From IMG/VR virus record IMGVR_UViG_3300024346_000010: 64,000 nt of DNA; one strand, 5' to 3'. The notes under the pieces are model-generated. The model saw nothing but the letters and a program-made list of their open reading frames with translations, did not search any database and had not been told where the DNA came from. Origin of the DNA: a virus. Both the position numbers and the translations under genes were made by a program. Positions 1-64,000 of this stretch are shown here, piece after piece; positions within the stretch are counted from its first letter, which is position 1; every line of letters starts with the position of its first letter.

Positions 1-2
1 GG

Positions 3-155
3 GAAAGCTCTTATTACGAATACGAGGAAGATCCTTCTAGCATGTTTGGTCTAAAACTTGTTTGGTCAGACGATGAAGGTCGCAAAGCACACCAAGCACG
101 TATGACCAACGGTTTCAAACTGTTTGGAAAATATTACGAAAATTTGTGGGATTAA
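3..155 (+). CDS. 3' end of a conserved hypothetical phage protein (partial)
   Basis: Frame 3 reads ESSYYEYEED...RMTNGFKLFGKYYENLWD*, a C-terminus typical of a T4-like phage hypothetical family; the start lies outside the window. Confidence 0.6.
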   Translation, partial: ESSYYEYEEDPSSMFGLKLVWSDDEGRKAHQARMTNGFKLFGKYYENLWD

Positions 156-168
156 CCGCATTTTTTTG

Positions 169-197
169 TTTACAGTCTCCTTATGATATGATAGAAC
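169..197 (+). promoter_or_regulatory. early (sigma70-type) promoter
   Basis: TTTACA-N17-TAGAAC with TGn extension, followed by RBS AAGGAG and ATG at 222. Confidence 0.5.
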
Positions 198-221
198 TTA
201 TATAACATAAGGAGATACACT

Positions 222-425
222 ATGATTATTGTTAATGACCTTCAAGATGCCACAATGATGAAGGACAAACTGTCTAGAATTATTCGTAATTCCGTTAACT
301 GCGATAAATCTAGCAAAGACATCCTTGTCGAGCTCATGTTTCTTGTTGAAGATCTTAGCGAAAACATTGATCGCATTGATCGTATGAATTCTAAAATTCT
401 TGTGGAGAGCTCACGTGAAATTTAA
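222..425 (+). CDS. hypothetical early protein
   Basis: 67-aa ORF with strong RBS (AAGGAGATACAC-T-ATG). Confidence 0.7.
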   Translation: MIIVNDLQDATMMKDKLSRIIRNSVNCDKSSKDILVELMFLVEDLSENIDRIDRMNSKILVESSREI

Positions 426-897
426 TGTAAAAGATTTGGATCTAGATCAGCTTGAAAAGGATACCATCCTTGAAGCCCAAGAGATATGGAATCCTGAAGG
501 TGATCGAACATATCAGAATGTATATGATATGGTTTCTATCGGTAAGCCAGCTGAAAACTTTTTGAAAGAAAAGGCAAAGTTTACAAACGATATTCGTAAA
601 TGGCACGATCTGGTATCTCCGTGTGGGCATACAGTAGAAGTCAAAGTACGCAATCCAATGAAGATTGCCGCTACTTTGTCTGAGTTGTCTATGCTAAGAG
701 CTGATCCAAGACGTTATCTACAATCCGATTGGGTATTTATTTTTACGATGGAAGGTCGAGAGACATATAATCTTCATGGCACATACAAATGGAATGATGG
801 CATGGGCGAATACATGTCAGAAACATTTGACTGGAAGTCTGAATACGAGGTCTGGTCTTCTTTGAATGCTGACCGTGAATTTTTGATAAACTACTAA
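415..897 (+). CDS. hypothetical protein, possible PD-(D/E)xK nuclease fold
   Basis: Probable GTG start at 415 after GGAG; pattern GKPAE...HDL...VEVK resembles restriction-like nuclease motifs. Confidence 0.5.
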   Translation: MKFNVKDLDLDQLEKDTILEAQEIWNPEGDRTYQNVYDMVSIGKPAENFLKEKAKFTNDIRKWHDLVSPCGHTVEVKVRNPMKIAATLSELSMLRADPRRYLQSDWVFIFTMEGRETYNLHGTYKWNDGMGEYMSETFDWKSEYEVWSSLNADREFLINY

Positions 898-904
898 TAC
901 ACTG

Positions 905-933
905 TGTACAATACAATCCACATGATCTATTCT
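905..933 (+). promoter_or_regulatory. early promoter
   Basis: TGTACA-N17-TATTCT upstream of RBS GGAGATAC and ATG at 962. Confidence 0.55.
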
Positions 934-961
934 GATCGTATACATAATGGAGATACTTGAT

Positions 962-1243
962 ATGAAAATCGCAACAACACAATCCGAACGTCTGGCTCTA
1001 ATCAAAGAGATTGCACAGCGTAAAAAGCTTATGTCAAAAATCAAATCAGAGTCGAATTTGGTTATCGGTAAAGCGAAGGCATCATCTAAACCTGCTCGTA
1101 CTTTCATGGATGTTCCAGAAGATGCTTCAAAAAACCCAAATTATTATACCGACTCAAGCAAATATGCTGCGCAATACTACGGCGAAACATTCCATGAAAC
1201 CACAAAGTTTGATAGCCACTTTGCGAATGGTGATTGGGACTAA
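962..1243 (+). CDS. hypothetical early protein
   Basis: ORF with RBS GGAG; start refined to 962. Confidence 0.7.
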   Translation: MKIATTQSERLALIKEIAQRKKLMSKIKSESNLVIGKAKASSKPARTFMDVPEDASKNPNYYTDSSKYAAQYYGETFHETTKFDSHFANGDWD

Positions 1244-1524
1244 TGCTTGATAAGCAAGTTGCGAATGTCATTAAAGATAATATGAATATGATGGTGCCTT
1301 TTTATCTTATGGCTTCATACGCGTATTATGTTGACGATGATCCTATTTTAACCGATGGGTTTTATGACAATCTTGCCAAGATCATTTATAAAGAATGGGA
1401 TAATATTACGCATCGGCATAGAGATGTGATAGATAAAGATGCGCTGAAAGCAGGAAGCTTTTTGGGAAAATATCCAAGCATCATTGAAGGTGCATTAAAA
1501 AGTTTTCGCGATAACACAAAATAA
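1243..1524 (+). CDS. stand-alone NAD+-dependent DNA ligase domain Ia-like protein
   Basis: Motif AYYVDDDPILTDGFYDNL matches LigA domain Ia (YYxxDxPxxxDxxYD); no adenylation domain follows. Confidence 0.7.
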   Translation: MLDKQVANVIKDNMNMMVPFYLMASYAYYVDDDPILTDGFYDNLAKIIYKEWDNITHRHRDVIDKDALKAGSFLGKYPSIIEGALKSFRDNTK

Positions 1525-1527
1525 ATG

Positions 1528-1556
1528 TGTACAAATGCTATCAAATATGATAGGTT
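1528..1556 (+). promoter_or_regulatory. early promoter
   Basis: TGTACA-N17-TAGGTT with TGn extension. Confidence 0.5.
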
Positions 1557-1588
1557 ACTACACACAATATATGATAAAGGACTATAAT

Positions 1589-1936
1589 ATGAAGAACTTG
1601 AATTCAGCAAAGGAACTAGACGCAATGGCACAGGATACAAATATCCCAGAATCTGTGGAAGAACTGGAATTGCTTGCCTCCAATATTCGTAGCCAAATTC
1701 GAATTAAAATGATCGAAGAGCTACAAACCGGAACGCGAGTTGTGACATTCACAAAGGTGAATGGCGAACAACGTGAAATGACATGCACATTGGACCCGAA
1801 TCTTATTCCAGATCCAATTGAGACCAAAGCCAACAAATCACCTAAGGCTGTAAATGAGGAAGTTCTTCCTGTATGGGATACAACAGCACAAGGCTGGCGC
1901 GCCTTTCGCATCGATAATGTGACTTCTTTCACATGA
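1589..1936 (+). CDS. WYL-like/SH3 beta-barrel protein common in T4-like phages
   Basis: VTFTKVNGEQREMTCTL...VWDTTAQGWRAFRIDNV signature. Confidence 0.75.
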   Translation: MKNLNSAKELDAMAQDTNIPESVEELELLASNIRSQIRIKMIEELQTGTRVVTFTKVNGEQREMTCTLDPNLIPDPIETKANKSPKAVNEEVLPVWDTTAQGWRAFRIDNVTSFT

Positions 1937-2052
1937 ATTGGTTCACATATATCAAGTATATGATCATCTTACGGTGGAATACATTGTTTCGCCGTAAGAG
2001 TGAAAAGGGCCATCTATACATTTACGAGCAAAACGTGGACGACGACAAATAG
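1933..2052 (+). CDS. small hypothetical protein (39 aa)
   Basis: ATGA overlap with upstream stop; fills the gap; MNWFTYIKYMIILRWNTLFRRK... Confidence 0.45.
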   Translation: MNWFTYIKYMIILRWNTLFRRKSEKGHLYIYEQNVDDDK

Positions 2053-2061
2053 GAAATTAAA

Positions 2062-2295
2062 ATGGATCCATTTACAGTTACACTATTGACTATCGCTGGA
2101 TGCTCTATTGCATCGTTTATGATTGGTTATAATCTAAACAGAATCCACAAAGATGAAGTCATTAATAATACTATAACCTACCTGTGTGATAATGGGTTTA
2201 TTAAACATTATGTCACGGAAAACAATGAGATTGAACTTGTTGAGTTGAATAAGGAAATGCCATATGGTAGCCAAGACCCTAAAGAAGAAGATTAA
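2062..2295 (+). CDS. hypothetical membrane protein
   Basis: N-terminal hydrophobic helix; RBS AGGA. Confidence 0.6.
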   Translation: MDPFTVTLLTIAGCSIASFMIGYNLNRIHKDEVINNTITYLCDNGFIKHYVTENNEIELVELNKEMPYGSQDPKEED

Positions 2296-3388
2296 GACTC
2301 TTCCGCGTAAAATCAAAACAGGTCTGGCTGCAGCTCCTACAGATGATTTCCGTTGGTTCTATGACTATATCCGTATGGAAGTAGACAAGAAAGATCTTGC
2401 TTTAATTATTAAAAGCTATATCAAAAAGCATTTTAAAGGTGCCGAGCAAAAGCTTTTGCTGTCTGCGCCTGAATGGTGTTATACAGCTGAACCCGGAGTT
2501 GCAGCATCAATTCATTGGCAAGCGCTGGGACATGAATTTCCAGTTAAATGGGATGGTGTCAAGAAGGTTCAGTCGTATATTGATCGAATCAAATCTAGGG
2601 CATTGGATAATGTGAAAGAGGATGATGCTGCTTCTGTGGTAACTCGACGTTCTCCAATGGAATTGGTTAAAGAAAAGAACTCTGAATTTATTTCTGAGAT
2701 TGAAGTCACGATTGATATGTTCGGCACTGAGGTGTTTAATGATTGGGATAATTATTCCGTCTACAATGAAATGATTAAGGCTAACCTCAGCGCTATCGGT
2801 GGTAAAGCTGTAATTGATTTCTATACCCCTTTGAAAGAAGAGCTTGAAGAGCTGGTGGAAAAGAAAACTCCAGATTTGGTTGAAGGCTATTCTCATATGA
2901 GTAAACCACAGCAGAAGAAATATCTTAAACTCATCTCGTCTATTATTGATGATGCAAACCGATATTGTGCAAGTAAGAAAGCTACTCGTAAGCCGGCAAA
3001 ACCTCGTGTCAAATCAGCAGATAAACAAGTAGCAAAGTTGAATTTCGCACCAGAGTCTTCTGAGTTTAAGATTACATCTATTAATCCGTCAAATATTATT
3101 GGCGCAAGAAGGCTGTATACATTCAACGTAAAATATCGTATAATTACTGAATATGTGTGTGAACGTTCAAATGGTTTTGAAGTGCGTGGATCTACTGTGT
3201 ATGGCATCGATGCCGCTGCAAGTAGAGCTGTTAAGCTTCGCAAACCTGAAGAGTCGTTGACCACATTCCTGACCAAAACTCCTACAGCAATTAATAAGTT
3301 TTGGTCAACTCTCACCACAAAGACTATTGACGACGTGAATGGTCGCATTAATAAGGACACTATCATCTTAAGGGCACTTGATAAATGA
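2264..3388 (+). CDS. conserved hypothetical T4-like phage protein
   Basis: 374-aa ORF with RBS; C-terminal SINPSNIIGA...LRKPE...NGRIN motifs; lies directly upstream of gp33. Confidence 0.75.
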   Translation: MVAKTLKKKIKTLPRKIKTGLAAAPTDDFRWFYDYIRMEVDKKDLALIIKSYIKKHFKGAEQKLLLSAPEWCYTAEPGVAASIHWQALGHEFPVKWDGVKKVQSYIDRIKSRALDNVKEDDAASVVTRRSPMELVKEKNSEFISEIEVTIDMFGTEVFNDWDNYSVYNEMIKANLSAIGGKAVIDFYTPLKEELEELVEKKTPDLVEGYSHMSKPQQKKYLKLISSIIDDANRYCASKKATRKPAKPRVKSADKQVAKLNFAPESSEFKITSINPSNIIGARRLYTFNVKYRIITEYVCERSNGFEVRGSTVYGIDAAASRAVKLRKPEESLTTFLTKTPTAINKFWSTLTTKTIDDVNGRINKDTIILRALDK

Positions 3389-3609
3389 GTCAATTCTTAA
3401 CAAAGAGCGAGTTCACAAAACTCGTTGAGAAAAACGTCCTCACACAAAAGAATTCATATATGGATGTTATTCTGGATCTATGTGAAAAGCACGAAATTGA
3501 TCCAGAGGATGTGAAGAAGTTTCTATCAGCTCCAGTTATTGAAAAGATCGAGGGGGAAGCAATGCTATTAAATCTTATTCCTCGTGGAAATCAATTGGAT
3601 TTTGATTAA
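3385..3609 (+). CDS. gp33: late transcription coactivator gp33
   Basis: SYMDVILDLCEKHEIDPE...KIEGEAMLLNL; position before gp32. Confidence 0.85.
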   Translation: MSQFLTKSEFTKLVEKNVLTQKNSYMDVILDLCEKHEIDPEDVKKFLSAPVIEKIEGEAMLLNLIPRGNQLDFD

Positions 3610-3691
3610 AAATTGCATATATAGTATGTTCGAAAGAACAAATATATGTTAAAATAATACAGTTATACTACAGCAAATATAAGGAAAATAT

Positions 3692-4615
3692 ATGTCTTTT
3701 GCAAATCTAAAACGTAACCGTGGTTCAATCGATAAACTTGTGGCAGCAGCGGAAGCTACAAGCAGTGGAGGTGGTAACAAATCGTTCAAAGATGAACGTA
3801 TGTGGAAACCAACACAAGATAAAGCCGGCAATGGTTACGCAGTAATCCGTTTCCTCCCAGCACCAGAAGGACAAGATGTTCCATGGGTACAATATTGGGA
3901 TCACGGATTTAAAGGCCCAACAGGTAAATGGTATATCGAAAAGTCGCTGACCACAGTCGGTCAAGACGATCCTGTCGGTGAAATGAATAGCAAGCTTTGG
4001 AATGCTACAGAAGATCCAAACTCATGGCAGCGTAAACAGGCACGTGAACAAAAGCGTCGTCTTCATTACGTATCAAATGTGTTGGTTGTTTCTGACCCAT
4101 CCAATCCTGAGAATGAAGGTAAAGTCTTCATGTATCAGTTTGGTTCAAAGATCTATAACAAGATTATGGATGCAATGCAACCTCAGTTTGCTGATGAAGA
4201 ACCAGTTAACCCATTCGACTTCTGGGGTGGAGCTAACTTTAAAATCAAAATCCGTAAAGTAGAAGGCTGGACCAACTACGATAAATCTGAATTTGATGCA
4301 CCTTCTGAATTGTCAAGCGATGATGCATACCTTGAAGGCATTTATAACTCACTTCATCCAATTCAAGAGTTTGTTGATCCATCAACATTTAAATCATATG
4401 CTGAATTGAAAACTAAGCTTGATAGCGTATTGGGAACTCAGTCTGAAATGTCGATGGCACAACAGTCGCAGATGAACCAAGAAGCACCTGCGCCAATGCC
4501 ACGTGAGCAAGCTCCTTCATATCCACAATCTATTGAGGAAACAGCATCAGCACCTGCTGACGAAGAGGAAGAAGTTGATACAATGTCATACTTTGCTAAA
4601 TTGGCAGCTTCATAA
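3692..4615 (+). CDS. gp32: single-stranded DNA-binding protein gp32
   Basis: DERMWKPTQDKAGNGYAVIRFLP, NPFDFWGGANFKIKI, acidic tail ending SYFAKLA. Confidence 0.97.
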   Translation: MSFANLKRNRGSIDKLVAAAEATSSGGGNKSFKDERMWKPTQDKAGNGYAVIRFLPAPEGQDVPWVQYWDHGFKGPTGKWYIEKSLTTVGQDDPVGEMNSKLWNATEDPNSWQRKQAREQKRRLHYVSNVLVVSDPSNPENEGKVFMYQFGSKIYNKIMDAMQPQFADEEPVNPFDFWGGANFKIKIRKVEGWTNYDKSEFDAPSELSSDDAYLEGIYNSLHPIQEFVDPSTFKSYAELKTKLDSVLGTQSEMSMAQQSQMNQEAPAPMPREQAPSYPQSIEETASAPADEEEEVDTMSYFAKLAAS

Positions 4616-4645
4616 GTTTACATGTAACCACGTTACAATGTGATG

Positions 4646-4679
4646 AAAAGCCGGTAGTCCTAGTGATTGCCGGCTTTTT
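4646..4679 (+). terminator. rho-independent terminator between convergent gp32 and tape measure genes
   Basis: AAAAGCCGGTAGTC-CTAGT-GATTGCCGGCTTTTT; stem with G-U pairs on the plus strand, A/T tracts on both sides. Confidence 0.8.
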
Positions 4680-6900
4680 AACGAGGACCACTAACTCCAA
4701 GGGCAAGACCCCCATCAAGTAAATCTACAGTAGCACCTCTTGGCATAACAATACCGGAGTTATTTGTTACTGTCGTACTATTATCGTTCATAGAGACGTT
4801 TCCGCCAGCCATTCTATTAATTCCGTCACGGATATCTTTTAGATGCCTTAACATTTCATCTTGTTGCATAAGCTCTGATGTTGATTCTGTTAATGTTCCG
4901 CCTGATCTTTTAACACCAGATTCTCCATTAACACCAAGTGCTATTCTTAATTTATTAACACCTTCTGATACCATTTCGATATTTTCTGGTTTAATATTCT
5001 TAAGCCCACCACCAAAATCAATCTTATCTTTACCAAAGGCTTTCCAACCTCTCGGATCAAATGGTTCAGGATTATCGCCAGTCAGGTGTGGCCACATCGA
5101 AAGAACACCACCTAGGTCCTTTACCATTTTTGATAAATTGGATGATGCTTTTTCGCCACTCAGATTTGATAAGTTTTGAAATGCCATAGCAAAGTCATTA
5201 ATTGCATCACCAAACGATCCCATTTTTTCAATGAGAGATTGATCAACAGTTTTTATCGGCTCGAGTGCTCTGATAATTTGAGAGATTGCACCTTTGTCTT
5301 CACCTTCGCCGAAGTTGGTTCCAAATATGAAATTTACAGCGCCTTGGATTGCGGCCTTTGCATTTGAGTAGATATTACCAATCTCACCCAAACCCTTTGC
5401 ACCGAAGAATGCTGCCATACCTTTACCGAGGCTATATAGTCCACCGCCAATTTTCTTATTGCTAATTTCAACAAGACGACCAATTGCATCTGGTGTGATT
5501 GCTAAGATTGAATCATTAAACATGCGCATAACGGATACAAATCCGTCACCACCAGTTGGTAGCTTATTAATTACATCAACAATCTTACCGCCCGCGGCAA
5601 GACCGATAAACAAACCAGAGATACCAGCACCAACGCCGGTCATAATTGCAGCAATACCAAGCGCGCCTCTGACGCCAAGCGCACCACCAGCCAATAGACC
5701 AGCAGCCGTTGACACACCAACAATAACAGCAAGAGCTTTTACAGATTTTTCATCTAAAACTCCCATAGAATCATTGAACATACTAAATGCAGATTTTAAA
5801 CCACTACCATCAGCACCCGCAGTCTTTTGAAGCCATGTTATTCCTGCATCACCAGCAGCAAGACCTGTCATAAATCCAGCGATACCAGCGCCGATGCCTG
5901 TCATATTAGCTGCAATATTAGCTGCGGATTTTGGACCTTTACCTACAACAGCCAATCCAGTAGCAGCGCCTAAAATTCCAACCAATGCAGTTGCCGCAGC
6001 TGGTGTGAGCGCTCCAATTGAATCAGAGAAGCCAGTTAATATAGACTTCATTCCACCAAAGTCCATACTCATACCTAAAGCGGAAGCCCCTTCGATAAGT
6101 TGATCGCCTAGAAGTAAACCGCCTAGGAAGGCAGTGATACCAATACCCATAGCACCTAACGCTATAGCAGCTGATTTGCCGTCACCTTTAATTCCAGCCA
6201 GAGCGCTTATTCCCATAAGCGCGCCCATTACGGTTATAGCTTCTGGTTTCATTGACATAATCATGCCAGAGAATCCACCTAATGCAGATTTCATACCATC
6301 AAAATTTAGATCACCACCAAGAGCTTTTACGCCGCTAAAGACTAGATCACCAGCTAATAAACCACCGAGGAATGCGCTAATAGCAAATCCCATTGCGCCA
6401 AGACCTTTAGCTGCCTTTGTACCACCAACGGCAGAGATACCCATCATACCACCAAGAACCACTAATGCTTTTGGATCCATTTCAAGAATAATATTAGTAA
6501 AACCAATTGCAGCCTCTTTGAGTTTGCCGAAATCCATACTAACATCTAACCACTTCATTGCAGCATCACCAGCGATGAGACCACCAAAGAAAGCAGGAAG
6601 TGCTAGCCCTAATCCAGCAATCCCCGCCGCTCCGCCAAGCATTTTTCCACCAAGGCCACCTAACATACCACCTAATAAACCGCCAGAATTACCACCTGCT
6701 GCTGACGGCGCAGCAGATCTTATATTGCCCGCGGAAGCTCCAGAACCTTTATTATTTAAAAACTTTAATCGGGCCTTTTCATCTCGTTCAGCAGATGCAG
6801 TAATTTTATCGGCAATGCTTTGCATAACCGATTTAGTTTCTCGCTGCTCATCAACCATACTAATTAATGTATTGTTGATCTCTGTTAGGGTAATAGCCAT
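4678..6900 (-). CDS. putative tail tape measure protein (gp29 analogue)
   Basis: 740 aa, Gly/Ala/hydrophobic-rich with about five ~80-aa repeats (AF[F/L]GGL[I/L]AGD); directly downstream of gp26/gp51. Confidence 0.7.
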   Translation of the reverse strand: MAITLTEINNTLISMVDEQRETKSVMQSIADKITASAERDEKARLKFLNNKGSGASAGNIRSAAPSAAGGNSGGLLGGMLGGLGGKMLGGAAGIAGLGLALPAFFGGLIAGDAAMKWLDVSMDFGKLKEAAIGFTNIILEMDPKALVVLGGMMGISAVGGTKAAKGLGAMGFAISAFLGGLLAGDLVFSGVKALGGDLNFDGMKSALGGFSGMIMSMKPEAITVMGALMGISALAGIKGDGKSAAIALGAMGIGITAFLGGLLLGDQLIEGASALGMSMDFGGMKSILTGFSDSIGALTPAAATALVGILGAATGLAVVGKGPKSAANIAANMTGIGAGIAGFMTGLAAGDAGITWLQKTAGADGSGLKSAFSMFNDSMGVLDEKSVKALAVIVGVSTAAGLLAGGALGVRGALGIAAIMTGVGAGISGLFIGLAAGGKIVDVINKLPTGGDGFVSVMRMFNDSILAITPDAIGRLVEISNKKIGGGLYSLGKGMAAFFGAKGLGEIGNIYSNAKAAIQGAVNFIFGTNFGEGEDKGAISQIIRALEPIKTVDQSLIEKMGSFGDAINDFAMAFQNLSNLSGEKASSNLSKMVKDLGGVLSMWPHLTGDNPEPFDPRGWKAFGKDKIDFGGGLKNIKPENIEMVSEGVNKLRIALGVNGESGVKRSGGTLTESTSELMQQDEMLRHLKDIRDGINRMAGGNVSMNDNSTTVTNNSGIVMPRGATVDLLDGGLALGVSGPR

Positions 6901-6903
6901 GCG

Positions 6904-7056
6904 TTATCCTTGTTGCATCTGCTGTTTCTGTAGTTTCATATCCTCAATTAACATAGCAAGGTAGATTTCCCTCTCCCACGGAATCATCATATCCAGATCA
7001 CTTAAAGAATAATGATGTTTTTCCATTAACTGGTAGTTGGACTGGTAATAATTCAT
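6904..7056 (-). CDS. gp51: baseplate hub assembly chaperone gp51-like (50 aa; frame open to 7083)
   Basis: Not in the ORF track; reads MNYYQSNYQLMEKHHYSLSDLDMMIPWEREIYLAML..., the short gp51 signature (HxYSLxxLxxMIPWEREIY). Confidence 0.8.
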   Translation of the reverse strand: MNYYQSNYQLMEKHHYSLSDLDMMIPWEREIYLAMLIEDMKLQKQQMQQG

Positions 7057-7079
7057 TAGGGTCTCATGAGAAAGGTTTA

Positions 7080-7790
7080 TTAAAAAAAATCTTGAATTCC
7101 TTGTAGTGTGTAATTATTTTCATGCTTACACTTTTCACATTTAAATTCAACATCCTTTGATAGTTTAGGTAAATCCTCAACAAAGGCCATAATCTTTTTA
7201 AACTGATCACTATTCAAATTATCAATAAACTGTGTTTTTTCTTCATCTGTTTCGTCATCAAACGTAATCGATTCATCTTCAGTAAGAAGTTTATCTAAAC
7301 TTGCCATAGCCAAATCTAAAATAAGACCTGTTGCCGTGACCTTTTCTTCTTTTTGAAGAGATTCTAACATATGATTATATCTTGGGTATCTAAGCTTTAG
7401 TGTATATTTGTCGTTTAAAACAACATCTTCAATCTTATGTACTTCTGGTGCCGGAATCTCTTCTAGATTAACAGATACTTCGTTATCTGCTTTACACTCC
7501 TTACAGGATAGAATAATATTAGCTGATTCACCAGCAGATTTTGATCTAATTTTAGTAAAGATATATTCAACATCAAATGTTGTTAAAGAATTTGGATTAA
7601 TATCTTCTTCTAAACATGATGAAATAGTATCAACCATTGCCTTGAGAATTAACTCTTGGTCTTGTGATTCCATAGCCATCAAAAGGATTTTTTGTTCTTT
7701 CACATAAAATGGTCTATAGAAAACTTCCCTTTTCATAGAGGGAATAGTTACTTTATATTTTGGTGATTCATTAATTTTAGGCAGTGCCAT
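7080..7790 (-). CDS. gp26: baseplate hub assembly protein gp26
   Basis: MALPKI...YRPFYVKEQKILL, FDVEYIFTKIRSKSAGE, two CxxC motifs, ends LQGIQDFF. Confidence 0.9.
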   Translation of the reverse strand: MALPKINESPKYKVTIPSMKREVFYRPFYVKEQKILLMAMESQDQELILKAMVDTISSCLEEDINPNSLTTFDVEYIFTKIRSKSAGESANIILSCKECKADNEVSVNLEEIPAPEVHKIEDVVLNDKYTLKLRYPRYNHMLESLQKEEKVTATGLILDLAMASLDKLLTEDESITFDDETDEEKTQFIDNLNSDQFKKIMAFVEDLPKLSKDVEFKCEKCKHENNYTLQGIQDFF

Positions 7791-7806
7791 AGTGTAAGTG
7801 CTCCAA

Positions 7807-8403
7807 TTATTTAATTCGCTTCCAATTTTGATATGAGAGATCAATGGAAATTTCTACTGTAGTATCGGTTGATGCATCTGCAAGATCAATTCCATTCATA
7901 GTGACTGGAAATGCATTTTCAAGTTCAACGCCATATATGGCATTTGCGGTTGTCGATAGTTCAATATCGACATTAAAATCAAGGCCAAAAAGACTAAAGT
8001 TACGATCAAAAACTTGAAAACTTTGGCCTTTTTTTAACTGATATATGTTCACGTTATACTTATATCTATCAGCATATGAAATCTGTTGTGTTCTTTGGTC
8101 AATAATAAGATTCTGCCAAAGGTCAAAATACTCTTTCGTTTTGTAATCATTTAAAACATGGAAGGATAATCCTATATCACCTACGGCGTATCCATATCCG
8201 ATCTTTTGCTGCATGATACCAATTTGGCGGTCATGTGTAAGAATTTGTCTACCAGGAAGTCTTGCTACCCTACAAAGTGTATTTCTTTCCCGGCCTGTCA
8301 GAGAACTTCCAGGAATAGCGGGTAGCTGAACCAAGTATTGATTAGCTAAGGCTAATCCGCCTCCTGCACTTACGAAAGATTTTAATTCTTCGATACTAGC
8401 CAT
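7807..8403 (-). CDS. gp54: baseplate tail tube initiator gp54-like (tail tube fold)
   Basis: LCRVARLPGRQI, YFDLWQNLI, LENAFPVT motifs; synteny. Confidence 0.7.
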   Translation of the reverse strand: MASIEELKSFVSAGGGLALANQYLVQLPAIPGSSLTGRERNTLCRVARLPGRQILTHDRQIGIMQQKIGYGYAVGDIGLSFHVLNDYKTKEYFDLWQNLIIDQRTQQISYADRYKYNVNIYQLKKGQSFQVFDRNFSLFGLDFNVDIELSTTANAIYGVELENAFPVTMNGIDLADASTDTTVEISIDLSYQNWKRIK

Positions 8404-8986
8404 TCATTATGCTCCTAGAGTCTTTCCAAACTTGGGTCTTGGACGCTTTTTGGAAGTCTGCGGTTGGTAAGAACGTTGCAATTTCCCACTCTGGGGCTTC
8501 AACCAAAGCGAGTCTTGAACGAAGATGTTTTGAGAGATAATGTTTTACACATGGTTTGAAATATTTCATCTTTGCTGCTTTTTGTAGCATTTCATATGAT
8601 AATTCAAACTTAGTAGTCTCATCGTATCTTTTATTATTTGTGATATTCATTAGCTCATCGAGGAATTTTGCTCTTAAGGCTAATGGAAGATAATGTAAGT
8701 TTAAACCTAAGAATCCGCCCTTGGCTGGACCTATCACGATTACAAGTGGAAAAGAGTCATAATATGGTAAGGTATCTTTATGTTTTGGATCATAGAAAAA
8801 CATATACATGTTTCCTACACCATGACGGTTTCTTAACTTGATGGGTTCTTCTTTCATCAAACTATTACGGTCGACTTTGCCCATACCACCGGCTTTTTTA
8901 CGAAACCAGTCACGGGACTCTTTTGTTCGCAAAGTTAGGCCCTTGCGAAATGCTTCAATTTCTAATTTATTAAATAAATTGCTCAT
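8396..8986 (-). CDS. gp2: DNA end protector protein gp2
   Basis: MYMFFYDPKHKDTLPYYDSFPL, GLNLHYLP, KPCVKHYL, WEIATFLPTADF. Confidence 0.92.
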   Translation of the reverse strand: MSNLFNKLEIEAFRKGLTLRTKESRDWFRKKAGGMGKVDRNSLMKEEPIKLRNRHGVGNMYMFFYDPKHKDTLPYYDSFPLVIVIGPAKGGFLGLNLHYLPLALRAKFLDELMNITNNKRYDETTKFELSYEMLQKAAKMKYFKPCVKHYLSKHLRSRLALVEAPEWEIATFLPTADFQKASKTQVWKDSRSIMNG

Positions 8987-9014
8987 GTATAATACCTGTT
9001 GTTCATAAGCATAT

Positions 9015-9503
9015 TTATGTCTTTTTCTTAGGCTTTTTATATGGCTTCAACGGTTTTGTTGACTTAGGTTTAATACCCATTTCGTGTAGCGTGTCTTCTG
9101 TCCAGATTTGAAATCCCCAACCACGATCAGCTGCATAGTTTTGTGCCGCTGCCCATTTATTCATATTCTTTACATATGTCAAGCCTTCAGTGATATAGCG
9201 CTTTGTCTTTTTACCATTGAATGCCGGAGGTTTGGTTTCTTTATCTGGTTTAATTTCTACTAATACCGTTCTTCCATTTTTATATGTTATTTTTAAATCC
9301 ATAAAATACCGATGATATTTTTTGTCTACCTCATACAGGTATGGTATAACAACTTCCTCGCTTGACCAGGATATTACTTCTGGTGCATCGTCACACCATT
9401 TAAAGCAATATTTTTCCCAAAGGGATCTATAAACGACTTGGGTAGGATCCCCAGAATATTTTTTAGGGTTTCTTACGGTATATTTTCCAGAATAGGCCAT
9501 CAT
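9015..9503 (-). CDS. gp4: head completion protein gp4 (TnsA-like nuclease)
   Basis: MAYSGKY..NPKKYSGD..VYRSLWE, WSSEE, HRYFMD, LVEIKP, KWAAA. Confidence 0.93.
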   Translation of the reverse strand: MMAYSGKYTVRNPKKYSGDPTQVVYRSLWEKYCFKWCDDAPEVISWSSEEVVIPYLYEVDKKYHRYFMDLKITYKNGRTVLVEIKPDKETKPPAFNGKKTKRYITEGLTYVKNMNKWAAAQNYAADRGWGFQIWTEDTLHEMGIKPKSTKPLKPYKKPKKKT

Positions 9504-9509
9504 TTTCCG

Positions 9510-9542
9510 CATAAATAGTAATAAGAATTCCTAATATTTATA
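9510..9542. promoter_or_regulatory. divergent T4 late promoters
   Basis: CATAAATA (+, 9510-9517) facing gp48 and TATAAATA (-, 9535-9542) facing gp4. Confidence 0.7.
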
Positions 9543-9551
9543 AGGTTTACA

Positions 9552-10481
9552 ATGAGATATCCACTAAGCGATACAGAGCAATACAAAGGCAAGATCATAT
9601 TCGCGCCTGTTCAGGAGAACTACATTGATGTGCCGAAAACTGCAACATCTACTGTATCAGAGGCGTCGAATGCTTTAAGCCAGTTTACCTCTGCCGCAAC
9701 ATCAACCGGATCCTTATCCGATACATTTGGAAGTGGAAACTCATTCACGCAAGCCCCACCTAAGAAACAAGTGAGTAGGCTAGCGCCTTCCGGGCCAGTT
9801 ACACTATATCTTCCTCAAGCAATTAACGTAGCAGATCAGGTAAGTTATGGTGAGCGAATCGACTTAGGTACGATTGGTGCTGTTGGTGCCGCAGCATTAA
9901 AATCTGGCAAAAGCTTGCTTGGAAGTGTATACGATGCTGGCTCAGAAACGGGCAAAAGCATGATGGACTTTATTACAAATCCATCAGGAATGCGAAGTGA
10001 GCTGGCATCACTGGCTGCAGTCAGACTTGCTCCAGGTGGGGTTGCTTCTGGCGCAGCAAAATCTGTATTAGGTGTAACTGTTAATCCGAATACAAAAGCG
10101 CTGTTCCGCGGCGTTGAGCTAAGAACATTTACATTTACATTTAAAATGATTGCATCTTCAGAGGCAGAGGCACAGTCAATTGAAGATATTGTTAAAGCAT
10201 TCAGAACAGAGCTATATCCCGAAACAATTAATGCAGATCCAGAATTTTTTAATGTGCCTATTGGTTATCACTTCCCGAATAAGTATAGAATTACAATGAT
10301 GTATAATGGTGAAGTTCTTCCTATTAGATTTTTGGATTCAAACCTTCTCTCAGTTCAAACAACCTATAACCCATCAAGTATGGGCTGGCACTATAATGGT
10401 AAACCTTCAGAAGTTGATTTGACCTTAGCATTCGGCGAACCAAGAACACTATCGAAACAAGATATCGCGGATGGTTACTAA
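9552..10481 (+). CDS. gp48: baseplate tail tube cap gp48
   Basis: LYLPQ, NPNTKALFRGVELRTFTFTFKM, P.EVDLTLAF.E motifs. Confidence 0.85.
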   Translation: MRYPLSDTEQYKGKIIFAPVQENYIDVPKTATSTVSEASNALSQFTSAATSTGSLSDTFGSGNSFTQAPPKKQVSRLAPSGPVTLYLPQAINVADQVSYGERIDLGTIGAVGAAALKSGKSLLGSVYDAGSETGKSMMDFITNPSGMRSELASLAAVRLAPGGVASGAAKSVLGVTVNPNTKALFRGVELRTFTFTFKMIASSEAEAQSIEDIVKAFRTELYPETINADPEFFNVPIGYHFPNKYRITMMYNGEVLPIRFLDSNLLSVQTTYNPSSMGWHYNGKPSEVDLTLAFGEPRTLSKQDIADGY

Positions 10482-11191
10482 TGTATTTCAGCAATTTTAC
10501 AAAAACACCATATAAATTTGGTGACGAGACATACAGCACTCAATTTCAGAATATTCTTACGTATGTTGATATTATTGATGATATCAAAGACAACCTAGAT
10601 TTCTATGAGATTTACACTATTCAGAATGAGAGACCGGATCAGCTTTCATATAAATTGTATAATACCGCAGAATTTTATTGGACATTCTTTTTAATGAATG
10701 ACCACATCAGACGTCAAGGCTGGCCAATGGTTGGTCAACAGATTGAAGCAAGAGCAAAAGAGGTTTTTTCTGGTACCACTATTACGACAAAAGATCCACT
10801 CCAAAATGTTTTTGCGCTTGGTGAAACTGTGATTGGTGTTACAAGTGCTGTAACAGGAATAGTATCACGAAGAAACGCAGACTTAGGTCAAGTTATCGTT
10901 AGGGGGACAAAGGCATTTAGAACGGGTGAACTTCTAGAAGATCAGAATGGTAATCGTATTTTAATTCATTCTGTTTCAGAGGAATACAACTCAGCGAAAA
11001 TGTATGTCGATGGTGACAGACTTTATGCTGATATTGATCCGTCAGTTGGGCCTGGTGCGTTAATCACTGAAATAACATACATGGACTTTTATAAAGAAGA
11101 AAATGACAAACTAAAAGAAATTCGAGTAATCAAGCCGACGGCAATTAATTCTGTTGTGTCTGCATTTAAAGAAGCGGTGCGTAACGCATAA
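10481..11191 (+). CDS. gp53: baseplate wedge protein gp53
   Basis: MYFSNF, ERPDQLSYKLY...YWTFFLMN...WP, ENDKLKEIRVIKP. Confidence 0.88.
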   Translation: MYFSNFTKTPYKFGDETYSTQFQNILTYVDIIDDIKDNLDFYEIYTIQNERPDQLSYKLYNTAEFYWTFFLMNDHIRRQGWPMVGQQIEARAKEVFSGTTITTKDPLQNVFALGETVIGVTSAVTGIVSRRNADLGQVIVRGTKAFRTGELLEDQNGNRILIHSVSEEYNSAKMYVDGDRLYADIDPSVGPGALITEITYMDFYKEENDKLKEIRVIKPTAINSVVSAFKEAVRNA

Positions 11192-12471
11192 TGTCTGAAG
11201 ATAGATTAATCATAGAAAAAGCAATTATTAGCGATCCTGAAAAATTGCTAGTATTCGAGATTGAAAATATCATTACTGATATTGAAATTTTTGAACATAT
11301 AGACAAACCGTATTTAACCGGGCTTGTTAGCTTTCTCGACACTGCAGGAATATATGATAAGATTAAGTTTAGAGGTGTTGAATCCTTCTATCTTGCATTA
11401 AGATACCCAGAAGACGAAACAGCAACAGTCAACAGGAACTTTATCATTAGTGGTATCGTCGATGCTGCAAAGAACAATGATAAAAGTGAATTAATTACAT
11501 TTCAGATGGTTGAAGAAAGCGCTTTCATATCAACATTCCTGAATGTAAATAAAGCATATGAAGGATCTGGTCGTGAGATTATCGAAAAGATTTTCCTCGA
11601 TCACTTTGATGAATATTCTCTGAGCGACGCAGATGAAACTGAGCAAGAAGCAACGCTTAAAGTTGTGGTTCCAAATATGACTCCAATGGAAGCTTGCAAT
11701 TGGATTAAAGATAGAACGACTGACTTTTTTGGTTCGCCCTTTTACTTATTTTCTACCCTTGGTAACTATAACAAAGTTCATTTTCTTTCCTTATCAAAAA
11801 TGCTTAATCAATCTGGTGGTAATACAGAATACGTTTACAGCCAAAATGCAACAGGCACTCAGAATAGAGAAGCTAAAAAATATATCATTCAAAACTATCA
11901 GACACAAGCAGCGCCGAATATTAGTAAGATCATTTCAAAAGGTCTCGTAGGCGCAGAGTATAGTTTCTGGGATACTACAAATGCTAATCCCAAACCGATG
12001 ATATATGATGTTATTAATCAGTTTGCTCTTACATCTAATCTAGAGCCCGAGTCATTTGTTTTTAATACAAACTATGCATATAAAAATCAGAAGTTAAATA
12101 GGATCAAATCCAGAAAAATATATAATATTGCATCATCATATTCATATAAAAACCATCAGTCTTTTCGAGAGCCTGGTTCTTGGAATAATAACGTGAATGC
12201 AAGAGCATTGCGTCACATTATCACAAGTAATGCTATAGATATATCTGTACCTGGAAGAAATTTTCTTGTTGCAGATTCAAATAAAACTCTAGGCAATATT
12301 ATTAGATTGAGATTTTTGAATAACGATATTGGCGATGATGGAACAGATATAAGTCAATCGACTGACCAAATGAAGTCAGGCAAGCATCTGATTTATGCAG
12401 CAAGGCATATTATCAGAAAAGAGAGATATGATGTTACATTTAGTTGCGTTAAGTTAGAGAACACAAAATGA
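11191..12471 (+). CDS. putative baseplate hub protein (gp27 analogue)
   Basis: Between gp53 and gp5; IFEHIDKPYLTG, VVVPNMTPMEA, SGKHLIYAARH motifs of hub-like proteins. Confidence 0.6.
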   Translation: MSEDRLIIEKAIISDPEKLLVFEIENIITDIEIFEHIDKPYLTGLVSFLDTAGIYDKIKFRGVESFYLALRYPEDETATVNRNFIISGIVDAAKNNDKSELITFQMVEESAFISTFLNVNKAYEGSGREIIEKIFLDHFDEYSLSDADETEQEATLKVVVPNMTPMEACNWIKDRTTDFFGSPFYLFSTLGNYNKVHFLSLSKMLNQSGGNTEYVYSQNATGTQNREAKKYIIQNYQTQAAPNISKIISKGLVGAEYSFWDTTNANPKPMIYDVINQFALTSNLEPESFVFNTNYAYKNQKLNRIKSRKIYNIASSYSYKNHQSFREPGSWNNNVNARALRHIITSNAIDISVPGRNFLVADSNKTLGNIIRLRFLNNDIGDDGTDISQSTDQMKSGKHLIYAARHIIRKERYDVTFSCVKLENTK

Positions 12472-13520
12472 GTTTAAAAACGGTAAATGACGGATATTAC
12501 GGCGATGAAACTCGTTGGTTTGTTGGGGTTGTACAAAGCACTAATGATCCACTCACACAAGGGCGAGTAAGGGTCAGAATTTTTGGTGTTCACTCTGCAA
12601 ATATAAAAGACATTCCAGATGAGGCCTTACCTTGGGCACAAGTGGTTGCACCTATAACACATGGAGGAACTTCAGGTCTTAATGGAACTCCAGTCGGCAT
12701 CAAACAATATGCTCAAGTATTTGGTATATTTCTTGATGGTAAACATTCTCAGCTTCCTCTCGTACTGGGATCTATTCCAAAGGTGGAAGGCCCCAATCCT
12801 TCAGTGTCGGGTGGACGTGGGCTTAATAATCCTGTTCCTGGTATGGTACAACCAGTGTCAAATGGTAAAGTACATTACAGCGGAACAAGGCCCGCGACTC
12901 AATATAACTTTGAGGGAGGATCAAATGTTGAAAAAGTTTATAACCTATTAGAAGAAGCTTTTAGAACAGATTTTAAATATTCAAACTCAAAGGAACTTGC
13001 TGCAGGATTTGTTGGCAACTTTATGACAGAATCTGGTCCTAAAATAAATCCTATGGCATATAATAAAAAGGGTGGCGGTACAGGTGCTCATGGTATTGCA
13101 CAATGGCGCAGGGAAAGATATGACAATCTTTTGGCTTTTGCCGCGGCTGAAAGGGCAGAACTTTTTACAGACGAGGGAGGATATAAAATGCCTGATCTTA
13201 GAATGCAGGCAGCATTTGTCGTTCACGAACTAAAAAGCGATGTAGGGGGGCTCAGATTATCTAAATGGGGGCCCGAGGCAACAACGGCGAGACACGCGGC
13301 AGATAGGGTTGAAGCTTACTATGAAGTTAGTGAATTCTCGGTTGCAATGTGGAAAGGCGATCAGAGGTGGCAAAAGGCGCCGTTTTCTGTTAGGGTAAAT
13401 AGTGGTCGCGATGATGTTGGCCACTATGGAAGAAGACTAGCATATGCAGCTGATGCTTTTAATTCATTTGCACACAAAGTATCATCTGCTCCTGTTTCGC
13501 CACCATCAAATGCACAATAA
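12468..13520 (+). CDS. gp5: gp5 N-terminal OB domain fused to phage tail lysozyme domain
   Basis: WFVGVVQSTNDPLTQGRVRVRIFGVH..LPWA..VFGIFLDG (gp5 OB fold), then AAGFVGNFMTESG..GIAQW..R (tail lysozyme family). Confidence 0.85.
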   Translation: MSLKTVNDGYYGDETRWFVGVVQSTNDPLTQGRVRVRIFGVHSANIKDIPDEALPWAQVVAPITHGGTSGLNGTPVGIKQYAQVFGIFLDGKHSQLPLVLGSIPKVEGPNPSVSGGRGLNNPVPGMVQPVSNGKVHYSGTRPATQYNFEGGSNVEKVYNLLEEAFRTDFKYSNSKELAAGFVGNFMTESGPKINPMAYNKKGGGTGAHGIAQWRRERYDNLLAFAAAERAELFTDEGGYKMPDLRMQAAFVVHELKSDVGGLRLSKWGPEATTARHAADRVEAYYEVSEFSVAMWKGDQRWQKAPFSVRVNSGRDDVGHYGRRLAYAADAFNSFAHKVSSAPVSPPSNAQ

Positions 13521-13529
13521 GGTTAAATA

Positions 13530-15548
13530 ATGTCAACATTCTTTAAAGGTCAACTAAAGAGTCAGTTAGGCGGTATCAAAGCGCAAATCAATACACCAGA
13601 TATCCTTTCTGGTTTAGATGAAGCTCAGCGTGGATTTGCGTCTCTTAATACAAGTGTTGTTGGTAGTGTTGTTGGTCAAGTCAATAATGGCGTCAAGTCG
13701 TTAAGCTCAATCACTGGGGATTTTCCTATTGCTGATGTTTCGACTAAGCTTAAGATCGAACTCAAGAACGCTACGACTGTTCCACAAAATCTGCAAAGTG
13801 CAATGGGCAATCTTCAAAACGCTCCCGCAGAGTTAACAGAAAGTTTGTCTGGAGTTGGGGATAAAGTCAAAAAAGAACTTAGCAGCTCTGAAAACGATAT
13901 CGCAAATTCATTGACAGGAACTACTGTGGCACCTACATTTAATAACATATGCGTTGCATTACCAACAGCGGCAGGAATTGCAGCTGGTATGGCAGCATTG
14001 TCTCCCGAAATTACGTCTAACGATATAAAAGGAACTATTGAATCGGCGGTGAGTGATTTTAATCCAGCACTCAAAGCAGAGTTACCGCAGATTGACGATT
14101 TCTTGTCAGGATCAATTAATCTTAAAATCGATGCTGATTTATCAAAACTTACTGATGGTATTACATCTGGTATTGGTAACGTTCTCGGTAGTATTACTGG
14201 TTTGCCTATACTTGACACACTTCACAAAATGAATAACTCAGTATCACAGATTTCAACAGGATTTAATCTGCCGGCGAATTCATTTTCTAAAAATGTAGCT
14301 GCAGACGTTCTCACAGCATTTTCTAATAATGATTTCACTGGTGCTTTTGACGCAATAAAGGATCAAGCGATAGGATTAACTTTTAGTGAAATCGAAGATA
14401 AACTTGGCGGATTTCAAAATGCTCTTGGCAGCGTTGCATCAATGTTGAATTCGTCGCCAACGGCTAACGGCGCAATCGTATCTACAAATCCAATTTCAAC
14501 AATGGGTAATACGACAGTGCCGGAAACAACAATCAACAGCCTTGAAGAGTTTACTGTTGAACTCGCAAGTAACTCACGTGCTGTTGATAAAGTTGTATTT
14601 TACTGGACGGCCGCGACGCTGAATCCTGATTATAGACTTAAGGATAGATTAGATTACAAAGAAGGTCTTGGTTATCCGCGTGACCCAGAATGGCACTATT
14701 ATATTTGGGGTGATGGAACTATCGAACGTGGTATTCCTATCGGTAAACCTGGACCAGATCCTGACATAACGTCACCCAATAGTATTGATATTATCGTTGC
14801 TGGTGGTTCATTCGACGATGGTGTAACATATACACAAGATGCCGTCACACCTCAAACAAAAGAATCAACAAAGAGACTTATCGCAACGATATATAACGTA
14901 TATCCTGGAATAAAAATGATTAATGCAGCTGAATATCCTGATTATGAGGGATGGGAAGAAGCCAATCTGCTCGCACCTGGTTTTGATCTTGATACATTCA
15001 TTGAAAACAAATTGGGTAAAAGTAACGTTAAACAACCTGTAATACAAAAACCCGCAACTAATAAAGACCTTGGTCTACCTACTGGCGGAGGCGTTAAATA
15101 TGGTAATAAAAATGCAGGAAATCCACGGCCTTTAAATATTCAACCCCAACTAATGGCAATACTCGAAGGTGCTCATAGAGCAACTGGATTTACGATGGTT
15201 ATTACAAGTGGTGGACAGTTGCCTGGACAGGGAACAGGTTCTGTTAGACATAATTATGGTTGGGCTGCAGATTTACGAGTTTTTGATGCAAACGGCAACA
15301 GAGTAAACTTTGGGGTTAATAATCCCCCACCGGACGTTTTAAACTTTGCTAGATATTTGGCAAGCCAAGGTATTACTGGAATGGGCGCTGGTCCTACATA
15401 TATGGGGGGAAATCTACACGTTGATATGGCGTGGGGAAGAAATCCGGGAACAAGCTCTTCCAGAAGATGGGCTGACGCCAAAAAAGGCGGAACAGATAGA
15501 GCAGCGCAGTGGCTAAAAGATGTAATGAGATATAGAGACAACACATGA
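13530..15548 (+). CDS. virion-associated protein with degenerate amidase-2 domain and C-terminal peptidase M15-like domain
   Basis: WHYYIWGDGTIERG..NSIDI (T7 lysozyme/PGRP-like); TSGG..SVRHNYGWAADL..LHVD (M15 Zn motifs). Confidence 0.65.
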   Translation: MSTFFKGQLKSQLGGIKAQINTPDILSGLDEAQRGFASLNTSVVGSVVGQVNNGVKSLSSITGDFPIADVSTKLKIELKNATTVPQNLQSAMGNLQNAPAELTESLSGVGDKVKKELSSSENDIANSLTGTTVAPTFNNICVALPTAAGIAAGMAALSPEITSNDIKGTIESAVSDFNPALKAELPQIDDFLSGSINLKIDADLSKLTDGITSGIGNVLGSITGLPILDTLHKMNNSVSQISTGFNLPANSFSKNVAADVLTAFSNNDFTGAFDAIKDQAIGLTFSEIEDKLGGFQNALGSVASMLNSSPTANGAIVSTNPISTMGNTTVPETTINSLEEFTVELASNSRAVDKVVFYWTAATLNPDYRLKDRLDYKEGLGYPRDPEWHYYIWGDGTIERGIPIGKPGPDPDITSPNSIDIIVAGGSFDDGVTYTQDAVTPQTKESTKRLIATIYNVYPGIKMINAAEYPDYEGWEEANLLAPGFDLDTFIENKLGKSNVKQPVIQKPATNKDLGLPTGGGVKYGNKNAGNPRPLNIQPQLMAILEGAHRATGFTMVITSGGQLPGQGTGSVRHNYGWAADLRVFDANGNRVNFGVNNPPPDVLNFARYLASQGITGMGAGPTYMGGNLHVDMAWGRNPGTSSSRRWADAKKGGTDRAAQWLKDVMRYRDNT

Positions 15549-17914
15549 GCAATAGAATTGATAATTTAGATCCCCGTAATGCCGGTTCAGGAAATTTAGC
15601 TGCTAAATATCCTAAAGAGTCCTATGAAAATGCATCATCTTTAAATCACTCTGCAAAGCAAAGTGTTTCTATAAATGAGTTAAATATTCCAGGAACTGTT
15701 GCAGGAGTAGACTTAAGCAAATATCGTGGCGGTATTCAATCTGAATATCCGCTTAACCAGGTTATTGAAACTGAGAGTGGTCACGTCATTGAATATAATG
15801 ACAGCACAACAACTCCTAGAATTCTAATTAAACATGCTGATGGTTCTGGCGTTGATATGCGTCCAGACGGTAGCATCATTGTCGTTGCACAAGGTGACGG
15901 ATTAGTAGAAGTTGTCACAGGTGGCCATAAAATGGTTATCACTGGTGATGGGCAACTTAATTACTCTGGTAATCTCACGTTGAATGTCGGCGGTGATTTT
16001 AATGTGAACGTTGGTGGTTCGTATAACGTCCAAGCAAAAGACGAAACAAAAACAATCAAAGGTCCGTCAAGAGACTTGTATTACGGAAGCAAATACACAT
16101 CAATTGTTGGTAGCAGACAAGACACATATACTGGAAGCTATACAAATACTACAATGGGAAGTATTACGCAGTTCGCAAAAGTAGATTACAAACTAGCAGT
16201 TGGTGGTAGTGCTACTGTTGCAGCAAAGGGCGCAATTGCAACTACATCTGAAGCACAGATTGTTCAATCTGCTCCCGACATTAATATCGCTGCAGAAAGC
16301 ATTTCAGTGTTTGGCTCCTCAGGTAACATCGGCGGTGAAAATGTTATTATGCATAGTTATAACTCATATGTTGGGCACAGCTTATGGGCTGGGGAAACTG
16401 TTAATACGAAAACAGTTACTGGTACACAATCAGTGAATGCTGTTACGTTGAGTGGATATTTCGTAGGAGATCTTGAGGGAACTGCCCAAACATCTGCTGG
16501 CTCATCTTCATTCACTTCGCAAGGTCATTCCGCTGATGCATCATTTGATACAACAGGTCAAACAGCAAAAGCAACAACTGCCGTTATGACTGAATATCTG
16601 ACAAAGGGCGCATACGGCATTAAGAAGGTTACAATTGATAAGGGCGATCATCTTAAAAATGCATTTGATAAATCAGCTGATACTGGATACGTTTCCAGAG
16701 AAACTTTGACAACACAAGAAGTTCGTGCGAGAAAAAGAGATACTGGCCACCACACAAATCAGAAGTTTAATAATTATCAGGTATCTACTGGTAATATGAA
16801 CCCTAAACATTCTGATACAGTTCCGGCCGAAGTTATCGAAACACGTGATCCTAAACAGCTTACAGTGACACCAAGAACAACAGTTTCAAGTTCGAGTGAC
16901 CCAAAAGCAAGAGTCATTGCATCAGTTAATACACAAACTGCTATTGTTCCAGACACACAATATGATCCAAATGGCGTTCTAAATGTTACTTCAAGCACAT
17001 TGCTTGCGGCAGGCATTTCATTAAGTCAGTTCTTATATGGCAAAGGCGATCCAGGAAAGCTTGATCCTTCTAAAACATTGAATGAAAAAATTCAGATGCT
17101 TAGAAATCTATATCCACAAGCAGAGTTTGTAAGCAGAATTCGAAAAGATAAAGAAGAGTTTAAGGGATATAACCTTGAAATCGTCGAAGGCGTCTATATG
17201 AAAAATGACGTTGAGGTTTTAACAGCAGGAAGCGTTCTTGATTTAAGAACAAAAGGACGAGCAGTTGTATACGAACTAACTGGGCTAGATGGTGTTGTTG
17301 ATACTGATAAAACATTTGAACTTGCAACTTGGATTGTAAAAAATATCAAGTTTGAAAAAATGATTCTTGACTATGATACGTATGATCCATCTGGCGATTT
17401 AAATGTTCAGATTGTTCTTATTATGCCTTCTATACCAAAAGACTGGAAAGCAACTTATGATATGACTGTTGAAACAGTATTTAATGGTAAGGTTCAAGGT
17501 AAAGAGATTATGATGCTTGCAACTGAACCTAAAAATGAGCCATCGGCAGAAGAATCAGTTGAGGAAACTGGAGAAAACGAAAGTGATGACGGTCAAGAAC
17601 CTGATGAAGAAGCAGGCAATGCATATCCGTTTATTCACCCAGAAGATCAGACCGAGCAGGGCCCAATTCACACATTTAATACTGGTGATTCTAGGGTTGA
17701 TTACAAAGGTAAATTCAAAAGGCCATTCAACCTACCAGCCAAGGAAGGCGATTATGTTATCACAAGAACCAATGACGATAACGGCGAGATCTTCATCTAT
17801 GTGTGGCAGGACACTGATAAGTTCTGGTTCCCGTTCACGATTCCTAGCTTTAAAGCTGATGGCGGCGAAGTTCCATTTGAAAACCTAAACTTTATTAAGA
17901 GATACCCATCTTAA
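15545..17914 (+). CDS. gp5 C-terminal part (beta-helix spike region) with additional C-terminal domains
   Basis: YPLNQVIETESGHVIEYND..RILIKHADGS and VGG/VxGx beta-helix repeats. Confidence 0.75.
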   Translation: MSNRIDNLDPRNAGSGNLAAKYPKESYENASSLNHSAKQSVSINELNIPGTVAGVDLSKYRGGIQSEYPLNQVIETESGHVIEYNDSTTTPRILIKHADGSGVDMRPDGSIIVVAQGDGLVEVVTGGHKMVITGDGQLNYSGNLTLNVGGDFNVNVGGSYNVQAKDETKTIKGPSRDLYYGSKYTSIVGSRQDTYTGSYTNTTMGSITQFAKVDYKLAVGGSATVAAKGAIATTSEAQIVQSAPDINIAAESISVFGSSGNIGGENVIMHSYNSYVGHSLWAGETVNTKTVTGTQSVNAVTLSGYFVGDLEGTAQTSAGSSSFTSQGHSADASFDTTGQTAKATTAVMTEYLTKGAYGIKKVTIDKGDHLKNAFDKSADTGYVSRETLTTQEVRARKRDTGHHTNQKFNNYQVSTGNMNPKHSDTVPAEVIETRDPKQLTVTPRTTVSSSSDPKARVIASVNTQTAIVPDTQYDPNGVLNVTSSTLLAAGISLSQFLYGKGDPGKLDPSKTLNEKIQMLRNLYPQAEFVSRIRKDKEEFKGYNLEIVEGVYMKNDVEVLTAGSVLDLRTKGRAVVYELTGLDGVVDTDKTFELATWIVKNIKFEKMILDYDTYDPSGDLNVQIVLIMPSIPKDWKATYDMTVETVFNGKVQGKEIMMLATEPKNEPSAEESVEETGENESDDGQEPDEEAGNAYPFIHPEDQTEQGPIHTFNTGDSRVDYKGKFKRPFNLPAKEGDYVITRTNDDNGEIFIYVWQDTDKFWFPFTIPSFKADGGEVPFENLNFIKRYPS

Positions 17915-17919
17915 AACTA

Positions 17920-17927
17920 TATAAATA
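17920..17927 (+). promoter_or_regulatory. T4 late promoter
   Basis: TATAAATA 21 nt upstream of gp25. Confidence 0.75.
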
Positions 17928-17948
17928 CTTCAAAGGTTAGGAAGTAAC

Positions 17949-18392
17949 ATGGCTAGAAAATATTTCTCAATAGAGGATGGTGATCTACAAACTAGAAGTC
18001 TCGTTACTTCTAGAAATAGACTATATTCAGATATTGATTTAACATTTGCTAAAAAAGCATCTGGTGACGTATATAAGAAAAATGATGCAGCTGCAGTAAA
18101 GCAAGCGATTAAAAACTTGTTGCTTACAGACTTGGGTGAAAAGCCATTTAATCCATACTTTGGTGGTGGCTTAAATGCACTACTTTTTGAATTAGCTGAT
18201 GATGAAAGTAATGTTCTGATCGCTGATCAAGTTGCATTTGCATTAGAAAACTTTGAACCAAGAGCTAAACTGATTTCGGTTTCGCCCAATGTTCAACCAG
18301 ACAGAAACACAGCAAGAGTCCAGATCGTATTCCGAATTATAAATACGTCCGAGGAAGTGACTTTTGAAACAACAATTACAAGGCTAAGATAA
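17949..18392 (+). CDS. gp25: baseplate wedge protein gp25
   Basis: YSDIDLTF, AVKQAIKNLLLT..GEKPFNPYFG, FEPRA. Confidence 0.93.
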   Translation: MARKYFSIEDGDLQTRSLVTSRNRLYSDIDLTFAKKASGDVYKKNDAAAVKQAIKNLLLTDLGEKPFNPYFGGGLNALLFELADDESNVLIADQVAFALENFEPRAKLISVSPNVQPDRNTARVQIVFRIINTSEEVTFETTITRLR

Positions 18393-18393
18393 T

Positions 18394-20226
18394 ATGGCAG
18401 TTAGTATTAAATCAACAGACCTTGATTTTAATAGAATCAAAGAGCAACTAAAAACACACTTTCTTGCCAGTGATGAATTTGCTGACTACGACTTTGAGGC
18501 TTCTGGTCTATCGAATATCCTTGACGTTCTAGCATATAACACTCACTATAATGGTTTGATTGCAAACTTTGCATTAAATGAGTCATTTCTTACTACAGCC
18601 CAACTGAGAAGTTCCGTTCTTGCTATTTCAGAATCACTGGGTTATATTCCTAGGTCGAAAACTGCAGCATATGCAACGGTAGGTTTATCAGTAAGTATCA
18701 CAAATCCGAGCAGACCAGGAACATTAACATTGCCGGCCGGTTCACAATTTACTTCGACTGTTGAAGATGTATCATATATTTTCCAAACAATCGAAGATCA
18801 TATTGCGGTTGACAATGGATCTGGCTTTTATCAATTTTTAACTTCTAGTGGATCTCCCACGATTTATATCTATGAAGGTACATTTAGAACTAAAACGTTT
18901 ATCGCAGATTCAATATCAACGCCTGTTTATATTATTCCAGACGATACTATCGATACATCAACTGCATCGGTTCAAGTTTATGCGTCTAGAAATGCAGAAC
19001 TTTTTGAAACGTATCTTCCTTTGGCATCCGCCCAGAACGTAACCGCGGATACGCGATATTATACACTAAGAGAAGCCCCGAATGGAAGCTATGAAATCAC
19101 ATTCGGTGACGGTATTACGACAGGTAAAACACCGCAACCAGGTGAAGTTATCCGAGTAACATATCTTTCGACAAGTAATGTTGCAGCAAATGGCGCCAGA
19201 GATTTTATTTCTCAAAGTGAAATAACAGTCGATGACACAGATTATGCTATTGCAGTCACTACACTTTCAAGGGCTGCTGGTGGTTCTGATAAAGAATCAA
19301 TTAAATCTATTAAATCGAACGCACCGATTTCATATGCATCACAAAATAGACTTGTAACTGCAAATGATTATATTGCCCTTATTATAAGAAATTTCGGAAG
19401 TTTTCTTAATGATGTTACTGCATGGGGCGGAGAAGATAATGTTCCAGCAGATTTCGGTAATGTATATGTGTCTTTGAAGTTTATTGAGAATACGACAGAA
19501 GCGGTAAAGCAGGTTGTGAAGGATGGAATCGTATCGAATCTATCAGACAACCTTTCAATTATGTCTATTGATACTAAGTTTTCGGATGCCATAACAACTT
19601 ATATTGAAATAGAAACATTTTTTAACTTTGATCCGTCACTAACAAACGTTACTGCAGGTACAACTGAAGGTACTGTGCAAACGCTTATTAGAGATTATTT
19701 CACGAAAAATCTTAATAAGTTTAATACGACATTTAGACGTTCACAGATTTTAGCAGATGTTGATGACATAAGCGAAGCTATTCTTAACTCTCGAATGAAT
19801 GTTAAAGTTCAGCAAAGAATAACTCCAACTTTGTCACAAAATCTTGCATATTCTCTTCAATATCCTGTTGCACTTGCAGCGCCATTGACAACAACACACA
19901 CTATAACATCAACTCTATTTAACACAAATGGTAAGACATGCACAATCAGAAATAGATTGGGCTCAAACATTCTTGAAGTTGCCACGGCAGAGGGTGAAAT
20001 AGTGGTTACGAATATTGGAACATATAACCCGGTAAGTGGATCGGTTAATATTGTAAGCTTAGCGCCAACATCTATCATCGGGGCAGCGTCATATATTAAA
20101 ATATCTGCAGTTCCCGCTAATCAAAGTACGATAAGACCGTTAAGAAACTATATTCTTACACTTGATACTGAAAAATCATTCGCATCCGCACAAATTGATT
20201 ATCAAGAGATTAGAGTAACGCTGTAA
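18394..20226 (+). CDS. gp6: baseplate wedge protein gp6
   Basis: LDFNRIK, DYDFEASGLSNILDVLAYNTHY, FGDG, QNRLVTANDY, AWGGED. Confidence 0.95.
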   Translation: MAVSIKSTDLDFNRIKEQLKTHFLASDEFADYDFEASGLSNILDVLAYNTHYNGLIANFALNESFLTTAQLRSSVLAISESLGYIPRSKTAAYATVGLSVSITNPSRPGTLTLPAGSQFTSTVEDVSYIFQTIEDHIAVDNGSGFYQFLTSSGSPTIYIYEGTFRTKTFIADSISTPVYIIPDDTIDTSTASVQVYASRNAELFETYLPLASAQNVTADTRYYTLREAPNGSYEITFGDGITTGKTPQPGEVIRVTYLSTSNVAANGARDFISQSEITVDDTDYAIAVTTLSRAAGGSDKESIKSIKSNAPISYASQNRLVTANDYIALIIRNFGSFLNDVTAWGGEDNVPADFGNVYVSLKFIENTTEAVKQVVKDGIVSNLSDNLSIMSIDTKFSDAITTYIEIETFFNFDPSLTNVTAGTTEGTVQTLIRDYFTKNLNKFNTTFRRSQILADVDDISEAILNSRMNVKVQQRITPTLSQNLAYSLQYPVALAAPLTTTHTITSTLFNTNGKTCTIRNRLGSNILEVATAEGEIVVTNIGTYNPVSGSVNIVSLAPTSIIGAASYIKISAVPANQSTIRPLRNYILTLDTEKSFASAQIDYQEIRVTL

Positions 20227-21194
20227 TGTCAAATAGATTTGATTATAACGGAAGACTTCCACTTAATCTTATCATTGATAAGACAAAGGAAGCTTTGCCA
20301 GAACACTTTGCAACTGAGTACCCAGACTTAGTAAAGTTTCTTGATATCTATTATGACTTTATGGAAAAAGATGATGAAGGGTATTCGTACTTCATTCAAG
20401 GATTATATCAAGCAAGGGACTTGAGCACAACACAGCTATCGTCACTTGACAATATTTTTAAAGAGATTGGCAATAACTCACAATCTGCAGACTTCTTTGC
20501 AGATCCAAGATTTATTGCTAAAGTTATTGCATCTTTCTATAAAGCAAAAGGAAGCAAAATCTCAGCTGAAGGATTCTTTAGAGCGTTCTTTGGTGAAGAA
20601 GCTTCTATCGTATATCCAAAAAACAATATGTTTATTGTGAATGATTCTAGATTGGGAACAGATTCTCTTAAATATATACAAGACGATAAGCGATATCAGA
20701 TACATTCTATTCTAATTCAGTCTGGTATTCCTTTAGCCAAATGGAAAGATCTTTTTAAATTGTTTGTCCATCCAGCTGGATGGTATTTGGCTGGCGATGT
20801 TGTTATCGAGGGCATATATAATCTTAGTGCTTCATCGATGCCTATTGCATTACTAGATTCTGCAGCTGGCACAGCAATCTTTGAAGAAACCGCATTCGCA
20901 ACACTTACACAAAATCAGTCAATTACTGGTATTATTATTGATGATAATGATAGCGATTCTCTTGCAGAAAGAGTGTCACTCATACGTCAAATTCAACTAT
21001 TCAATACTCTTACTATAGCAGGAATTGCAGATCAATACAACTCAATTATTGAATTTGCTGACGAAAACTCACCTACATTCGATGAGGATTCTGATGGAAT
21101 CATTCGCGCAGTCGATTTCTCTAATACAATAGAAACAATGGATATGAATAAATTTGATTACGGTAATCCGCTACAATATCAAGATTCCGCGTAA
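20226..21194 (+). CDS. gp7: baseplate wedge protein gp7-like
   Basis: FYKAKGS..FFRAFF, FVHPAGW; position between gp6 and gp8. Confidence 0.7.
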   Translation: MSNRFDYNGRLPLNLIIDKTKEALPEHFATEYPDLVKFLDIYYDFMEKDDEGYSYFIQGLYQARDLSTTQLSSLDNIFKEIGNNSQSADFFADPRFIAKVIASFYKAKGSKISAEGFFRAFFGEEASIVYPKNNMFIVNDSRLGTDSLKYIQDDKRYQIHSILIQSGIPLAKWKDLFKLFVHPAGWYLAGDVVIEGIYNLSASSMPIALLDSAAGTAIFEETAFATLTQNQSITGIIIDDNDSDSLAERVSLIRQIQLFNTLTIAGIADQYNSIIEFADENSPTFDEDSDGIIRAVDFSNTIETMDMNKFDYGNPLQYQDSA

Positions 21195-21201
21195 TATTTG
21201 T

Positions 21202-21209
21202 TATAAATA
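21202..21209 (+). promoter_or_regulatory. T4 late promoter
   Basis: TATAAATA upstream of ATG 21234. Confidence 0.75.
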
Positions 21210-21233
21210 GAATCAACACAACAGGAATTAATT

Positions 21234-21428
21234 ATGGCACAACAATCTATTTCACTTGGAACATCGGCTAATGACGGCACTGGAGATACGCTCAGAGACG
21301 CTGGCCAGAAAATCAATGAAAACTTTACAGAGCTCTATGGTGACTATATCAGCATAAGCTCATTACAATCAATCGCAGCGGCAAGTGCAGACTTTGACGC
21401 ATTTAAGACAGCAATCGCAGCACTATAA
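21234..21428 (+). CDS. mini protein consisting of the gp9/gp10 N-terminal baseplate-anchor motif
   Basis: MAQQSISLGTSANDGTGDTLRDAGQKINENFTELY; RBS AGGA. Confidence 0.75.
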   Translation: MAQQSISLGTSANDGTGDTLRDAGQKINENFTELYGDYISISSLQSIAAASADFDAFKTAIAAL

Positions 21429-21440
21429 GTAGGACCTAAA

Positions 21441-22784
21441 ATGTCAGCCATCATCACAGATTATTTTAAAAGAGAATTGGTCCAAAACATTTTTGAAGAT
21501 GTTGCCGATTCGGCACAAAACTATTATATCGGTATCGGTAGATCACAGGATTGGGATTCTTCGGATACCCCAACAGTGCCAATCAATTCTCTTAGGGAAG
21601 AACTTCAGTTTAGATTGAATATGCAATCTGTTAAAAGAACCGCTGACGTATCATTTGTTGTTCCTCGCAAAAACTGGTCTTCTGGTTCGATATATTCTGG
21701 GTATAATACTAACCAGGTTGGACAGCCTACGAATTCACATTATGTTATTACTGATAACAACTCTGTTTATATCTGTCTTGAACAAGGTAAAAGTGCAAGC
21801 GGCGCGGGTGTTGCATCTACAGTTAAACCGACTAGTTCTGCATCAACCCCATTTAAAACGGCGGATGGATATGTGTGGAAGTTCCTATACACACTTGCTG
21901 CGGTTGATGCAAACAAATATTTGTCTGCAAACTATATGCCAGTAAAACTACAGGATGCTACAGATTCGGCATCGTCAGCTACAGCTATTGAACAATATTC
22001 TATCCAACAAGCTGCAGTTGATGGTCAAGTTGCTGGTATCACTCTTACTTCTGGCGGATCTGGTTATACTTCTGCACCGACGGTAACAATTATTGGTGAT
22101 GGCGATAGCGCGGAAGCAGTAGCAACGATTCTTGGCGGATCGGTCGTTAAAGTTGAGATGAGGGATTCTGCATCAACAATCTTTAACGGAAGCGGATATA
22201 ATTATGCTAATGTTGTTTTTTCTGGAGGAGCTGGAATAGGTGCAGCGGCAAGAGCAAATCTCTCATATCTAGGTGGATTTGGTTCAGATCCTAGAATTGA
22301 TTTAAAATCAACTGCACTTATGTTTAACGCAAAGCCTTCGGGTGCTGAAAACGAAGATTTCATTATCGGTCAAGATTTTAGACAAGTTGCACTGATGAGA
22401 AATATTAAAAATGCGGCAACAGATTCTGATTATTCTTCAGAGACCGGATCAGCACTTGATTATATGACACTTTCATCTATATCAACTGCGTTCTCTCCAG
22501 ATAGGACAATTCTTGGTGGAACATCTGGAGCAAAGGCGTATGTAGATAGATTCGACTCAGACAAAATCTATTATCATCAAACAGAAGCAACCGGGTTTAT
22601 ACCATTTCAATCATCAGAATCTGTTACCGAAACAGATGGTGCTGGTAGCGGTGTTATCGGAACACCACTCACAGTAGGTGATATAAATAAGTTCAAAGGT
22701 GAGGTATTCTACATTGATAACCGCGCTGCCATCGAAAGGTCGGCTGCTCAGACAGAAGACCTTAAGATTATCATCCAATTATAA
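21441..22784 (+). CDS. gp8: baseplate wedge protein gp8
   Basis: YIGIGR, VVPRKNW, VYICL, DGYVWKFLY, FRQVALMRN, YIDNR..EDLKIIIQL. Confidence 0.9.
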   Translation: MSAIITDYFKRELVQNIFEDVADSAQNYYIGIGRSQDWDSSDTPTVPINSLREELQFRLNMQSVKRTADVSFVVPRKNWSSGSIYSGYNTNQVGQPTNSHYVITDNNSVYICLEQGKSASGAGVASTVKPTSSASTPFKTADGYVWKFLYTLAAVDANKYLSANYMPVKLQDATDSASSATAIEQYSIQQAAVDGQVAGITLTSGGSGYTSAPTVTIIGDGDSAEAVATILGGSVVKVEMRDSASTIFNGSGYNYANVVFSGGAGIGAAARANLSYLGGFGSDPRIDLKSTALMFNAKPSGAENEDFIIGQDFRQVALMRNIKNAATDSDYSSETGSALDYMTLSSISTAFSPDRTILGGTSGAKAYVDRFDSDKIYYHQTEATGFIPFQSSESVTETDGAGSGVIGTPLTVGDINKFKGEVFYIDNRAAIERSAAQTEDLKIIIQL

Positions 22785-22798
22785 GACAGGTTTAACAT

Positions 22799-25700
22799 AT
22801 GGTCGACCAATTAATCAAGAATACATTTAAAAACACATATAGAGATGATTACAGCGACAGCGCTGGTTTTCATCGTGTTCTCTTTAATAACGGCCGTGCA
22901 GTTCAAGCGCGTGAGTTAACACAGCTACAAACTATTATTCAATCTGAGATTACTCGCTTTGGCAATAACATCTTCAAAGAAGGTGCTGCAGTAAATCCAG
23001 GTGGTATTAGTGTTAATCAGATTGAATTTGTTAAACTTAATACAGCATCAAATACATTACCATCAAATACTTCGACTATCATTGGGACTGAGTTCACAGG
23101 TGCGACGTCTGGAATTAAAGCAACGATCGTTGATGTTAAAGTTGCTGCTGGTGCAGATCCAGCAACAATATACGTGAAGTATAACGACGGGCTTTCTAGC
23201 GGCGCTTCAATCAAGTTTTCTCCTGCTGAAGATATTGCAAACGGTTCTGTTACACTTACGGTACAAACCACAAATACAACGTTGAATCCAGCTACTGGTC
23301 GTGGTCTTTCAGGCAACGTTGCAGGTGGGGATTTCTACGCAACAGGACGTTTTGTATACGCACCAAAACAAACATCGATCATTTCAAAATACACAACCCT
23401 GTTAACTGATGATCTTGGTTTTAAGATTGTTGAAGATATTGTTACTGCAAATGATGATGTAACTCTTTATGATAACTCTGGTGCGCTTCCAAACACTTCT
23501 TCGCCTGGCGCTGACAGATACAGAATTCGTCTTACTCTTGATATTAGAAGTAATGTTGATTCGGATGAAAACTTTGTTTACATTGCCAAAATCAGAAATG
23601 GTATTATCGTATCTGATGTTAAAGCAGAATCAGAAGATAATTATAATAAACTTACAGACGTTTTAGCTCTTAGAACAAAAGAAGAGTCAGGCAACTATAT
23701 TGTTAAACCATACACATTATCTTTTGACGACGATTCTGATGCAACTAAACTTGATATTCACGTTTCTCCAGGCACTGTATACGTTAACGGATATAGAGCA
23801 AATAAAGACTTTAACACGAATATCGTCGTAACAAAACCTAGAACAACCCAGACGGTAAACAATGAAGTTGCAGCATTTAGCATTGGCAACTATATCGTCA
23901 TTGATGGGAATAAAGGCCTACCAAATGTAAACGAATTCGAACTTATGAATTTACGTTCAGCTACAGCTCATGGTGGATCTACTATTGGTACAGCAAGAGT
24001 TCGTGCGATTGAAGAGAATGGTAACGGCAACTATCGTCTTTACATTTTCCAATTATCAATGAACTCTGGACAAAACTTCAGAGACGTAAGAAGCATTGGT
24101 ACTTCAACTTCCAACTATTCAAATTTGGTTCTTGAAAACTCTCAGGCAGTTCTTAAAGATGCAAGTAATAGCTCGCTTCTAGTAAGTCTTCCAACATCTA
24201 GACCTTCAGTATTATCCGATATTTCACTTGCAACTCAACGTAGATTTACAACATCAACGAACGGTTCAGGGCAAGCGACACTTACACTTTCAGCCTCAGG
24301 TGAAACATTTGCGAATACAAACGATTGGGTTCTTGCACTAGCAGACAGTGATATTATTTCTGGCGCAACAATTACTGGAGCTGGTACTACAACAGCTTCC
24401 CTCTCAGGACTTCCAGCATCTGAAGCAAATCTTGAAGTTATTACTTATGTTAATAAAGCAGCTGCAACAGTTAGATCAAAAAGCCTTGAAACAGGTGCTG
24501 ATACAATTGCATCATTCGATTCTGATGGCAATGGACTTATCTATGCAAATCTATCAAAAGCTGATATCTATTCCTTTGACGGAATTACATTGTCGGATTC
24601 TTCTGGCAGATCACTTGTAAGTAAGTTTACTATTGATAACGGCCAAAGAGACAACTTCTATGATCTAGGTCGTATTATTTTGAAACCTGGACAATCGCTT
24701 CCAACAGATAACGTTGTTGTTCAATATCAATATTTTGATCACGGTGTTTCAGGCGACTTCTTTGCCGTTAACTCATATACAGGCGAAGTTGACTATGAAG
24801 ATATTCCTTCACACACCCTAGCAGGTGGGACAACTGTTTCTCTTAGAGATGTTCTTGATTTCAGATCAGTTGTTAACTCCTCACAAACATTTGGAGCAGG
24901 AGCAGTTCTTCACGAACTTCCACAAACGAACGATACCATCCAAGCTGACGTTACATACTATCTTGGAACAAGAAATAAAGTTGTTATTACAAATAATAAT
25001 GAAATCAAGTTTATTTCAGGTAAGTCTGCTATTTCACCAAAATATCCAGAAACCCCTGAAAACTCGCTTGAGCTTTATAGAGTTACATTAAACCCATATG
25101 TTCTCTCTCCTTCTGATTTGACCGTTGAAAAGATTGACCATAGACATTATACTATGTCAGATATCGGTCGTCTTGAGGATCGTATTGATAAGCTTGAAGA
25201 ATTAACTTCTCTTAGCTTACTCGAACTCGATACAAGCGCATTGAGTGTATTGGATTCGGCTGGTCTTGACAGAACAAAATCCGGTTTCTTTGTAGATAAC
25301 TTTGCTGATCACACATTCACTGATGTTGCATCATCAGAACACAGAGCTGCTCTTGATCCGGTTAACAAAGCATTAAGACCGACTTCAAGTGAAGATGCTA
25401 TTACTCTTCAATACGACTCCGCGGCCTCAACAAATACGATTCTTAAAGGTGACAACGTATATCTAAACTATACACATAGAACGATATATGACCAATCTTC
25501 CGTAACAGGTACGGAAAACGTAAATCCATTTATTTTAATGGATTGGCTAGGTAACATTACAATGTCACCGTCAAGTGATAGTTGGATCGAAACCCAGTGG
25601 ACCGCAGATAGAATTATTAATGGTGGCACAAGACTTGATACAAGCAGAGCCAACCTTTGGAACTCAGCTTCGTTTAACTGGGGTGGAATTCCTCTTGATC

Positions 25701-27931
25701 AACTTCAAGTTGGTTCCACATCAAGTTCCATTACTTTAGCTTCAAGTACTGTTGCTGGTGGAAATACTTCTTCAACCATACAAAGTGGAAATATTCGAAC
25801 CACGACGATTTTTGCAAATTCTACAACTACTACTACAACCGGATCAAATAGAGTAGTTTCTTCCGAAACCGTGCGTGAAGTTGTTGGGGATAGAGTTATT
25901 GATGTTCTTGTTATTCCATTCATGCGCTCAAGAAAAGTGTATTTTAAAGGCGAAGGATTCAGACCTAATACAAGATTGTTCCCATTCTTTGACGATGTTT
26001 CAGTTGATGATTGGGTAAAATCAGAATCATTTGTAAATATGGCATCTGATCCAGTTGACTTTGGTAATAGTCTAAACGGAACCGTTGGACATCCAGACGG
26101 CGCATCAAATCTTGTTACTGACGGATCTGGAAGAATTGAAGGTTCATTCTTCATTCCATCGACAGCAGGTTTAAGATTTAGAACAGGCACAAGACCGTTT
26201 ACATTATCTGATGTTACATCTGGATTAAGAGCGAACGGAACTTCATTCGGTAAAACGACATTTACTTCAAGAGGTACTATTGAAGTTAGACAAAGAGATA
26301 TTCTTTCAACACGCGTTCTTACAGTTCAAAGTTTTACTAATACGACAACATCAGCCGATCGTCGCATTATTTCTACAGACACAATTGATGTACAGGATCG
26401 TGGAGATCCATTAGCACAGTCTTTCTTTGTTGCAGAACCAACAGGATATTTTGCGACAAAGTTTGATTTCTACTTTAAAACAAAAGCTGCATCAGAAGCA
26501 AATCCAGTATGGATCCAACTTCGCACTATGGAAAATGGCATTCCGACTGGTAATATCCTACCTGGATCAACTAAGTTTGTTTATCCTTCAGAAATTACAG
26601 TTTCTGATGATGCATCGGTTGCGACAACCTTTGAATTTGATGAGCCCGTTTACCTGGAGCCTTACAAAGAATATGCTGTTGTTATGCTTGCAAACACTAC
26701 AGATTACTTAGTGTATATTTCTAGAGTTGGCGACTTTATTCTAGGAACAACCGATGCTAAAGTAACTAGACAGCCATTCTTAGGGTCACTCTTTAAATCA
26801 CAAAACGCATCTACTTGGACTCCATCACAATGGGAAGACCTAACATTTAAAATGTATGGTGCACAGTTTACCGCAACAACAGGTATTGCAAAACTCAACA
26901 ACGTAGCAGTTCCTTCCGAACTACTTCCAGCCGATCCATTTAGTGTCGATTCTGCAGATGCAACAATCACCGTTAATCAAGGATCTCACGGTCTTACGGT
27001 TGGTGATGATGTTGTAATTTCAGGAGCAACTACATTCGGTGGCATTTCTGCAGGAAGTATTAACGGCATTAGAACAATTACGGCTCTTGATGCAAATGGC
27101 TACACATTTGAAGCTGACTCAGCATCAACATCCGCTGATATTGGTGGGGGAAGTGCAGTTCTAGCAAATAAAAACATTCCGATGGATGTTATGATTCCAA
27201 ATATCACGACTCTCTTATTAGATAATACTAATATTTCTGCAACAGGTGAGTTTACAACGGGTCAATCTCTTGCTGGGATAGAAACCGCTTATCAGAAAGA
27301 AAGCGCTGTTGATATTCCGATCAATAGAGAGATTGTATTCTCAACACCAAAGTTGATTGCTAATGCGTCAAATGAAACAAACAATATGGCAGGCGCAAAG
27401 AGCTTAACGCTTAATATTACAATGTCAACGAATAATGACTTTATCTCTCCTGTAATTGATATGCAACGTGCAACTGCTATTGCTATCTCAAACAGAATTG
27501 ACAAGCAATCTGCATCACCTGCTAGTGGATTTAACGTTCCACTTAACTATGTTGCGGAGACAACTGCAACAGGTGGCACACACGCTTCTAAGCATATTAC
27601 AAAAGCTATTACACTCGCCGATGATGCTGTTGGTTTGAAAGTTCTAGTATCAGCAAACAGACCATCGGTTGCAAGCTTTGATGTTTATTACAGAGTGTCA
27701 AACGGCACAACGCTGCTTACGGATACCGACTGGGCGCTAGCTTCAATTGAAAATAATATGCCTTCAGATGAAAATCCAGAAGTATTTAGATCATACGAAT
27801 ACCTTATCGGCGGGCAAGGCGGATCACTTCCAGCATTTAATCAGTTCCAAATCAAGGTTGTGTTTAAGTCAACGAATAGTAGTAAAGTTCCAATTATTCG
27901 TGACCTAAGAGCGATTGCGCTTGGTGTATAA
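22799..27931 (+). CDS. large virion structural protein (VrlC/DUF4815-like)
   Basis: 1710 aa; YRDDY..FHRVLF..GRAVQARELTQLQ, PGADRY, RTKEESGNY, GFFVDNF, DPLAQSF, DLRAIAL. Confidence 0.85.
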   Translation: MVDQLIKNTFKNTYRDDYSDSAGFHRVLFNNGRAVQARELTQLQTIIQSEITRFGNNIFKEGAAVNPGGISVNQIEFVKLNTASNTLPSNTSTIIGTEFTGATSGIKATIVDVKVAAGADPATIYVKYNDGLSSGASIKFSPAEDIANGSVTLTVQTTNTTLNPATGRGLSGNVAGGDFYATGRFVYAPKQTSIISKYTTLLTDDLGFKIVEDIVTANDDVTLYDNSGALPNTSSPGADRYRIRLTLDIRSNVDSDENFVYIAKIRNGIIVSDVKAESEDNYNKLTDVLALRTKEESGNYIVKPYTLSFDDDSDATKLDIHVSPGTVYVNGYRANKDFNTNIVVTKPRTTQTVNNEVAAFSIGNYIVIDGNKGLPNVNEFELMNLRSATAHGGSTIGTARVRAIEENGNGNYRLYIFQLSMNSGQNFRDVRSIGTSTSNYSNLVLENSQAVLKDASNSSLLVSLPTSRPSVLSDISLATQRRFTTSTNGSGQATLTLSASGETFANTNDWVLALADSDIISGATITGAGTTTASLSGLPASEANLEVITYVNKAAATVRSKSLETGADTIASFDSDGNGLIYANLSKADIYSFDGITLSDSSGRSLVSKFTIDNGQRDNFYDLGRIILKPGQSLPTDNVVVQYQYFDHGVSGDFFAVNSYTGEVDYEDIPSHTLAGGTTVSLRDVLDFRSVVNSSQTFGAGAVLHELPQTNDTIQADVTYYLGTRNKVVITNNNEIKFISGKSAISPKYPETPENSLELYRVTLNPYVLSPSDLTVEKIDHRHYTMSDIGRLEDRIDKLEELTSLSLLELDTSALSVLDSAGLDRTKSGFFVDNFADHTFTDVASSEHRAALDPVNKALRPTSSEDAITLQYDSAASTNTILKGDNVYLNYTHRTIYDQSSVTGTENVNPFILMDWLGNITMSPSSDSWIETQWTADRIINGGTRLDTSRANLWNSASFNWGGIPLDQLQVGSTSSSITLASSTVAGGNTSSTIQSGNIRTTTIFANSTTTTTTGSNRVVSSETVREVVGDRVIDVLVIPFMRSRKVYFKGEGFRPNTRLFPFFDDVSVDDWVKSESFVNMASDPVDFGNSLNGTVGHPDGASNLVTDGSGRIEGSFFIPSTAGLRFRTGTRPFTLSDVTSGLRANGTSFGKTTFTSRGTIEVRQRDILSTRVLTVQSFTNTTTSADRRIISTDTIDVQDRGDPLAQSFFVAEPTGYFATKFDFYFKTKAASEANPVWIQLRTMENGIPTGNILPGSTKFVYPSEITVSDDASVATTFEFDEPVYLEPYKEYAVVMLANTTDYLVYISRVGDFILGTTDAKVTRQPFLGSLFKSQNASTWTPSQWEDLTFKMYGAQFTATTGIAKLNNVAVPSELLPADPFSVDSADATITVNQGSHGLTVGDDVVISGATTFGGISAGSINGIRTITALDANGYTFEADSASTSADIGGGSAVLANKNIPMDVMIPNITTLLLDNTNISATGEFTTGQSLAGIETAYQKESAVDIPINREIVFSTPKLIANASNETNNMAGAKSLTLNITMSTNNDFISPVIDMQRATAIAISNRIDKQSASPASGFNVPLNYVAETTATGGTHASKHITKAITLADDAVGLKVLVSANRPSVASFDVYYRVSNGTTLLTDTDWALASIENNMPSDENPEVFRSYEYLIGGQGGSLPAFNQFQIKVVFKSTNSSKVPIIRDLRAIALGV

Positions 27932-28134
27932 TGAGATTAGTTAAAGCAGATAACGGCCCCGGTATGGCAAGAGATTTAAATACTGGGGCTATAATCAATA
28001 TAAATAGAAGTGAACTTGAACAAGCCCGTGAAGCAAAGCGACTGAGAAAAGCTAAAGATCAAGAGTTTGCGCAAATGAAAAATGATATTGATGATATCAA
28101 AAAAATGTTAACTCAGATTGTAGAGAAACTATAA
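27931..28134 (+). CDS. small conserved virion-associated protein
   Basis: RDLNTGAIIN plus C-terminal coiled coil; typical follower of the VrlC-like gene. Confidence 0.7.
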   Translation: MRLVKADNGPGMARDLNTGAIININRSELEQAREAKRLRKAKDQEFAQMKNDIDDIKKMLTQIVEKL

Positions 28135-28700
28135 TGGCAAAAGTAATTGTAAATTTATCAGACACTATGGACAGTTTTGTCACTAAGACAAATTTAATTT
28201 CTACATATGTTGGTGATCTAACGACTCTGAACACAACTCAAGACTCCGATCTTGTCGGGGCAATCAATGAGGTATATGCGCTAGTTGATAATGACCTAGA
28301 TTTTAGAAGTAAGATTAGCGTAACTGATGCGGGTGGAGATGGATCGTTATCCTATAGTTCTGCTACTGGTGTTATTACATATACTGGTCCAAGTGCTGCG
28401 GAAGTAAGAGCGCATATTAGCGTAACAGATGCTGGTGGAGATGGATCACTAAGCTATAACTCAACTTCAGGTGTTATTACATATACTGGACCAAGTGCAG
28501 CTGAAGTAAGAGCACACTTATCTGCAGGGACTGGAATTACATTTTCAAGTGGTGTTATAAGTGTAACTCCAGGAAGCATAAATACAACTGAATTAACCGA
28601 TGATGCCGTATCAAGAGCGAAATTAAAAGACGAAGTAGGTCTAGTGATATACGATAATAGCGGCGTCGCATTAAAAACCCTATACGGAGCAGGAAGTTAA
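28134..28700 (+). CDS. short fibre/whisker-like structural protein
   Basis: DLVGAINE motif, 34-aa tandem repeat, C-terminus LKTLYGAGS. Confidence 0.65.
   Translation: MAKVIVNLSDTMDSFVTKTNLISTYVGDLTTLNTTQDSDLVGAINEVYALVDNDLDFRSKISVTDAGGDGSLSYSSATGVITYTGPSAAEVRAHISVTDAGGDGSLSYNSTSGVITYTGPSAAEVRAHLSAGTGITFSSGVISVTPGSINTTELTDDAVSRAKLKDEVGLVIYDNSGVALKTLYGAGS
28314..28517 (+). repeat. intragenic tandem duplication, 2 x 102 bp
   Basis: ISVTDAGGDGSLSY(S/N)S(A/T)(T/S)GVITYTGPSAAEVRAH twice; units start at 28314 and 28416. Confidence 0.9.
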
Positions 28701-28701
28701 A

Positions 28702-29631
28702 ATGGCAATTAGAACACCTTTAAAATTGGATGGAAGTAATCTTAGGGAGATGACTTCCGGCGAAATCGAGGCAATTCAAACAGAAGCCATTCGCCAATAT
28801 GGCTTAAATCCATATGTTTACTTGTCAGTCGTTGCAAGTGGCGGTAATCTTGGAACTATTAATGATACTAGATTGATTGCAGGCGAGGGAACAACAGATG
28901 TAACAGACTACGATACAGAGGCAGAAACGCCGAACGTTTCTACTACAACTGTAGGATATGCTAGGATTACTCAATCAATTGACACAAGCTTAACTAACTG
29001 GACAAATGCGACACTTTCATATCCGTTATATTATGATGGTGGTGACCTAAGAGAAATGACCGCTGCTGACTTCGGGGATACTTTTATTCTTCCAGCTATC
29101 GATACATTAACTTCCGGCTACACTACTTCTGCACAAGCTGGAACATACCATATTTCAACAAGCTCTTCTGTTGCTGGGTCAACATTGGTTTCCAGCACTC
29201 CAGTATTTGTGGATACAAGAGCAAATGCCGGTGCTTATACTGCATCTGGTATTCCAGAAACTCAAGATCAACCAACGACTATTACGAATTACTATTTGCA
29301 TAGAATCAATTCTGCATCTGAAGGTTCTTATCAACTTCCAGTATGTTATACAAAGTCTGGAACAAATCTTCAACAAGCCTCTGCAGACGTACTACGAAAC
29401 GCACTTAGCACAATGATTAACTACTATGCGGCAGAAGTGACCGGGACTAGAATCAGATACAGGATTAACGGAACTGGTACTAACCGAGGTTCTGCTATGA
29501 CTGATACGAAGCTAAATAGCTCTACGTACCTACAGCGCTTTGTAGATACCGACGACTATAGAACACAAGAAGTTCCGAGTGGCACAGCAACAACAATCTC
29601 AACAAACTACTTAAGAATTTACCAAGTTTAA
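28702..29631 (+). CDS. virion structural protein (Thr/Ser-rich, internally repeated)
   Basis: Repeated LREMT, DTR/DTK and TITNYYL/ISTNYL motifs; within the structural operon. Confidence 0.6.
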   Translation: MAIRTPLKLDGSNLREMTSGEIEAIQTEAIRQYGLNPYVYLSVVASGGNLGTINDTRLIAGEGTTDVTDYDTEAETPNVSTTTVGYARITQSIDTSLTNWTNATLSYPLYYDGGDLREMTAADFGDTFILPAIDTLTSGYTTSAQAGTYHISTSSSVAGSTLVSSTPVFVDTRANAGAYTASGIPETQDQPTTITNYYLHRINSASEGSYQLPVCYTKSGTNLQQASADVLRNALSTMINYYAAEVTGTRIRYRINGTGTNRGSAMTDTKLNSSTYLQRFVDTDDYRTQEVPSGTATTISTNYLRIYQV

Positions 29632-29655
29632 TATAATAAAAGAAAGTGAATTATT

Positions 29656-30225
29656 ATGGCTATTTTTAGCGGTAAGGTTGTATCAGCAACCTTTATGGAT
29701 TTTCCGACTAATACATTAATTGAGGTTCTCTATCAAGAAGAAAATGGATTAGTGCCGTATGTTCTTGAAGTGGATTTCACTTCAAGTGATTTTAACGATC
29801 TTTTACAAGATATTACATTAGAAGAAATCGAAACTGCTACACGAGCTATAGTTAAAGCTGAAGCTAATACATTTAATCAAATGATTAACAGTGAGATTGA
29901 TCGTAGATGGGCTTTAGAATCTGAAAAGATTAAAGAAGCGTATGGGAAAGTCGATCAAGATCGGGAAGAGGCCCTAAAAGCTCTTCAAGAAAATTATAAC
30001 TCGGCCTCTTCGACATACCTTATTACCCCAAAAGATTTGCTAAATAAGGTGGAATCTTTAAATATCGATACTGATTTTTTGTTCAATATGAAAATTGCTA
30101 TTCTTGAAGATCCCATCATTTCCAAGTCAAAAGATAAAGAACTTAAGTTGTCAATCAGAAAAGCTAAATCAGTGTTTGAGCTATTAAGCATCTATAGTGC
30201 GAGAAAATTAGACCAAAAGGACTAA
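29656..30225 (+). CDS. hypothetical protein (possible fibre assembly chaperone)
   Basis: 189-aa ORF, helical C-terminal half. Confidence 0.55.
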   Translation: MAIFSGKVVSATFMDFPTNTLIEVLYQEENGLVPYVLEVDFTSSDFNDLLQDITLEEIETATRAIVKAEANTFNQMINSEIDRRWALESEKIKEAYGKVDQDREEALKALQENYNSASSTYLITPKDLLNKVESLNIDTDFLFNMKIAILEDPIISKSKDKELKLSIRKAKSVFELLSIYSARKLDQKD

Positions 30226-30227
30226 TA

Positions 30228-30866
30228 ATGTATAATGTGATATGTGTCAAGTTTGGCACAAAATATAATAGTCAATATGTCAACAAATTATACCATGATA
30301 TTAAAGCCGTAGCAAAATCGGACTTTAAGTTTTATTGCTATACTGATGATAAAATTGGTATAGACAAAGAAATCATTATCATAGACCCATTACCTAAACC
30401 CACTTTAAAAGGTGTCTGGAACAAACTTAGATTGTTTGATCCAGATATGCCTTTTAAGGGTAAAACTTATTTCTTTGATCTTGATGTTAAAATCTGCAAA
30501 GATCCCTTTATTCATACAGAAGAAAAAGACTGGGAAAAACTTACTCTTATCCACTCTCATTGGAAAATGGGGAAGGTGTATAACAGACTTTCAAACTATG
30601 ATGTAAAAGTAAATAGTTCTATTATGTCTTGGGACACCAATAGCAAAGATATTAATAATTACTGGACTCATTTTAATACTGGCTTTAGAGACTACTATTT
30701 ACGGAAATATGTGGGTATAGATAGATTTATAGTACATGAAGATTTTGATTATTTTACATTTGATAATCAATATGTACAATCAAAGAAATATCAAAAAGAA
30801 ATTGATTATGATCCATGTGTAATCACATTTGAGGAAATTGACGTTGAACTCAGAGATCTTATATAG
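30228..30866 (+). CDS. GT-A fold glycosyltransferase-like protein
   Basis: ICVKFGTKY..YVNKL, FYCYTD, WNKLRLF, DxD (FFDLDV), NSSIMSW, GIDRF. Confidence 0.75.
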   Translation: MYNVICVKFGTKYNSQYVNKLYHDIKAVAKSDFKFYCYTDDKIGIDKEIIIIDPLPKPTLKGVWNKLRLFDPDMPFKGKTYFFDLDVKICKDPFIHTEEKDWEKLTLIHSHWKMGKVYNRLSNYDVKVNSSIMSWDTNSKDINNYWTHFNTGFRDYYLRKYVGIDRFIVHEDFDYFTFDNQYVQSKKYQKEIDYDPCVITFEEIDVELRDLI

Positions 30867-31467
30867 AGCACTAAAGCTTACTGAAGAAGTTTATGATGAA
30901 TCGATGTACGGTATTGATGACTTATATCGCATTAAAGATATAGGTCACTCAGTCGATATTAACCACTGGAAAAGCAAAGAGTGGTTAGCAAAAGAATTCC
31001 ACAAACATTACAATCATGACGCCGGACATTTTTATGTTGCTGGCGGGTGGTATGGTATGGCAGCATATCAACTAAGACAAATGTGGCCTGATATTGATCA
31101 GATGGCTATCACTTCAGCTGATATGGATCCGATGTGTGAAGAATATGCATGGAAACTATTTTATGACAGTAATATTGATTTCATAACTGAAGAGGTTGAT
31201 GCTGAAATAGATTTATCGAAATACTCTGCTATCATTAACACAAGTTGTGAGCACATGGAGCAAGAGGATATTCTTTCTATCATTAAGAATAAACCTAAGG
31301 ATACCTGGATAGTATTTCAGAGCAATAATTTTGTTGATCTTACAGCACACATTAATTGTTGGCCAACAGTAGATTTATTTGCAGAAAGTCTTAAGTTAGA
31401 TTATGTTGCATATGCAGAATCTTTAGACTTAGGTGACTTCAAAAGACATATGGTAATTGGTAAATGA
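30844..31467 (+). CDS. class I SAM-dependent methyltransferase
   Basis: VAGGWYG (motif I), ADMDP, IINTSCEHM, QSNN; probable TTG start after GAGGA. Confidence 0.75.
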   Translation: MNSEILYRALKLTEEVYDESMYGIDDLYRIKDIGHSVDINHWKSKEWLAKEFHKHYNHDAGHFYVAGGWYGMAAYQLRQMWPDIDQMAITSADMDPMCEEYAWKLFYDSNIDFITEEVDAEIDLSKYSAIINTSCEHMEQEDILSIIKNKPKDTWIVFQSNNFVDLTAHINCWPTVDLFAESLKLDYVAYAESLDLGDFKRHMVIGK

Positions 31468-32333
31468 AAAAGGTAGTTTATAGCGTATTCATTGATATTC
31501 CAGAAGATAAGTTAGATAATCCTGGCTGGTTTGAAAATGACGTTCAAGTAAAAACTGATAAGAGTCTTCAAACCAAAAATGCGCTTAAGGAAAACTATGA
31601 CGGAATTGTAGCAAGACAGAAACAATACGCAGAATCGATTGGTGCCGATTATCATCTATATGAAATGGATGATTACTATAAGGATTTTGTTGCCACTTTT
31701 GAACAAGAATATCCAGAAGTTTCACACTATGATATAGTTAATTTCTATAAGCATTGGACCATGGCAGATATGGCAGTATTATATGATGCAGTATGTTATA
31801 TTGACTTTGACGTAATCCCAAACACAACAGACGATATTTTTGAAGCGCATGATTTGACTAAGTTTGGTTGTGCCCATTCCAATAAACTAGCAGAATGGGG
31901 TAAGTCCGTATCTCCTAAAGATTATAACACTTGCATTCGTAACCCATCTACAAAATATTGGAATACCCACGCAATGTTGCTTGAGGATGGTCTAGATCCA
32001 GATAATGATGTATTTAATACCGGAATTATGGTAGCTGGATCGGATGTTATTAAGAAGTTGGGTTACTTTAGAAATATCAGAGCCAATCTAGATTTTATGA
32101 CCGAGCTTAAAGAAGATCCAGTTTCAATGTATCCTCACAACATTCAACGTGTATTTGGATATGATAATGAAACTCTGTTTTCATATTTGGTTCATTCAAA
32201 GTCTATCGATATTCAATATCTCAACGGCCCTTGGCATTACATTATTGATGAAAAATTCGATAGTATGAAGCGAGCGGATCCTAGTGCTAAGATGTATCAC
32301 TTCATTAATAAGAAAATGGAATGGGTTCTGTGA
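31464..32333 (+). CDS. GT-A fold glycosyltransferase (GT8/GT34-like)
   Basis: YAESIGADY, YIDFDV (DxD), FNTGIM, DNETLFSY, MYHFINK. Confidence 0.75.
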   Translation: MKKVVYSVFIDIPEDKLDNPGWFENDVQVKTDKSLQTKNALKENYDGIVARQKQYAESIGADYHLYEMDDYYKDFVATFEQEYPEVSHYDIVNFYKHWTMADMAVLYDAVCYIDFDVIPNTTDDIFEAHDLTKFGCAHSNKLAEWGKSVSPKDYNTCIRNPSTKYWNTHAMLLEDGLDPDNDVFNTGIMVAGSDVIKKLGYFRNIRANLDFMTELKEDPVSMYPHNIQRVFGYDNETLFSYLVHSKSIDIQYLNGPWHYIIDEKFDSMKRADPSAKMYHFINKKMEWVL

Positions 32334-33001
32334 AGATATTCTGCGTAAGAATAGGAAACAAATATGGACCTGAGTACGAAGATTATATTAACTCAAAGCT
32401 AAGCAAGCATGAGGTAACCTGGATTCGTGAGCCTTTTCACCCGCACGTTCCTTTGCAGTGGAATAAGCTTCAAGTGTTTAATATGGATATCTATGAACCC
32501 GTAATTGTTATGGACATCGATAAACTGCTTATTAACGACTATGAGGACGTAATCAACTATCCATGCGAGAAGAATGAATTTGTTTCTATTCCATACTGGT
32601 GGAATTTTAATGGCACCCCATTTAAGATGAGTGGTGGATTCTATAAGTTTTGGCCTTCAAGAACAAAACACATTTATCAAAAGTTTATGAGTGATATATC
32701 TTATTATACAAACTACTATATCAAAGCTGGATTAACAAATGGTCCAGTGAATGGCGAGTTTATGTTCGTTCAAGACAGTCTATATGGAATGGATCTAAAA
32801 CTCATGCCCGATGCTTGGTTTACCCGCTGGCTAAGTTCAGATGATAAAGAAATGTGCGCTAAACTAACTGATAGATATTATGAGGTTACTGGTAATGAAT
32901 ACATCTATAATGGACAGTTTCATCCTGACTTAAAGATTGTTCACTTTACAAATAGTATGAACAAGCCGCATGAATGGAAAGATTATGACAGATTTATCTG
33001 A
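32321..33001 (+). CDS. GT-A fold glycosyltransferase-like protein
   Basis: CVRIGNKYGPEY, WNKL, VMDID (DxD), SGGFYKF, GEFMFV, IVHFT; distant paralog of 30228. Confidence 0.7.
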   Translation: MGSVKIFCVRIGNKYGPEYEDYINSKLSKHEVTWIREPFHPHVPLQWNKLQVFNMDIYEPVIVMDIDKLLINDYEDVINYPCEKNEFVSIPYWWNFNGTPFKMSGGFYKFWPSRTKHIYQKFMSDISYYTNYYIKAGLTNGPVNGEFMFVQDSLYGMDLKLMPDAWFTRWLSSDDKEMCAKLTDRYYEVTGNEYIYNGQFHPDLKIVHFTNSMNKPHEWKDYDRFI

Positions 33002-33395
33002 TAATAAATTGGGCATAAAATGCCAATGGATGGAAATTAAACGCGCATTAATAAATCATGAAGGTCAAGTTTTTCCATGCTGTTACTTTGCTAATATAGA
33101 ATATACCATATCAATTTTGGGAGATGATCCGAATGTATGGGATATTGAGCACTACGGCATTTGGCGGAAGGGTGACTATGTTGCTAAAAAAAATTATAAA
33201 ACTTCTCTGCATGAATATATGGAAACTAAAGAAGACCATAATGTTTTTAACCATACGTTAGAAGAAATATTAAACAATGAATGGTTTACTAAAACCCTTC
33301 CAGAGTCTTGGAATGATGAAGATAAATGCCACAGATTATGCAAAAAGTTCTGTTCAGTAAAATCTGATCATAGAGTTGGTTTAAAAAATGAGTAG
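32985..33395 (+). CDS. stand-alone SPASM/twitch-type Fe-S domain protein
   Basis: KCQW..GQVFPCCYF..LEEILNNEWF..LPESW..CHRLCKKFC. Confidence 0.75.
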   Translation: MTDLSDNKLGIKCQWMEIKRALINHEGQVFPCCYFANIEYTISILGDDPNVWDIEHYGIWRKGDYVAKKNYKTSLHEYMETKEDHNVFNHTLEEILNNEWFTKTLPESWNDEDKCHRLCKKFCSVKSDHRVGLKNE

Positions 33396-34170
33396 CGGCA
33401 TTTCAAATTTTAATAAACATTATAGCAATAAAGAATCAGTGATATTTTTTGAACTGACAACCCACTGTAATGCGGGATGCCCACAATGCCATAGAACGAA
33501 TAGAGATGGTTTGGGAAAGGCAGAATGGATCCCATTAAAACAGTGGACATTAGATAAATTTAAAAAAGCATTTCCGCCAGAAACGTTAGATAATATTAAA
33601 TGCATGGAGTTTTGTGGAACGTGGGGTGATCCCATGATGTGCAAAGACGTATTTGAAATTACTGAATATATTTTAAATGAATCAAATGCAAATGTATTGT
33701 TCAATACCAATGGTAGCATTAGAAATCCAGATTGGTGGTGGAAATTTGGTTTATTAGGCAAAGATCGTATGACCGTTGTTTGGGCTATCGATGGTTCTAC
33801 TCAAGAAATGCATAACAAATATAGACAAAACACAAATTTAAGCTTAATTATGGAAAATATGCAATCATTCACTGCAGCTGGCGGCATAAGTGTAACATTT
33901 ACCATCGTGTTTAAACATAATCAAGCGCATTTATATGATATAGCAACTCTAGCAAAAAATAATGGCGCAGTGTCAGCAACATTTGTGCAATCAAATCGAT
34001 TCCGGGAGGGAGAGCCCCAATATCATTTTATAGATAGTAAAGGTGAAAGTGATTATTTAGAACAATCTTCGCTGAAAAATGACAGGGATTTTTATTGGCA
34101 AAATTTTAATTTAAATAATGAAGATGACATTAAAAAAATAAAACAAGAATCTAAAGATGGTATATCATGA
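33388..34170 (+). CDS. radical SAM enzyme (core only)
   Basis: HCNAGCPQCHR (CxxxCxxC), CGTWGDP, NTNG, AIDG, VFKHNQ. Confidence 0.9.
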   Translation: MSSGISNFNKHYSNKESVIFFELTTHCNAGCPQCHRTNRDGLGKAEWIPLKQWTLDKFKKAFPPETLDNIKCMEFCGTWGDPMMCKDVFEITEYILNESNANVLFNTNGSIRNPDWWWKFGLLGKDRMTVVWAIDGSTQEMHNKYRQNTNLSLIMENMQSFTAAGGISVTFTIVFKHNQAHLYDIATLAKNNGAVSATFVQSNRFREGEPQYHFIDSKGESDYLEQSSLKNDRDFYWQNFNLNNEDDIKKIKQESKDGIS

Positions 34171-34958
34171 GACTCATATCAGATGAACAATTTTATAACT
34201 ATGATGAGTTATATAATAAAAATGAGTTAAGTCTGTGGCTCGACATTTCTACACACTGTAATGCTAAATGTCCTCAATGCCATAGAACGGATGCTAATGG
34301 CTTACAAAAAGTCGATTGGTTACCTGTTATTCAATGGTCAACTGAAGAGTTTAAAAAAGCGTTTACTCCTAAAAACTTAAGCCATATCGACAGGATTGAT
34401 ATTTGTGGTACATGGGGAGATCCCATGATGAATAAAGATATATTTGAAATTGTAAAATATATCATGAATAATTCTAAATGTAAAATATTAATTAATACCA
34501 ATGGTAGTATTAGGAATGCTGATTGGTGGTGGAAATTTGGTTTATTAGGCAGAGAAAGAATCACCGTTATGTGGGCAATTGATGGTGTTACACAGGATCA
34601 GCATTCACTATATCGACAGGATACTAACTTACAGACAGTTCTAGATAATATGGAAACATTTACTGCTGCCGGAGGTATATCTCAAGTGTTTACCGTTGTG
34701 TTTAAACACAATGAAAAAGATATCTACAATCTAGCTTCATTGGTAAAAGAAAAAGGAGCGCAGGATATTTTTTACGTGCCTTCAAATAGATTTAAGAGAG
34801 ATTCTAATAAATTTGAATTTATCGATAAAGTGGGTGAACTTAAATTTTTAGAAAAATCTTCTTTAGATGAAACTAATTCCCCTGGACTTTTTTGGAAAAC
34901 TCTATTTCTAGAAGAAGAAGATAAAATGGAAGTGATACGTAATGCAACACCAAAATAA
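34167..34958 (+). CDS. radical SAM enzyme (core only), paralog of 33388
   Basis: HCNAKCPQCHR, CGTWGDPMM, NTNGSIRNADWWWKFGLLG. Confidence 0.9.
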   Translation: MRLISDEQFYNYDELYNKNELSLWLDISTHCNAKCPQCHRTDANGLQKVDWLPVIQWSTEEFKKAFTPKNLSHIDRIDICGTWGDPMMNKDIFEIVKYIMNNSKCKILINTNGSIRNADWWWKFGLLGRERITVMWAIDGVTQDQHSLYRQDTNLQTVLDNMETFTAAGGISQVFTVVFKHNEKDIYNLASLVKEKGAQDIFYVPSNRFKRDSNKFEFIDKVGELKFLEKSSLDETNSPGLFWKTLFLEEEDKMEVIRNATPK

Positions 34959-35337
34959 ATGTAATATTAAATGTGAATGGATGCAGACAAAAAGGGTATT
35001 AGTAAATCCTGATGGACAAGTTTTGCCGTGTTGTTTTTTTGCTAATGTTATTTACATGTATGATAGAATGGGCGCACCGGAAGAATGGACTCCAAAGGCT
35101 GAATATGGTATTTCAGATCAATTAATGGATGTTCCAAGAGTCGCACACGAAACTAGCCAAGAAACAATTCTTATGGATTATTATAAAAATCGTGAAGAGT
35201 ATAACATATTCGATAATGACCTAGAAGATATTTTGAACAGTGATTGGTTTAAAAAAACATTACCTGAATCATGGGAAGATGAAAGTAAACTAGCCAGACA
35301 GTGCAAAACATATTGCCAAGTAAAAGATGAAGAGTAA
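34942..35337 (+). CDS. stand-alone SPASM/twitch-type Fe-S domain protein, paralog of 32985
   Basis: KCEW..GQVLPCCFF..LEDILNSDWF..LPESW..CKTYC. Confidence 0.75.
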   Translation: MQHQNKCNIKCEWMQTKRVLVNPDGQVLPCCFFANVIYMYDRMGAPEEWTPKAEYGISDQLMDVPRVAHETSQETILMDYYKNREEYNIFDNDLEDILNSDWFKKTLPESWEDESKLARQCKTYCQVKDEE

Positions 35338-36490
35338 CTTTTGTATTATACCGTGGATCTCAATCACATCAGATAATGCTGGATTAGTAAGACCGTGTTG
35401 TAAGTTTGCTGAAAAAGATGTTCAAGGAGAATATCAAACACCTAGCCTTAAAGATTATTCGTATGAGGACATATGGAATGGTCCAGAAATGCAGGCAATT
35501 AGGCAAGCATTTTTAGATGATAAAAAGATTCCAGAGTGTTCCTCGTGCTGGAAAGAAGAAGCGGCTGGATTGACCAGCTATAGAAACCAATATAACTACA
35601 CCTTTCTTCGACAAATTGATCCAAAAGACTATTCTACAACCTATGCTGAACCACCTAGAGTTGTAGATTTAAAACTTAGTAATGTGTGTAATTTTAAATG
35701 CCGTATGTGTGATTTTTCATACAGCAGTCTCATACTAAAAGAAGATAAAGCATTTAGAGGTTATGATATACCAGATGAATCATATTACCTTTCTAATAAA
35801 ATATTAAATACTGAAAATGAAGATTACTTCTTTGAAAAAATAGTTCCGAATCTTATTCAGATCGAGTTTACTGGTGGCGAACCATTTGTAAGTCCCGAAG
35901 CTAGGAAGCTAATTGATATATTATCACAATCAGAATATGCTAAAAATATTGCAATCAATATAACAACAAATGGTAGTAAAGTAAATACATCAATCTTAAG
36001 CCAACTAGAGAAATTTAAATTTGTTAGAATCGGATTAAGTGTTGACGATATTGGCTCTAGAGCGGAATACCAAAGGAAAGGTACTGTTTGGGAAACTGTA
36101 AGTCATAATTGCAAACTCTTTAATGATAACCAAAAGTTTTATGTAAATCTACATCCAACAGTAAACAACTATAGCATATGGAACTTTGATAAAACTTTGG
36201 AATGGGCAAAAGAAAACAACATAAGGGTTGTTACAAATATTTTACATGGGCCTGAACGATTGTGCATAAAAAATCTTAGTGCGTATAGTAAGTCTAAGGT
36301 TTATGAGAAACATAAAGATAATAAATCTATGGTTAACATTCTTTCATATATGATGCAAGATGGCGAGGATCTTACTGAAGATTTTATTCAAGAAACCACA
36401 TTGGTAGATAGTATTAGAAATGAAAGCTTTAAGGAAGTTTTTCCTGATTGGAGTGAGATAATTTATGGCTCTTTGCAAAGCCCCAGTTAA
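35327..36490 (+). CDS. radical SAM enzyme with N-terminal twitch/SPASM domain
   Basis: FCIIPW..VRPCC..CSSCW, then CNFKCRMC, GGEPF, TNG. Confidence 0.9.
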   Translation: MKSNFCIIPWISITSDNAGLVRPCCKFAEKDVQGEYQTPSLKDYSYEDIWNGPEMQAIRQAFLDDKKIPECSSCWKEEAAGLTSYRNQYNYTFLRQIDPKDYSTTYAEPPRVVDLKLSNVCNFKCRMCDFSYSSLILKEDKAFRGYDIPDESYYLSNKILNTENEDYFFEKIVPNLIQIEFTGGEPFVSPEARKLIDILSQSEYAKNIAINITTNGSKVNTSILSQLEKFKFVRIGLSVDDIGSRAEYQRKGTVWETVSHNCKLFNDNQKFYVNLHPTVNNYSIWNFDKTLEWAKENNIRVVTNILHGPERLCIKNLSAYSKSKVYEKHKDNKSMVNILSYMMQDGEDLTEDFIQETTLVDSIRNESFKEVFPDWSEIIYGSLQSPS

Positions 36491-37466
36491 CAATATGTAC
36501 TTTACTGTCCATGGAACGGTAGCGCCGTGCTGGTTAACGGTGGGAGCTATTGATCGTTGGAGCCCTACTCATTCTATAAGCGATATTTGGTTTGGTGAAA
36601 AATACCAACAGATTAGAGACAATATTGCTAACGATATTTTTAAAGGTAAATGTGCTGAGTGTAAAAAAGATATTGATAATGGTGTTTGGCCATTAGCTAA
36701 AGCATACGACCAATTTACAGTAAAAAAATATCCAAGCCTGATGGAACTTGAGTTAAGTAATCAATGTAATCTCGAATGTGTAATGTGTTCTGGAACTTTA
36801 AGTTCTGGTATTCGCAAGAACCGTGATAAGCTTCCGCCTCTTCCACAAATTTATACAGATGAATTTAGACAACAGCTTAGGGAGTTTATTCCTCATCTCG
36901 AAGAGCTACGATTTAATGGTGGTGAACCATTTGCACAAAAGATTGTTCTTGATATTTGTGAAGACGTTGCAGAACTAAATCCTGGTCTAAAAGTAAACAT
37001 TGCTACAAATGGTACAGTGTACAATAAGCGTGTTCAAAAAATTATGGATATGTGCAACATTCATATTAATATTTCTATCGACAGTCTCTTACACGACCGC
37101 TATAGCGAAATCAGAATTAATGGTGACCTGTCAGTCCTTATGAAGAACTTTGAAATCTTTAATAAATATTGTAAAGATGGAAATCGAGACTTGTCTATCA
37201 TGGTTAACCCAATGAGACAAAATTGGGATGAAATGGTAGAATTTGTTAAATGGACCGATAAACATCATGTGAAGTTGTGGTATAATACTATTCGTTATCC
37301 TGCCGATTGCGCTATATGGAATTTGCCGTCGGAAAAGTTAAAGGAGATTCATACTAGTCTTCAGGCAGAACTTGATAGCATTCCGATGACAACCTATAAT
37401 TATGATAAAGCTGATCATTTGATCAATAGACAGATAGCCAATTGGTTATTAGAAAGTTATGAGTAG
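36465..37466 (+). CDS. radical SAM enzyme with N-terminal twitch/SPASM domain
   Basis: LCKAP..VAPCW..CAEC, then CNLECVMC, GGEPF, TNGT, SIDS. Confidence 0.9.
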   Translation: MALCKAPVNNMYFTVHGTVAPCWLTVGAIDRWSPTHSISDIWFGEKYQQIRDNIANDIFKGKCAECKKDIDNGVWPLAKAYDQFTVKKYPSLMELELSNQCNLECVMCSGTLSSGIRKNRDKLPPLPQIYTDEFRQQLREFIPHLEELRFNGGEPFAQKIVLDICEDVAELNPGLKVNIATNGTVYNKRVQKIMDMCNIHINISIDSLLHDRYSEIRINGDLSVLMKNFEIFNKYCKDGNRDLSIMVNPMRQNWDEMVEFVKWTDKHHVKLWYNTIRYPADCAIWNLPSEKLKEIHTSLQAELDSIPMTTYNYDKADHLINRQIANWLLESYE

Positions 37467-37527
37467 TATACCTCTCCTCCCCCAGAAGTGATACTTCTAT
37501 TATACACAGATTTTTAGGATTGTAAAC
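37464..37527 (-). promoter_or_regulatory. repeated antisense promoter/G-tract element, copy 1
   Basis: Minus strand GTTTAC-N17-TATAAT-AGAAGT-atc-ACTTCT-GGGGGAGGAG; 45-bp core (37464-37508) is 42/45 identical to 61019-61063. Confidence 0.75.
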
Positions 37528-37532
37528 AGAAA

Positions 37533-38621
37533 ATGTTATGTCATGCGCCATTTTTAGGAATTACCGTAGATCCATCTGGATTATTGACATTATGCTGTGC
37601 AACAAGTGATAGGGAATATTTTAAAACACATATAGATGATGTAGATGATTTACAAGAATTCTTTTTGGGTGACAAGTATACTCATGTCAGAAATATTATG
37701 AAATCCGAAGGTATAAAAAAACTTCCTCAGTGTTTGCACTGCTGGAAAGCTATAGATGGATATTGGACAGAAATTAATAATTATAATGAGAAACAAATAC
37801 ATGATACGCTTCAAGTTTCATATCTAGAATTAACCACAAGCAACACATGTAATCAAACATGCGTCACATGTTCCAGTTATTTTAGCTCTAAGTGGAGAAA
37901 GATAGAATCTAAATTTGACAGACAGATTCACTCATCATTTCAATTATCAGATTCGGCTATTGATAAAGTTATTAAAGTCTTACCTGGATTGAAATATCTT
38001 CAAATTAAAGGCGGGGAACCGTTTGCTGATAAAAATAATCTTAAAATTTTAAAAGCGCTATCTAAAGTAAATCCTAAATGCGAAGTTATTATAACAAGCA
38101 ATTTTCAAAGAATATCCGATGAATGGTATGAAGTGTTAAAACTTCTTCCAAATATAAAGGCTGGCGCTAGTATTGATGGTATAGATAAAACTTATGACTG
38201 GATCCGAGGAGGGTCATTTGAAGATACTATACAAAACTTAGAGAATTTCTATAAAAAAACTGGAAATAAAGTTGTTATAAATGTATGCGTTTCTTTGTAT
38301 AACATATTTCTTTTATCTGATATATTAGATTATTTTAAAAATAAAGAATATGTTTCAGTCACAATATTCAATAATATCTTAAACTACCCCAATGAACAAT
38401 CAATACAATCTTTAGATCCTTTAACTTTGAAAAAAATAGCATTTTCTGAACTTCCTTTTTGGCATAACGACTTTGAAAATATAAGAAAAGTAGAATCATT
38501 TCCAGAAGATATTAGATTAGGTCTGACAAATAAGTTTATATCACATACGGAAATAATGAATTCAATTAGAGGTTTTAATATTTTCGATATTCAACCTAAA
38601 TTAGCTAATATTTATAAATAA
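37533..38621 (+). CDS. radical SAM enzyme with N-terminal twitch/SPASM domain
   Basis: LCHAPF..LTLCC..CLHCW, then CNQTCVTC, GGEPF, SIDG. Confidence 0.9.
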   Translation: MLCHAPFLGITVDPSGLLTLCCATSDREYFKTHIDDVDDLQEFFLGDKYTHVRNIMKSEGIKKLPQCLHCWKAIDGYWTEINNYNEKQIHDTLQVSYLELTTSNTCNQTCVTCSSYFSSKWRKIESKFDRQIHSSFQLSDSAIDKVIKVLPGLKYLQIKGGEPFADKNNLKILKALSKVNPKCEVIITSNFQRISDEWYEVLKLLPNIKAGASIDGIDKTYDWIRGGSFEDTIQNLENFYKKTGNKVVINVCVSLYNIFLLSDILDYFKNKEYVSVTIFNNILNYPNEQSIQSLDPLTLKKIAFSELPFWHNDFENIRKVESFPEDIRLGLTNKFISHTEIMNSIRGFNIFDIQPKLANIYK

Positions 38622-38635
38622 AACTCCTATAAATA
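38613..38635 (+). promoter_or_regulatory. tandem T4 late promoters
   Basis: TATAAATA at 38613 and 38628. Confidence 0.75.
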
Positions 38636-38669
38636 AGACTAACACAAACTATTAACGGCGGATAACATT

Positions 38670-39005
38670 ATGGCAATCTATGCAAATCTTACAGTAGACC
38701 AAGGGTCTGAATTCGAAGCGTCTGTAGATGTTATAGATGGCGATGGTAATGCCGTTGACCTGTCGACATTCACATACCACGGACAGATAAGAAAAACCTA
38801 TAACTCCCTTACTGCAGTAGATTTTACTGTAGAATTGGATGTATCACAGCTATATACTTTAAATATTTCTTTATCCGCAGCACAATCGAATGCGATGAAA
38901 GCTGGAAGATATGTTTACGATGTAGAAGTTGTCAGCCCATCCGGAACAGTTACTAGAGTTATTGAAGGCCAAGTTGAATTAACCCCAAGCGTGACTAGAA
39001 TCTGA
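38670..39005 (+). CDS. virion structural protein (Ig-like adaptor common in T4-like phages)
   Basis: MAIYANLTVDQGS, GRYVYDVE, RVIEG..P.VT. Confidence 0.75.
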   Translation: MAIYANLTVDQGSEFEASVDVIDGDGNAVDLSTFTYHGQIRKTYNSLTAVDFTVELDVSQLYTLNISLSAAQSNAMKAGRYVYDVEVVSPSGTVTRVIEGQVELTPSVTRI

Positions 39006-39006
39006 T

Positions 39007-39552
39007 ATGGCAAAGTTAACAGGCTCTCTTAGAACTAAAACATCTATACAGGCGAAGTCTGTTACTCTTGGTACAATTTCTGCCAATGACCTAAAGAATG
39101 CTGATCAGGCTTTCTCTATAAATCTGTCGGCTGATCAGGGAACAGATTTACTTAAACTTCTTACTAATAATAACTTATCTATTCTTGGTGCTGATGGTAT
39201 TAGCACAAGTATAGATGCTGATAATAACGCTTTAACAATAACTCTAGTTCCTGCCAGTACTACTGAGCTCGGGGGCGCACAATTCGATGCTACGTATTTT
39301 ATAGTAGATAGTGACGGGATAGTATCAATAAAACCCGGTGGTATTCAAGCTGGTTTGCAGGATAATGCAGAAGCTATATCTCCGGCTAATGGTGGTACAG
39401 GAATAGTATCATATACTAAGGGCGATATGATCTTTGCTTCGGACTCAGACGAAGTGATTGTATTACCTATAGGCACTGCAGGTCAATCTTTAATGGTATC
39501 AGAAGACGGTATACCTTACTGGTCAAATGTTTATGACGGCGGCGAATTCTAA
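39007..39552 (+). CDS. fibre-like structural protein
   Basis: NGGTG..SYTKGD, LPIGTAGQSL, ends YDGGEF (DGGxF fibre C-terminal motif). Confidence 0.65.
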   Translation: MAKLTGSLRTKTSIQAKSVTLGTISANDLKNADQAFSINLSADQGTDLLKLLTNNNLSILGADGISTSIDADNNALTITLVPASTTELGGAQFDATYFIVDSDGIVSIKPGGIQAGLQDNAEAISPANGGTGIVSYTKGDMIFASDSDEVIVLPIGTAGQSLMVSEDGIPYWSNVYDGGEF

Positions 39553-39640
39553 ATACGCCACTTTATATTAGATATATAATCTATATTCTATATAGAATAT
39601 AGTTTTGCAAATAATGAAGTATATACTTTAGGACTAAATC

Positions 39641-40129
39641 ATGTCAGAATTAATTATTAAACTAAAACGTAGTAACGTTCCAGGGAAAATTCCCGACCCA
39701 GAAGTACTAGAAGTCGGGGAAGTAGCGCTTAATATGGCCGACTCCCTACTATATTTCAAGAGGCCAAGCGGGGAAGTTAAACCTTTAACTGCATCCAACG
39801 TTATACAACTAAACAACCAGACCGAATATGCACCTACGGATGACTATCATCCGGCTACTAAAGCCTATGTGGACTTAAAAGTTCTACAAAGTTTAATTAC
39901 TACAAAGACTATTGAAAGAACGGCAATACTTAATAATGAGATTACTCTACCTAGTTCTGCGGTGGGTGATATAATTTTTAATATGGCTCAGATTTATGAT
40001 AGCATTCATACGAATGTTTTTTACGAAGTCACATGTACATTGTCTGAGGATAAAACTAAGGTTTTGTTTGACGCGGAAGATAACTTAGATTATAATTATT
40101 GTGTACTATCTTATATCACTTTAGCTTAG
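39641..40129 (+). CDS. fibre-associated protein with Mtd/hyaluronidase-like N-terminal motif
   Basis: IKLKRSNVPGKIP..LEVGEVALNMADSLLYFK; HPATKAYVD. Confidence 0.65.
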   Translation: MSELIIKLKRSNVPGKIPDPEVLEVGEVALNMADSLLYFKRPSGEVKPLTASNVIQLNNQTEYAPTDDYHPATKAYVDLKVLQSLITTKTIERTAILNNEITLPSSAVGDIIFNMAQIYDSIHTNVFYEVTCTLSEDKTKVLFDAEDNLDYNYCVLSYITLA

Positions 40130-40142
40130 GTGGTATGATCTT

Positions 40143-40358
40143 ATGATTCTTTTAAGGGATCACTACTTTATTGCATGGCTAAAAGTGGTGAAGAAATATA
40201 ATATAATTAAAAAGAAAGACAAAATTTTTATTGACATAAATAAGACTGAATATGATGAAGCTTTGAATGAATATAATAATAATATGAAGCCTATCATGAA
40301 AGAAATACGTTGTCTGGTTAAGGAATTAGCCATCAATTCCTCTAACTTGAGCAAATAG
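40143..40358 (+). CDS. small basic hypothetical protein
   Basis: 71-aa AT-rich ORF with RBS AGGTGG. Confidence 0.5.
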   Translation: MILLRDHYFIAWLKVVKKYNIIKKKDKIFIDINKTEYDEALNEYNNNMKPIMKEIRCLVKELAINSSNLSK

Positions 40359-40396
40359 CTCTTGCAGTTAATACAATATTCTTAGGAGAAGAATAA

Positions 40397-41785
40397 ATGG
40401 CCGTTTTACAAAGACATAAGAATACCATCTACGGACTGGTAACAGACCTAGCCCAAATCACTACAAGTGTTACTAATGAAGCAACTGCTCGCGCAGCTGC
40501 TGACGTCGTATTACAGGGTAACATCGATGCAGAAGCCACCCGCGCAACTGCTGCAGAAGGTGTAAATGCTACTGCAATCACCAATGAAGCAACAGCTCGT
40601 GCGGCTGCCGATACTACACTTCAGTCAAACATCACTGCAGAAGCCACCCGCGCGACTGCGGCAGAAGGCGTAAATGCTGCTGCAATTACCGCTGAAGCTT
40701 CTACCGCACGTGCCGCTGAAGCTGCAAATGCCTCTGCAATTACTGCCGAGACTACTCGTGCAACTGCTGCTGAAGGTGTCAATGCAACAGCAATCTCAAC
40801 AGAAACAGCTGCTCGTATTGCTGGTGATACCGCTGCTCAGTCATATGCTGACGGCATTCTTGCTGCCTTCGAAGCAGGTGACTTCCAGACACTTGAAGAC
40901 TTAGTTGCAGTAATCAACTCTGATTCATCTACAGTTGGTTCGTTCCGTAAAGAGATCGCAGACATCATCGATTCTGCACCAGAAGCTCTTAACACACTCA
41001 ACGAAATTGCTACTTACATCAACGTAAATGGCACTGGCGATGACGTTCTTACAGCTATCACTAACAGCGTAACTGCAGCTAAAGCAGAAATTCGCGGTGA
41101 AGTTACTGCTGCATACGATACGCTTGCTGAAGTTGAAGATGCACTTGATATCATTAACGGTTCTGGTGTAGGTTCTATTGCTAAAGTTGCAGCTGACTTC
41201 GCAGCAGCTGATACAACACTGCAGTCCAACATTACTGCAGAAGCAACAGCTCGTGCTGCCGCAGACGTTACATTGCAGTCCAACATCGGTGCAGAAGCAA
41301 CTACTCGTGCTGCCGGCGACGTTACATTGCAGGGCAATATCGATGCAGAAGCAACAGCGCGTGCTGCTGCAGATACTACACTTCAGTCTAACATTACTGC
41401 AGAAGCTACAGCTCGTACGAATGCTGATGAAACACTCACAACTGGCTTAGGTAACCTTTCCGGTGTTACTGATGCTGGTACTGCTCGTACAAACCTTGCT
41501 GTTTACAGTAAAACAGAAATGGATGCGGCGCTGCTCCTTGCCGGTGCAAGATTCATCACTGAGATCCTTACGGTCACAGCCGATGCAATCACGTTGACAC
41601 ATGCTCCTAAAGATGGTGTATTGTTCAACTTCGGTACAGTACGTCACACAGATGCTAACTTTGTATCTTACGACATTCCTGCAACAGTTGGTGGATCTGC
41701 CACTGTATACAACCTTGCCCCGAACGCTTCTGGCGACTTCGACGGTAAAGCAGTTGTTGTACAGTACGCATACACACCTGCATAA
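40397..41785 (+). CDS. Ala/Thr-rich coiled-coil fibre protein
   Basis: 18-aa repeats EATARAAADxxLQxNIxA/EATRATAAEGVNAxAIT; SAPEALNTLNEIA motif; C-terminal beta domain. Confidence 0.75.
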   Translation: MAVLQRHKNTIYGLVTDLAQITTSVTNEATARAAADVVLQGNIDAEATRATAAEGVNATAITNEATARAAADTTLQSNITAEATRATAAEGVNAAAITAEASTARAAEAANASAITAETTRATAAEGVNATAISTETAARIAGDTAAQSYADGILAAFEAGDFQTLEDLVAVINSDSSTVGSFRKEIADIIDSAPEALNTLNEIATYINVNGTGDDVLTAITNSVTAAKAEIRGEVTAAYDTLAEVEDALDIINGSGVGSIAKVAADFAAADTTLQSNITAEATARAAADVTLQSNIGAEATTRAAGDVTLQGNIDAEATARAAADTTLQSNITAEATARTNADETLTTGLGNLSGVTDAGTARTNLAVYSKTEMDAALLLAGARFITEILTVTADAITLTHAPKDGVLFNFGTVRHTDANFVSYDIPATVGGSATVYNLAPNASGDFDGKAVVVQYAYTPA

Positions 41786-41793
41786 TTGAAGCA

Positions 41794-41821
41794 TTATCAG
41801 GGGGCTTAGGTCCCCTGATAA
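41794..41821 (+). terminator. stem-loop after fibre gene (terminator or processing/stability hairpin)
   Basis: TTATCAGGGG-GCTTAGGT-CCCCTGATAA; no U-tract. Confidence 0.55.
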
Positions 41822-41861
41822 CTCATTGATGAATACCGATGAGGTTAAATAGGATTATAAA

Positions 41862-42176
41862 ATGGCTATAGTAAAAAGACAGGCAGATGTTCAATTAACA
41901 CAGTTGACAACAGGCGCGCCTGTGGAGTATGATACGTTTGCAGAAGTAGCTACAGCACTTTCAAATATTGTGTCAAAACTCGATCTGATTACTGTTACGT
42001 CCGATATAAACCTTGATAATATTAACCTTGATAATCTTACGGAGGCACTTAGCGCAGGTACTGTAGAAGATTTTGAAATAGCTTTGGTTACAGCAGCTTC
42101 TGAATTACCTGATGGGACATTCTCGCTAACCAATATTGGCGACATCGATGATTTTGAAATGTCTTTAATTAACTAA
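41862..42176 (+). CDS. small fibre-associated protein
   Basis: APVEYDTFAEVA motif; acidic; RBS AGGA. Confidence 0.6.
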   Translation: MAIVKRQADVQLTQLTTGAPVEYDTFAEVATALSNIVSKLDLITVTSDINLDNINLDNLTEALSAGTVEDFEIALVTAASELPDGTFSLTNIGDIDDFEMSLIN

Positions 42177-42187
42177 GGAAAGAAAAA

Positions 42188-42712
42188 ATGGCAGTTATTT
42201 TATACAAAGGCCCAAACAAGACTGTTGCTACCATAGCAGCTAGAAATGCAATTGCAGTTAAACATGACAGTATGGTTGTTACCGTACTTGATGCAATAGC
42301 AGATCCTGCCGCCGGTGCTGGGATTGCAACGTTTCGTTGGGTAGAATCCACATCGGCATGGATTTTAGTTTCAAAGTCTGGTGTCGAAAGTATTAACTTT
42401 GAAACAGAAGAGTTACTAATCTCTAACGGATCGGTAACACCTTCAAACGTTGCTATAAGCGGCAATTACTGGAATATAGTAGTTGTTAATGGCGATGTTA
42501 TTCAGGCAGAACTCAAACTAGAAAATCTCACATCAAATCTAAATAGCATTTCGGGACTAGATGATTACAATGGTTTATCTTTAAGAGTAACGTATGCTTA
42601 CGGTACAGTAGGTCAACAGGTAACTGACTATGTTGATTTTAAAGCAGCGGAAATCCAAGCAAACCTTGACGGCTTTTCAGGTACCGTCGCAGAATTTGAG
42701 GCAGAACTATAA
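42188..42712 (+). CDS. fibre-associated structural protein
   Basis: VATIAARNAI..MVVTVLDA motif; beta domain ending RVTYAY. Confidence 0.6.
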   Translation: MAVILYKGPNKTVATIAARNAIAVKHDSMVVTVLDAIADPAAGAGIATFRWVESTSAWILVSKSGVESINFETEELLISNGSVTPSNVAISGNYWNIVVVNGDVIQAELKLENLTSNLNSISGLDDYNGLSLRVTYAYGTVGQQVTDYVDFKAAEIQANLDGFSGTVAEFEAEL

Positions 42713-43650
42713 TGGTAAATTTAGCACAACGAATTGGTCAAGAATTTAAAAGTGTTCGTGATAACGAAATCACAAATCTCCAGGCAGCAGATGTTACCCT
42801 TCAAGGTAATATTGATACCGAAGCTTCTACAAGAGCAACTGCAGACTCCACACTACAGGCCAACATTGTTGCAGCAGAAGCAGCAGCAATTGCAACAGCA
42901 GCAGCAGATGCAACTTCAAAAGCAAATGCAGCCGAAGCAGCAGCTACAGCAGCAGCAGCAACAGACGCAACTTCAAAAGCAAATGCAGCAGTAGCAGCGG
43001 CAAACAGCAACACAGGGGATCGCGAATCAGCTATCACCACAGCATACCAGACTTACGCAGACGCGGCAGAAGCAGCTGCGAATACGTATGCAGACGGTGC
43101 CGTTGCGACTGAAGCTAGCGCTCGCGCTGCTGCAGATACCGCATTGCAGAACAGCATAGATGCTGAAAATGCAAGAATTGATGCTATCCTCAATGCCTCT
43201 ACTGCTGATAAAGACACCTTTGCAGAAATCGTTTCATTCATCAATGCAGTTGATACAACAAATGATACAGCTCTAGGTACTGAAATTACTACAAGAGCAG
43301 CTGCAGATACTACTCTTCAAGGTAATATTGATGCTGAAGCTAGTGCAAGAGCATCCGCTGATACTACGCTGCAAAATAACATCAACACTGAAGCTAGTGC
43401 AAGAGCATCCGCTGATACTACGCTGCAAAATAATATCAACGCGAAGCTCGCAGCATCTCACGATATGACTTTGACTTTGTCTGGTGATGTTTCTGGATCT
43501 GCAACATTTACTAATATGGCTGATGCCACTCTTAGTGTTGCACTAGGCGCAAATACTGTAACGTCAAGTGAACTATCTGGTGCTACTTCTCTTGTAATTT
43601 ATAACTCTGCTGGTACTGCATTAAAAACTCTGTTCGGCGCAGGATCATAA
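42712..43650 (+). CDS. Ala-rich coiled-coil fibre protein
   Basis: AAADATSKANAA and 18-aa repeats; LTLSGDVSGSATF; C-terminus LKTLFGAGS. Confidence 0.75.
   Translation: MVNLAQRIGQEFKSVRDNEITNLQAADVTLQGNIDTEASTRATADSTLQANIVAAEAAAIATAAADATSKANAAEAAATAAAATDATSKANAAVAAANSNTGDRESAITTAYQTYADAAEAAANTYADGAVATEASARAAADTALQNSIDAENARIDAILNASTADKDTFAEIVSFINAVDTTNDTALGTEITTRAAADTTLQGNIDAEASARASADTTLQNNINTEASARASADTTLQNNINAKLAASHDMTLTLSGDVSGSATFTNMADATLSVALGANTVTSSELSGATSLVIYNSAGTALKTLFGAGS
43334..43433 (+). repeat. intragenic near-exact tandem repeat, 54-bp period
   Basis: ctgaagctagtgcaagagcatccgctgatactacgctgcaaaataa at 43334 and 43388. Confidence 0.85.
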
Positions 43651-43673
43651 ATAAAAGAAAATAGGAATTTAAC

Positions 43674-44429
43674 ATGGCAAACCCAACTACCAGACAAGGA
43701 CTTATTGATTATTGTTTAAGACGACTAGGTGAGCCTGTTATAGAAATCAACGTCGACCCTGACCAATTAGAGGATAGGGTCGACGAAGCAATTCAATATT
43801 GGCAAGAGTTTCACGCCGACGCGACATATAGAACATATGTTGCACACCTCGTAGGTGACAGCGATGTATCAAGAGAATACATTGAAACAACCGACGATGT
43901 TCTATTTGTATCAAAATTATTCCGAATTTCTTCTTCATTTAACAATTCAATGAATTTCTTTGATATTAAATATCAAATGATGCTAAACGATATCGCTGAT
44001 ATGCAAAACTTCGCCGGTGATCTTGCATATTACGACCAATTAAATCAATATCTTTCTATGCTTGATATGAAATTAAACGGTGAGCCACAGACTACATATT
44101 CGCGTAGTATGAATCGCCTCTATATTCACGGAGATTTTTCCGATAAAGACATTCAAGCCGGCTCATATATAATTTATGAAGCATATAAAACTGTAGATCC
44201 AGGAACATTTGGTAAAGTTTATAACGACATGTGGCTTAAAGAATATACCACAGAGCTTATTAAACAACAATGGGGATCTAATCTGAGTAAATTTGAAGGC
44301 ATGCAAATGCCTGGAGGTGTCACTCTTAATGGTAGACAATTGTATGATGATGCCACTGCCCAAATAGAAAGACTCAGGGAAAAGATTCGCACTGACTTTG
44401 AAATGCCGACGGATTTCTTTGTAGGATAA
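43674..44429 (+). CDS. gp13: neck protein gp13
   Basis: LIDYCLRRLGEPVIEINVD, KQQWGSNLSKF..MPGGVTLNG; CATAAATA late promoter at 43646. Confidence 0.95.
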   Translation: MANPTTRQGLIDYCLRRLGEPVIEINVDPDQLEDRVDEAIQYWQEFHADATYRTYVAHLVGDSDVSREYIETTDDVLFVSKLFRISSSFNNSMNFFDIKYQMMLNDIADMQNFAGDLAYYDQLNQYLSMLDMKLNGEPQTTYSRSMNRLYIHGDFSDKDIQAGSYIIYEAYKTVDPGTFGKVYNDMWLKEYTTELIKQQWGSNLSKFEGMQMPGGVTLNGRQLYDDATAQIERLREKIRTDFEMPTDFFVG

Positions 44430-44433
44430 TATA

Positions 44434-45315
44434 ATGGCAACTAGTGTATATTTCAGTCAAAGAGTCAAATCCGAACAAAATTTATATGAAGATATAATTA
44501 TTGAATCTTTAAAAATTTACGGCCAAGACGTATATTACCTTCCCAGAACTATCGTCAATGAAGATAAAATTCTCGGTGAAGATGTTCCATCAAAATTTAG
44601 TGCGGCATACCAAATTGAAATGTATGTTGAAAACATTGAAGGCTTTGATGGTGAAGGTGATATTTTTGCCAAGTTCGGCGTTGAAATACGAGATACTGCT
44701 ACATTCGTTGTATCACGAAGACGGTGGGAAAGTACTGTAGCTCGAATTGACAATATCTTAGAAACATCTAGACCAAACGAGGGAGATATCATTTATCTTC
44801 CTCTATCAAATTCAATGTTTCAAATTATGGCAGTCGAGCATGAATCCCCATTTTACCAGTTAAGCAACCTACCTACATATAAGCTACGTTGTGAACTCTT
44901 CGAGTATTCTGGCGAAGATTTTGACACAGCCGTTGCGGCGATTGACGATATTGAGCGTAGGTATGCTTACAAGTATCTTACTACCCTTGATAGTGCATCT
45001 GCAGGTTGGATTGTAGGAGAAACTGTTAATCAAACTCTATCAACCGGTACGGTTATATCAGGAGAAGTTGCTGGATTCTCTGCTTCAGACAATGTCTTAC
45101 AACTTATTCATGTCGGTGCAGATGATGGCAATTATCATAGCTTTATAATAGGTGAGCAGATTACCAGTACTAGGGGATCTACTGCGTTGGTTACTGCAGT
45201 AGCTGAGGATAACCAGTTATCCGAAACTGAAGATAATGACTTTTTTGATACCACTGAAACAGATCTTGAATTCTTAGATTTCAGTGAAACTAATCCGTTT
45301 GGAGATCCACAGTAA
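44434..45315 (+). CDS. gp14: neck protein gp14
   Basis: EQNLYEDIIIESLKIYGQDVYYLPR, PNEGDIIY, FYQL, DFSETNPFG. Confidence 0.95.
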   Translation: MATSVYFSQRVKSEQNLYEDIIIESLKIYGQDVYYLPRTIVNEDKILGEDVPSKFSAAYQIEMYVENIEGFDGEGDIFAKFGVEIRDTATFVVSRRRWESTVARIDNILETSRPNEGDIIYLPLSNSMFQIMAVEHESPFYQLSNLPTYKLRCELFEYSGEDFDTAVAAIDDIERRYAYKYLTTLDSASAGWIVGETVNQTLSTGTVISGEVAGFSASDNVLQLIHVGADDGNYHSFIIGEQITSTRGSTALVTAVAEDNQLSETEDNDFFDTTETDLEFLDFSETNPFGDPQ

Positions 45316-46112
45316 TGTTAGGTAATCATTTTTATCACGAACGCATTAGAAAAAGCGTTGCCATGTTTGGCTCTCTTTTTAATAACATTTACGTTGTTCG
45401 TACAGATTCTTCAAATAAGGTTATAAGCCAGGCAAGAGTTCCTTTGTCATATGCTCCTGCTACAAGCTTTTTAGACAGAATAAGAGAAAATCCTGACTTA
45501 GAACAAGATACTAAAGTTGCCATTAAACTTCCTCGTATGTCATTTGAGATTATTTCATATCAGTATGATTCACAGAGGCAGCTTCAAAAAACAAATAATA
45601 TTAACCGAACTTCTGGTGACTCTACTACGCGCAATAAGTTTTATGCGTCTACTCCTTATATAATTGGATTTCAGCTTAACGTCTATACTAAAACCCAAGA
45701 TGATGCTTTACAAATCATTGAACAAATTCTGCCATACTTTGGTCCTCAGTATACGTTAACTATTAAACCATTCGCAGATTTTAGTGATATTAAAGAAGAT
45801 GTTCCTATCACGCTTAACGGTATTTCTTATACTGATGCCTACGAAGGTGCTTTAGATAGTAGACGTATTATTCAGTATACATTAGACTTCCAAATGAATG
45901 CGAACTTCTATGGAGCAGTTCAAGAAGCAAGTATTATTAGGAAACCTATTGTTGATATATATTCTGGTAGAACTGAAATAGATTCCGATGGTGCATTTGA
46001 TCTTTATAGCCCATCAGTAAGAATTGAAGTAAATCCAAACCCTCTTAATGCAAGTCCAGATAGCGACTACGGGTTTACTACTACAATTTATAGTTATGAG
46101 GATAGTGCATAA
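45315..46112 (+). CDS. gp15: tail sheath stabilizer/terminator gp15
   Basis: FGSLFNNI, VPLSYAP, LPRMSFE, QIIEQILPYF. Confidence 0.95.
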   Translation: MLGNHFYHERIRKSVAMFGSLFNNIYVVRTDSSNKVISQARVPLSYAPATSFLDRIRENPDLEQDTKVAIKLPRMSFEIISYQYDSQRQLQKTNNINRTSGDSTTRNKFYASTPYIIGFQLNVYTKTQDDALQIIEQILPYFGPQYTLTIKPFADFSDIKEDVPITLNGISYTDAYEGALDSRRIIQYTLDFQMNANFYGAVQEASIIRKPIVDIYSGRTEIDSDGAFDLYSPSVRIEVNPNPLNASPDSDYGFTTTIYSYEDSA

Positions 46113-46492
46113 TGGATGAAGAAAAAAACAAACATTATCAAAACGATTATGAATATTCCAGAACCGTTTTATACGATTTAATTTCAAAGGGTACTGATGC
46201 TCTTGAAAATATGATTGAAGTGGCTAGAGAAAGCGAGCATCCTAGAGCTTACGAGGTTCTTGCCACATTAATTAAAAATACGGCTGACGTTAATGATAAA
46301 TTAGTCGACCTAAATAAAAAGCACAAAGATATCAACTCAAAATCAGCTCCTACACCTATTGAAGGTGGATCAACGACTAATAATGTTTTTATCGGCTCAA
46401 CAACAGATCTACAACGTATGCTTCAAGATGTGCATGCTAAACAGGTGGAGAGTAACGTGGTGGATATTACACCACATTTAAAAGATGAATAA
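46112..46492 (+). CDS. gp16: terminase small subunit gp16
   Basis: DYEYSR, ARESEHPRAYEV, NNVFIGSTTDLQ. Confidence 0.93.
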   Translation: MDEEKNKHYQNDYEYSRTVLYDLISKGTDALENMIEVARESEHPRAYEVLATLIKNTADVNDKLVDLNKKHKDINSKSAPTPIEGGSTTNNVFIGSTTDLQRMLQDVHAKQVESNVVDITPHLKDE

Positions 46493-48092
46493 TATTGTAA
46501 ATGGCAATGAGGGCTACTTAGGTAATCCGAATGTGAAACGTGACGGAATTGTTCAAGGTTGGACTCAAGAAAATATTCTTGAATACCAAAAGTGCATGAA
46601 CGATCCCGCATATTTTGCTATAACATATTGTAAGGTTATTTCACTTGATAAAGGTCTAGTTCCTTTTAAGCTTTATCCGTATCAAGAAGAAATGTTCGAC
46701 CACTTTAACGAGAATCGATTTTCTATCGTTCTTGCTTGCCGGCAATCAGGTAAATCTATTTCATCGGTAGCGTATCTCCTTTGGTACGCAGTATTCCATT
46801 CTGAAAAGAATATTGCTATTCTAGCAAATAAAGGTGCTACTGCTAGAGAGATGCTAGCCCGCGTTACATTGATGTTGGAAAACCTACCGTTCTTTCTACA
46901 ACCAGGGACTAAAGCGCTAAACAAAGGTTCTATTGAGTTTAGTAACAACTCTAAGATTCTTGCTGCAGCAACATCTGGTTCATCTATTCGTGGTTTGTCT
47001 ATTAACCTTCTATTCCTTGACGAATTTGCTTTTGTTGAAAATGCAACACAATTCTATACGTCGACATATCCGGTTGTTTCATCAGGTAAAGATACAAAGG
47101 TTATTATTACTTCAACGGCTAATGGTATTGGTAACCAATTCTATAGTATTTGGCAAGGTGCTTTACAAAGCACAAATGCATATAAACCATTTCGCGTCGA
47201 TTGGTGGGATGTTCCAGGCCGTGATGAAGCTTGGAAAATAGAAACAATTGGCAATACATCACAATTGCAGTTTGACCAAGAATTTGGTAATGCGTTTTTT
47301 GGACGAGGTGATACTCTAATCAACGCCGAAACCCTTATGAGGTTAAAGGCTGTAGAACCTATTCGAATTCTTGAAGCCGGTGATATGCTTGTTTATGAGG
47401 AAACAAAGGATGATCACCAATATATTATTTTAGTTGATGTTGCGAAGGGAAGAGGACAGGACTATTCTACTTTTAATGTGATCGACATAACTGAGCATCC
47501 ATTTAAGCAAGTTGCAGTTTATCGATGTAATACTATCTCGCCTATTCTCTTCCCCGATATTATTTATAAGTATGCGATTTCCTATAATAATGCGTATGTT
47601 ATTGTTGAATCAAATGATCAGGGCACTCTAGTAACAAGAGGGTTATATCACGACTTAGAATATGAGAATATTCACGTCAGTTCCGTAAGTAAATCGGATG
47701 GTGTTGGTATTAGTATGGATCGTAAAGTGAAAAGACTTGGCTGTTCTGGTATTAAAGATATTATTGAAAATGATAAATTAGTTATTAATGATACTAATAC
47801 AATTATGGAAATTTCTACCTTTATAGCTAAAGGACAATCATATGAAGCGAGTGACGGAAACCATGATGACTTAATGATGAACTTAGTAATGTTTGGATAT
47901 TTTGCGCTATCAGAAATGTTCCAAGACATGACTGACATTAATTTAAAGCAAATGTTACATAATGAAAGAATGAGATCAATTGAGGATGACTTGGTGCCAT
48001 TTGGCTTCATTGATGATGGTAGTGACGCTATAAATACGATTGAAAGGGAAGATCATCCATGGGCAGTCGACTACGCCCATCAAGACTTCTAA
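46485..48092 (+). CDS. gp17: terminase large subunit gp17
   Basis: YLGNPNVK, CRQSGKS (Walker A), FLDEFAF (Walker B), STANG, DVAKGRGQDYS, HDDLMM. Confidence 0.98.
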   Translation: MNNIVNGNEGYLGNPNVKRDGIVQGWTQENILEYQKCMNDPAYFAITYCKVISLDKGLVPFKLYPYQEEMFDHFNENRFSIVLACRQSGKSISSVAYLLWYAVFHSEKNIAILANKGATAREMLARVTLMLENLPFFLQPGTKALNKGSIEFSNNSKILAAATSGSSIRGLSINLLFLDEFAFVENATQFYTSTYPVVSSGKDTKVIITSTANGIGNQFYSIWQGALQSTNAYKPFRVDWWDVPGRDEAWKIETIGNTSQLQFDQEFGNAFFGRGDTLINAETLMRLKAVEPIRILEAGDMLVYEETKDDHQYIILVDVAKGRGQDYSTFNVIDITEHPFKQVAVYRCNTISPILFPDIIYKYAISYNNAYVIVESNDQGTLVTRGLYHDLEYENIHVSSVSKSDGVGISMDRKVKRLGCSGIKDIIENDKLVINDTNTIMEISTFIAKGQSYEASDGNHDDLMMNLVMFGYFALSEMFQDMTDINLKQMLHNERMRSIEDDLVPFGFIDDGSDAINTIEREDHPWAVDYAHQDF

Positions 48093-48103
48093 ATAAGCTT
48101 TAG

Positions 48104-48111
48104 TATAAATA
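48104..48111 (+). promoter_or_regulatory. T4 late promoter
   Basis: TATAAATA upstream of gp18. Confidence 0.8.
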
Positions 48112-48175
48112 CACATAGTATTTGAAAATAAACGTATTATGACAAGCTTATAATTTAACTCAAAGGAAAAGAGTC

Positions 48176-49909
48176 ATGGCAGTATCAGAATCTCCAGCGA
48201 TTACCGTTAAAGAGATCGATCTTACCGGCGTTGTCCCAAATGTCGGATCCACTACTGGTGCTTTTGTAGGTAATTTCAACTGGGGTCCAGTTGATAGTGT
48301 TACATTAGTATCGGATGAGGCAGGATTGGTATCGGTCTTCGGTAGTCCAGATAAAACAAATTCAATTGATTTTCACTCAGCAGCATACTTCTTACGTTAT
48401 GCAAGCTCTCTCTATATTGTACGAGAAGCAACACAAGGTTCAGGCGAAAGCTTAAATGGTGGTGATTCCGACGCAACATTCACAGCTAGAGTAAAAAATC
48501 AGGTTTCATTCGATTTCCAAGAAGATGCTTTGGATTCAGATGGACACACATTCATCGCTAAATATCCAGGAGCTCTTGGCAATTCATTAAAAGTTTCATT
48601 CTTAGGCGCAGTTGATAGCGCTGATGATGTTGCGTTTACTGGTTGGACGTACGAAGATAACTTTGACGCGGCTCCAACAACATCCGCGTATGCTGCAGCC
48701 AGAAATGCTTCTGGTGATGAAATGCACGTAGTAGTTATTGATCAAGACGGTGCTTTCACGGGCGCACGTGGAACTGTTCTAGAAACATTCCCATTCGTTT
48801 CTCTTGCGGCAGATGCAAAAGCTGCTGATGGAACTTCAAACTACATTAAAGACGTAATCAATTCAAGATCTAACTACGTGTGGTTAGCTGGTTTTGGTAC
48901 AGCAAGTAAGTTTGATGCCGATGCAGGTACAAATGCTACTTCGGGTAAAGACTATAAATTGGCTTCTCCGGCGGCTGTAGAAATTTCGTTTGTTAATGGC
49001 TCAAATTCTGCGGCACTAACAACATCAGAATATGCAACAGGCTTTGATAGATTTGAAGACGCTGATAATATTCAGGTAGATTTCTTAATTGCGCCTGGCA
49101 TGGTAAGCCGAACAGATCAAACGGCAGTAGTTAATGATCTTATTGCAATTGCTCAAGGCACTCGTAAAGACTGTGTTGTTGTTGCATCCCCTGCTCGTTC
49201 TGATGTTGTTACATCAAATGATGTTAATAACGATATTATCACAACAGCTAAAACGTTTACATACTCTTCTTACTTATTCATGGATAACAACTATCTTAAA
49301 GTATATGATAAGTATAACGATCAATACATCAAAATTCCTGCTGCTTCTTCAACTGCCGGTATTATGGCGGCATCTGACAATGATCAAGCTGCGTGGTATT
49401 CACCAGCCGGTCAGAGACGTGGTGTTTATTTAGGTGTAACCGGTCTAGAGTACTCACCAAATAAATCCGAGCGCGATCTGTTATATCGTAATAGCATTAA
49501 CCCAATTGCTAACCTTCCTGGTCAAGGTATCCTACTTTACGGTGATAAAACACACATGGCTCGTCCAAGTGCATTTGATCGTATCAACGTACGTAGACTC
49601 TTCCTCGTCCTTGAAAGAGCAATTGCTCTTGCCGCACGTAACGTGATGTTCGAATTCAACGATGAGTTTACTCGCGCAGAATTCACGAACATTGTTGAGC
49701 CATTCCTTAGAGAAATCCAAGGTAGACGTGGTATCACTGACTTCCGTGTTGTATGTGACGAAACAAATAACACAGCAGCAGTCATTGATAGAAACGAATT
49801 CATCGCAAGCATCTTCATCAAACCAGCACGTTCAATTAACTTCGTAACGCTTAACTTCGTTGCAGTTAGAACCGGTGTTGAATTTGAAGAAGTTGTTGGC
49901 TCAGTATAA
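48176..49909 (+). CDS. gp18: tail sheath protein gp18
   Basis: SPAITVKEIDLT, FNWGP, WYSPAG, FDRINVRRLF, IKPARSINF. Confidence 0.97.
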   Translation: MAVSESPAITVKEIDLTGVVPNVGSTTGAFVGNFNWGPVDSVTLVSDEAGLVSVFGSPDKTNSIDFHSAAYFLRYASSLYIVREATQGSGESLNGGDSDATFTARVKNQVSFDFQEDALDSDGHTFIAKYPGALGNSLKVSFLGAVDSADDVAFTGWTYEDNFDAAPTTSAYAAARNASGDEMHVVVIDQDGAFTGARGTVLETFPFVSLAADAKAADGTSNYIKDVINSRSNYVWLAGFGTASKFDADAGTNATSGKDYKLASPAAVEISFVNGSNSAALTTSEYATGFDRFEDADNIQVDFLIAPGMVSRTDQTAVVNDLIAIAQGTRKDCVVVASPARSDVVTSNDVNNDIITTAKTFTYSSYLFMDNNYLKVYDKYNDQYIKIPAASSTAGIMAASDNDQAAWYSPAGQRRGVYLGVTGLEYSPNKSERDLLYRNSINPIANLPGQGILLYGDKTHMARPSAFDRINVRRLFLVLERAIALAARNVMFEFNDEFTRAEFTNIVEPFLREIQGRRGITDFRVVCDETNNTAAVIDRNEFIASIFIKPARSINFVTLNFVAVRTGVEFEEVVGSV

Positions 49910-49929
49910 TAGACGTTAGGAGAAAATAA

Positions 49930-50457
49930 ATGGCTATTCTTGGAGTAGACGATTTTAAAGCCAAATTAAAAGGTGGTGGCGCACGTCCTAACCTCTTTAA
50001 GGCGACAATCAACTTTCCGGCTTATGCAGGTGGAGATGTAGAACTTACATCTTTCATGTGTGAAGCTGCACAACTTCCTGGATCAATTATGGGTGTAGTT
50101 ACTATCCCATTCCGCGGAAGACAACTTAAAATTGCTGGCGATCGTACGTTTGATACGTGGACGCCAACAATCATTAACGATACTGATTTTGCAGTTCGTA
50201 ACGCGATGGAGCGTTGGATGAATGGTATTAATGCCCACAAGGCAAATACCGGTCTTACAGCTCCAGTAGATTACAATGCCGACCTATTGGTTGAGCAATT
50301 GGATAGAGACGAAAGTGTTCTGAAGACATACAACTTCCGTGGTTGCTTCCCAACAAACATCTCGCCAGTTGATTTGAGCTATGGCGCAAACGACGATATC
50401 GAAAGATTCCAAGTTGAGTTCCAAGTTCAGTATTGGGAATCAAACACGACTTCTTAA
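49930..50457 (+). CDS. gp19: tail tube protein gp19
   Basis: GGGARPNLF, PFRGRQLKIAGDRTF, NDTDF. Confidence 0.97.
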   Translation: MAILGVDDFKAKLKGGGARPNLFKATINFPAYAGGDVELTSFMCEAAQLPGSIMGVVTIPFRGRQLKIAGDRTFDTWTPTIINDTDFAVRNAMERWMNGINAHKANTGLTAPVDYNADLLVEQLDRDESVLKTYNFRGCFPTNISPVDLSYGANDDIERFQVEFQVQYWESNTTS

Positions 50458-50477
50458 TAAGATCATATATACTACTG

Positions 50478-50501
50478 GACCAGGCCTTAATTGGCCTGGT
50501 C
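50478..50501 (+). terminator. stem-loop/terminator after gp19
   Basis: GACCAGGCC-TTAATT-GGCCTGGTC. Confidence 0.6.
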
Positions 50502-50523
50502 TTAACTAATAATAGGATTTAAT

Positions 50524-52104
50524 ATGGCCGATAATTCGTTGAAACTTTTTGGGTTTGAGATTGCAAGATCTAAAACTAAAGAGAAAGAAGAAAAGAAACT
50601 GAAGTCTATTGTACCAACAGTAGATGAGGACGGAGCAGGATATGTTTCGGCCGCAGGTGCTCATTACGGTCAATATGTAGATTTAGATGGCGATAAGTCT
50701 AAAGACAACGCAACATTAATTCACAAATATCGTGGCGTGGCAATGCATCCTGAAGTTGATGCGGCTATCGAAGATATTGTGAATGAAGCGGTATCGGGTG
50801 GAGATGAGATTGCTGTTAGCCTTAATATGGATAACATTGAGGTCTCAAAGGGAATTAAAAGTAAAGTAATTGAAGAATTCGACCATATTTTGTATATGCT
50901 CAAATTTAATGATTTGGGTCATGATATTTTTAGAAAATGGTATGTTGATGGAAGATTAAACTTTCACGCTGTAGTTGATGAGTCAAACTTAAAGGCCGGT
51001 ATTCAAGATATTAGACCTATTGATTCCGCTAAAATGCGTAAAGTAAAAGAAGTTAAAAAGACAAAAGATCCTATTACAGGCGCAAGCTTAGTTGAAGGTT
51101 CTACGGAATACTACATTTATCAAGAAAAACCTGGAGAACAGAATAGCGGAATCAAATTAACAAAAGATTCAGTTGTTTACGTCACATCGGGTTTGCTAGA
51201 TGCTACTCAAAAGAAAGTAGTATCTTATATACATAAAGCTCTTAAACCAATTAATCAATTGCGGATGATGGAAGATTCTCTTGTAATCTATCGTCTAGCA
51301 AGAGCACCAGAACGCAGAATTTTCTATATCGATGTAGGCAATATGCCTAAGGGCAAATCTGAAGAGTATATGAAAGGTATCATGGCAAGATACCGTAATA
51401 AACTTGTATATGATGCTTCAACTGGTGAAGTTAAAGATGATCGTAAGCATATGTCTATGCTTGAGGATTTTTGGCTACCTCGTAAAGAGGGTGGAAGAGG
51501 AACTGAGATTAGTACTCTTCCGGGAGGTGAAAACCTCGGTCAGATTGATGATATTATTTATTTCCAAAAACGTCTTTATAGATCACTTAACGTTCCGATT
51601 GCTAGATTAGAACAGGAACAACAGTTTTCATTAGGAAGATCTACTGAAATTTCTAGAGATGAACTTAAGTTCCAAAAGTTTATTGATAGATTGCGTAAAC
51701 GTTTCTCTATGTTATTTAGAGAACTTCTTAAGAAACAACTTCTTCTTAAAAATATCATTACCGAAGATGATTGGGAAACCTGGTCAAATGATATTATTTT
51801 TGAATTTGCTAGAGATAACCATTTCTCAGAATTAAAAGATGCAGAAATGTTAAGAGAAAAACTACAATCTCTAGATCAAGTACAAAATTATGTTGGCGAG
51901 TACTTTTCTAAAGAGTGGGTAATGAAAAACATTCTTAAATTTGATGATGATGAAATTTCACTTATGACAAAGCAAATCAACAAAGAGATGCCTGAAAATG
52001 ATGAAGTTGAGGCTCACAACACTGAAGTTAATGACCAAATTCAAGCCGATCGAGATGCCGCTGCGGCTGACCGTGAAGCTAAAGCTGCAAAGTCAGCTCA
52101 ATAA
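50524..52104 (+). CDS. gp20: portal protein gp20
   Basis: HPEVDAAIEDIVNE, WYVDGR, LVIYRLARAPERRIFYIDVGNMPK, EDFWLPRKEGGRGTEI. Confidence 0.98.
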   Translation: MADNSLKLFGFEIARSKTKEKEEKKLKSIVPTVDEDGAGYVSAAGAHYGQYVDLDGDKSKDNATLIHKYRGVAMHPEVDAAIEDIVNEAVSGGDEIAVSLNMDNIEVSKGIKSKVIEEFDHILYMLKFNDLGHDIFRKWYVDGRLNFHAVVDESNLKAGIQDIRPIDSAKMRKVKEVKKTKDPITGASLVEGSTEYYIYQEKPGEQNSGIKLTKDSVVYVTSGLLDATQKKVVSYIHKALKPINQLRMMEDSLVIYRLARAPERRIFYIDVGNMPKGKSEEYMKGIMARYRNKLVYDASTGEVKDDRKHMSMLEDFWLPRKEGGRGTEISTLPGGENLGQIDDIIYFQKRLYRSLNVPIARLEQEQQFSLGRSTEISRDELKFQKFIDRLRKRFSMLFRELLKKQLLLKNIITEDDWETWSNDIIFEFARDNHFSELKDAEMLREKLQSLDQVQNYVGEYFSKEWVMKNILKFDDDEISLMTKQINKEMPENDEVEAHNTEVNDQIQADRDAAAADREAKAAKSAQ

Positions 52105-52142
52105 TAATTTATATATAATCACAGCGAAATACAGGAGTTATT

Positions 52143-52406
52143 ATGTCTGAAGTAGAAGAAAGAAATCCATTAGAGAATATGATTGACTTTGCATCAAACG
52201 CAGAGTTTAATAAAGCTAATGACGTTTTTGATGATGTTCTGAGACAAAAAGTATCAGATGCACTTGAACAAGAAAAGGTTGCATTATCACAAGAAATGTG
52301 GGGCAATGCATCTGCTGAACAAGAAGCTATGGAAGTTGATTTAGATATTACCGATGAAGATCTAGATGCAGCTGCTGAAGAATATGTTGAAGAAGACGAA
52401 GATTAA
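52143..52406 (+). CDS. prohead core protein gp67-like
   Basis: Small acidic ORF between gp20 and gp21. Confidence 0.6.
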   Translation: MSEVEERNPLENMIDFASNAEFNKANDVFDDVLRQKVSDALEQEKVALSQEMWGNASAEQEAMEVDLDITDEDLDAAAEEYVEEDED

Positions 52407-52423
52407 GTTAAAAGTTTAAAACA

Positions 52424-52431
52424 TATAAATA
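52424..52431 (+). promoter_or_regulatory. T4 late promoter
   Basis: TATAAATA. Confidence 0.75.
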
Positions 52432-52455
52432 CATTAGAATATAAAAAGTGTATCC

Positions 52456-52671
52456 ATGAAAACATTTAGACAAATACGTGAAGCTAAAAATACTATGCCA
52501 CCTGGTGAGCACGTGTTTGACGCTAAAGTAAAAGGCTATAAGGTCATGGTGCATAAACAAAAGAATAAGTTTGTAGCTTATGTAGACAATGAGAAACTAG
52601 ACGAATATTCGTCACTCAATGACGCTAAAAGGGCTGCTAACGAGTTTATAAAAATGGCAGGGGCTAAGTAA
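52456..52671 (+). CDS. prohead core/internal protein (gp68 position)
   Basis: MKTFRQIRE resembles the T4 capsid-targeting sequence. Confidence 0.55.
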   Translation: MKTFRQIREAKNTMPPGEHVFDAKVKGYKVMVHKQKNKFVAYVDNEKLDEYSSLNDAKRAANEFIKMAGAK

Positions 52672-53327
52672 TGAAGCTTATTACAGAGTATACCGAGACA
52701 GACGTTCAATGTCTTGTTGAGAAAAAAGAAGACGGTTCGAAGAACTATGTCATTGAAGGTATCTTTGCCCAGGCTGAAGGTAAAAACAGAAATGGTCGCA
52801 TCTATCCAAAGAACGTTATGGAAGGTGCAGTAAACAAGTATTACACAGACCAAGTTAAAACTAAGCGCGCAGTTGGGGAACTAAATCATCCCGATGGTCC
52901 AACTGTAAACTTAGATAAAGTATCCCATCTTATCACAGACCTCAGAATTGAGGGAAATGATGTGATGGGTAAAGCACGTATTTTGGATACTCCAATGGGT
53001 CAAATTGTAAAAGGTTTGCTTGAGGGCGGTGTTCAACTAGGTGTTTCAACTCGTGGTATGGGAAGCCTTGAGAATAGAAACGGCGTTATGTATGTCAAAG
53101 AAGACTTTATGTTAAACACGATTGACATCGTCCAAGATCCATCTGCACCGAATGCTTTTGTTAATGGTATTATGGAAGGCGTAGACTGGGTATGGAATAA
53201 TGGCGTTATCGAATCTAGGGAAATTGAAAGAATAGAGACTGAAATTAAGAAAGCTCCGAGAACTGATCTTTATGAGACACAGGTTCGCGAGTTCAAGAAT
53301 TTCCTCTCGTTGATGAAAAACAAATAA
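52671..53327 (+). CDS. gp21: prohead protease gp21
   Basis: NRNGRIYP, GELNHP, GVSTRGMGSL, DIVQDPSAP. Confidence 0.97.
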   Translation: MKLITEYTETDVQCLVEKKEDGSKNYVIEGIFAQAEGKNRNGRIYPKNVMEGAVNKYYTDQVKTKRAVGELNHPDGPTVNLDKVSHLITDLRIEGNDVMGKARILDTPMGQIVKGLLEGGVQLGVSTRGMGSLENRNGVMYVKEDFMLNTIDIVQDPSAPNAFVNGIMEGVDWVWNNGVIESREIERIETEIKKAPRTDLYETQVREFKNFLSLMKNK

Positions 53328-53337
53328 GGAGTCAATT

Positions 53338-54276
53338 ATGACTGATCAAGTAAATCAGGATATTGAGCTCGATGATGACGAGAATGTTGTTGAGGCTCAC
53401 GATCCGAAAAATGCAGAAGATCAATCTGTTAAATCTGTAAAAGGCGCAGAAGCCGCAGGTAAAACAGCTCCAGCTCGCAAGGGTGACAAGAAAAACTCTG
53501 ATAAATCAGATCTAACAGCTACTGCTAAACCATCTGGTTTACAAGCTGAAGATTACGATTTCTCGGGCGATCTTGACGCACTTGTAAACGAAGAAGCTAC
53601 TCTTTCAGAGGGTTTCAGAAATAAAGCTGGTATAATCTTCGAAGCTGCACTTAAGTCTAAGTTAAGTGAAGAAGTTGAACGCATGGAAGCAAATTATGCT
53701 GAAGCGCTTCAAGAGGAAATCGAAACAACTAAAGCCGACCTAGTCGAAAAAGTTGATGGTTACCTAAACTACGTAGTTGAAAATTGGATGGAAGAAAACC
53801 GTCTTGCAATTCACAACGGTCTCCGTACTGAAATTGCAGAAGGTTTCATGGAAAAGCTTAAAGATCTCTTCACAGAATCTTATATTGAAGTTCCAGATTC
53901 CAAAGTCGACCTAGTTGACGATTTAGCTGAACAAGTTGCATCTCTTGAAGAGAAACTTGACGCAACTACAGCTAATGCAATCGAAATGGCAGAAGAGCTT
54001 AACTTGTATAAGCGCTACGACGTCATTCGTGAAGCCGCGCGCGGCCTCGCAGAAACAGAAATTGAAAAGCTAGCAAATCTAGCTGAAGATCTTGACTTTG
54101 AATCAGAAGAAGCTTTCGCTGCGAAAGTGAAAACTATCAAAGAATCATACTTCACTAAAAAATCATCTTCTGAATCTATCGCAGAATCATTTGAAGAAGA
54201 TACTGACGACGATACAGTCGAAGTTTCTGGCGCAATGGCTGCATATGTTAATGCAATTAAGAAAAACCAAAAATAA
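53338..54276 (+). CDS. gp22: prohead scaffold protein gp22
   Basis: LSEGF..KAGIIFEAA, KVDGYLNYVVENWMEEN, IKESYF. Confidence 0.95.
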   Translation: MTDQVNQDIELDDDENVVEAHDPKNAEDQSVKSVKGAEAAGKTAPARKGDKKNSDKSDLTATAKPSGLQAEDYDFSGDLDALVNEEATLSEGFRNKAGIIFEAALKSKLSEEVERMEANYAEALQEEIETTKADLVEKVDGYLNYVVENWMEENRLAIHNGLRTEIAEGFMEKLKDLFTESYIEVPDSKVDLVDDLAEQVASLEEKLDATTANAIEMAEELNLYKRYDVIREAARGLAETEIEKLANLAEDLDFESEEAFAAKVKTIKESYFTKKSSSESIAESFEEDTDDDTVEVSGAMAAYVNAIKKNQK

Positions 54277-54288
54277 GGAAATCCAATT

Positions 54289-55605
54289 ATGGAAACATAT
54301 GATCGTTTAACAGAGAAATGGGCTCCAGTTCTCAACGAAGGCGCAGACATCAAAGATGCTCACCGTCGTGCCGTAACGGCTGTTGTTCTTGAGAACCAAG
54401 AAAAAGAGTTTGCTTCACAAGCTGCTCAAAACAACATGCTCACAGAAGCTGCTCCAGGCAACAACACTGGTTCAGCGTCTAACTGGAACCCAGTTCTTAT
54501 CTCACTTGTTCGCCGCGCTATGCCGAACATGATGGCGTATGACGTTGCTGGTGTTCAGCCGATGACTGGCCCAACAGGCTTGATCTTCGCAATGAAATCA
54601 CGCTACGGTGCTGGTTCAACTGGTTCGACTGAAGCTCTCTTCAACGAAGCAAACACAGCATTCTCAGGTGACTCATCTGTAACACAAACTGGCGGTCCAT
54701 CAGGTCTTGCTGGTCTTACAGACGCTGGCGCAGATAGCTCGATCGACAACGACCGTACAGGTCCATCGGTTGCTTCTGGTATGCCAACTGCAGATGCTGA
54801 AGCACTTGGTTCAACAGGTGGTTCGTCTTTCAATGAAATGGGTTTCACCATCGAAAAAGCGACCGTGACTGCGAAATCACGCGCGTTGAAAGCTGAGTAC
54901 AGCCTTGAGCTTGCACAAGACCTTAAAGCGATTCACGGTCTTGACGCTGAAACAGAGCTTGCGAACATCCTTTCAACTGAGATCCTTGCGGAAATCAACC
55001 GTGAAGTTATTCGCACAATCAATAGCCAAGCTAAGACTGGTGCTTCTACTGCAAACACAGCAATCAACGGTATCTTTGACCTTTCAACAGATGCTGATGG
55101 TCGTTGGAGCGTAGAGAAGATCAAAGGTCTTATTCTTCAGCTCGAGCGTGAAGCGAACGTAATCGCAAAAGAAACACGTCGTGGTAAAGGTAACTTTGCT
55201 ATCGTGTCTTCAGACGTAGCTTCTGCACTTGCAGCTTCAGGTATGCTTGACTATGCTCCTGCAATGTCAACTGCTCTTAACGTAGACGACACAGGCAACA
55301 CATTCGCTGGTGTACTTAACGGTCGCATGAAGATCTACATCGACCCATATGCTGCTACAGACTACATCAACGTTGGTTATAAGGGCACAAACCCATATGA
55401 CGCCGGTGTGTTCTACTGCCCATATGTACCGCTTACAATGGTTCGCGCCGTTTCTGAGGACACGTTCCAGCCTAAAATTGGTTTCAAGACACGCTACGGC
55501 ATGGCTTCTAACCCATTCGTTGGTTCAACTCCTGCTGATGGTCTTGCAACTGCTAAGACTAACCAGTACTACAGAATCTTCCGCGTGGATAATATCCTGG
55601 CGTAA
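54289..55605 (+). CDS. gp23: major capsid protein gp23
   Basis: LISLVRRAMP, GVQPMTGPTGLIFAM, ELAQDLKAIHGLDAE, FQPKIGFKTRYG. Confidence 0.99.
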   Translation: METYDRLTEKWAPVLNEGADIKDAHRRAVTAVVLENQEKEFASQAAQNNMLTEAAPGNNTGSASNWNPVLISLVRRAMPNMMAYDVAGVQPMTGPTGLIFAMKSRYGAGSTGSTEALFNEANTAFSGDSSVTQTGGPSGLAGLTDAGADSSIDNDRTGPSVASGMPTADAEALGSTGGSSFNEMGFTIEKATVTAKSRALKAEYSLELAQDLKAIHGLDAETELANILSTEILAEINREVIRTINSQAKTGASTANTAINGIFDLSTDADGRWSVEKIKGLILQLEREANVIAKETRRGKGNFAIVSSDVASALAASGMLDYAPAMSTALNVDDTGNTFAGVLNGRMKIYIDPYAATDYINVGYKGTNPYDAGVFYCPYVPLTMVRAVSEDTFQPKIGFKTRYGMASNPFVGSTPADGLATAKTNQYYRIFRVDNILA

Positions 55606-55612
55606 GTCATAT

Positions 55613-55677
55613 AAAAAAGGGAGGGGAACCAACCCCTCCCAACTTAAGGAGCACTGGAGGACGGTGCTCCTTTTTTT
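55613..55677. terminator. back-to-back terminators
   Basis: A6-GGGAGGGG-AACCAA-CCCCTCCC (terminates minus-strand transcript) and AAGGAGCAC..GTGCTCC-T7 (terminates gp23). Confidence 0.85.
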
Positions 55678-55972
55678 ATGCGATCCTCCAAGGATCTAGA
55701 TCTTCAGTAACCAAACTTTCAGATCCATCGTATTCGTCAATGCGAAACTTAGTCCCTTCCGGCACCCAACGAATAACAACATCGTAAGCACCGTTGGCGT
55801 AACCCAAACCCAATTGCTCACAGAGATCTGCGGCTTTTTTATACTCTTCATCCAGAAACAGCTGGTTGAACCGAGCATCCATAGGATCAACATCATTCCA
55901 GGTTGACCAACCAGCGCCGAAGCCAGACGATACTGCCACTGCTACCATTTCATCACGAACAATCTTTTCCAT
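55676..55972 (-). CDS. conserved hypothetical phage protein
   Basis: VAVAVSSGFGAGWSTWN..WVPEGTKFRIDEYDGSE family signature. Confidence 0.75.
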   Translation of the reverse strand: MEKIVRDEMVAVAVSSGFGAGWSTWNDVDPMDARFNQLFLDEEYKKAADLCEQLGLGYANGAYDVVIRWVPEGTKFRIDEYDGSESLVTEDLDPWRIA

Positions 55973-55986
55973 TTTATATCTCCATT

Positions 55987-56196
55987 TCAATCAGTGTATT
56001 GACTAGGAACTGCACTTGCATCCCAAACATATTTGTTATAAGTTGGATCATCAACGACTACCACATCGTCAGGACCAACCTCAGTCCAAACCCGGTCGTC
56101 CATCCACCTGTGGTAGTATGCAGGACCACCCCAAACGCGTCGTGCACGTTCGTAAGTGGCCTGATCCATACCTACATAGTGGATAGTGCGATTCAT
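55987..56196 (-). CDS. hypothetical early protein
   Basis: IHYVG..ARRVWGGPAYYHRWMD; overlapping stop/start with neighbour. Confidence 0.65.
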   Translation of the reverse strand: MNRTIHYVGMDQATYERARRVWGGPAYYHRWMDDRVWTEVGPDDVVVVDDPTYNKYVWDASAVPSQYTD

Positions 56197-56435
56197 TAAA
56201 AATCTTCCCAGTTCATCTTCATGCCTACGTTCATTTCTGCGTTACGCTTAGCCGATTCGAAATCTACGAAAGGACCAGCAGAAGTGAAGTCATCCAAGAG
56301 GCGGCCTTCAGGTGTATAAACCATCCAGTGATTACGATCAAAATTGATGGTATCAACAAACCGTTCAATGCGCACCTCTTTGATCGAGTTGGTGGCGATT
56401 GCGATGATTTCGTTAATAGCGTTGAACTGCATCAT
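56196..56435 (-). CDS. hypothetical early protein
   Basis: RBS AAGGAG; operon packing. Confidence 0.65.
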   Translation of the reverse strand: MMQFNAINEIIAIATNSIKEVRIERFVDTINFDRNHWMVYTPEGRLLDDFTSAGPFVDFESAKRNAEMNVGMKMNWEDF

Positions 56436-56448
56436 AGCGTATATCTCC

Positions 56449-56643
56449 TTAGTTAGTTACTGGGAAGTTGTGAAAGTGGACGCCAGCTTGTAATGCTTCT
56501 TCTCCAATGAAGATTGGATAAAAACGGCCTTCTTCTGTTACAGACACCACATAGCGACATTCTTCGAATTTTTCAACTGCTTTTTTGAGGTTCTTGATGG
56601 TTGAGTATGATTTGATGTAGCGAGTATCGAATGTGATTTGCAT
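56449..56643 (-). CDS. hypothetical early protein
   Basis: RBS AAGGAGATACACA-ATG; start refined to 56643. Confidence 0.65.
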   Translation of the reverse strand: MQITFDTRYIKSYSTIKNLKKAVEKFEECRYVVSVTEEGRFYPIFIGEEALQAGVHFHNFPVTN

Positions 56644-56667
56644 TGTGTATCTCCTTTTGATGTATTC

Positions 56668-56696
56668 TTTATACGAATAAACCAAACCCATGTAAA
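56668..56696 (-). promoter_or_regulatory. early promoter of the minus-strand cassette
   Basis: TTTACA-N17-TATAAA. Confidence 0.6.
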
Positions 56697-56729
56697 CAGC
56701 TAATTTAGATTTTTTTCAGATTTTTTTCA

Positions 56730-56737
56730 TATAAATA
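56730..56737 (+). promoter_or_regulatory. T4 late promoter
   Basis: TATAAATA upstream of gp3. Confidence 0.8.
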
Positions 56738-56761
56738 CACGTAAGCAACAGAGGATTAGTT

Positions 56762-57274
56762 ATGGCTACCACAGAATCTACATTAGAATCCCAGAACTTC
56801 TTACAACCTAATGGGTTTAAACTTGTAATTTTAAGGAAGCGTTTCAAGAACTTAGAGTTCTTTGCGCAATCAGTCCAGCATCCAGATGTATCAGTAGCGC
56901 CTACGATTGTACAATTCCGTGGAACAAACTTACTAACTCCAGGAGACAAAATTGAATATGGTCAATTGACTGTAGATGCTATTGTAGATGAGAATATGAA
57001 TGTATACAAAGAAATGCTCAATTGGGTCAAATCTGGCGCTACTATGAAAAACAAGTTAGCAAGCGGAGTTAGAGACGCCGATGAAGATTTGCCGATGTAT
57101 GATATCACGCTATCAGTCTTGAGTAGCCATAATAATCAGATAGATAAGATTGTATATCAGGGAGCATTCCCGATCAACGTAGGAACTATCAACTTCCAAT
57201 CTACGGTTGATAATGTACAGTACATCACATTCCCAGTCACGTTTGCTTATACGACATTTACAATCACTGACTAA
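56762..57274 (+). CDS. gp3: tail completion/tube terminator gp3
   Basis: NFLQPNGFKL, EFFAQSV..P, PGDKIEY..L..VDENM..Y. Confidence 0.9.
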   Translation: MATTESTLESQNFLQPNGFKLVILRKRFKNLEFFAQSVQHPDVSVAPTIVQFRGTNLLTPGDKIEYGQLTVDAIVDENMNVYKEMLNWVKSGATMKNKLASGVRDADEDLPMYDITLSVLSSHNNQIDKIVYQGAFPINVGTINFQSTVDNVQYITFPVTFAYTTFTITD

Positions 57275-57285
57275 TTTGATATAAT
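57257..57285 (+). promoter_or_regulatory. early/middle-type promoter for uvsY
   Basis: TTTACA-N17-TATAAT with TGn extension, overlapping the gp3 3' end. Confidence 0.75.
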
Positions 57286-57310
57286 GCTATAAAAGCATTA
57301 GGAGTATACT

Positions 57311-57757
57311 ATGAAATACCTTGAACCAGTTATTACTATGTGGGAAAAAGACTGTATTATCAATAATGCGTCATTAGATGAGGCATCTAGGCAGACACCT
57401 ATGCTTCATGCAAAATACCTTCCCATGCACGCTGAAGCTAAAATGATGCTTCGTCGAGCACAAATGTCGCAAAAAACTCTATTGAAAGACAAGTGGCTTT
57501 ACTATAACGGTAAAATGACTAAAGAAGAAATTGAAGCTAAAGGCTGGGAATTTGATCCGTTTAAAGGACTTAAAGTTCTTAAAGGGGAAATGGATTACTA
57601 CTATGATGCTGATACTGATATTCAGAAATCAGAAGACGAAATTCAGCAATTAAAAGTGTTAGTAGAGACACTACAGGAAATTGTAGATAATATAAAATGG
57701 CGCCACCAAACCATAGGTAATATGATTAAGTGGCGCATGTTTGAAGCTGGGGGTTAA
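57311..57757 (+). CDS. uvsY: recombination mediator UvsY
   Basis: WEKDC, LHAKYL, KWLYYNGK, YYDADTDI, WRHQTIGNMIKW. Confidence 0.9.
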   Translation: MKYLEPVITMWEKDCIINNASLDEASRQTPMLHAKYLPMHAEAKMMLRRAQMSQKTLLKDKWLYYNGKMTKEEIEAKGWEFDPFKGLKVLKGEMDYYYDADTDIQKSEDEIQQLKVLVETLQEIVDNIKWRHQTIGNMIKWRMFEAGG

Positions 57758-58122
57758 ACCTGTTCCGCAAAATAATACTTACTTAAGTACTCGTGGTTTT
57801 GCTGTAGGTTTGCGTAGTTTACACAACTAGAATATTCATACCACTGATCAAAACTTTCCCAAGTTCTGGTAACAGTGTATTCTTTTGTCACATCATCAAA
57901 AGATTCAGTTTTATTACTTCTGGCTGCAATGAAGCCGGCCTCTTTTTCATTCCAACCAGGGATATTGGCAGCTCTTAACAGTTCGATATAATAATCTTCA
58001 CCCCTTTCGCCATTAGCGCCCTGTTGTAATACATGTGCTTTGAACTCTTCTATAGTCGAGTGGGGAATTTCATCCACATACTGGGGTTTGATTCTAAATA
58101 TTTTAGTTACGGCATAAGTCAT
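57754..58122 (-). CDS. hypothetical protein
   Basis: RBS AAGGAG and own late promoter TATAAATA (minus strand, 58140-58147). Confidence 0.7.
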   Translation of the reverse strand: MTYAVTKIFRIKPQYVDEIPHSTIEEFKAHVLQQGANGERGEDYYIELLRAANIPGWNEKEAGFIAARSNKTESFDDVTKEYTVTRTWESFDQWYEYSSCVNYANLQQNHEYLSKYYFAEQV

Positions 58123-58142
58123 TAATTTCTCCTTTTATATAT

Positions 58143-59030
58143 TTATAGTCTTTGCAAATCTAATGTTACGCAGTGGTGACCACCCATAAACATTTTTGCA
58201 TGCGGCAAATTAACGCCTATTGTTTCTATTCCATATTTATCAAATTTTTTTCTTAGAATGGTCTGATTAGAATCGCAGAATATAGTATTTTCATCATAGC
58301 TTAAAACATTCATTCCTATCCAATTACTAGTCATATGATCCCAACCCTTCGGTTGAATCAAGTCTTCTTGTTTTATCCAAATCTTATCCCAAGATTTCAT
58401 AAAATCTGGTAACTGATATTCTTTAATTCTTTCTGAATTTAACATGACTAAACCATCTCTAAGAGGAACTATAGTACTATCTAGATGCATTCCCTGATAT
58501 ACTGCATTTAGTCGATGCACAATATATTCTGGTCCCAAATAATTTTCTAGCCAATCCGCTCCAGCTTCATTTCCAGAATAGCTTATTAGATATAAAATAT
58601 CCTTTCCGCATCTAATTATATTGGCAGCATCAAATACTGCCGCTGGATCATCAACAGTTGTGACATTGTCTCCTAAAGCAGCGCGGATCGCTTTCCATTC
58701 AATTCGGCGATTTGGCCATACAGTAGGCGTAAGAATTACTTTATCGCCAATAACTAATGTGGTATCTCTAGGGCAATAACATCCAAAACCGTCTTCTTTT
58801 ACATAATCAATAGGCTTTGGTCTAATAACCTCTACTCCTAATTTTTCTAATTCAGCTTGAAATAAATTTAAAGCTTCTTGAGTTTCATGTATGGCGATTG
58901 GAGACGCAGGACCAATAGGTGCCTCATCCCAAGTAGAGTATTCTGGATCATTTTTTGGAAAATTAAAATTTTCGGCTGAACCAAGTATTACTCTTTTTAA
59001 CCGTGACCATTCGTTATCGCTACGGATCAT
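58143..59030 (-). CDS. amidinotransferase (glycine/inosamine-phosphate amidinotransferase family)
   Basis: NEWSRLKRVILG, CPRD, FDAAN (catalytic D), HLDST (catalytic H), GGHHCVTLDL (catalytic C). Confidence 0.9.
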   Translation of the reverse strand: MIRSDNEWSRLKRVILGSAENFNFPKNDPEYSTWDEAPIGPASPIAIHETQEALNLFQAELEKLGVEVIRPKPIDYVKEDGFGCYCPRDTTLVIGDKVILTPTVWPNRRIEWKAIRAALGDNVTTVDDPAAVFDAANIIRCGKDILYLISYSGNEAGADWLENYLGPEYIVHRLNAVYQGMHLDSTIVPLRDGLVMLNSERIKEYQLPDFMKSWDKIWIKQEDLIQPKGWDHMTSNWIGMNVLSYDENTIFCDSNQTILRKKFDKYGIETIGVNLPHAKMFMGGHHCVTLDLQRL

Positions 59031-59086
59031 ATTATCTCCTATTTCCAACATATATATCTATGAATATAATTTAATAGAGTATTGTT

Positions 59087-60589
59087 ATGGAAATCATTAA
59101 AGTTAAAAATAAAAACCACTCTTTTATGGAAATTACCTGCGATTATGGTATTGCCAATGAGCTTACTGATTTCTTTTCATTTTTTGTGCCTGGCTATAAA
59201 TTTATGCCGGCGTACAAAAATAAAGTCTGGGACGGTAAGATCCGACTATTTAATATTCATAAAATGGAACTACCTGTTGGATTATTTCCATTCTTAGCTG
59301 AATTCTCCAAACCTAGAAAATATACTATTGAAGTAGAACATAATAATTTTTATGGTCGACCGGATAGTCAAATAGATATTGATCCAAATGAAATTAAAGC
59401 ATTTGTTGATAGACTAGAGTTACAATCAAGAGGTAAACCAATTGAAATACGAGACTACCAATTTGACGCAGTTTGCGAAGGACTCCACAGAAAAAGAGCA
59501 GTACTTATTTCACCAACGGGCTCTGGCAAGTCTCTTATCATCTACACACTCGTCCAAAGATATTTACTTTCTCTTAGGAAGGCAAACAGGAAAGTCTTGG
59601 TTATTGTACCAACGACTTCGCTGGTTGAGCAAATGTATAACGACTTCGCAGATTATGGAATGCCTGTCGAAGACTGCGTCCACAGGATTTATTCTGGACG
59701 AGATAAAGAGACCGATAAAGAAATTATCATTTCAACCTGGCAGTCAATTTACAAACTGCCACCGAAATGGTTTGAACAATTCGGTGCTGTCATTGGTGAC
59801 GAATGTCATGGCTTTAAATCAAAGTCTCTCACCACTATTATGGATAAATGCAAAGAAGCCGAATATCGTTGGGGAACAACAGGTACACTTGACGGTTCTC
59901 AAACCCATGAACTCGTATTACAAGGGCTTTTTGGGAAGATATATAATGTAACAACAACAAAGAAACTTCAAGATGAAGATACACTTGCTAAACTCAAGAT
60001 CTCTATACTTTTACTCAAATATGATGAAGAGATCCGTCGAAATTGGGGTAAACAAGATTATCAAGCTGAACTGGATTTCATTGTTCGAAACGAGTCTCGT
60101 AATAAGCTCATTTCTAATCTCGCTTTGGATCTTGATGGCAATACTCTCGTACTATTTAATTTTGTAGAAAAACATGGTAAACCTTTGTTTGAAATGATTC
60201 GAGACAAAGCCCATGAAAACAGAAAAATCTTTTTTGTATCTGGTGAAACCGCCACGAGTGACCGTGAAGCAATTCGTAAGATCGTAGAAGGACAAAAGAA
60301 TGCTATCATTGTTGCTAGTCTTGGCACTTTCTCCACTGGGATTAATATTAGGAATTTGCATAATATCGTATTTGCATCCCCATCCAAGTCTCAAATCAGA
60401 GTTCTCCAATCAATTGGACGAGGACTCAGAAAATCAGACGACGGATCTATAGCACAACTTTACGATATTGCTGATGACTTACATTGGGGACATAGGAAGA
60501 ATTACACATTAGAACACTCAGCAGAACGTGTTAAGATGTATGCTAAACAAGAATTTGACTACAAAATTTACGAGATAGATATAAAGTAA
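59087..60589 (+). CDS. uvsW: DNA helicase UvsW
   Basis: WDGKIRLF, RDYQ, SPTGSGKS, DECH, QSIGRGLR. Confidence 0.96.
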   Translation: MEIIKVKNKNHSFMEITCDYGIANELTDFFSFFVPGYKFMPAYKNKVWDGKIRLFNIHKMELPVGLFPFLAEFSKPRKYTIEVEHNNFYGRPDSQIDIDPNEIKAFVDRLELQSRGKPIEIRDYQFDAVCEGLHRKRAVLISPTGSGKSLIIYTLVQRYLLSLRKANRKVLVIVPTTSLVEQMYNDFADYGMPVEDCVHRIYSGRDKETDKEIIISTWQSIYKLPPKWFEQFGAVIGDECHGFKSKSLTTIMDKCKEAEYRWGTTGTLDGSQTHELVLQGLFGKIYNVTTTKKLQDEDTLAKLKISILLLKYDEEIRRNWGKQDYQAELDFIVRNESRNKLISNLALDLDGNTLVLFNFVEKHGKPLFEMIRDKAHENRKIFFVSGETATSDREAIRKIVEGQKNAIIVASLGTFSTGINIRNLHNIVFASPSKSQIRVLQSIGRGLRKSDDGSIAQLYDIADDLHWGHRKNYTLEHSAERVKMYAKQEFDYKIYEIDIK

Positions 60590-60607
60590 TCAACAGGAAA
60601 ATAATTA

Positions 60608-61018
60608 ATGGTAGCTAACGTAAAACAAATGAAGCTTATCACTGGAGAAGAAATTCTTTGCGATTTGACTGAAGCTTTATACGATGAGGAAGATGGAATT
60701 GAGCATACGTTACTTCTCAGATCAGCTTATACATTAGTATCCCACGAAGATTTTGAGAATCAAATAAGGTATTATACCTTTAAACCTTTCATGATGCATT
60801 TGTATGAGCCAAATAAAGTATTAGCTCTTAATGCACATTCAGTTATTTGTATGGTTCAGCCGGATAAAAAAGTGATTGATCAGTATGATGAACATATTTC
60901 ACAGTTTAATTTCGATGAAAGCGCTGAAGAAGACGAAGATCCATTAGCGGTACCGGAAGATGATGAACCGACGAATAATAAAGTCCTAAAGTTTAAGCCA
61001 AAGGATAAGCTGCATTAA
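60608..61018 (+). CDS. conserved hypothetical (Sm-like) protein between uvsW and gp55
   Basis: MKLITGEEILC motif; acidic tail ending KLH. Confidence 0.7.
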   Translation: MVANVKQMKLITGEEILCDLTEALYDEEDGIEHTLLLRSAYTLVSHEDFENQIRYYTFKPFMMHLYEPNKVLALNAHSVICMVQPDKKVIDQYDEHISQFNFDESAEEDEDPLAVPEDDEPTNNKVLKFKPKDKLH

Positions 61019-61082
61019 TAGTATACTTCTCCTCCCCCAGAAGTATTACTTCTATTATACACACATTACCAGATATGTACAC
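61019..61082 (-). promoter_or_regulatory. repeated antisense promoter/G-tract element, copy 2
   Basis: Minus strand GTGTAC-N17-TATAAT-AGAAGTA-a-TACTTCT-GGGGGAGGAG. Confidence 0.75.
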
Positions 61083-61114
61083 ATAAAAATGCGCATATCA
61101 TTAAAATAATTTGA

Positions 61115-61143
61115 TTTACTTACCCTAAGAGCTGATGTATAAT
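61115..61143 (+). promoter_or_regulatory. early/middle-type promoter for gp55
   Basis: TTTACT-N17-TATAAT. Confidence 0.7.
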
Positions 61144-61168
61144 CAGTAATATATGCTAGGAATATAAT

Positions 61169-61774
61169 ATGAAACCTAAAGATAGACCACACTACGTTAA
61201 TAATAAAGAGTTTTCACTTGCAGTCGTTGACTATGTCAAGAGTGTAACTGAAGCAAAGGAAGCTGGAACAGAGATTCCGAAGGTGACTAACTACATTGCA
61301 CAGTCATTTCTACGAATAGCTGAAGGACTTTCACACAGGGCAAATTTCATCAGATACACATACCGAGATGAGATGGTAATGGATGCTGTTGAAAATTGTC
61401 TTAAAGCAATTAATAACTATAATATTGATGCACCTACACGCACGGGTATGCCTAATGCGTTTTCCTATTTTACACAAATTTCTTGGTATGCTTTCTTGCA
61501 TCGTATTGCAAAGGAAAAGAAGCAACAAGATATTAAGATGAAATACATTTCACAATCCCCATTTGAAGACTTTGCAGTTGAAGGCGCTGATGAAGCCAGT
61601 ATTCAAGCAGGGCATGCTTTCATCGATCAGCTAAAAGGCAAGATTGATCAGTTGAAAGAAAAAGATACTTACTTTGATGTGAAGTATAAAGAAGAGGCCA
61701 AAGCAGCAAAGTTGCGCAAAAAGCGCGTGGTGAGCTCTAACGACTCTGATCTTAGCACCATTTTTGGAGACTAA
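61169..61774 (+). CDS. gp55: late sigma factor gp55
   Basis: HYVNNKEF, IAEGLSHRANF..YTYRDEMVMDAVENC, NAFSYFTQI, RIAKEKKQ. Confidence 0.97.
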   Translation: MKPKDRPHYVNNKEFSLAVVDYVKSVTEAKEAGTEIPKVTNYIAQSFLRIAEGLSHRANFIRYTYRDEMVMDAVENCLKAINNYNIDAPTRTGMPNAFSYFTQISWYAFLHRIAKEKKQQDIKMKYISQSPFEDFAVEGADEASIQAGHAFIDQLKGKIDQLKEKDTYFDVKYKEEAKAAKLRKKRVVSSNDSDLSTIFGD

Positions 61775-61777
61775 ATT

Positions 61778-62530
61778 ATGAGAATTTTGATGACAGGTGA
61801 AGAAGGTATGGTTGGCACCTACCTTACAAAATATCTTACTGACCGTGGATATGATATTATTCCATTTGGCGGCGAATTTGGCAAAGGTAGTGATATTACC
61901 AAAGCTGAAGATTGGAATAAGCTACTTGATTTGACTCCTTTTGATGGCATTATTCATCTAGCCGCATTAGCTGGTGTAAGGCCATCTATTGAAGATCCTG
62001 AGCTTTATTACAATAATAATGTCGGCGGAACGAAACTTATGTTGGAGTTTGCTGAACGATGTGGGATTAAAAGAGTTCTATATGCATCCTCATCTAATGC
62101 CGCTGAATGGTGGACTAATCCATATGGCACGACTAAAAAGATGAATGAAATTCAAGCTGAAAATTATAGCTCCATCGGTATGCGTTTCCATACTATATGG
62201 CCAGGTCGTGATGATATGCTTTATAAAAAGCTTGAACGAGGTGAAGTTTCTTTTATCAATGCTAATCACTTTCGTGATATGATTCATGTTGAAGATATCT
62301 CAAGCGCTATTAAACTTTTACTTGAGAACTTCGAAGCACTTGCTTTCCTTAAAGCTGTTGATATTGGCACAGGTGAAACTATTTCTGTTGCTGATATTGC
62401 AAAGGCATATGGATACGAAGGTGAGTATATTGAAGAAAATCCTGAAGGGGAACGTGTAGTCACTAAAGCTGATATTAAGTGGCTTACAGATCTCGGTTGG
62501 AAACCTAAGTGGAATATTTTGGATGTCTAA
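61778..62530 (+). CDS. NAD-dependent nucleotide-sugar epimerase/dehydratase (extended SDR)
   Basis: TGEEGMVG, IHLAALAGVRPS, YASSS, YGTTK (YxxxK), RDMIHVED. Confidence 0.88.
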   Translation: MRILMTGEEGMVGTYLTKYLTDRGYDIIPFGGEFGKGSDITKAEDWNKLLDLTPFDGIIHLAALAGVRPSIEDPELYYNNNVGGTKLMLEFAERCGIKRVLYASSSNAAEWWTNPYGTTKKMNEIQAENYSSIGMRFHTIWPGRDDMLYKKLERGEVSFINANHFRDMIHVEDISSAIKLLLENFEALAFLKAVDIGTGETISVADIAKAYGYEGEYIEENPEGERVVTKADIKWLTDLGWKPKWNILDV

Positions 62531-63587
62531 AGTTGCTATTATTAATGATACTCATTGTGGTGTTAGGAATTCTTCTGACATTTTTGCCGATAATGCTGAC
62601 CTTTTTTATAACGATGTTTTCTTTCCTTATCTCGTTGATAATGGAATTAAGCGTATTATTCATTTGGGTGACGTGTTTGATAATCGTAAGTTTATTAATT
62701 TTAAATCTCTACATAAGTTCAGGAAATCTTTTCTTGCCAATCTGAGAAAACACCACATCCATATGGATGTAATTCCAGGTAATCACGATACATTCTATAA
62801 GAATACTAATGATCTAAATGCTTTGAAAGAGTTGCTCGGCCACTATATGGGTGAAGTTACTATCCATATGGATCCTACTGTTCTTAATCTAAATGGATTT
62901 AAGCTTGCGTTGTTGCCATGGGTTTGTTCCGAAAACTATGATAAATCTCTTGAGTTTATTAAGACATGTAAAGCTGATTGGCTTGGAGGTCACCTAGAAC
63001 TTCAGGGATTTGATGTTCTTAAAGGCGTGCAAGCACATGCTGGTATGGATCATAAAATCTTTTCACGGTTTGAAAAGGTTATTTCAGGTCACTTCCATAC
63101 AGCATCTCAACAAGATAACGTAGAATATCTTGGAACTCAACTTGAGTTTACTTGGTCAGATGCTCATGATCCTAAGAAATTTCATATCCTCGATACAGCT
63201 ACACGTGAACTAACCTCTGTTACAAATCCCCATACATTGTTCGAACGTATTAACTACGACGATACAAAAATGGATTATCAAATGTATGATACCACGCATT
63301 TGGATGGTAAGTTTGTTAAAGTGGTTGTAATTAATAAAACTGACCTGTTTACATTTGACAAGTTTATTGATAGAATACAATCACAGAAGATCCACGAACT
63401 CAAGATCGCTGAAAACTTCAATGAATTCTTAGGTGAAAACGTAGAAGATGAAGCAGTATCAGTCGAAGAAACGACTGAGCTACTTGATAGTTACGTGGAT
63501 GCTGTTGACACTGATTTGGATAAAGACAAACTAAAAGTCTCTATGCGTAATCTTCTCACTGAAGCCCAAGCTATGGAAATTGCATGA
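62523..63587 (+). CDS. gp47: recombination endonuclease subunit gp47 (Mre11/SbcD-like)
   Basis: DTHCG, HLGDVFDNRK, GNHD, GHLE, SGHFH. Confidence 0.96.
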   Translation: MSKVAIINDTHCGVRNSSDIFADNADLFYNDVFFPYLVDNGIKRIIHLGDVFDNRKFINFKSLHKFRKSFLANLRKHHIHMDVIPGNHDTFYKNTNDLNALKELLGHYMGEVTIHMDPTVLNLNGFKLALLPWVCSENYDKSLEFIKTCKADWLGGHLELQGFDVLKGVQAHAGMDHKIFSRFEKVISGHFHTASQQDNVEYLGTQLEFTWSDAHDPKKFHILDTATRELTSVTNPHTLFERINYDDTKMDYQMYDTTHLDGKFVKVVVINKTDLFTFDKFIDRIQSQKIHELKIAENFNEFLGENVEDEAVSVEETTELLDSYVDAVDTDLDKDKLKVSMRNLLTEAQAMEIA

Positions 63588-64000
63588 TCAGGTTTAAAAC
63601 CCTTCGCTGGAAAAACTTTATGTCTACCGGCGATACCTTCACCAAAATTGAATTAAATAAAACTAGTTCCACTTTGATCGTAGGTCAGAATGGTGCTGGT
63701 AAATCTACTATGTTGGATGCAATGTCATTTGTTCTATTTGGCAAGCCTCACCGTAATATCAATAAACCACAACTTGTTAATAGTATTAATAATAAAGCAT
63801 GTCTGGTTGAAATTGAATTTGGTGTTGGTTCATCACAATATAAGGTTGTTCGTGGTATCAAGCCTCAGGTATTTGAGATCTGGAAAAATGGTATTATGAT
63901 TAACCAAGACTCGCATGCTAAAGAATATCAGAAGCTATTAGAACAAAATATTATTAAGCTTAATCATAAAAGCTTTCACCAAATTGTTGTTCTAGGCTCT
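63584..64000 (+). CDS. gp46: recombination endonuclease subunit gp46 (Rad50/SbcC-like), partial
   Basis: MIRFKTLRWKNFMSTG..GQNGAGKST (Walker A); runs off the window end. Confidence 0.95.
   Translation, partial: MIRFKTLRWKNFMSTGDTFTKIELNKTSSTLIVGQNGAGKSTMLDAMSFVLFGKPHRNINKPQLVNSINNKACLVEIEFGVGSSQYKVVRGIKPQVFEIWKNGIMINQDSHAKEYQKLLEQNIIKLNHKSFHQIVVLGS

Follow-up and report, generated by a model that had tools for sequence, protein, structure and literature searches.

A D-S-[D/A] tripeptide enriched in outer virion proteins of marine T4-like phages, a candidate site of serine modification

Why should the baseplate, fibre, neck and sheath proteins of one phage share a short tripeptide that its inner virion proteins and capsid lack? 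The question arises from a 64-kb stretch of an uncultured marine T4-like phage (the window, meaning the whole stretch analysed), in which a sequence-only reading had noticed that aspartate-serine is often followed by alanine or aspartate (DS[AD]) and had proposed that such serines are modified by a neighbouring enzyme cluster.

The tripeptide in the window

We counted DS[AD] in the ORF translations of the window, using a virion set of 25 proteins (10,133 aa) chosen by PHROG annotation ahead of counting; the division into 'outer' and 'inner' virion proteins was drawn post hoc, with the data already seen. The excess is real. The virion set holds 32 DS[AD] against 10.0 +/- 3.1 in per-protein composition-preserving shuffles, none of 2000 shuffles attains 32, and the DS dipeptide itself is at expectation (58 vs 60.5). 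Alanine and aspartate make up 16.7% of the residues, near the 15% first estimated. Among 76,000 patterns of the form XY[Z1Z2], DS[AD] ranks first (Poisson p 2.5e-8), and a pattern that extreme arises in 1 of 1000 shuffled sets, which sets the family-wise probability near 1 in 1000. In the outer set of the window the top-pattern p is 1e-11, compared with only 2e-7 to 3e-7 in comparable non-repetitive outgroup sets. The runner-up, TL[NQ], reflects an ordinary fibre repeat 18 residues long; none of the DS[AD] sites in the window fall in repeats.

The order of the residues matters, since in the virion proteins DSD occurs 16 times vs once each for DDS and SDD, and DSA 15 times vs DAS 2, SDA 2, ASD 4, ADS 5 and SAD 9. 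Codon usage at the sites varies (TCN and AGY for serine, GAT and GAC for aspartate) and we found no GATC avoidance at the DNA level in the window, which together place the signal in the protein rather than in a DNA motif.

Every hand count of the earlier reading was reproduced from the translations. The motif-bearing genes listed here all lie on the plus strand. The gp7-like small baseplate wedge protein (20226..21194, 322 aa; PHROG/Pfam Baseplate_wedge) has DS[AD] at 4 of 7 DS and ends in DSA (codons 21183-21191), a terminus that recurs in 26 of 52 distinct gp7-like relatives; others end in DSN or DSV, or hold DSD or DSA inside the final 10 residues. The baseplate wedge protein gp8 (21441..22784, 447 aa; phrog_438, 2.4e-79, and Pfam Phage-Gp8) carries it at six of seven DS (residues 23, 175, 222, 242, 328 and 372), the other being DSS at 39. 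An AlphaFold2 model of gp8 (pLDDT 86) puts each of the seven sites in a loop or turn, one after a helix, one before a helix, one in a two-residue hairpin turn and the others in loops, in line with the predicted exposure. At residues 175, 242 and 372 both D and S are kept in 43-58 of 59 relatives, and the flanking columns in 15-35.

The VrlC-like giant baseplate protein (22799..27931, 1710 aa; phrog_358, DUF4815) has DS[AD] at 9 of 11 DS, and its relatives hold 316 against 76 expected. A short fibre-type protein (28134..28700, 188 aa) contains '...TTQ-DSD-LVGAINEV', the sole window copy of a unit that recurs in the fibres of relatives, where up to 16 tandem 'AINEL-DSD-IGxRSSLTT' units are found. 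Both DS of a fibre-related protein (39007..39552, 181 aa) are DSD, and a tail fibre protein with 18-residue repeats (40397..41785) has one DSA ('DII-DSA-PEALNTLNEI'). Among the neck and sheath-terminator proteins assigned by PHROGs (43674..46112), gp13 and gp14 have one DS[AD] of one DS each. The third, gp15 (45315-46112), has 3 of 7 and also ends in DSA-stop (codons 46101-46109), as had been claimed for it and the gp7-like protein; among relatives, gp15 ends in DSA in contig G005 and has DSD 11 residues from the end in G001. The tail sheath gp18 (48176..49909) has 3 of 4, at residues 97, 120 and 147 (codons 48464-48472, 48533-48541 and 48614-48622), all within a non-conserved insertion. Residues 6-88 and 277-575 of gp18 align to residues 5-87 and 344-655 of the T4-type sheath 9ev2 (656 aa), the top PDB match, listed beside T4 gp18 (3j2m). 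The intervening residues 89-276 thus presumably replace the outer domains I and II of T4 gp18.

The motif is absent from the inner virion proteins and the capsid. No DS[AD] was found in the inner baseplate proteins gp5 (15545-17914; 0 of 2 DS), gp25 and gp6 (18394-20226; 0 of 1), which form a plus-strand contrast set at 15545..20226, or in the tape measure (4678-6900, minus strand; 0 of 3), the tube (49930-50457) and the major capsid protein (54289-55605), and gp19 has no DS at all. The portal (50524-52104) has 1 of 3. Relatives of gp5 hold 1 DS[AD] vs 11.2 expected and those of gp6 hold 8 vs 25.0. The non-virion ORFs of the window are poor in it as well (2 of 23 DS, close to the 2 of roughly 20 first reported). 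The capsid is the largest surface of the virion, and its lack of the motif would be odd for a general glycan shield.

Residue specificity and spread among relatives

Among relatives below 70% identity, DSD is the most enriched tripeptide of all (518 vs 61 expected, 8.5x) and DSA is enriched 3.8x (240 vs 63). Other DSx tripeptides stand at 0.2-0.8x, with the exceptions of DSS (1.4x) and the rare DSC, and DT[AD], ES[AD], NS[AD], DGD, DAD and DTD show no enrichment in these relatives. At position 3, I/L/V/T are depleted, as is Glu (2 vs 6.9), and neither Thr for Ser nor Asn or Glu at position 1 is accepted. The third residue alternates between D, A, S and N with D and S constant, the opposite of what a DxD metal site predicts.

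We surveyed gp8 in 150 representatives taken from clusters at 50% identity. Among uncultured marine T4-like phages the motif is shared by about 100 gp8 lineages; DS[AD] averages about 3.3 per gp8 in a clade of about 97, vs about 0.5 expected, and about 0.5 in 43 basal gp8, including those of Mosig, HTVC008M and Syn9. In the motif-rich clade, to which the window phage belongs, the motif is carried by gp7-like, gp8, VrlC-like, fibre, neck and sheath proteins, whose homologues in Syn9, HTVC008M, Mosig and a basal uncultured lineage are without it. The 21 loci of a basal lineage hold 26 DS[AD] vs 34.4 expected, compared with 396 vs 78.1 in the other loci of the same scan. Homologous positions in outgroup gp8 are occupied by other residues. 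When all 8000 tripeptides are ranked by how many different alignment columns each fills, DSA, DSS and DSD lead in gp8, as DSD and DSA do in the gp7-like protein. Some 4 sites are conserved, and some 6 were gained or lost inside the clade. The motif-rich phages make up approximately one clade, probably of one origin, so every co-occurrence described below is confounded by descent.

The favoured reading and the candidate enzymes

Our leading but tentative explanation is that D-S-[D/A, less often S] is a selected linear motif, most likely an acceptor or recognition site for covalent serine modification. Its observed features are enrichment, order dependence, residue specificity, placement in loops, turns and termini, conservation of D and S above their flanks, clade restriction, and absence from inner virion proteins and the capsid; what we infer beyond them is recognition by an enzyme, a sugar as the added group and the identity of the writer. 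The motif would mark exposed serines on the baseplate periphery, VrlC, fibres, neck and outer sheath domains, and the modification would be made inside the infected cell. The preferred chemistry would be O-glycosylation, in which a phage-encoded glycosyltransferase would attach the sugar and methyltransferases would tailor it; the candidate serine-modifying enzyme is probably a sugar transferase.

The window contains an island, or host recognition cluster, whose first half (28702..33001, plus strand) has no Pfam or PHROG matches. It encodes a conserved Thr/Ser-rich unknown (28702-29631), an unknown protein (29656-30225), a GT-A glycosyltransferase (30228-30866), a SAM-methyltransferase-like protein (30829-31467), a GT8-like glycosyltransferase (31464-32333) and a second unknown protein (32321-33001). 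The alignments contain invariant DxD motifs and a GxGxG motif, atlas neighbours carry PF01501, and the model of 31464-32333 (pLDDT 84) matches LARGE1, XXYLT1, LgtC and PBCV-1 A64R. An adjacent glycosyltransferase cluster had been invoked, and these two GT-A/GT8-like enzymes do adjoin the fibre genes. No DS[AD] occurs in the proteins of this block, which is syntenic in G001, G002, G003 and G005. A radical SAM set (32970..38621, plus strand; Pfam) includes two SPASM-only ORFs, two radical-SAM-core ORFs and three N-terminal-twitch enzymes (35327-36490, 36465-37466 and 37533-38621), which score 309.8, 144.4 and 184.5 bits against NCBIfam NF033640 (cut-off 170).

Only one enzyme set follows the motif, a methyltransferase with a tandem GT25 cassette, located elsewhere in the genomes of relatives. 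GT25 is found in motif-rich G002, G003, G007, G009 and G015 and is absent from 4 complete motif-poor genomes and 4 motif-poor fragments. Of the 9 motif-rich pieces that reach 33 kb or more, only 5 hold it, the rest being fragments, and none was found in the 64-kb window. The window island may build or extend a glycan, yet it is not the specific determinant of the motif.

Alternatives, and systems that compare

The writer first proposed, the adjacent GT/radical SAM cluster, fails on co-occurrence across T4-like genomes. In the version where radical SAM/SPASM enzymes, with or without glycosyltransferases, act directly on DS[AD] serines, for example by oxidation to formylglycine, epimerisation or cross-linking, it is helped by a late fibre operon that encloses 5 radical SAM cores and by radical SAM clusters in the window, G001, G002, G003, G007, G008 and G009. 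Anaerobic sulfatase maturase is a serine-oxidising protein maturase among SPASM/twitch enzymes, and its profile gives only a weak match here. However, G015, a contig of 108 kb at about 65% completeness, is strongly motif-rich (14 of 20 DS vs 2.1 expected), and its 108 kb hold neither a radical SAM gene nor a homologue of either window glycosyltransferase, whereas G011 with 9 radical SAM genes and G014 with 3 are motif-poor. In the Pelagibacter phage Mosig the whole block has homologues (25-46% identity) and there are 3 radical SAM genes, with no enrichment, and Vibrio phage K566 has 5 homologues but only 10 DS[AD] vs 5.0 expected. In addition, motif-rich G003 has no N-twitch enzyme above the cut-off, and about 40 kb separates the radical SAM set of G002 from its fibres. 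Already weakened by these results, direct radical SAM action is improbable. A chance or composition artefact selected post hoc would fit a pattern picked by eye among many, in which DSD and DSA singly fail Bonferroni correction over 8000 tripeptides in the window. The family-wise shuffle and the permutation control run contrary to it, and independent replication in about 100 lineages (50% identity clusters), with outgroups lacking the motif, refutes it for practical purposes; we give it negligible weight.

Two non-enzymatic explanations deserve more attention. Asp-Ser-(Asp/Ala) patches could bind Ca2+/Mg2+ or order water on the tail exterior with no writer, stabilising loops or providing cation-bridged contact with host polysaccharide. 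The motif is acidic, with Asp enriched about 3x at -3 and Gly enriched at +3, gp7-like 288 'DEDSDGIIRAVD' and VrlC 574 'DSDGNG' are textbook DxDxDG/EF-hand-like loops, the gp8 sites lie in well-ordered, high-pLDDT loops, and seawater is rich in divalent cations. The Ca2+-loop idea raised at the outset fits 2 of 31 window sites, but such loops overlap only 23 of 478 distinct contexts (about 5%), leaving about 95% of sites mismatched, and the motif serine is conserved where the x positions of a loop are free. DSA offers a single carboxylate yet matches DSD in frequency in the window, the middle Ser is conserved above the third residue, the Gly, Ala and Thr versions of DSD are unenriched, and Syn9, HTVC008M and Mosig are equally marine with the same folds and no motif. 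We consider cation binding possible but unlikely. Somewhat less probable again is an ancestral, lineage-specific structural idiom, a D-S-small turn or helix start with no common reader, spread by fibre-repeat amplification and structural-gene recombination and retained by ordinary structural constraint. It would account for the inferred single origin, for the 5 window sites that read DSDG, which is beta-turn-like, and for gp8 having 14 site regions once neighbouring columns are merged, about as many as permuted controls, with only occupancy differing. Against it, the specificity is tighter than structural propensities would permit, excluding Thr at position 2, Glu at 3 and Asn or Glu at 1; the seven gp8 sites share no secondary-structure context; the recurrent free C-terminal DSA is neither turn nor helix cap; and non-homologous proteins of one clade gained the motif. 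Fibre repeats do hold the motif at fixed positions ('AINEL-DSD-IG', 'YYTRVRF-DSD-FG', 'LI-DSA-YV'), and in the fibres of phage C48C1, whose gp8 and VrlC are unenriched, DS[D/A/E/K] begins the coiled-coil repeats; part of the signal may thus be purely structural.

For the favoured serine-modification reading, several systems are informative. The Bacteroidota O-glycosylation sequon invoked earlier, D-(S/T)-(A/I/L/V/M/T), resembles the motif in having three residues with Asp first and a hydroxy residue second, and DSA satisfies both. The identification does not survive, as the phage motif refuses Thr, is depleted in I/L/V/T and prefers Asp, which lies outside the sequon; moreover, the targets of the Bacteroidota system are exported, whereas assembly of virion proteins is cytoplasmic. 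PBCV-1 A64R, a retaining GT-A enzyme encoded by the virus and active in the cytoplasm, glycosylates the major capsid protein and helps build N-linked capsid glycans in a eukaryotic virus. The predicted structure of 31464-32333 is similar to it (2P6W, 2P72, 2P73; E about 1e-5, TM 0.41-0.57), a fold-level resemblance only, with 13% identity.

The SdgB/SdgA enzymes, which O-GlcNAcylate staphylococcal serine-aspartate repeat adhesins, are GT-B and their acceptor is a long tandem SD repeat. SdgB glycosylates Ser in a D-S-D context (PMC3794999, PMC8561734), and the likeness extends to a cytoplasmic glycosyltransferase and a surface-exposed acceptor. Unlike that acceptor, the phage tripeptides are isolated in loops of folded proteins and accept Ala at position 3; the phage glycosyltransferases are GT-A (GT8-like in the window, GT25 in relatives), and the glycan here is putative. 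In the mycobacteriophage Che8 and its relatives the capsid is reportedly glycosylated, and the tail tube too. PMC11256854 attributes to Freeman et al. (2023, Cell Host Microbe 31:1216) the glycosylation of mycobacteriophage virions by phage-encoded glycosyltransferases. Such enzymes acting on the phage's own virion proteins would be the common element, here with candidate C-terminal sites; host, phage family and enzymes differ, and here it is the tail periphery that has the motif, with capsid and tube lacking it.

Finally, the pelagimyophage HRC islands have been read as modifying the host O-chain (Zaragoza-Solas et al. 2020, PMC7029224). The window island likewise lies between VrlC and the neck genes and contains fibres, GT8-type glycosyltransferases and radical SAM cassettes; that paper describes no virion-protein motif. 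The motif is confined to its clade, whereas GT8-bearing HRC islands extend to motif-poor pelagiphages such as Mosig. Cultured relatives of the window phage infect SAR11.

Outer virion proteins of the window

The window comes from an uncultured marine T4-like myovirus and contains its structural module. Based on PHROG and Pfam matches, its genes encode gp48/54-type, gp5, gp25 and gp6 proteins, a small gp7-like wedge protein (20226-21194), gp8 (21441-22784), a VrlC-like giant protein (22799-27931), fibres, gp13, gp14, gp15 (45315-46112), terminase, the sheath protein gp18 (48176-49909), gp19, portal, protease, scaffold and capsid. Sheath identity is 49.6% with phage C48C1 and about 45% with the Pelagibacter phages HTVC008M and Mosig, and the hosts of the nearest cultured relatives are SAR11 and OM43. 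At the nucleotide level the window had no match among cultured phages.

The sequence-only reading had counted the tripeptide Asp-Ser-Ala/Asp, DS[AD], by hand and claimed a bias towards it in the outer virion proteins. All of its counts were reproduced and the enrichment held: 25 virion proteins, chosen from annotation ahead of counting, contain 32 DS[AD] where shuffling each protein yields 10.0±3.1 (none of 2000 shuffles reached 32), with the DS dipeptide itself at expectation (58 vs 60.5). The remaining 52 ORFs hold 2 where 6.5 are expected. Among 76,000 patterns of the same form DS[AD] was the most extreme (p 2.5e-8), and any equally extreme pattern arose in only 1 of 1000 shuffled data sets. 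The best pattern in real outgroup protein sets of similar size reached 2e-7 to 3e-7, compared with 1e-11 for the outer proteins of the window. Chance is a negligible explanation. Residue order matters (DSD 16, DDS 1, SDD 1), and no longer common motif was found around the sites, apart from Gly at +3 and an Asp at -3.

Local composition was ruled out as the cause by a permutation control. A cause at the DNA level, such as avoidance of restriction sites or GATC or a nucleotide motif, was also rejected, since codons at the sites are mixed and GATC occurs 278 times against about 221 expected. The sites in the window lie outside repeats. The runner-up pattern, TL[NQ], belongs to an 18-residue fibre repeat; it ranks second because two fibres (40397-41785 and 42712-43650) consist of such repeats, 'EATARAAAD(T/V)TLQ(S/G)NI(T/D)A'.

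Recurrence, placement and clade restriction

We found gp8 at 50-95% identity on 80 IMG/VR contigs. In the gp7-like, gp8 and VrlC proteins of relatives below 70% identity, DSD is the top tripeptide (518 vs 61 expected, 8.5x), followed by DSA (240 vs 63, 3.8x) and DSS (1.4x); all remaining DSx are depleted except the rare DSC, and DT[AD], ES[AD], NS[AD], DGD and DAD showed no enrichment in these three proteins. Relatives of the inner proteins are depleted in DS[AD] (gp5, 1 vs 11.2 expected; gp6, 8 vs 25.0), and the split between outer and inner proteins was repeated on whole contigs of relatives. Their fibres carry the motif at up to 25 of 33, 14 of 17 and 21 of 37 DS dipeptides, where 1-2 are expected. 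Within these fibres it occupies set positions in structural repeats, for example 'AINEL-DSD-IGxRSSLTT'. One 1308-residue fibre of the motif-rich contig G002 (95702-99628; 15702-19628 of locus L100) contains 16 units, each about 25 residues long and reading '...(A/V)(I/V)NE(L/V)-DSD-(I/V)GxRSSLTT...', and 25 DS[AD] against 1.8 expected. Its repeat region had no match among solved structures, and sequence-profile searches of the PDB with the fibre repeat and with proteins of the enzyme-rich island in the window gave nothing significant. Our literature searches turned up no published description of this tripeptide motif.

The AlphaFold2 model of gp8 (pLDDT 86) places all seven DS sites in loops or turns of varied kind, and the three sheath sites all lie in an insertion that stands in for the outer domains of T4 gp18. 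DSA forms the C-terminus of the gp7-like protein in 26 of 52 distinct relatives, as it does for gp15 of the window and of one relative. At conserved gp8 sites the D and S are retained in 43-58 of 59 sequences, against 15-35 for flanking columns, and the third residue varies among D, A, S and N. Among all tripeptides DSA, DSS and DSD fill the most alignment columns of gp8; merging neighbours leaves 14 site regions, of which about four are almost universal and six are patchy.

Non-outer proteins of the clade (the window and contigs G001, G002, G003 and G005) contain 51 DS followed by a polar residue where 149 are expected (~0.34), about twice the depletion seen in outgroups (73 vs 106, ~0.69). 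This covers inner virion and island proteins, and DS before a hydrophobic residue shows no depletion; in early-gene regions of G002, DS plus polar is not depleted either. The depletion may reflect avoidance of the motif, which is suggestive only, given small numbers from related genomes.

The motif is clade-specific, not fold-specific. Homologous proteins of Syn9, HTVC008M and Mosig have no DS[AD] excess (HTVC008M, 10 vs 9.4 expected) and carry different residues at the aligned gp8 positions. Clustering gp8 at 50% identity gave 150 representatives. About 97 of them form a clade that averages ~3.3 DS[AD] per protein against ~0.5 expected, while 43 basal sequences average ~0.5; a small subclade inside the motif-rich clade, including C48C1, has none in gp8 and appears to have lost the motif from both gp8 and VrlC. 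Across 21 loci of a basal uncultured lineage we counted 26 against 34.4 expected, compared with 396 against 78.1 in the other loci of the same scan. Among cultured phages we found no member of the motif-rich clade; their best gp8 match is 36% identical. In the motif-poor basal contig G012 (locus L159), the VrlC homologue has 21 DS, none followed by A or D.

Candidate writers

VrlC and the later fibre genes are separated by an island of enzyme genes. It includes a methyltransferase-like protein and two GT-A enzymes (30228-30866 and 31464-32333) with an invariant DxD and GT8-type Atlas neighbours. In the GT8-like protein at 31464-32333, D114-x-D116 is invariant in the alignment, and its model matches LARGE1, XXYLT1 and LgtC at E 1e-5 to 1e-6 (TM about 0.45) as well as the capsid-glycosylating A64R of PBCV-1. 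Pfam gave no match to this protein at E<=0.01; PF01501 is found in 11-25% of the members among its Atlas neighbours. The island also holds five radical SAM cores. Three belong to the N-terminal-twitch subfamily NF033640 (cut-off 170 bits), at 35327-36490 (309.8 bits), 36465-37466 (144.4, below the cut-off) and 37533-38621 (184.5). NF033640 is a named NCBIfam subfamily with no assigned function. These three tandem paralogues (35327-38621) carry the auxiliary-cluster (twitch/SPASM) domain N-terminally, and no precursor peptide was evident.

The sequence-only reading had proposed this adjacent glycosyltransferase/radical SAM cluster as the writer of the motif, which our results do not support. 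We checked co-occurrence across relatives, and it fails for the radical SAM genes, the N-twitch family, the GT8-like protein (A1) and the second glycosyltransferase (A3). Mosig has homologues of the whole island block plus three radical SAM genes, yet no motif enrichment. Nine radical SAM genes occur in the motif-poor contig G011, and the 108-kb contig G015 is strongly motif-rich with no radical SAM gene and no homologue of either window glycosyltransferase. Vibrio phage K566, considered as an independent multi-radical-SAM lineage, was set aside, having just 10 DS[AD] where 5.0 are expected.

A cassette of a methyltransferase and two or three tandem GT25 genes is the best-tracking candidate writer. 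It is present in the motif-rich contigs G002, G003, G007, G009 and G015 and absent from the motif-poor complete genomes (Mosig, HTVC008M, Syn9 and C48C1) and the motif-poor fragments G011-G014, an association confounded by descent because the motif-rich phages form one clade. In one relative such a cassette occupies ORFs at 605-3231 of locus L144. GT25 was not found within the 64-kb window, and cultured phage records gave no GT25 homologue; were synteny with G002 to hold, the cassette would sit about 30 kb upstream of where the window starts. A Maf/MptE-like enzyme (PF01973) had no significant match in 11 genomes.

Several other genes were noted. A conserved Thr/Ser-rich protein of 309 residues (28702-29631) has no family match and lacks the DS dipeptide. 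In relatives its gene always comes directly after the VrlC-proximal fibre (Mosig homologue, 46% identity), and the protein may be structural. A 250-residue NAD-dependent sugar epimerase/dehydratase (61778-62530; PF01370, 1.9e-26) lies downstream of uvsW among replication and recombination genes, with no homologue found at the syntenic place of G001, and is a possible nucleotide-sugar supply gene. The Mosig island, between fibres and VrlC (~4700-23400 of locus L110, which is Mosig 50-100 kb), encodes a sugar aminotransferase, a carbamoyltransferase, an epimerase, an acetyltransferase, methyltransferases, three MoaA-like radical SAM proteins, Asp/Arg hydroxylase-domain proteins and the GT8 homologue. 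The set looks suited to making an unusual sugar, although Mosig virion proteins have no DS[AD] excess.

Known systems and readings of the motif

The motif had been likened to the Bacteroidota sequon D-(S/T)-(A/I/L/V/M/T), an analogy that fails at positions 2 and 3. That sequon takes Thr at position 2, whereas in the gp7-like, gp8 and VrlC relatives DTA (1.1x) and DTD (0.6x) contrast with DSA (3.8x) and DSD (8.5x). Its third residue is methyl-bearing, whereas outer proteins of the clade favour Asp (DSD 113 vs 12.9 expected; DSI 1 vs 12.1, DSL 8 vs 12.4, DSV 10 vs 12.7, DST 11 vs 18.1). Its substrates are exported proteins of Bacteroidota cells; T4-type virion proteins are assembled in the cytoplasm. 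The SdgB/SdgA system, in which the acceptor Ser is flanked by Asp, is closer in that DSD is the most enriched tripeptide here. However, its acceptor is a long tandem (SD)n repeat, in contrast to isolated tripeptides in varied contexts, and a GT-B (GT4) enzyme lies alongside, whereas the glycosyltransferases found in the window are GT-A; Pfam scans of the tested part of the window ORFs returned no GT-B family. As in mycobacteriophage-type virion glycosylation, glycosyltransferases are phage-encoded (two GT-A enzymes, and the GT25 cassette in relatives). The gene order in 22799-45315 also identifies the window's island as the host recognition cluster of pelagimyophages, a variable island with fibres, GT8 glycosyltransferases and radical SAM cassettes that separates VrlC from the neck genes, and for which modification of the host O-chain was proposed (PMC7029224).

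The observation of the motif is confirmed and much extended. A sequon for a predicted modification is its best single reading, which we hold tentatively, at a little under even likelihood. In a fuller version, which we consider somewhat doubtful, a large clade of abundant marine T4-like phages would share a minimal three-residue sequon, D-S-[D/A/S], read by a phage-encoded cytoplasmic enzyme for which the methyltransferase-GT25 cassette is the candidate; the outcome would be a tailored glycan over the tail periphery with the capsid left bare, and late inner virion proteins would avoid D-S-[D/A/S]. That the sites instead form cation- or water-binding patches, with no enzyme involved, is doubtful: the specificity of the D and S conservation is the reverse of that of a DxD metal site, and the loop [DN]-x-[DN]-x-[DNS]-G overlaps 2 of the 31 sites in the window and 23 of the 478 distinct contexts, a match of only ~5% on which canonical Ca2+ loops (DxDxDG/EF-hand-like) were rejected.

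The fixed repeat positions of the motif in relatives' fibres would suit a structural idiom specific to the lineage. We judge this unlikely, since the exclusion of Thr, Glu and Asn and the mixed contexts make the motif narrower than turn or helix-cap propensities allow; a generic helix N-cap or beta-turn preference was rejected as the general cause for the same reason. Radical SAM chemistry directly on the serines is very unlikely, with G015 motif-rich without radical SAM and both G011 and Mosig motif-poor with it.

Were a sequon-directed glycan coat correct, it would be the first such virion modification system in T4-like phages, and the enzymes of the host recognition cluster would be virion decorators, as opposed to the published proposal. 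If the serines are modified, tail fibres and baseplates of very abundant ocean phages would be chemically decorated, and host recognition, protease resistance and particle decay could be affected. If the motif is a cation-binding or structural idiom instead, it is still an unusually sharp clade-defining signature, one that reflects convergent change in unrelated virion proteins. The DS[D/A] count in gp8, VrlC and fibres offers a simple marker, read from sequence, that sorts uncultured phages with and without the trait, and the motif names exact peptides to seek in viral metaproteomes.

Other lineages have DS-based fibre idioms of their own. The HTVC008M fibres (29145-39905 of locus L111) carry 2 to 6 DSF each, 16 in four fibres, and in the C48C1 connector (15242-19948 of locus L089) every coiled-coil repeat begins with DS[D/A/E/K].

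Follow-up and report, generated by a model that had tools for sequence, protein, structure and literature searches.

A glycosyltransferase, methyltransferase and radical-SAM gene block for probable sugar-chain assembly and editing in the fiber region of a marine T4-like phage

It is well supported that a block of genes in the fiber region of a marine T4-like phage builds and edits a sugar chain. The phage is pelagimyophage-like and belongs to the SAR11-phage group, and the block occupies positions 30228-38621 of the 64,000-nucleotide stretch that we analyzed (the window). More tentatively, we read the whole block as a soluble-enzyme pathway that would act late and place a short edited glycan on the phage's own fiber-side proteins, with the virion fibers as a possible target.

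The block holds 11 closely packed, co-oriented ORFs: three sugar transferases, one methyltransferase, five radical-SAM enzymes, all with a CxxxCxxC motif, and two stand-alone SPASM proteins. According to the ORF listing and family searches, the catalytic motifs are intact. Neighboring ORFs overlap or lie at most 2 nt apart, the sole exception being a 66-nt gap (37467-37532). This gap, the only real intergenic one in the block, contains a 27-nt element (37479..37505) that recurs at 61034-61060; its small hairpin folds no better than shuffled sequences. Fiber, baseplate, and neck genes flank the block. Upstream on the plus strand lie three structural or fiber-side genes with weak PHROG tail-fiber matches (28134-28700, 28702-29631, and 29656-30225), the first of which encodes a repeat-containing fiber protein; their order is kept in 20 or more loci, and they adjoin VrlC in phage Mosig. 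Downstream, a gene for an LtfC-like beta-sandwich protein of the fiber assembly type (38670..39005, plus strand; phrog_3304, E 1.1e-24) is the conserved boundary of the block, as judged by synteny. The ORF listing and the flanking PHROG matches confirm the preliminary description of 11 packed co-oriented genes between fiber genes, and Pfam, NCBIfam, and fold searches show that its enzyme classes (GT-A, SAM methyltransferase, radical SAM, and SPASM) were correct.

The first four genes, P1 to P4, lie on the plus strand and encode the transferases. P1 (30228..30866) and P4 (32321..33001) are retaining GT-A glycosyltransferases. In Foldseek, the top PDB folds for the AF2 model of P1 (pLDDT 86) are GT6 BoGT6a (E 1.6e-9), GT24 UGGT, and GT8 LgtC, and P1 matches phage glycosyltransferases in BFVD with a TM of 0.81; its DxD motif, D84-L-D86, is invariant (alignment A4). 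P4, whose DID motif, D65-I-D67, is invariant (alignment A3), is a second enzyme of the P1 type and matches the P1 family in hhalign at 96.8%. P3 (31464..32333) has no Pfam match itself and is classed as GT8-like from its family, five of whose 21 members match PF01501 GT8 (best E, 4.2e-7). It carries an invariant D114-F-D116 motif, has 479 homologues, and is 38% identical to Mosig_00091, and its longer relatives are tandem double glycosyltransferase domains. Some P1-like domains in other phages are fused to MptE-like domains, a family that we take to include the Maf flagellin glycosyltransferases. P2 (30829..31467) is a class I SAM-dependent methyltransferase (AF2 pLDDT 87) with Foldseek matches to the CysG and DnrK O-methyltransferases (E 1.2e-7) and invariant GGWYG, D98, and D100 positions (alignment A5). 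Its start codon is uncertain, since the equivalent of the first ~10 codons contains a stop in orthologues.

These folds bear on two other possible products. DNA hypermodification, in which the glycosyltransferases and radical SAM enzymes would decorate modified bases such as hydroxymethylcytosine before packaging, has precedents: radical SAM enzymes are part of thymidine hypermodification pathways, and late genes can modify DNA, as Mu mom does. A thymidylate-synthase or dCMP-hydroxymethylase-like gene also occurs in three large P1-P3 relatives. However, the T4 DNA glucosyltransferases are GT-B enzymes, whereas those of the block are GT-A; no DNA-binding, kinase, or transglycosylase partner is found in the block; and the complete phage Mosig has a related P2-P3-P4 cluster yet no PF00303 gene. 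We therefore consider a DNA target very unlikely. It is also very unlikely that the block makes a free small molecule, such as an aminoglycoside-like or other glycosylated metabolite directed, for example, against competitors, even though the closest folds of P2 are natural-product methyltransferases and the authors of the cyanophage S-SCSM2R genome label homologous radical-SAM, aminotransferase, and amidinotransferase genes as antibiotic synthesis. Foldseek neighbors of small methyltransferases carry no substrate specificity, a scaffold-forming enzyme, an exporter, and a resistance gene are all absent, and such a product leaves the fixed position in the fiber operon unexplained.

The trio P1-P2-P3 is a conserved core. 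Of 24 related IMG/VR loci, 23 have P3 between the fiber genes and the LtfC-like gene, in most cases as part of a P1-P2-P3 block, the exception being a rearranged locus (L025). Orthologues adjoin the VrlC-like giant protein and fiber genes in 23 of the 24 loci and in phage Mosig, so the synteny check proposed in the preliminary description comes out in its favor for this gene family. P4 and the radical SAM genes, in turn, are add-on cassettes, with zero to five radical SAM genes per related locus; deletion scars are seen, and in one case S1-R1 is a clean indel. Nine of the 10 related loci bearing radical SAM genes have P4, and in the remaining one, L025, a second P3-like glycosyltransferase takes its place; P4 occurs once without radical SAM genes (L024). 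Where radical SAM genes are missing (n = 13), the LtfC-like gene comes directly after P3. In locus L012, P2 and P3 show 59-60% identity, compared with 29-47% for the adjoining fiber proteins. The linkage to structural genes holds in close relatives but not in distant modules: that of KVP40 is near nrdAB rather than beside structural genes, that of S-SCSM2R is among early-type genes, and the early region of Mosig has one P1-like glycosyltransferase. The preliminary description had named homologous clusters unlinked to structural genes as evidence against itself, and the distant modules are in part such evidence. Moreover, the fiber-side island is a hot spot at which variable genes in general gather, and position alone is therefore weak evidence.

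The remaining genes, also on the plus strand, begin with two split radical-SAM and twitch/SPASM pairs in the mirrored order S1-R1-R2-S2. The paralogues S1 (32970..33395) and S2 (34942..35337), which are 45% identical, are stand-alone twitch/SPASM subunits, and both pass the PF13186 Pfam cutoff of 21.5 bits (27.1 and 29.3 bits, respectively); S1, an iron-sulfur subunit, aligns with the C-terminal region of bacterial enzymes that have the fused form. R1 (33388..34170; phrog_21308, E 2.5e-29) is a radical SAM core subunit with the motif CNAGCPQC and no auxiliary domain, and its PF04055 score of 28.5 bits is slightly below the 29.5 cutoff. Its paralogue R2 (34167..34958; PF04055, 35.7 bits), likewise a core subunit, is 52% identical to R1 and 33% identical to CP220 gp083. 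N9, N10, and N11 are radical SAM enzymes with an N-terminal twitch domain. They share the architecture of NF033640 (N_Twi_rSAM, twitch domain-containing radical SAM protein), with four twitch cysteines, CxxxCxxC, and GGE invariant. N9 (35327..36490; 309.8 bits) and N11 (37533..38621; 184.5 bits; phrog_14086, E 4.3e-21) exceed the NF033640 cutoff of 170 bits, and N10 (36465..37466; 144.4 bits) falls below it despite its full-length architecture. The invariant positions in the N9 family are C6, C24, C71, C74, C121, C125, C128, and GGEPF, and N10 is 24% identical to KVP40.0272 over its full length. In bacteria, NF033640 forms arrays of up to nine paralogues, mainly in Bdellovibrionota MAGs. No NF033640 member has a known substrate; a PDB sequence search was empty, and we found no paper naming the family.

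The twitch/SPASM enzymes BtrN, AprD4, NeoN, and BlsE perform hydrogen-abstraction chemistry on sugars and aminocyclitols. They share with the block enzymes a radical SAM core and an auxiliary Fe-S domain, a similarity at the superfamily level only: N9-N11 have the reverse domain order, the R/S pairs have the domains on separate proteins, and the block scores 22-26 bits against the TIGR04466 BlsE model (cutoff, 400). Relatives of the block's radical SAM genes, like those enzymes, keep company with aminotransferase, amidinotransferase, and glycosyltransferase genes. Namely, they lie beside a DegT aminotransferase, a carbamoyltransferase, and an epimerase in Mosig; two GT-A enzymes and an amidinotransferase in CP220; a PF00534 glycosyltransferase in KVP40; sugar enzymes in S-SCSM2R; and a carbamoyltransferase, a GT2 enzyme, and an epimerase in the Bdellovibrionota arrays. 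We infer that sugars are the substrates of the radical SAM enzymes. Two unlinked genes in the window may supply precursors, as previously proposed, and this link gains support by association, since their homologues lie inside the Mosig, S-SCSM2R, and CP220 clusters. The amidinotransferase (58143..59051, minus strand) is 36% identical to S-SCSM2R ORF309 and 25% identical to CP220 gp086, both within clusters of glycosyltransferase and radical SAM genes, and the NAD-dependent sugar epimerase/dehydratase (61778..62530, plus strand; PF01370, 93.4 bits) is 35% identical to Mosig_00096, inside the fiber-side cluster of Mosig.

Most characterized SPASM enzymes act on peptides or proteins, the secondary NCBIfam matches are peptide maturases, and fiber proteins are neighbors of the block. 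The radical SAM enzymes might then modify a fiber or fiber-associated protein (by cross-links, epimerization, or formylglycine formation), as SPASM/twitch peptide maturases or the anaerobic sulfatase maturase do, with the glycosyltransferases acting separately. We find this improbable. The block has neither a small precursor ORF nor space for one, scores to peptide-maturase models are far under their cutoffs, and the radical SAM genes are dispensable, being absent from loci that retain the same flanking fiber genes. They also covary with the third glycosyltransferase and, in unrelated phages, again accompany sugar enzymes and amidinotransferases.

The nearest T4-type late promoter motif upstream of the block, TATAAATA (27999..28006, plus strand), lies ~135 nt before the fiber gene at 28134, and a matching motif has the same relative position in eight related loci. 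No plus-strand copy occurs within the block. Two more, at 38613 and 38628 (38613..38635, plus strand), mark the start of the next late unit, and 19 related loci have the motif 32-41 nt upstream of the LtfC-like gene. Scans for sigma-70 promoters and terminators gave chance-level, uninformative results. Judging from motif positions, the block genes are probably transcribed late, at the end of the fiber unit that begins at the 27999 motif; placement in a late-type structural operon bracketed by conserved motifs agrees with the read-through suggested earlier. The AT-richness first noticed by eye is real (31-35% GC in the block versus 38-46% elsewhere). Yet the GC3 of the cluster genes (0.20-0.38) is at the level of the rest of the window; thus, the drop is an effect of amino acid composition and does not point to a foreign or acquired island.

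Alteration of the host envelope deserves weighing here. The enzymes might change the LPS O-chain or another surface glycan, acting against superinfection or against adsorption of progeny to debris. Lipid-linked intermediates on the inner membrane face are accessible to soluble GT-A enzymes, and a PAP2 membrane phosphatase follows the CP220 module. This type of island has already been described in print as the pelagimyophage host recognition cluster (Zaragoza-Solas et al. 2020, mSystems, PMC7029224), which lies at the same genome site, with the VrlC-like giant gene on one side and the gp13/14 neck genes on the other, and likewise contains tail fibers, glycosyltransferases (GT8 being commonest), and radical-SAM cassettes that vary among close relatives. 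That descriptive study proposes host O-chain modification, GT8 enzymes being typical of LPS core synthesis, and similar glycosyltransferase-rich cyanophage islands have been read as cell-surface modification (PMC12801897). Still, an envelope role seems rather unlikely. The cluster proteins look soluble except for one hydrophobic stretch in N11, and neither a membrane protein nor a flippase, polymerase, or Gtr-type component is encoded in the block. Within its late structural unit the block has no promoter of its own, late expression would leave little time for surface renewal in a slow-growing host, and co-inheritance with fiber genes, though conserved, would not be required. To the published description we add the P1 and P2 folds, the distinction between the P1-P2-P3 core and the P4/radical-SAM add-on layers, the split mirrored R/S pairs, the NF033640 assignment, and the deletion scars.

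A second comparable module is found in the Campylobacter phages CP220 and CPt10 (Timms et al. 2010, PMC2853527), which have five radical SAM genes, three of them 30-33% identical to R1/R2, together with two nucleotide-diphospho-sugar transferases and an amidinotransferase homologous to that of the window. It adjoins baseplate genes and is swappable between close relatives. In contrast to the block, it belongs to another phage lineage and host, includes the amidinotransferase, lacks the P1-P2-P3 core, and has radical SAM enzymes fused to Cys-rich tails rather than split R/S pairs. Virus-encoded glycosylation of virions is reported for chlorovirus A064R and for mycobacteriophage capsids and tails (Freeman et al. 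2023, cited in PMC12801897). In giant viruses, it is established that clade-specific viral gene clusters glycosylate the virion fibrils (Megavirinae, PMC10117803). Like the block, these systems combine viral GT-A enzymes and a methyltransferase beside, or coexpressed with, structural genes, in clade-specific sets. None of the three is known to use radical SAM enzymes, and attachment to virion proteins has been demonstrated in them, whereas for the block it is a prediction.

In the pathway we favor, P1 and P3 would transfer sugars from nucleotide-sugar donors by retaining GT-A chemistry, P2 would methylate their product, and P4 would add one further sugar. The radical SAM set would comprise three N-terminal-twitch enzymes and two split heterodimers (R·S), and every unit would have a single SAM cluster plus one or more auxiliary Fe-S clusters. 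This set may edit the sugar added by P4, or its nucleotide-sugar donor, by oxidation, epimerization, deoxygenation, or C-C chemistry. The most likely acceptor would be a fiber-side protein of the phage from the same operon; a search for a glycosylation site motif or a fusion of a glycosyltransferase to a structural protein found neither and identified no acceptor. Against a virion target we counted the unlinked distant modules, the hot-spot site, the published O-chain reading, and the NF033640 substrate gap. In its favor we counted the catalytic motifs invariant across relatives, the sugar-enzyme company of radical SAM genes elsewhere, the co-occurrence of P4 with these genes, the conservation of P2 and P3 above that of fiber proteins, and the MptE-like fusions. 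If this reading is true, the phage would carry a variable glycan coat on its host-recognition apparatus.

Baseplate wedge genes (gp6-/gp8-type) in the window are followed by a 1710-aa giant protein, fibres, neck genes (gp13-/gp14-type), terminase, sheath, portal, and major capsid protein, a gene order from which we assign the window to a T4-like myovirus. In its capsid protein, the window shares 66% identity with Phage C48C1, 63% with the Methylophilales Melnitz phages, and 61% with Pelagibacter phage HTVC008M. Zaragoza-Solas et al. (2020) described a pelagimyophage "host recognition cluster" that extends from the VrlC gene to neck gene gp14 and contains tail fibres and many glycosyltransferases, GT8 being the commonest (PMC7029224). 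The block at 30228-38621 is an instance of this cluster, since it lies between a 1710-aa VrlC homologue and the neck genes; the island is of an already published kind. Its upstream landmark is the giant structural protein (22799-27931; DUF4815, 203.7 bits), the counterpart of a gene annotated VrlC in the cultured Pelagibacter phage Mosig, and the gp13-/gp14-type neck genes occupy 43674-45315.

The block is filled by 11 open reading frames, co-oriented with one another and with the fibre genes, which overlap their neighbours or sit no more than 2 nt apart; the sole larger gap between block genes is 66 nt (37467-37532). The gene tally of the preliminary description, three GT-A glycosyltransferases (GTs), one methyltransferase, five radical SAM (rSAM) enzymes, and two SPASM proteins, is borne out by domain searches, structural models, and profile comparison, and its account of the last seven genes agrees with their Pfam domains and CxxxCxxC motifs. 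The AT-richness noticed by eye is also real, with a GC content of 31-35% in the block versus 38-46% in its surroundings. Yet the GC3 of the block genes (0.20-0.38) equals that of the rest of the window, and the fall in GC is confined to codon positions 1 and 2. A foreign island or recent import is therefore ruled out as the reason for the low GC; the contrast is one between Lys/Asn/Ile-rich enzymes and Ala/Gly/Thr-rich fibre proteins. Megablast gave no match between the block and GenBank phages.

The first four genes, P1 to P4 (30228-30866, 30829-31467, 31464-32333, and 32321-33001), have no match in Pfam, NCBIfam, or PHROGs. An AlphaFold model of P1, built on 14 orthologues (pLDDT 86), found its best matches in the PDB among retaining GT-A enzymes, namely, GT6 BoGT6a (E value of 1.6e-9), GT24 UGGT, GT8 LgtC, and LARGE1 (prob 1.00; TM 0.55-0.64), and the DLD motif of P1 is invariant in the alignment of relatives. 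Modelled fold and DxD motif together identify P1 as a predicted retaining glycosyltransferase of the GT-A fold (GT6/GT8/GT24 type). P4 is homologous to P1 (hhalign 96.8%, E value of 2.5e-10), with the GxKY, WNKL, and DxD motifs of the two lining up. P3 belongs to a large marine family with 479 matches; 5 of the 21 members sampled reach PF01501 (GT8; best E value of 4.2e-7), P3 itself has no match up to an E value of 10, and its D114-F-D116 motif is invariant. Profile comparison found no relationship between P1 and P3. T4-type DNA glucosyltransferases, which are GT-B enzymes encoded among early/replication genes, are ruled out as the type of P1, since P1 has a GT-A fold and the block belongs to an apparently late unit of structural genes. 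DNA modification by the phage is a very unlikely role for the block as a whole: its glycosyltransferases are GT-A rather than GT-B, and the complete genome of Mosig has a related cluster, yet no thymidylate-synthase or hydroxymethylase-type gene.

In other phages, P1-like GT domains are fused to MptE-like domains, a family that includes the Maf flagellin glycosyltransferases. A Rosetta-stone search for a GT or methyltransferase fused to a structural domain led to no such candidate, the long forms of P3 being simply tandem GT-GT proteins and P2 having no long form. The tandem arrangement is seen in metagenomic proteins of ~570 aa (P0121-P0160), in which two P3-type GT8-like domains each carry one DxD, and in one related viral locus (L025), where the pair is encoded by two adjacent genes. 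On a 135-kb contig, the reading frame of a P1 orthologue (L017:3023-3742) is interrupted towards the C terminus by five in-frame stops and may reflect a frameshift or a decaying gene.

The P2 model (pLDDT 87) has the fold of a class I SAM methyltransferase, and it matches best CysG and DnrK, both O-methyltransferases of small molecules, together with TehB-like enzymes (E value of 1e-7). GGWYG, D98, and D100 are invariant across the aligned relatives. The modelled fold and these invariant residues make P2 a predicted class I SAM-dependent methyltransferase, a class marked by a seven-strand Rossmann-like fold, a Gly-rich SAM loop, and an acidic residue following strand 2. The listed start of P2 is a TTG at 30829, which gives a 38-nt overlap with P1; since 12 orthologues have a stop within the equivalent first 3 to 9 codons, translation probably begins a few codons further into the gene.

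The remaining genes encode two stand-alone twitch/SPASM proteins, S1 (32970-33395) and S2 (34942-35337), which both pass the PF13186 cut-off; two bare rSAM cores, R1 (33388-34170) and R2 (34167-34958); and three enzymes, N9 (35327-36490), N10 (36465-37466), and N11 (37533-38621), in which, according to Pfam, a SPASM domain precedes the rSAM domain. CxxxCxxC is present in all five rSAM cores, and PF04055 scores are 35.7 bits for R2, 53.1 for N9, 49.4 for N10, 48.9 for N11, and 28.5 for R1, slightly below the gathering cut-off of 29.5. Against NF033640 (N_Twi_rSAM; curated cut-off of 170), N9 and N11 score 309.8 and 184.5 bits and N10, aligned over the full length, 144.4; by these profile scores, N9 and N11 are assigned to the family and N10 is a divergent relative. 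Across 15 sequences, KVP40.0272 among them, four twitch cysteines (C6, C24, C71, and C74), the SAM-cluster cysteines (C121, C125, and C128), and GGEPF do not vary. Membership in the His-Xaa-Ser family (HxsC) is ruled out, as scores of ~30 bits fall far short of the cut-off, which is 268. A sequence search found no solved structure for the N_Twi family, PDB sequence and profile searches with N9 and P3 returned nothing useful, and literature searches on the NF033640 family name and on the N-terminal twitch found no paper on the family.

Among bacteria, most occurrences of the N_Twi family are in Bdellovibrionota MAGs, where arrays can reach nine paralogues, and among its neighbours are carbamoyltransferases, Asp/Arg hydroxylases, GT2 enzymes, B12-rSAM enzymes, and one epimerase. 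On four such contigs (L033, L037, L042, and L054), tandem arrays of 6 to 9 paralogues span 15-17 kb; two others (L034 and L046) also carry fused enzymes of the R+S type, L034 with a P2-like methyltransferase as well. The R and S proteins match single fused bacterial proteins (324 aa and 351 aa) in which the core precedes the auxiliary domain, and they are separate reading frames, R before S, in Mosig too. In the window, R2-S2 has this usual order and S1-R1 is reversed. These pairs are not canonical single-polypeptide rSAM-SPASM/twitch enzymes, as the auxiliary Fe-S domain is separate instead of being fused C-terminally. The split pairs at 32970-35337, one canonical and one reversed, share an operon with the fused, reversed-order N9 to N11, which could offer a snapshot of the N-terminal-twitch architecture arising.

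Radical chemistry directed at a protein, rather than at a sugar, is an unlikely role for these enzymes. In a search that was non-exhaustive for overlapping micro-ORFs, the block showed no adjacent small precursor gene of the kind that marks a RiPP-type rSAM maturation cluster: its junctions overlap, and the sole gaps are 66 and 48 nt. The related IMG/VR loci did not reveal a conserved small ORF either.

A scan of IMG/VR with P3 yielded 24 loci, onto which the window proteins were mapped. The common order is a gp8-like gene, a VrlC-like gene, a 67-aa gene, three fibre-side genes, P1, P2, P3, an optional set of P4 plus rSAM genes, the LtfC-like gene (38670-39005 in the window), and further fibres. 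P3 directly adjoins the LtfC-like gene in 13 loci, and those contigs that reach far enough upstream carry the P1-P2-P3 core alone. Ten loci have rSAM genes. P4 is present in nine of these, and the tenth (L025) is rearranged, with a second P3-like GT in place of P4; this co-occurrence of rSAM genes with a third GT points to a role of the rSAM layer in handling an extra sugar. The smallest addition is P4 + R + S (L004), larger sets gain N10 and then N9 + N11, and the window has the largest set among the loci seen. P2 and P3 are more conserved than the adjoining fibre proteins (in L012, for example, 59-60% versus 29-47%).

Gain and loss proceed cassette by cassette. The DNA of one locus (L007) is 89-93% identical to the window over 17 kb and lacks exactly 32989-34166, that is, S1 and R1. 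The P3 protein of this locus is just 74% identical to that of the window amid neighbours at 94-99%, which suggests allele exchange by recombination. Deletion scars of the three N-terminal-twitch rSAM genes are present in a second locus (L009:7400-7862), where N9 residues 5-28 are joined to N10 residues 284-332 and N11 residues 1-33 to N11 residues 337-362; this locus still has an intact P4 and intact R/S genes.

Generic sigma-70 and terminator scans gave chance-level results. The T4-type late motif TATAAATA is found on the plus strand at 27999, 135 nt upstream of the fibre gene at 28134, and in two copies at 38613-38635, directly before the LtfC-like gene; there is none inside the block. These positions are kept in relatives, the upstream site in 8 loci and the LtfC-like-gene site in 19. 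Together with the overlapping junctions, the late motifs are consistent, short of proof, with the block forming the end of a fibre unit that is transcribed late. The sole real gap in the block is occupied by a 27-nt core, C5-AGAAGT-NNN-ACTTCT-ATTATAC (37479-37505), a second copy of which lies at 61034-61060; the two differences between the copies are both in the hairpin loop, and zero copies are expected by chance. On the minus strand, the element at 37479-37505 overlaps a near-consensus sigma-70-like site, TTTACA-16-TATAAT. A significant RNA fold in the 66-nt gap was rejected, the hairpin being no more stable than shuffles.

Related modules occur in cultured phages. In Mosig, genes resembling P2, P3, P4, and P1 lie beside the VrlC gene and a fibre gene, together with an R/S pair and with other genes whose annotations are MoaA-like, DegT-type aminotransferase, carbamoyltransferase, and epimerase; this epimerase is 35% identical to the unlinked epimerase of the window (61778-62530; PF01370, 93 bits). 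The module of Campylobacter phage CP220 adjoins baseplate genes and comprises two GT-A genes, an amidinotransferase 25% identical to that of the window (58143-59051), and five rSAM genes, of which three share 30-33% identity with R1/R2. According to Timms et al. (2010), the CP220 module is interchangeable and its function is unknown (PMC2853527). Cyanophage S-SCSM2R combines GTs, an aminotransferase, an rSAM gene, and an amidinotransferase (36% identical to that of the window), and KVP40 has an N_Twi homologue two genes from a PF00534 GT. The association of rSAM genes with GTs, often with an amidinotransferase, is therefore recurrent. As for the synteny expected of a virion-directed cluster, the fibre-side position holds for the family of the window, whereas some versions of the module lie elsewhere, among non-structural genes in S-SCSM2R and near nrdAB in KVP40.

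The folds, intact motifs, and gene associations support the earlier view that the block builds and tailors a sugar. In the soluble pathway that we propose, P1, P2, and P3 would assemble a short methylated glycan. P4 would add a further sugar in extended versions, and the rSAM enzymes would edit this sugar or its nucleotide-sugar donor via radical chemistry, a sugar substrate being suggested by context. That the pathway yields a free metabolite is barely credible. A virion target is plausible, at something short of even confidence. In its favour are the fixed place inside the fibre operon, the greater conservation of the block enzymes relative to the fibres, the absence of membrane partners, the P1-like/MptE-like fusions, and a precedent in giant viruses, where clade-specific clusters glycosylate fibrils (PMC10117803). 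Against it, we found no acceptor protein or GT-structural fusion, distant modules are situated away from structural genes, and variable genes of many kinds gather in this island.

The host recognition cluster has itself been proposed to modify the host O-chain and so avoid coinfection (PMC7029224); remodelling of the host envelope by the block is, in our estimate, a less likely reading than a virion target. A Gtr-type seroconversion system, which consists of membrane proteins (a flippase, a bactoprenol glycosyltransferase, and a serotype-specific integral GT), was considered and rejected, as no block protein has terminal or multiple hydrophobic segments and no matching Pfam families were found. 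The sole hydrophobic stretch in the block proteins is one internal 19-residue window above 1.6 in N11. A more novel reading, less likely than not, is that marine myophages of the SAR11 type cover the fibres with which they recognise hosts in a glycan of their own making, built by a conserved GT-methyltransferase-GT core and diversified by swappable rSAM cassettes.

Pelagimyophages infect the ocean's most abundant bacteria, and their host range is set in the fibre-side island. The N-terminal-twitch rSAM family is abundant among phages of aquatic habitats and among the predatory Bdellovibrionota. A small, bounded version of the system (the core trio, one extra GT, and five rSAM genes), for which deletion variants exist in nature and a relative, Mosig, is in culture on HTCC1062, makes its role testable and offers a tractable entry point. 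If the host surface were remodelled instead, the block would represent a superinfection-exclusion system in a lytic phage. If the fibre coat exists, the split, mirrored, and N-terminally fused twitch forms within one operon would show the origin of the permuted N_Twi_rSAM architecture, and the coat would be a glycan counterpart to the sequence variation of tail fibres. Glycosylation of fibres by the island enzymes would mean that marine phage-host recognition has a carbohydrate layer that is missed by sequence-based host prediction.
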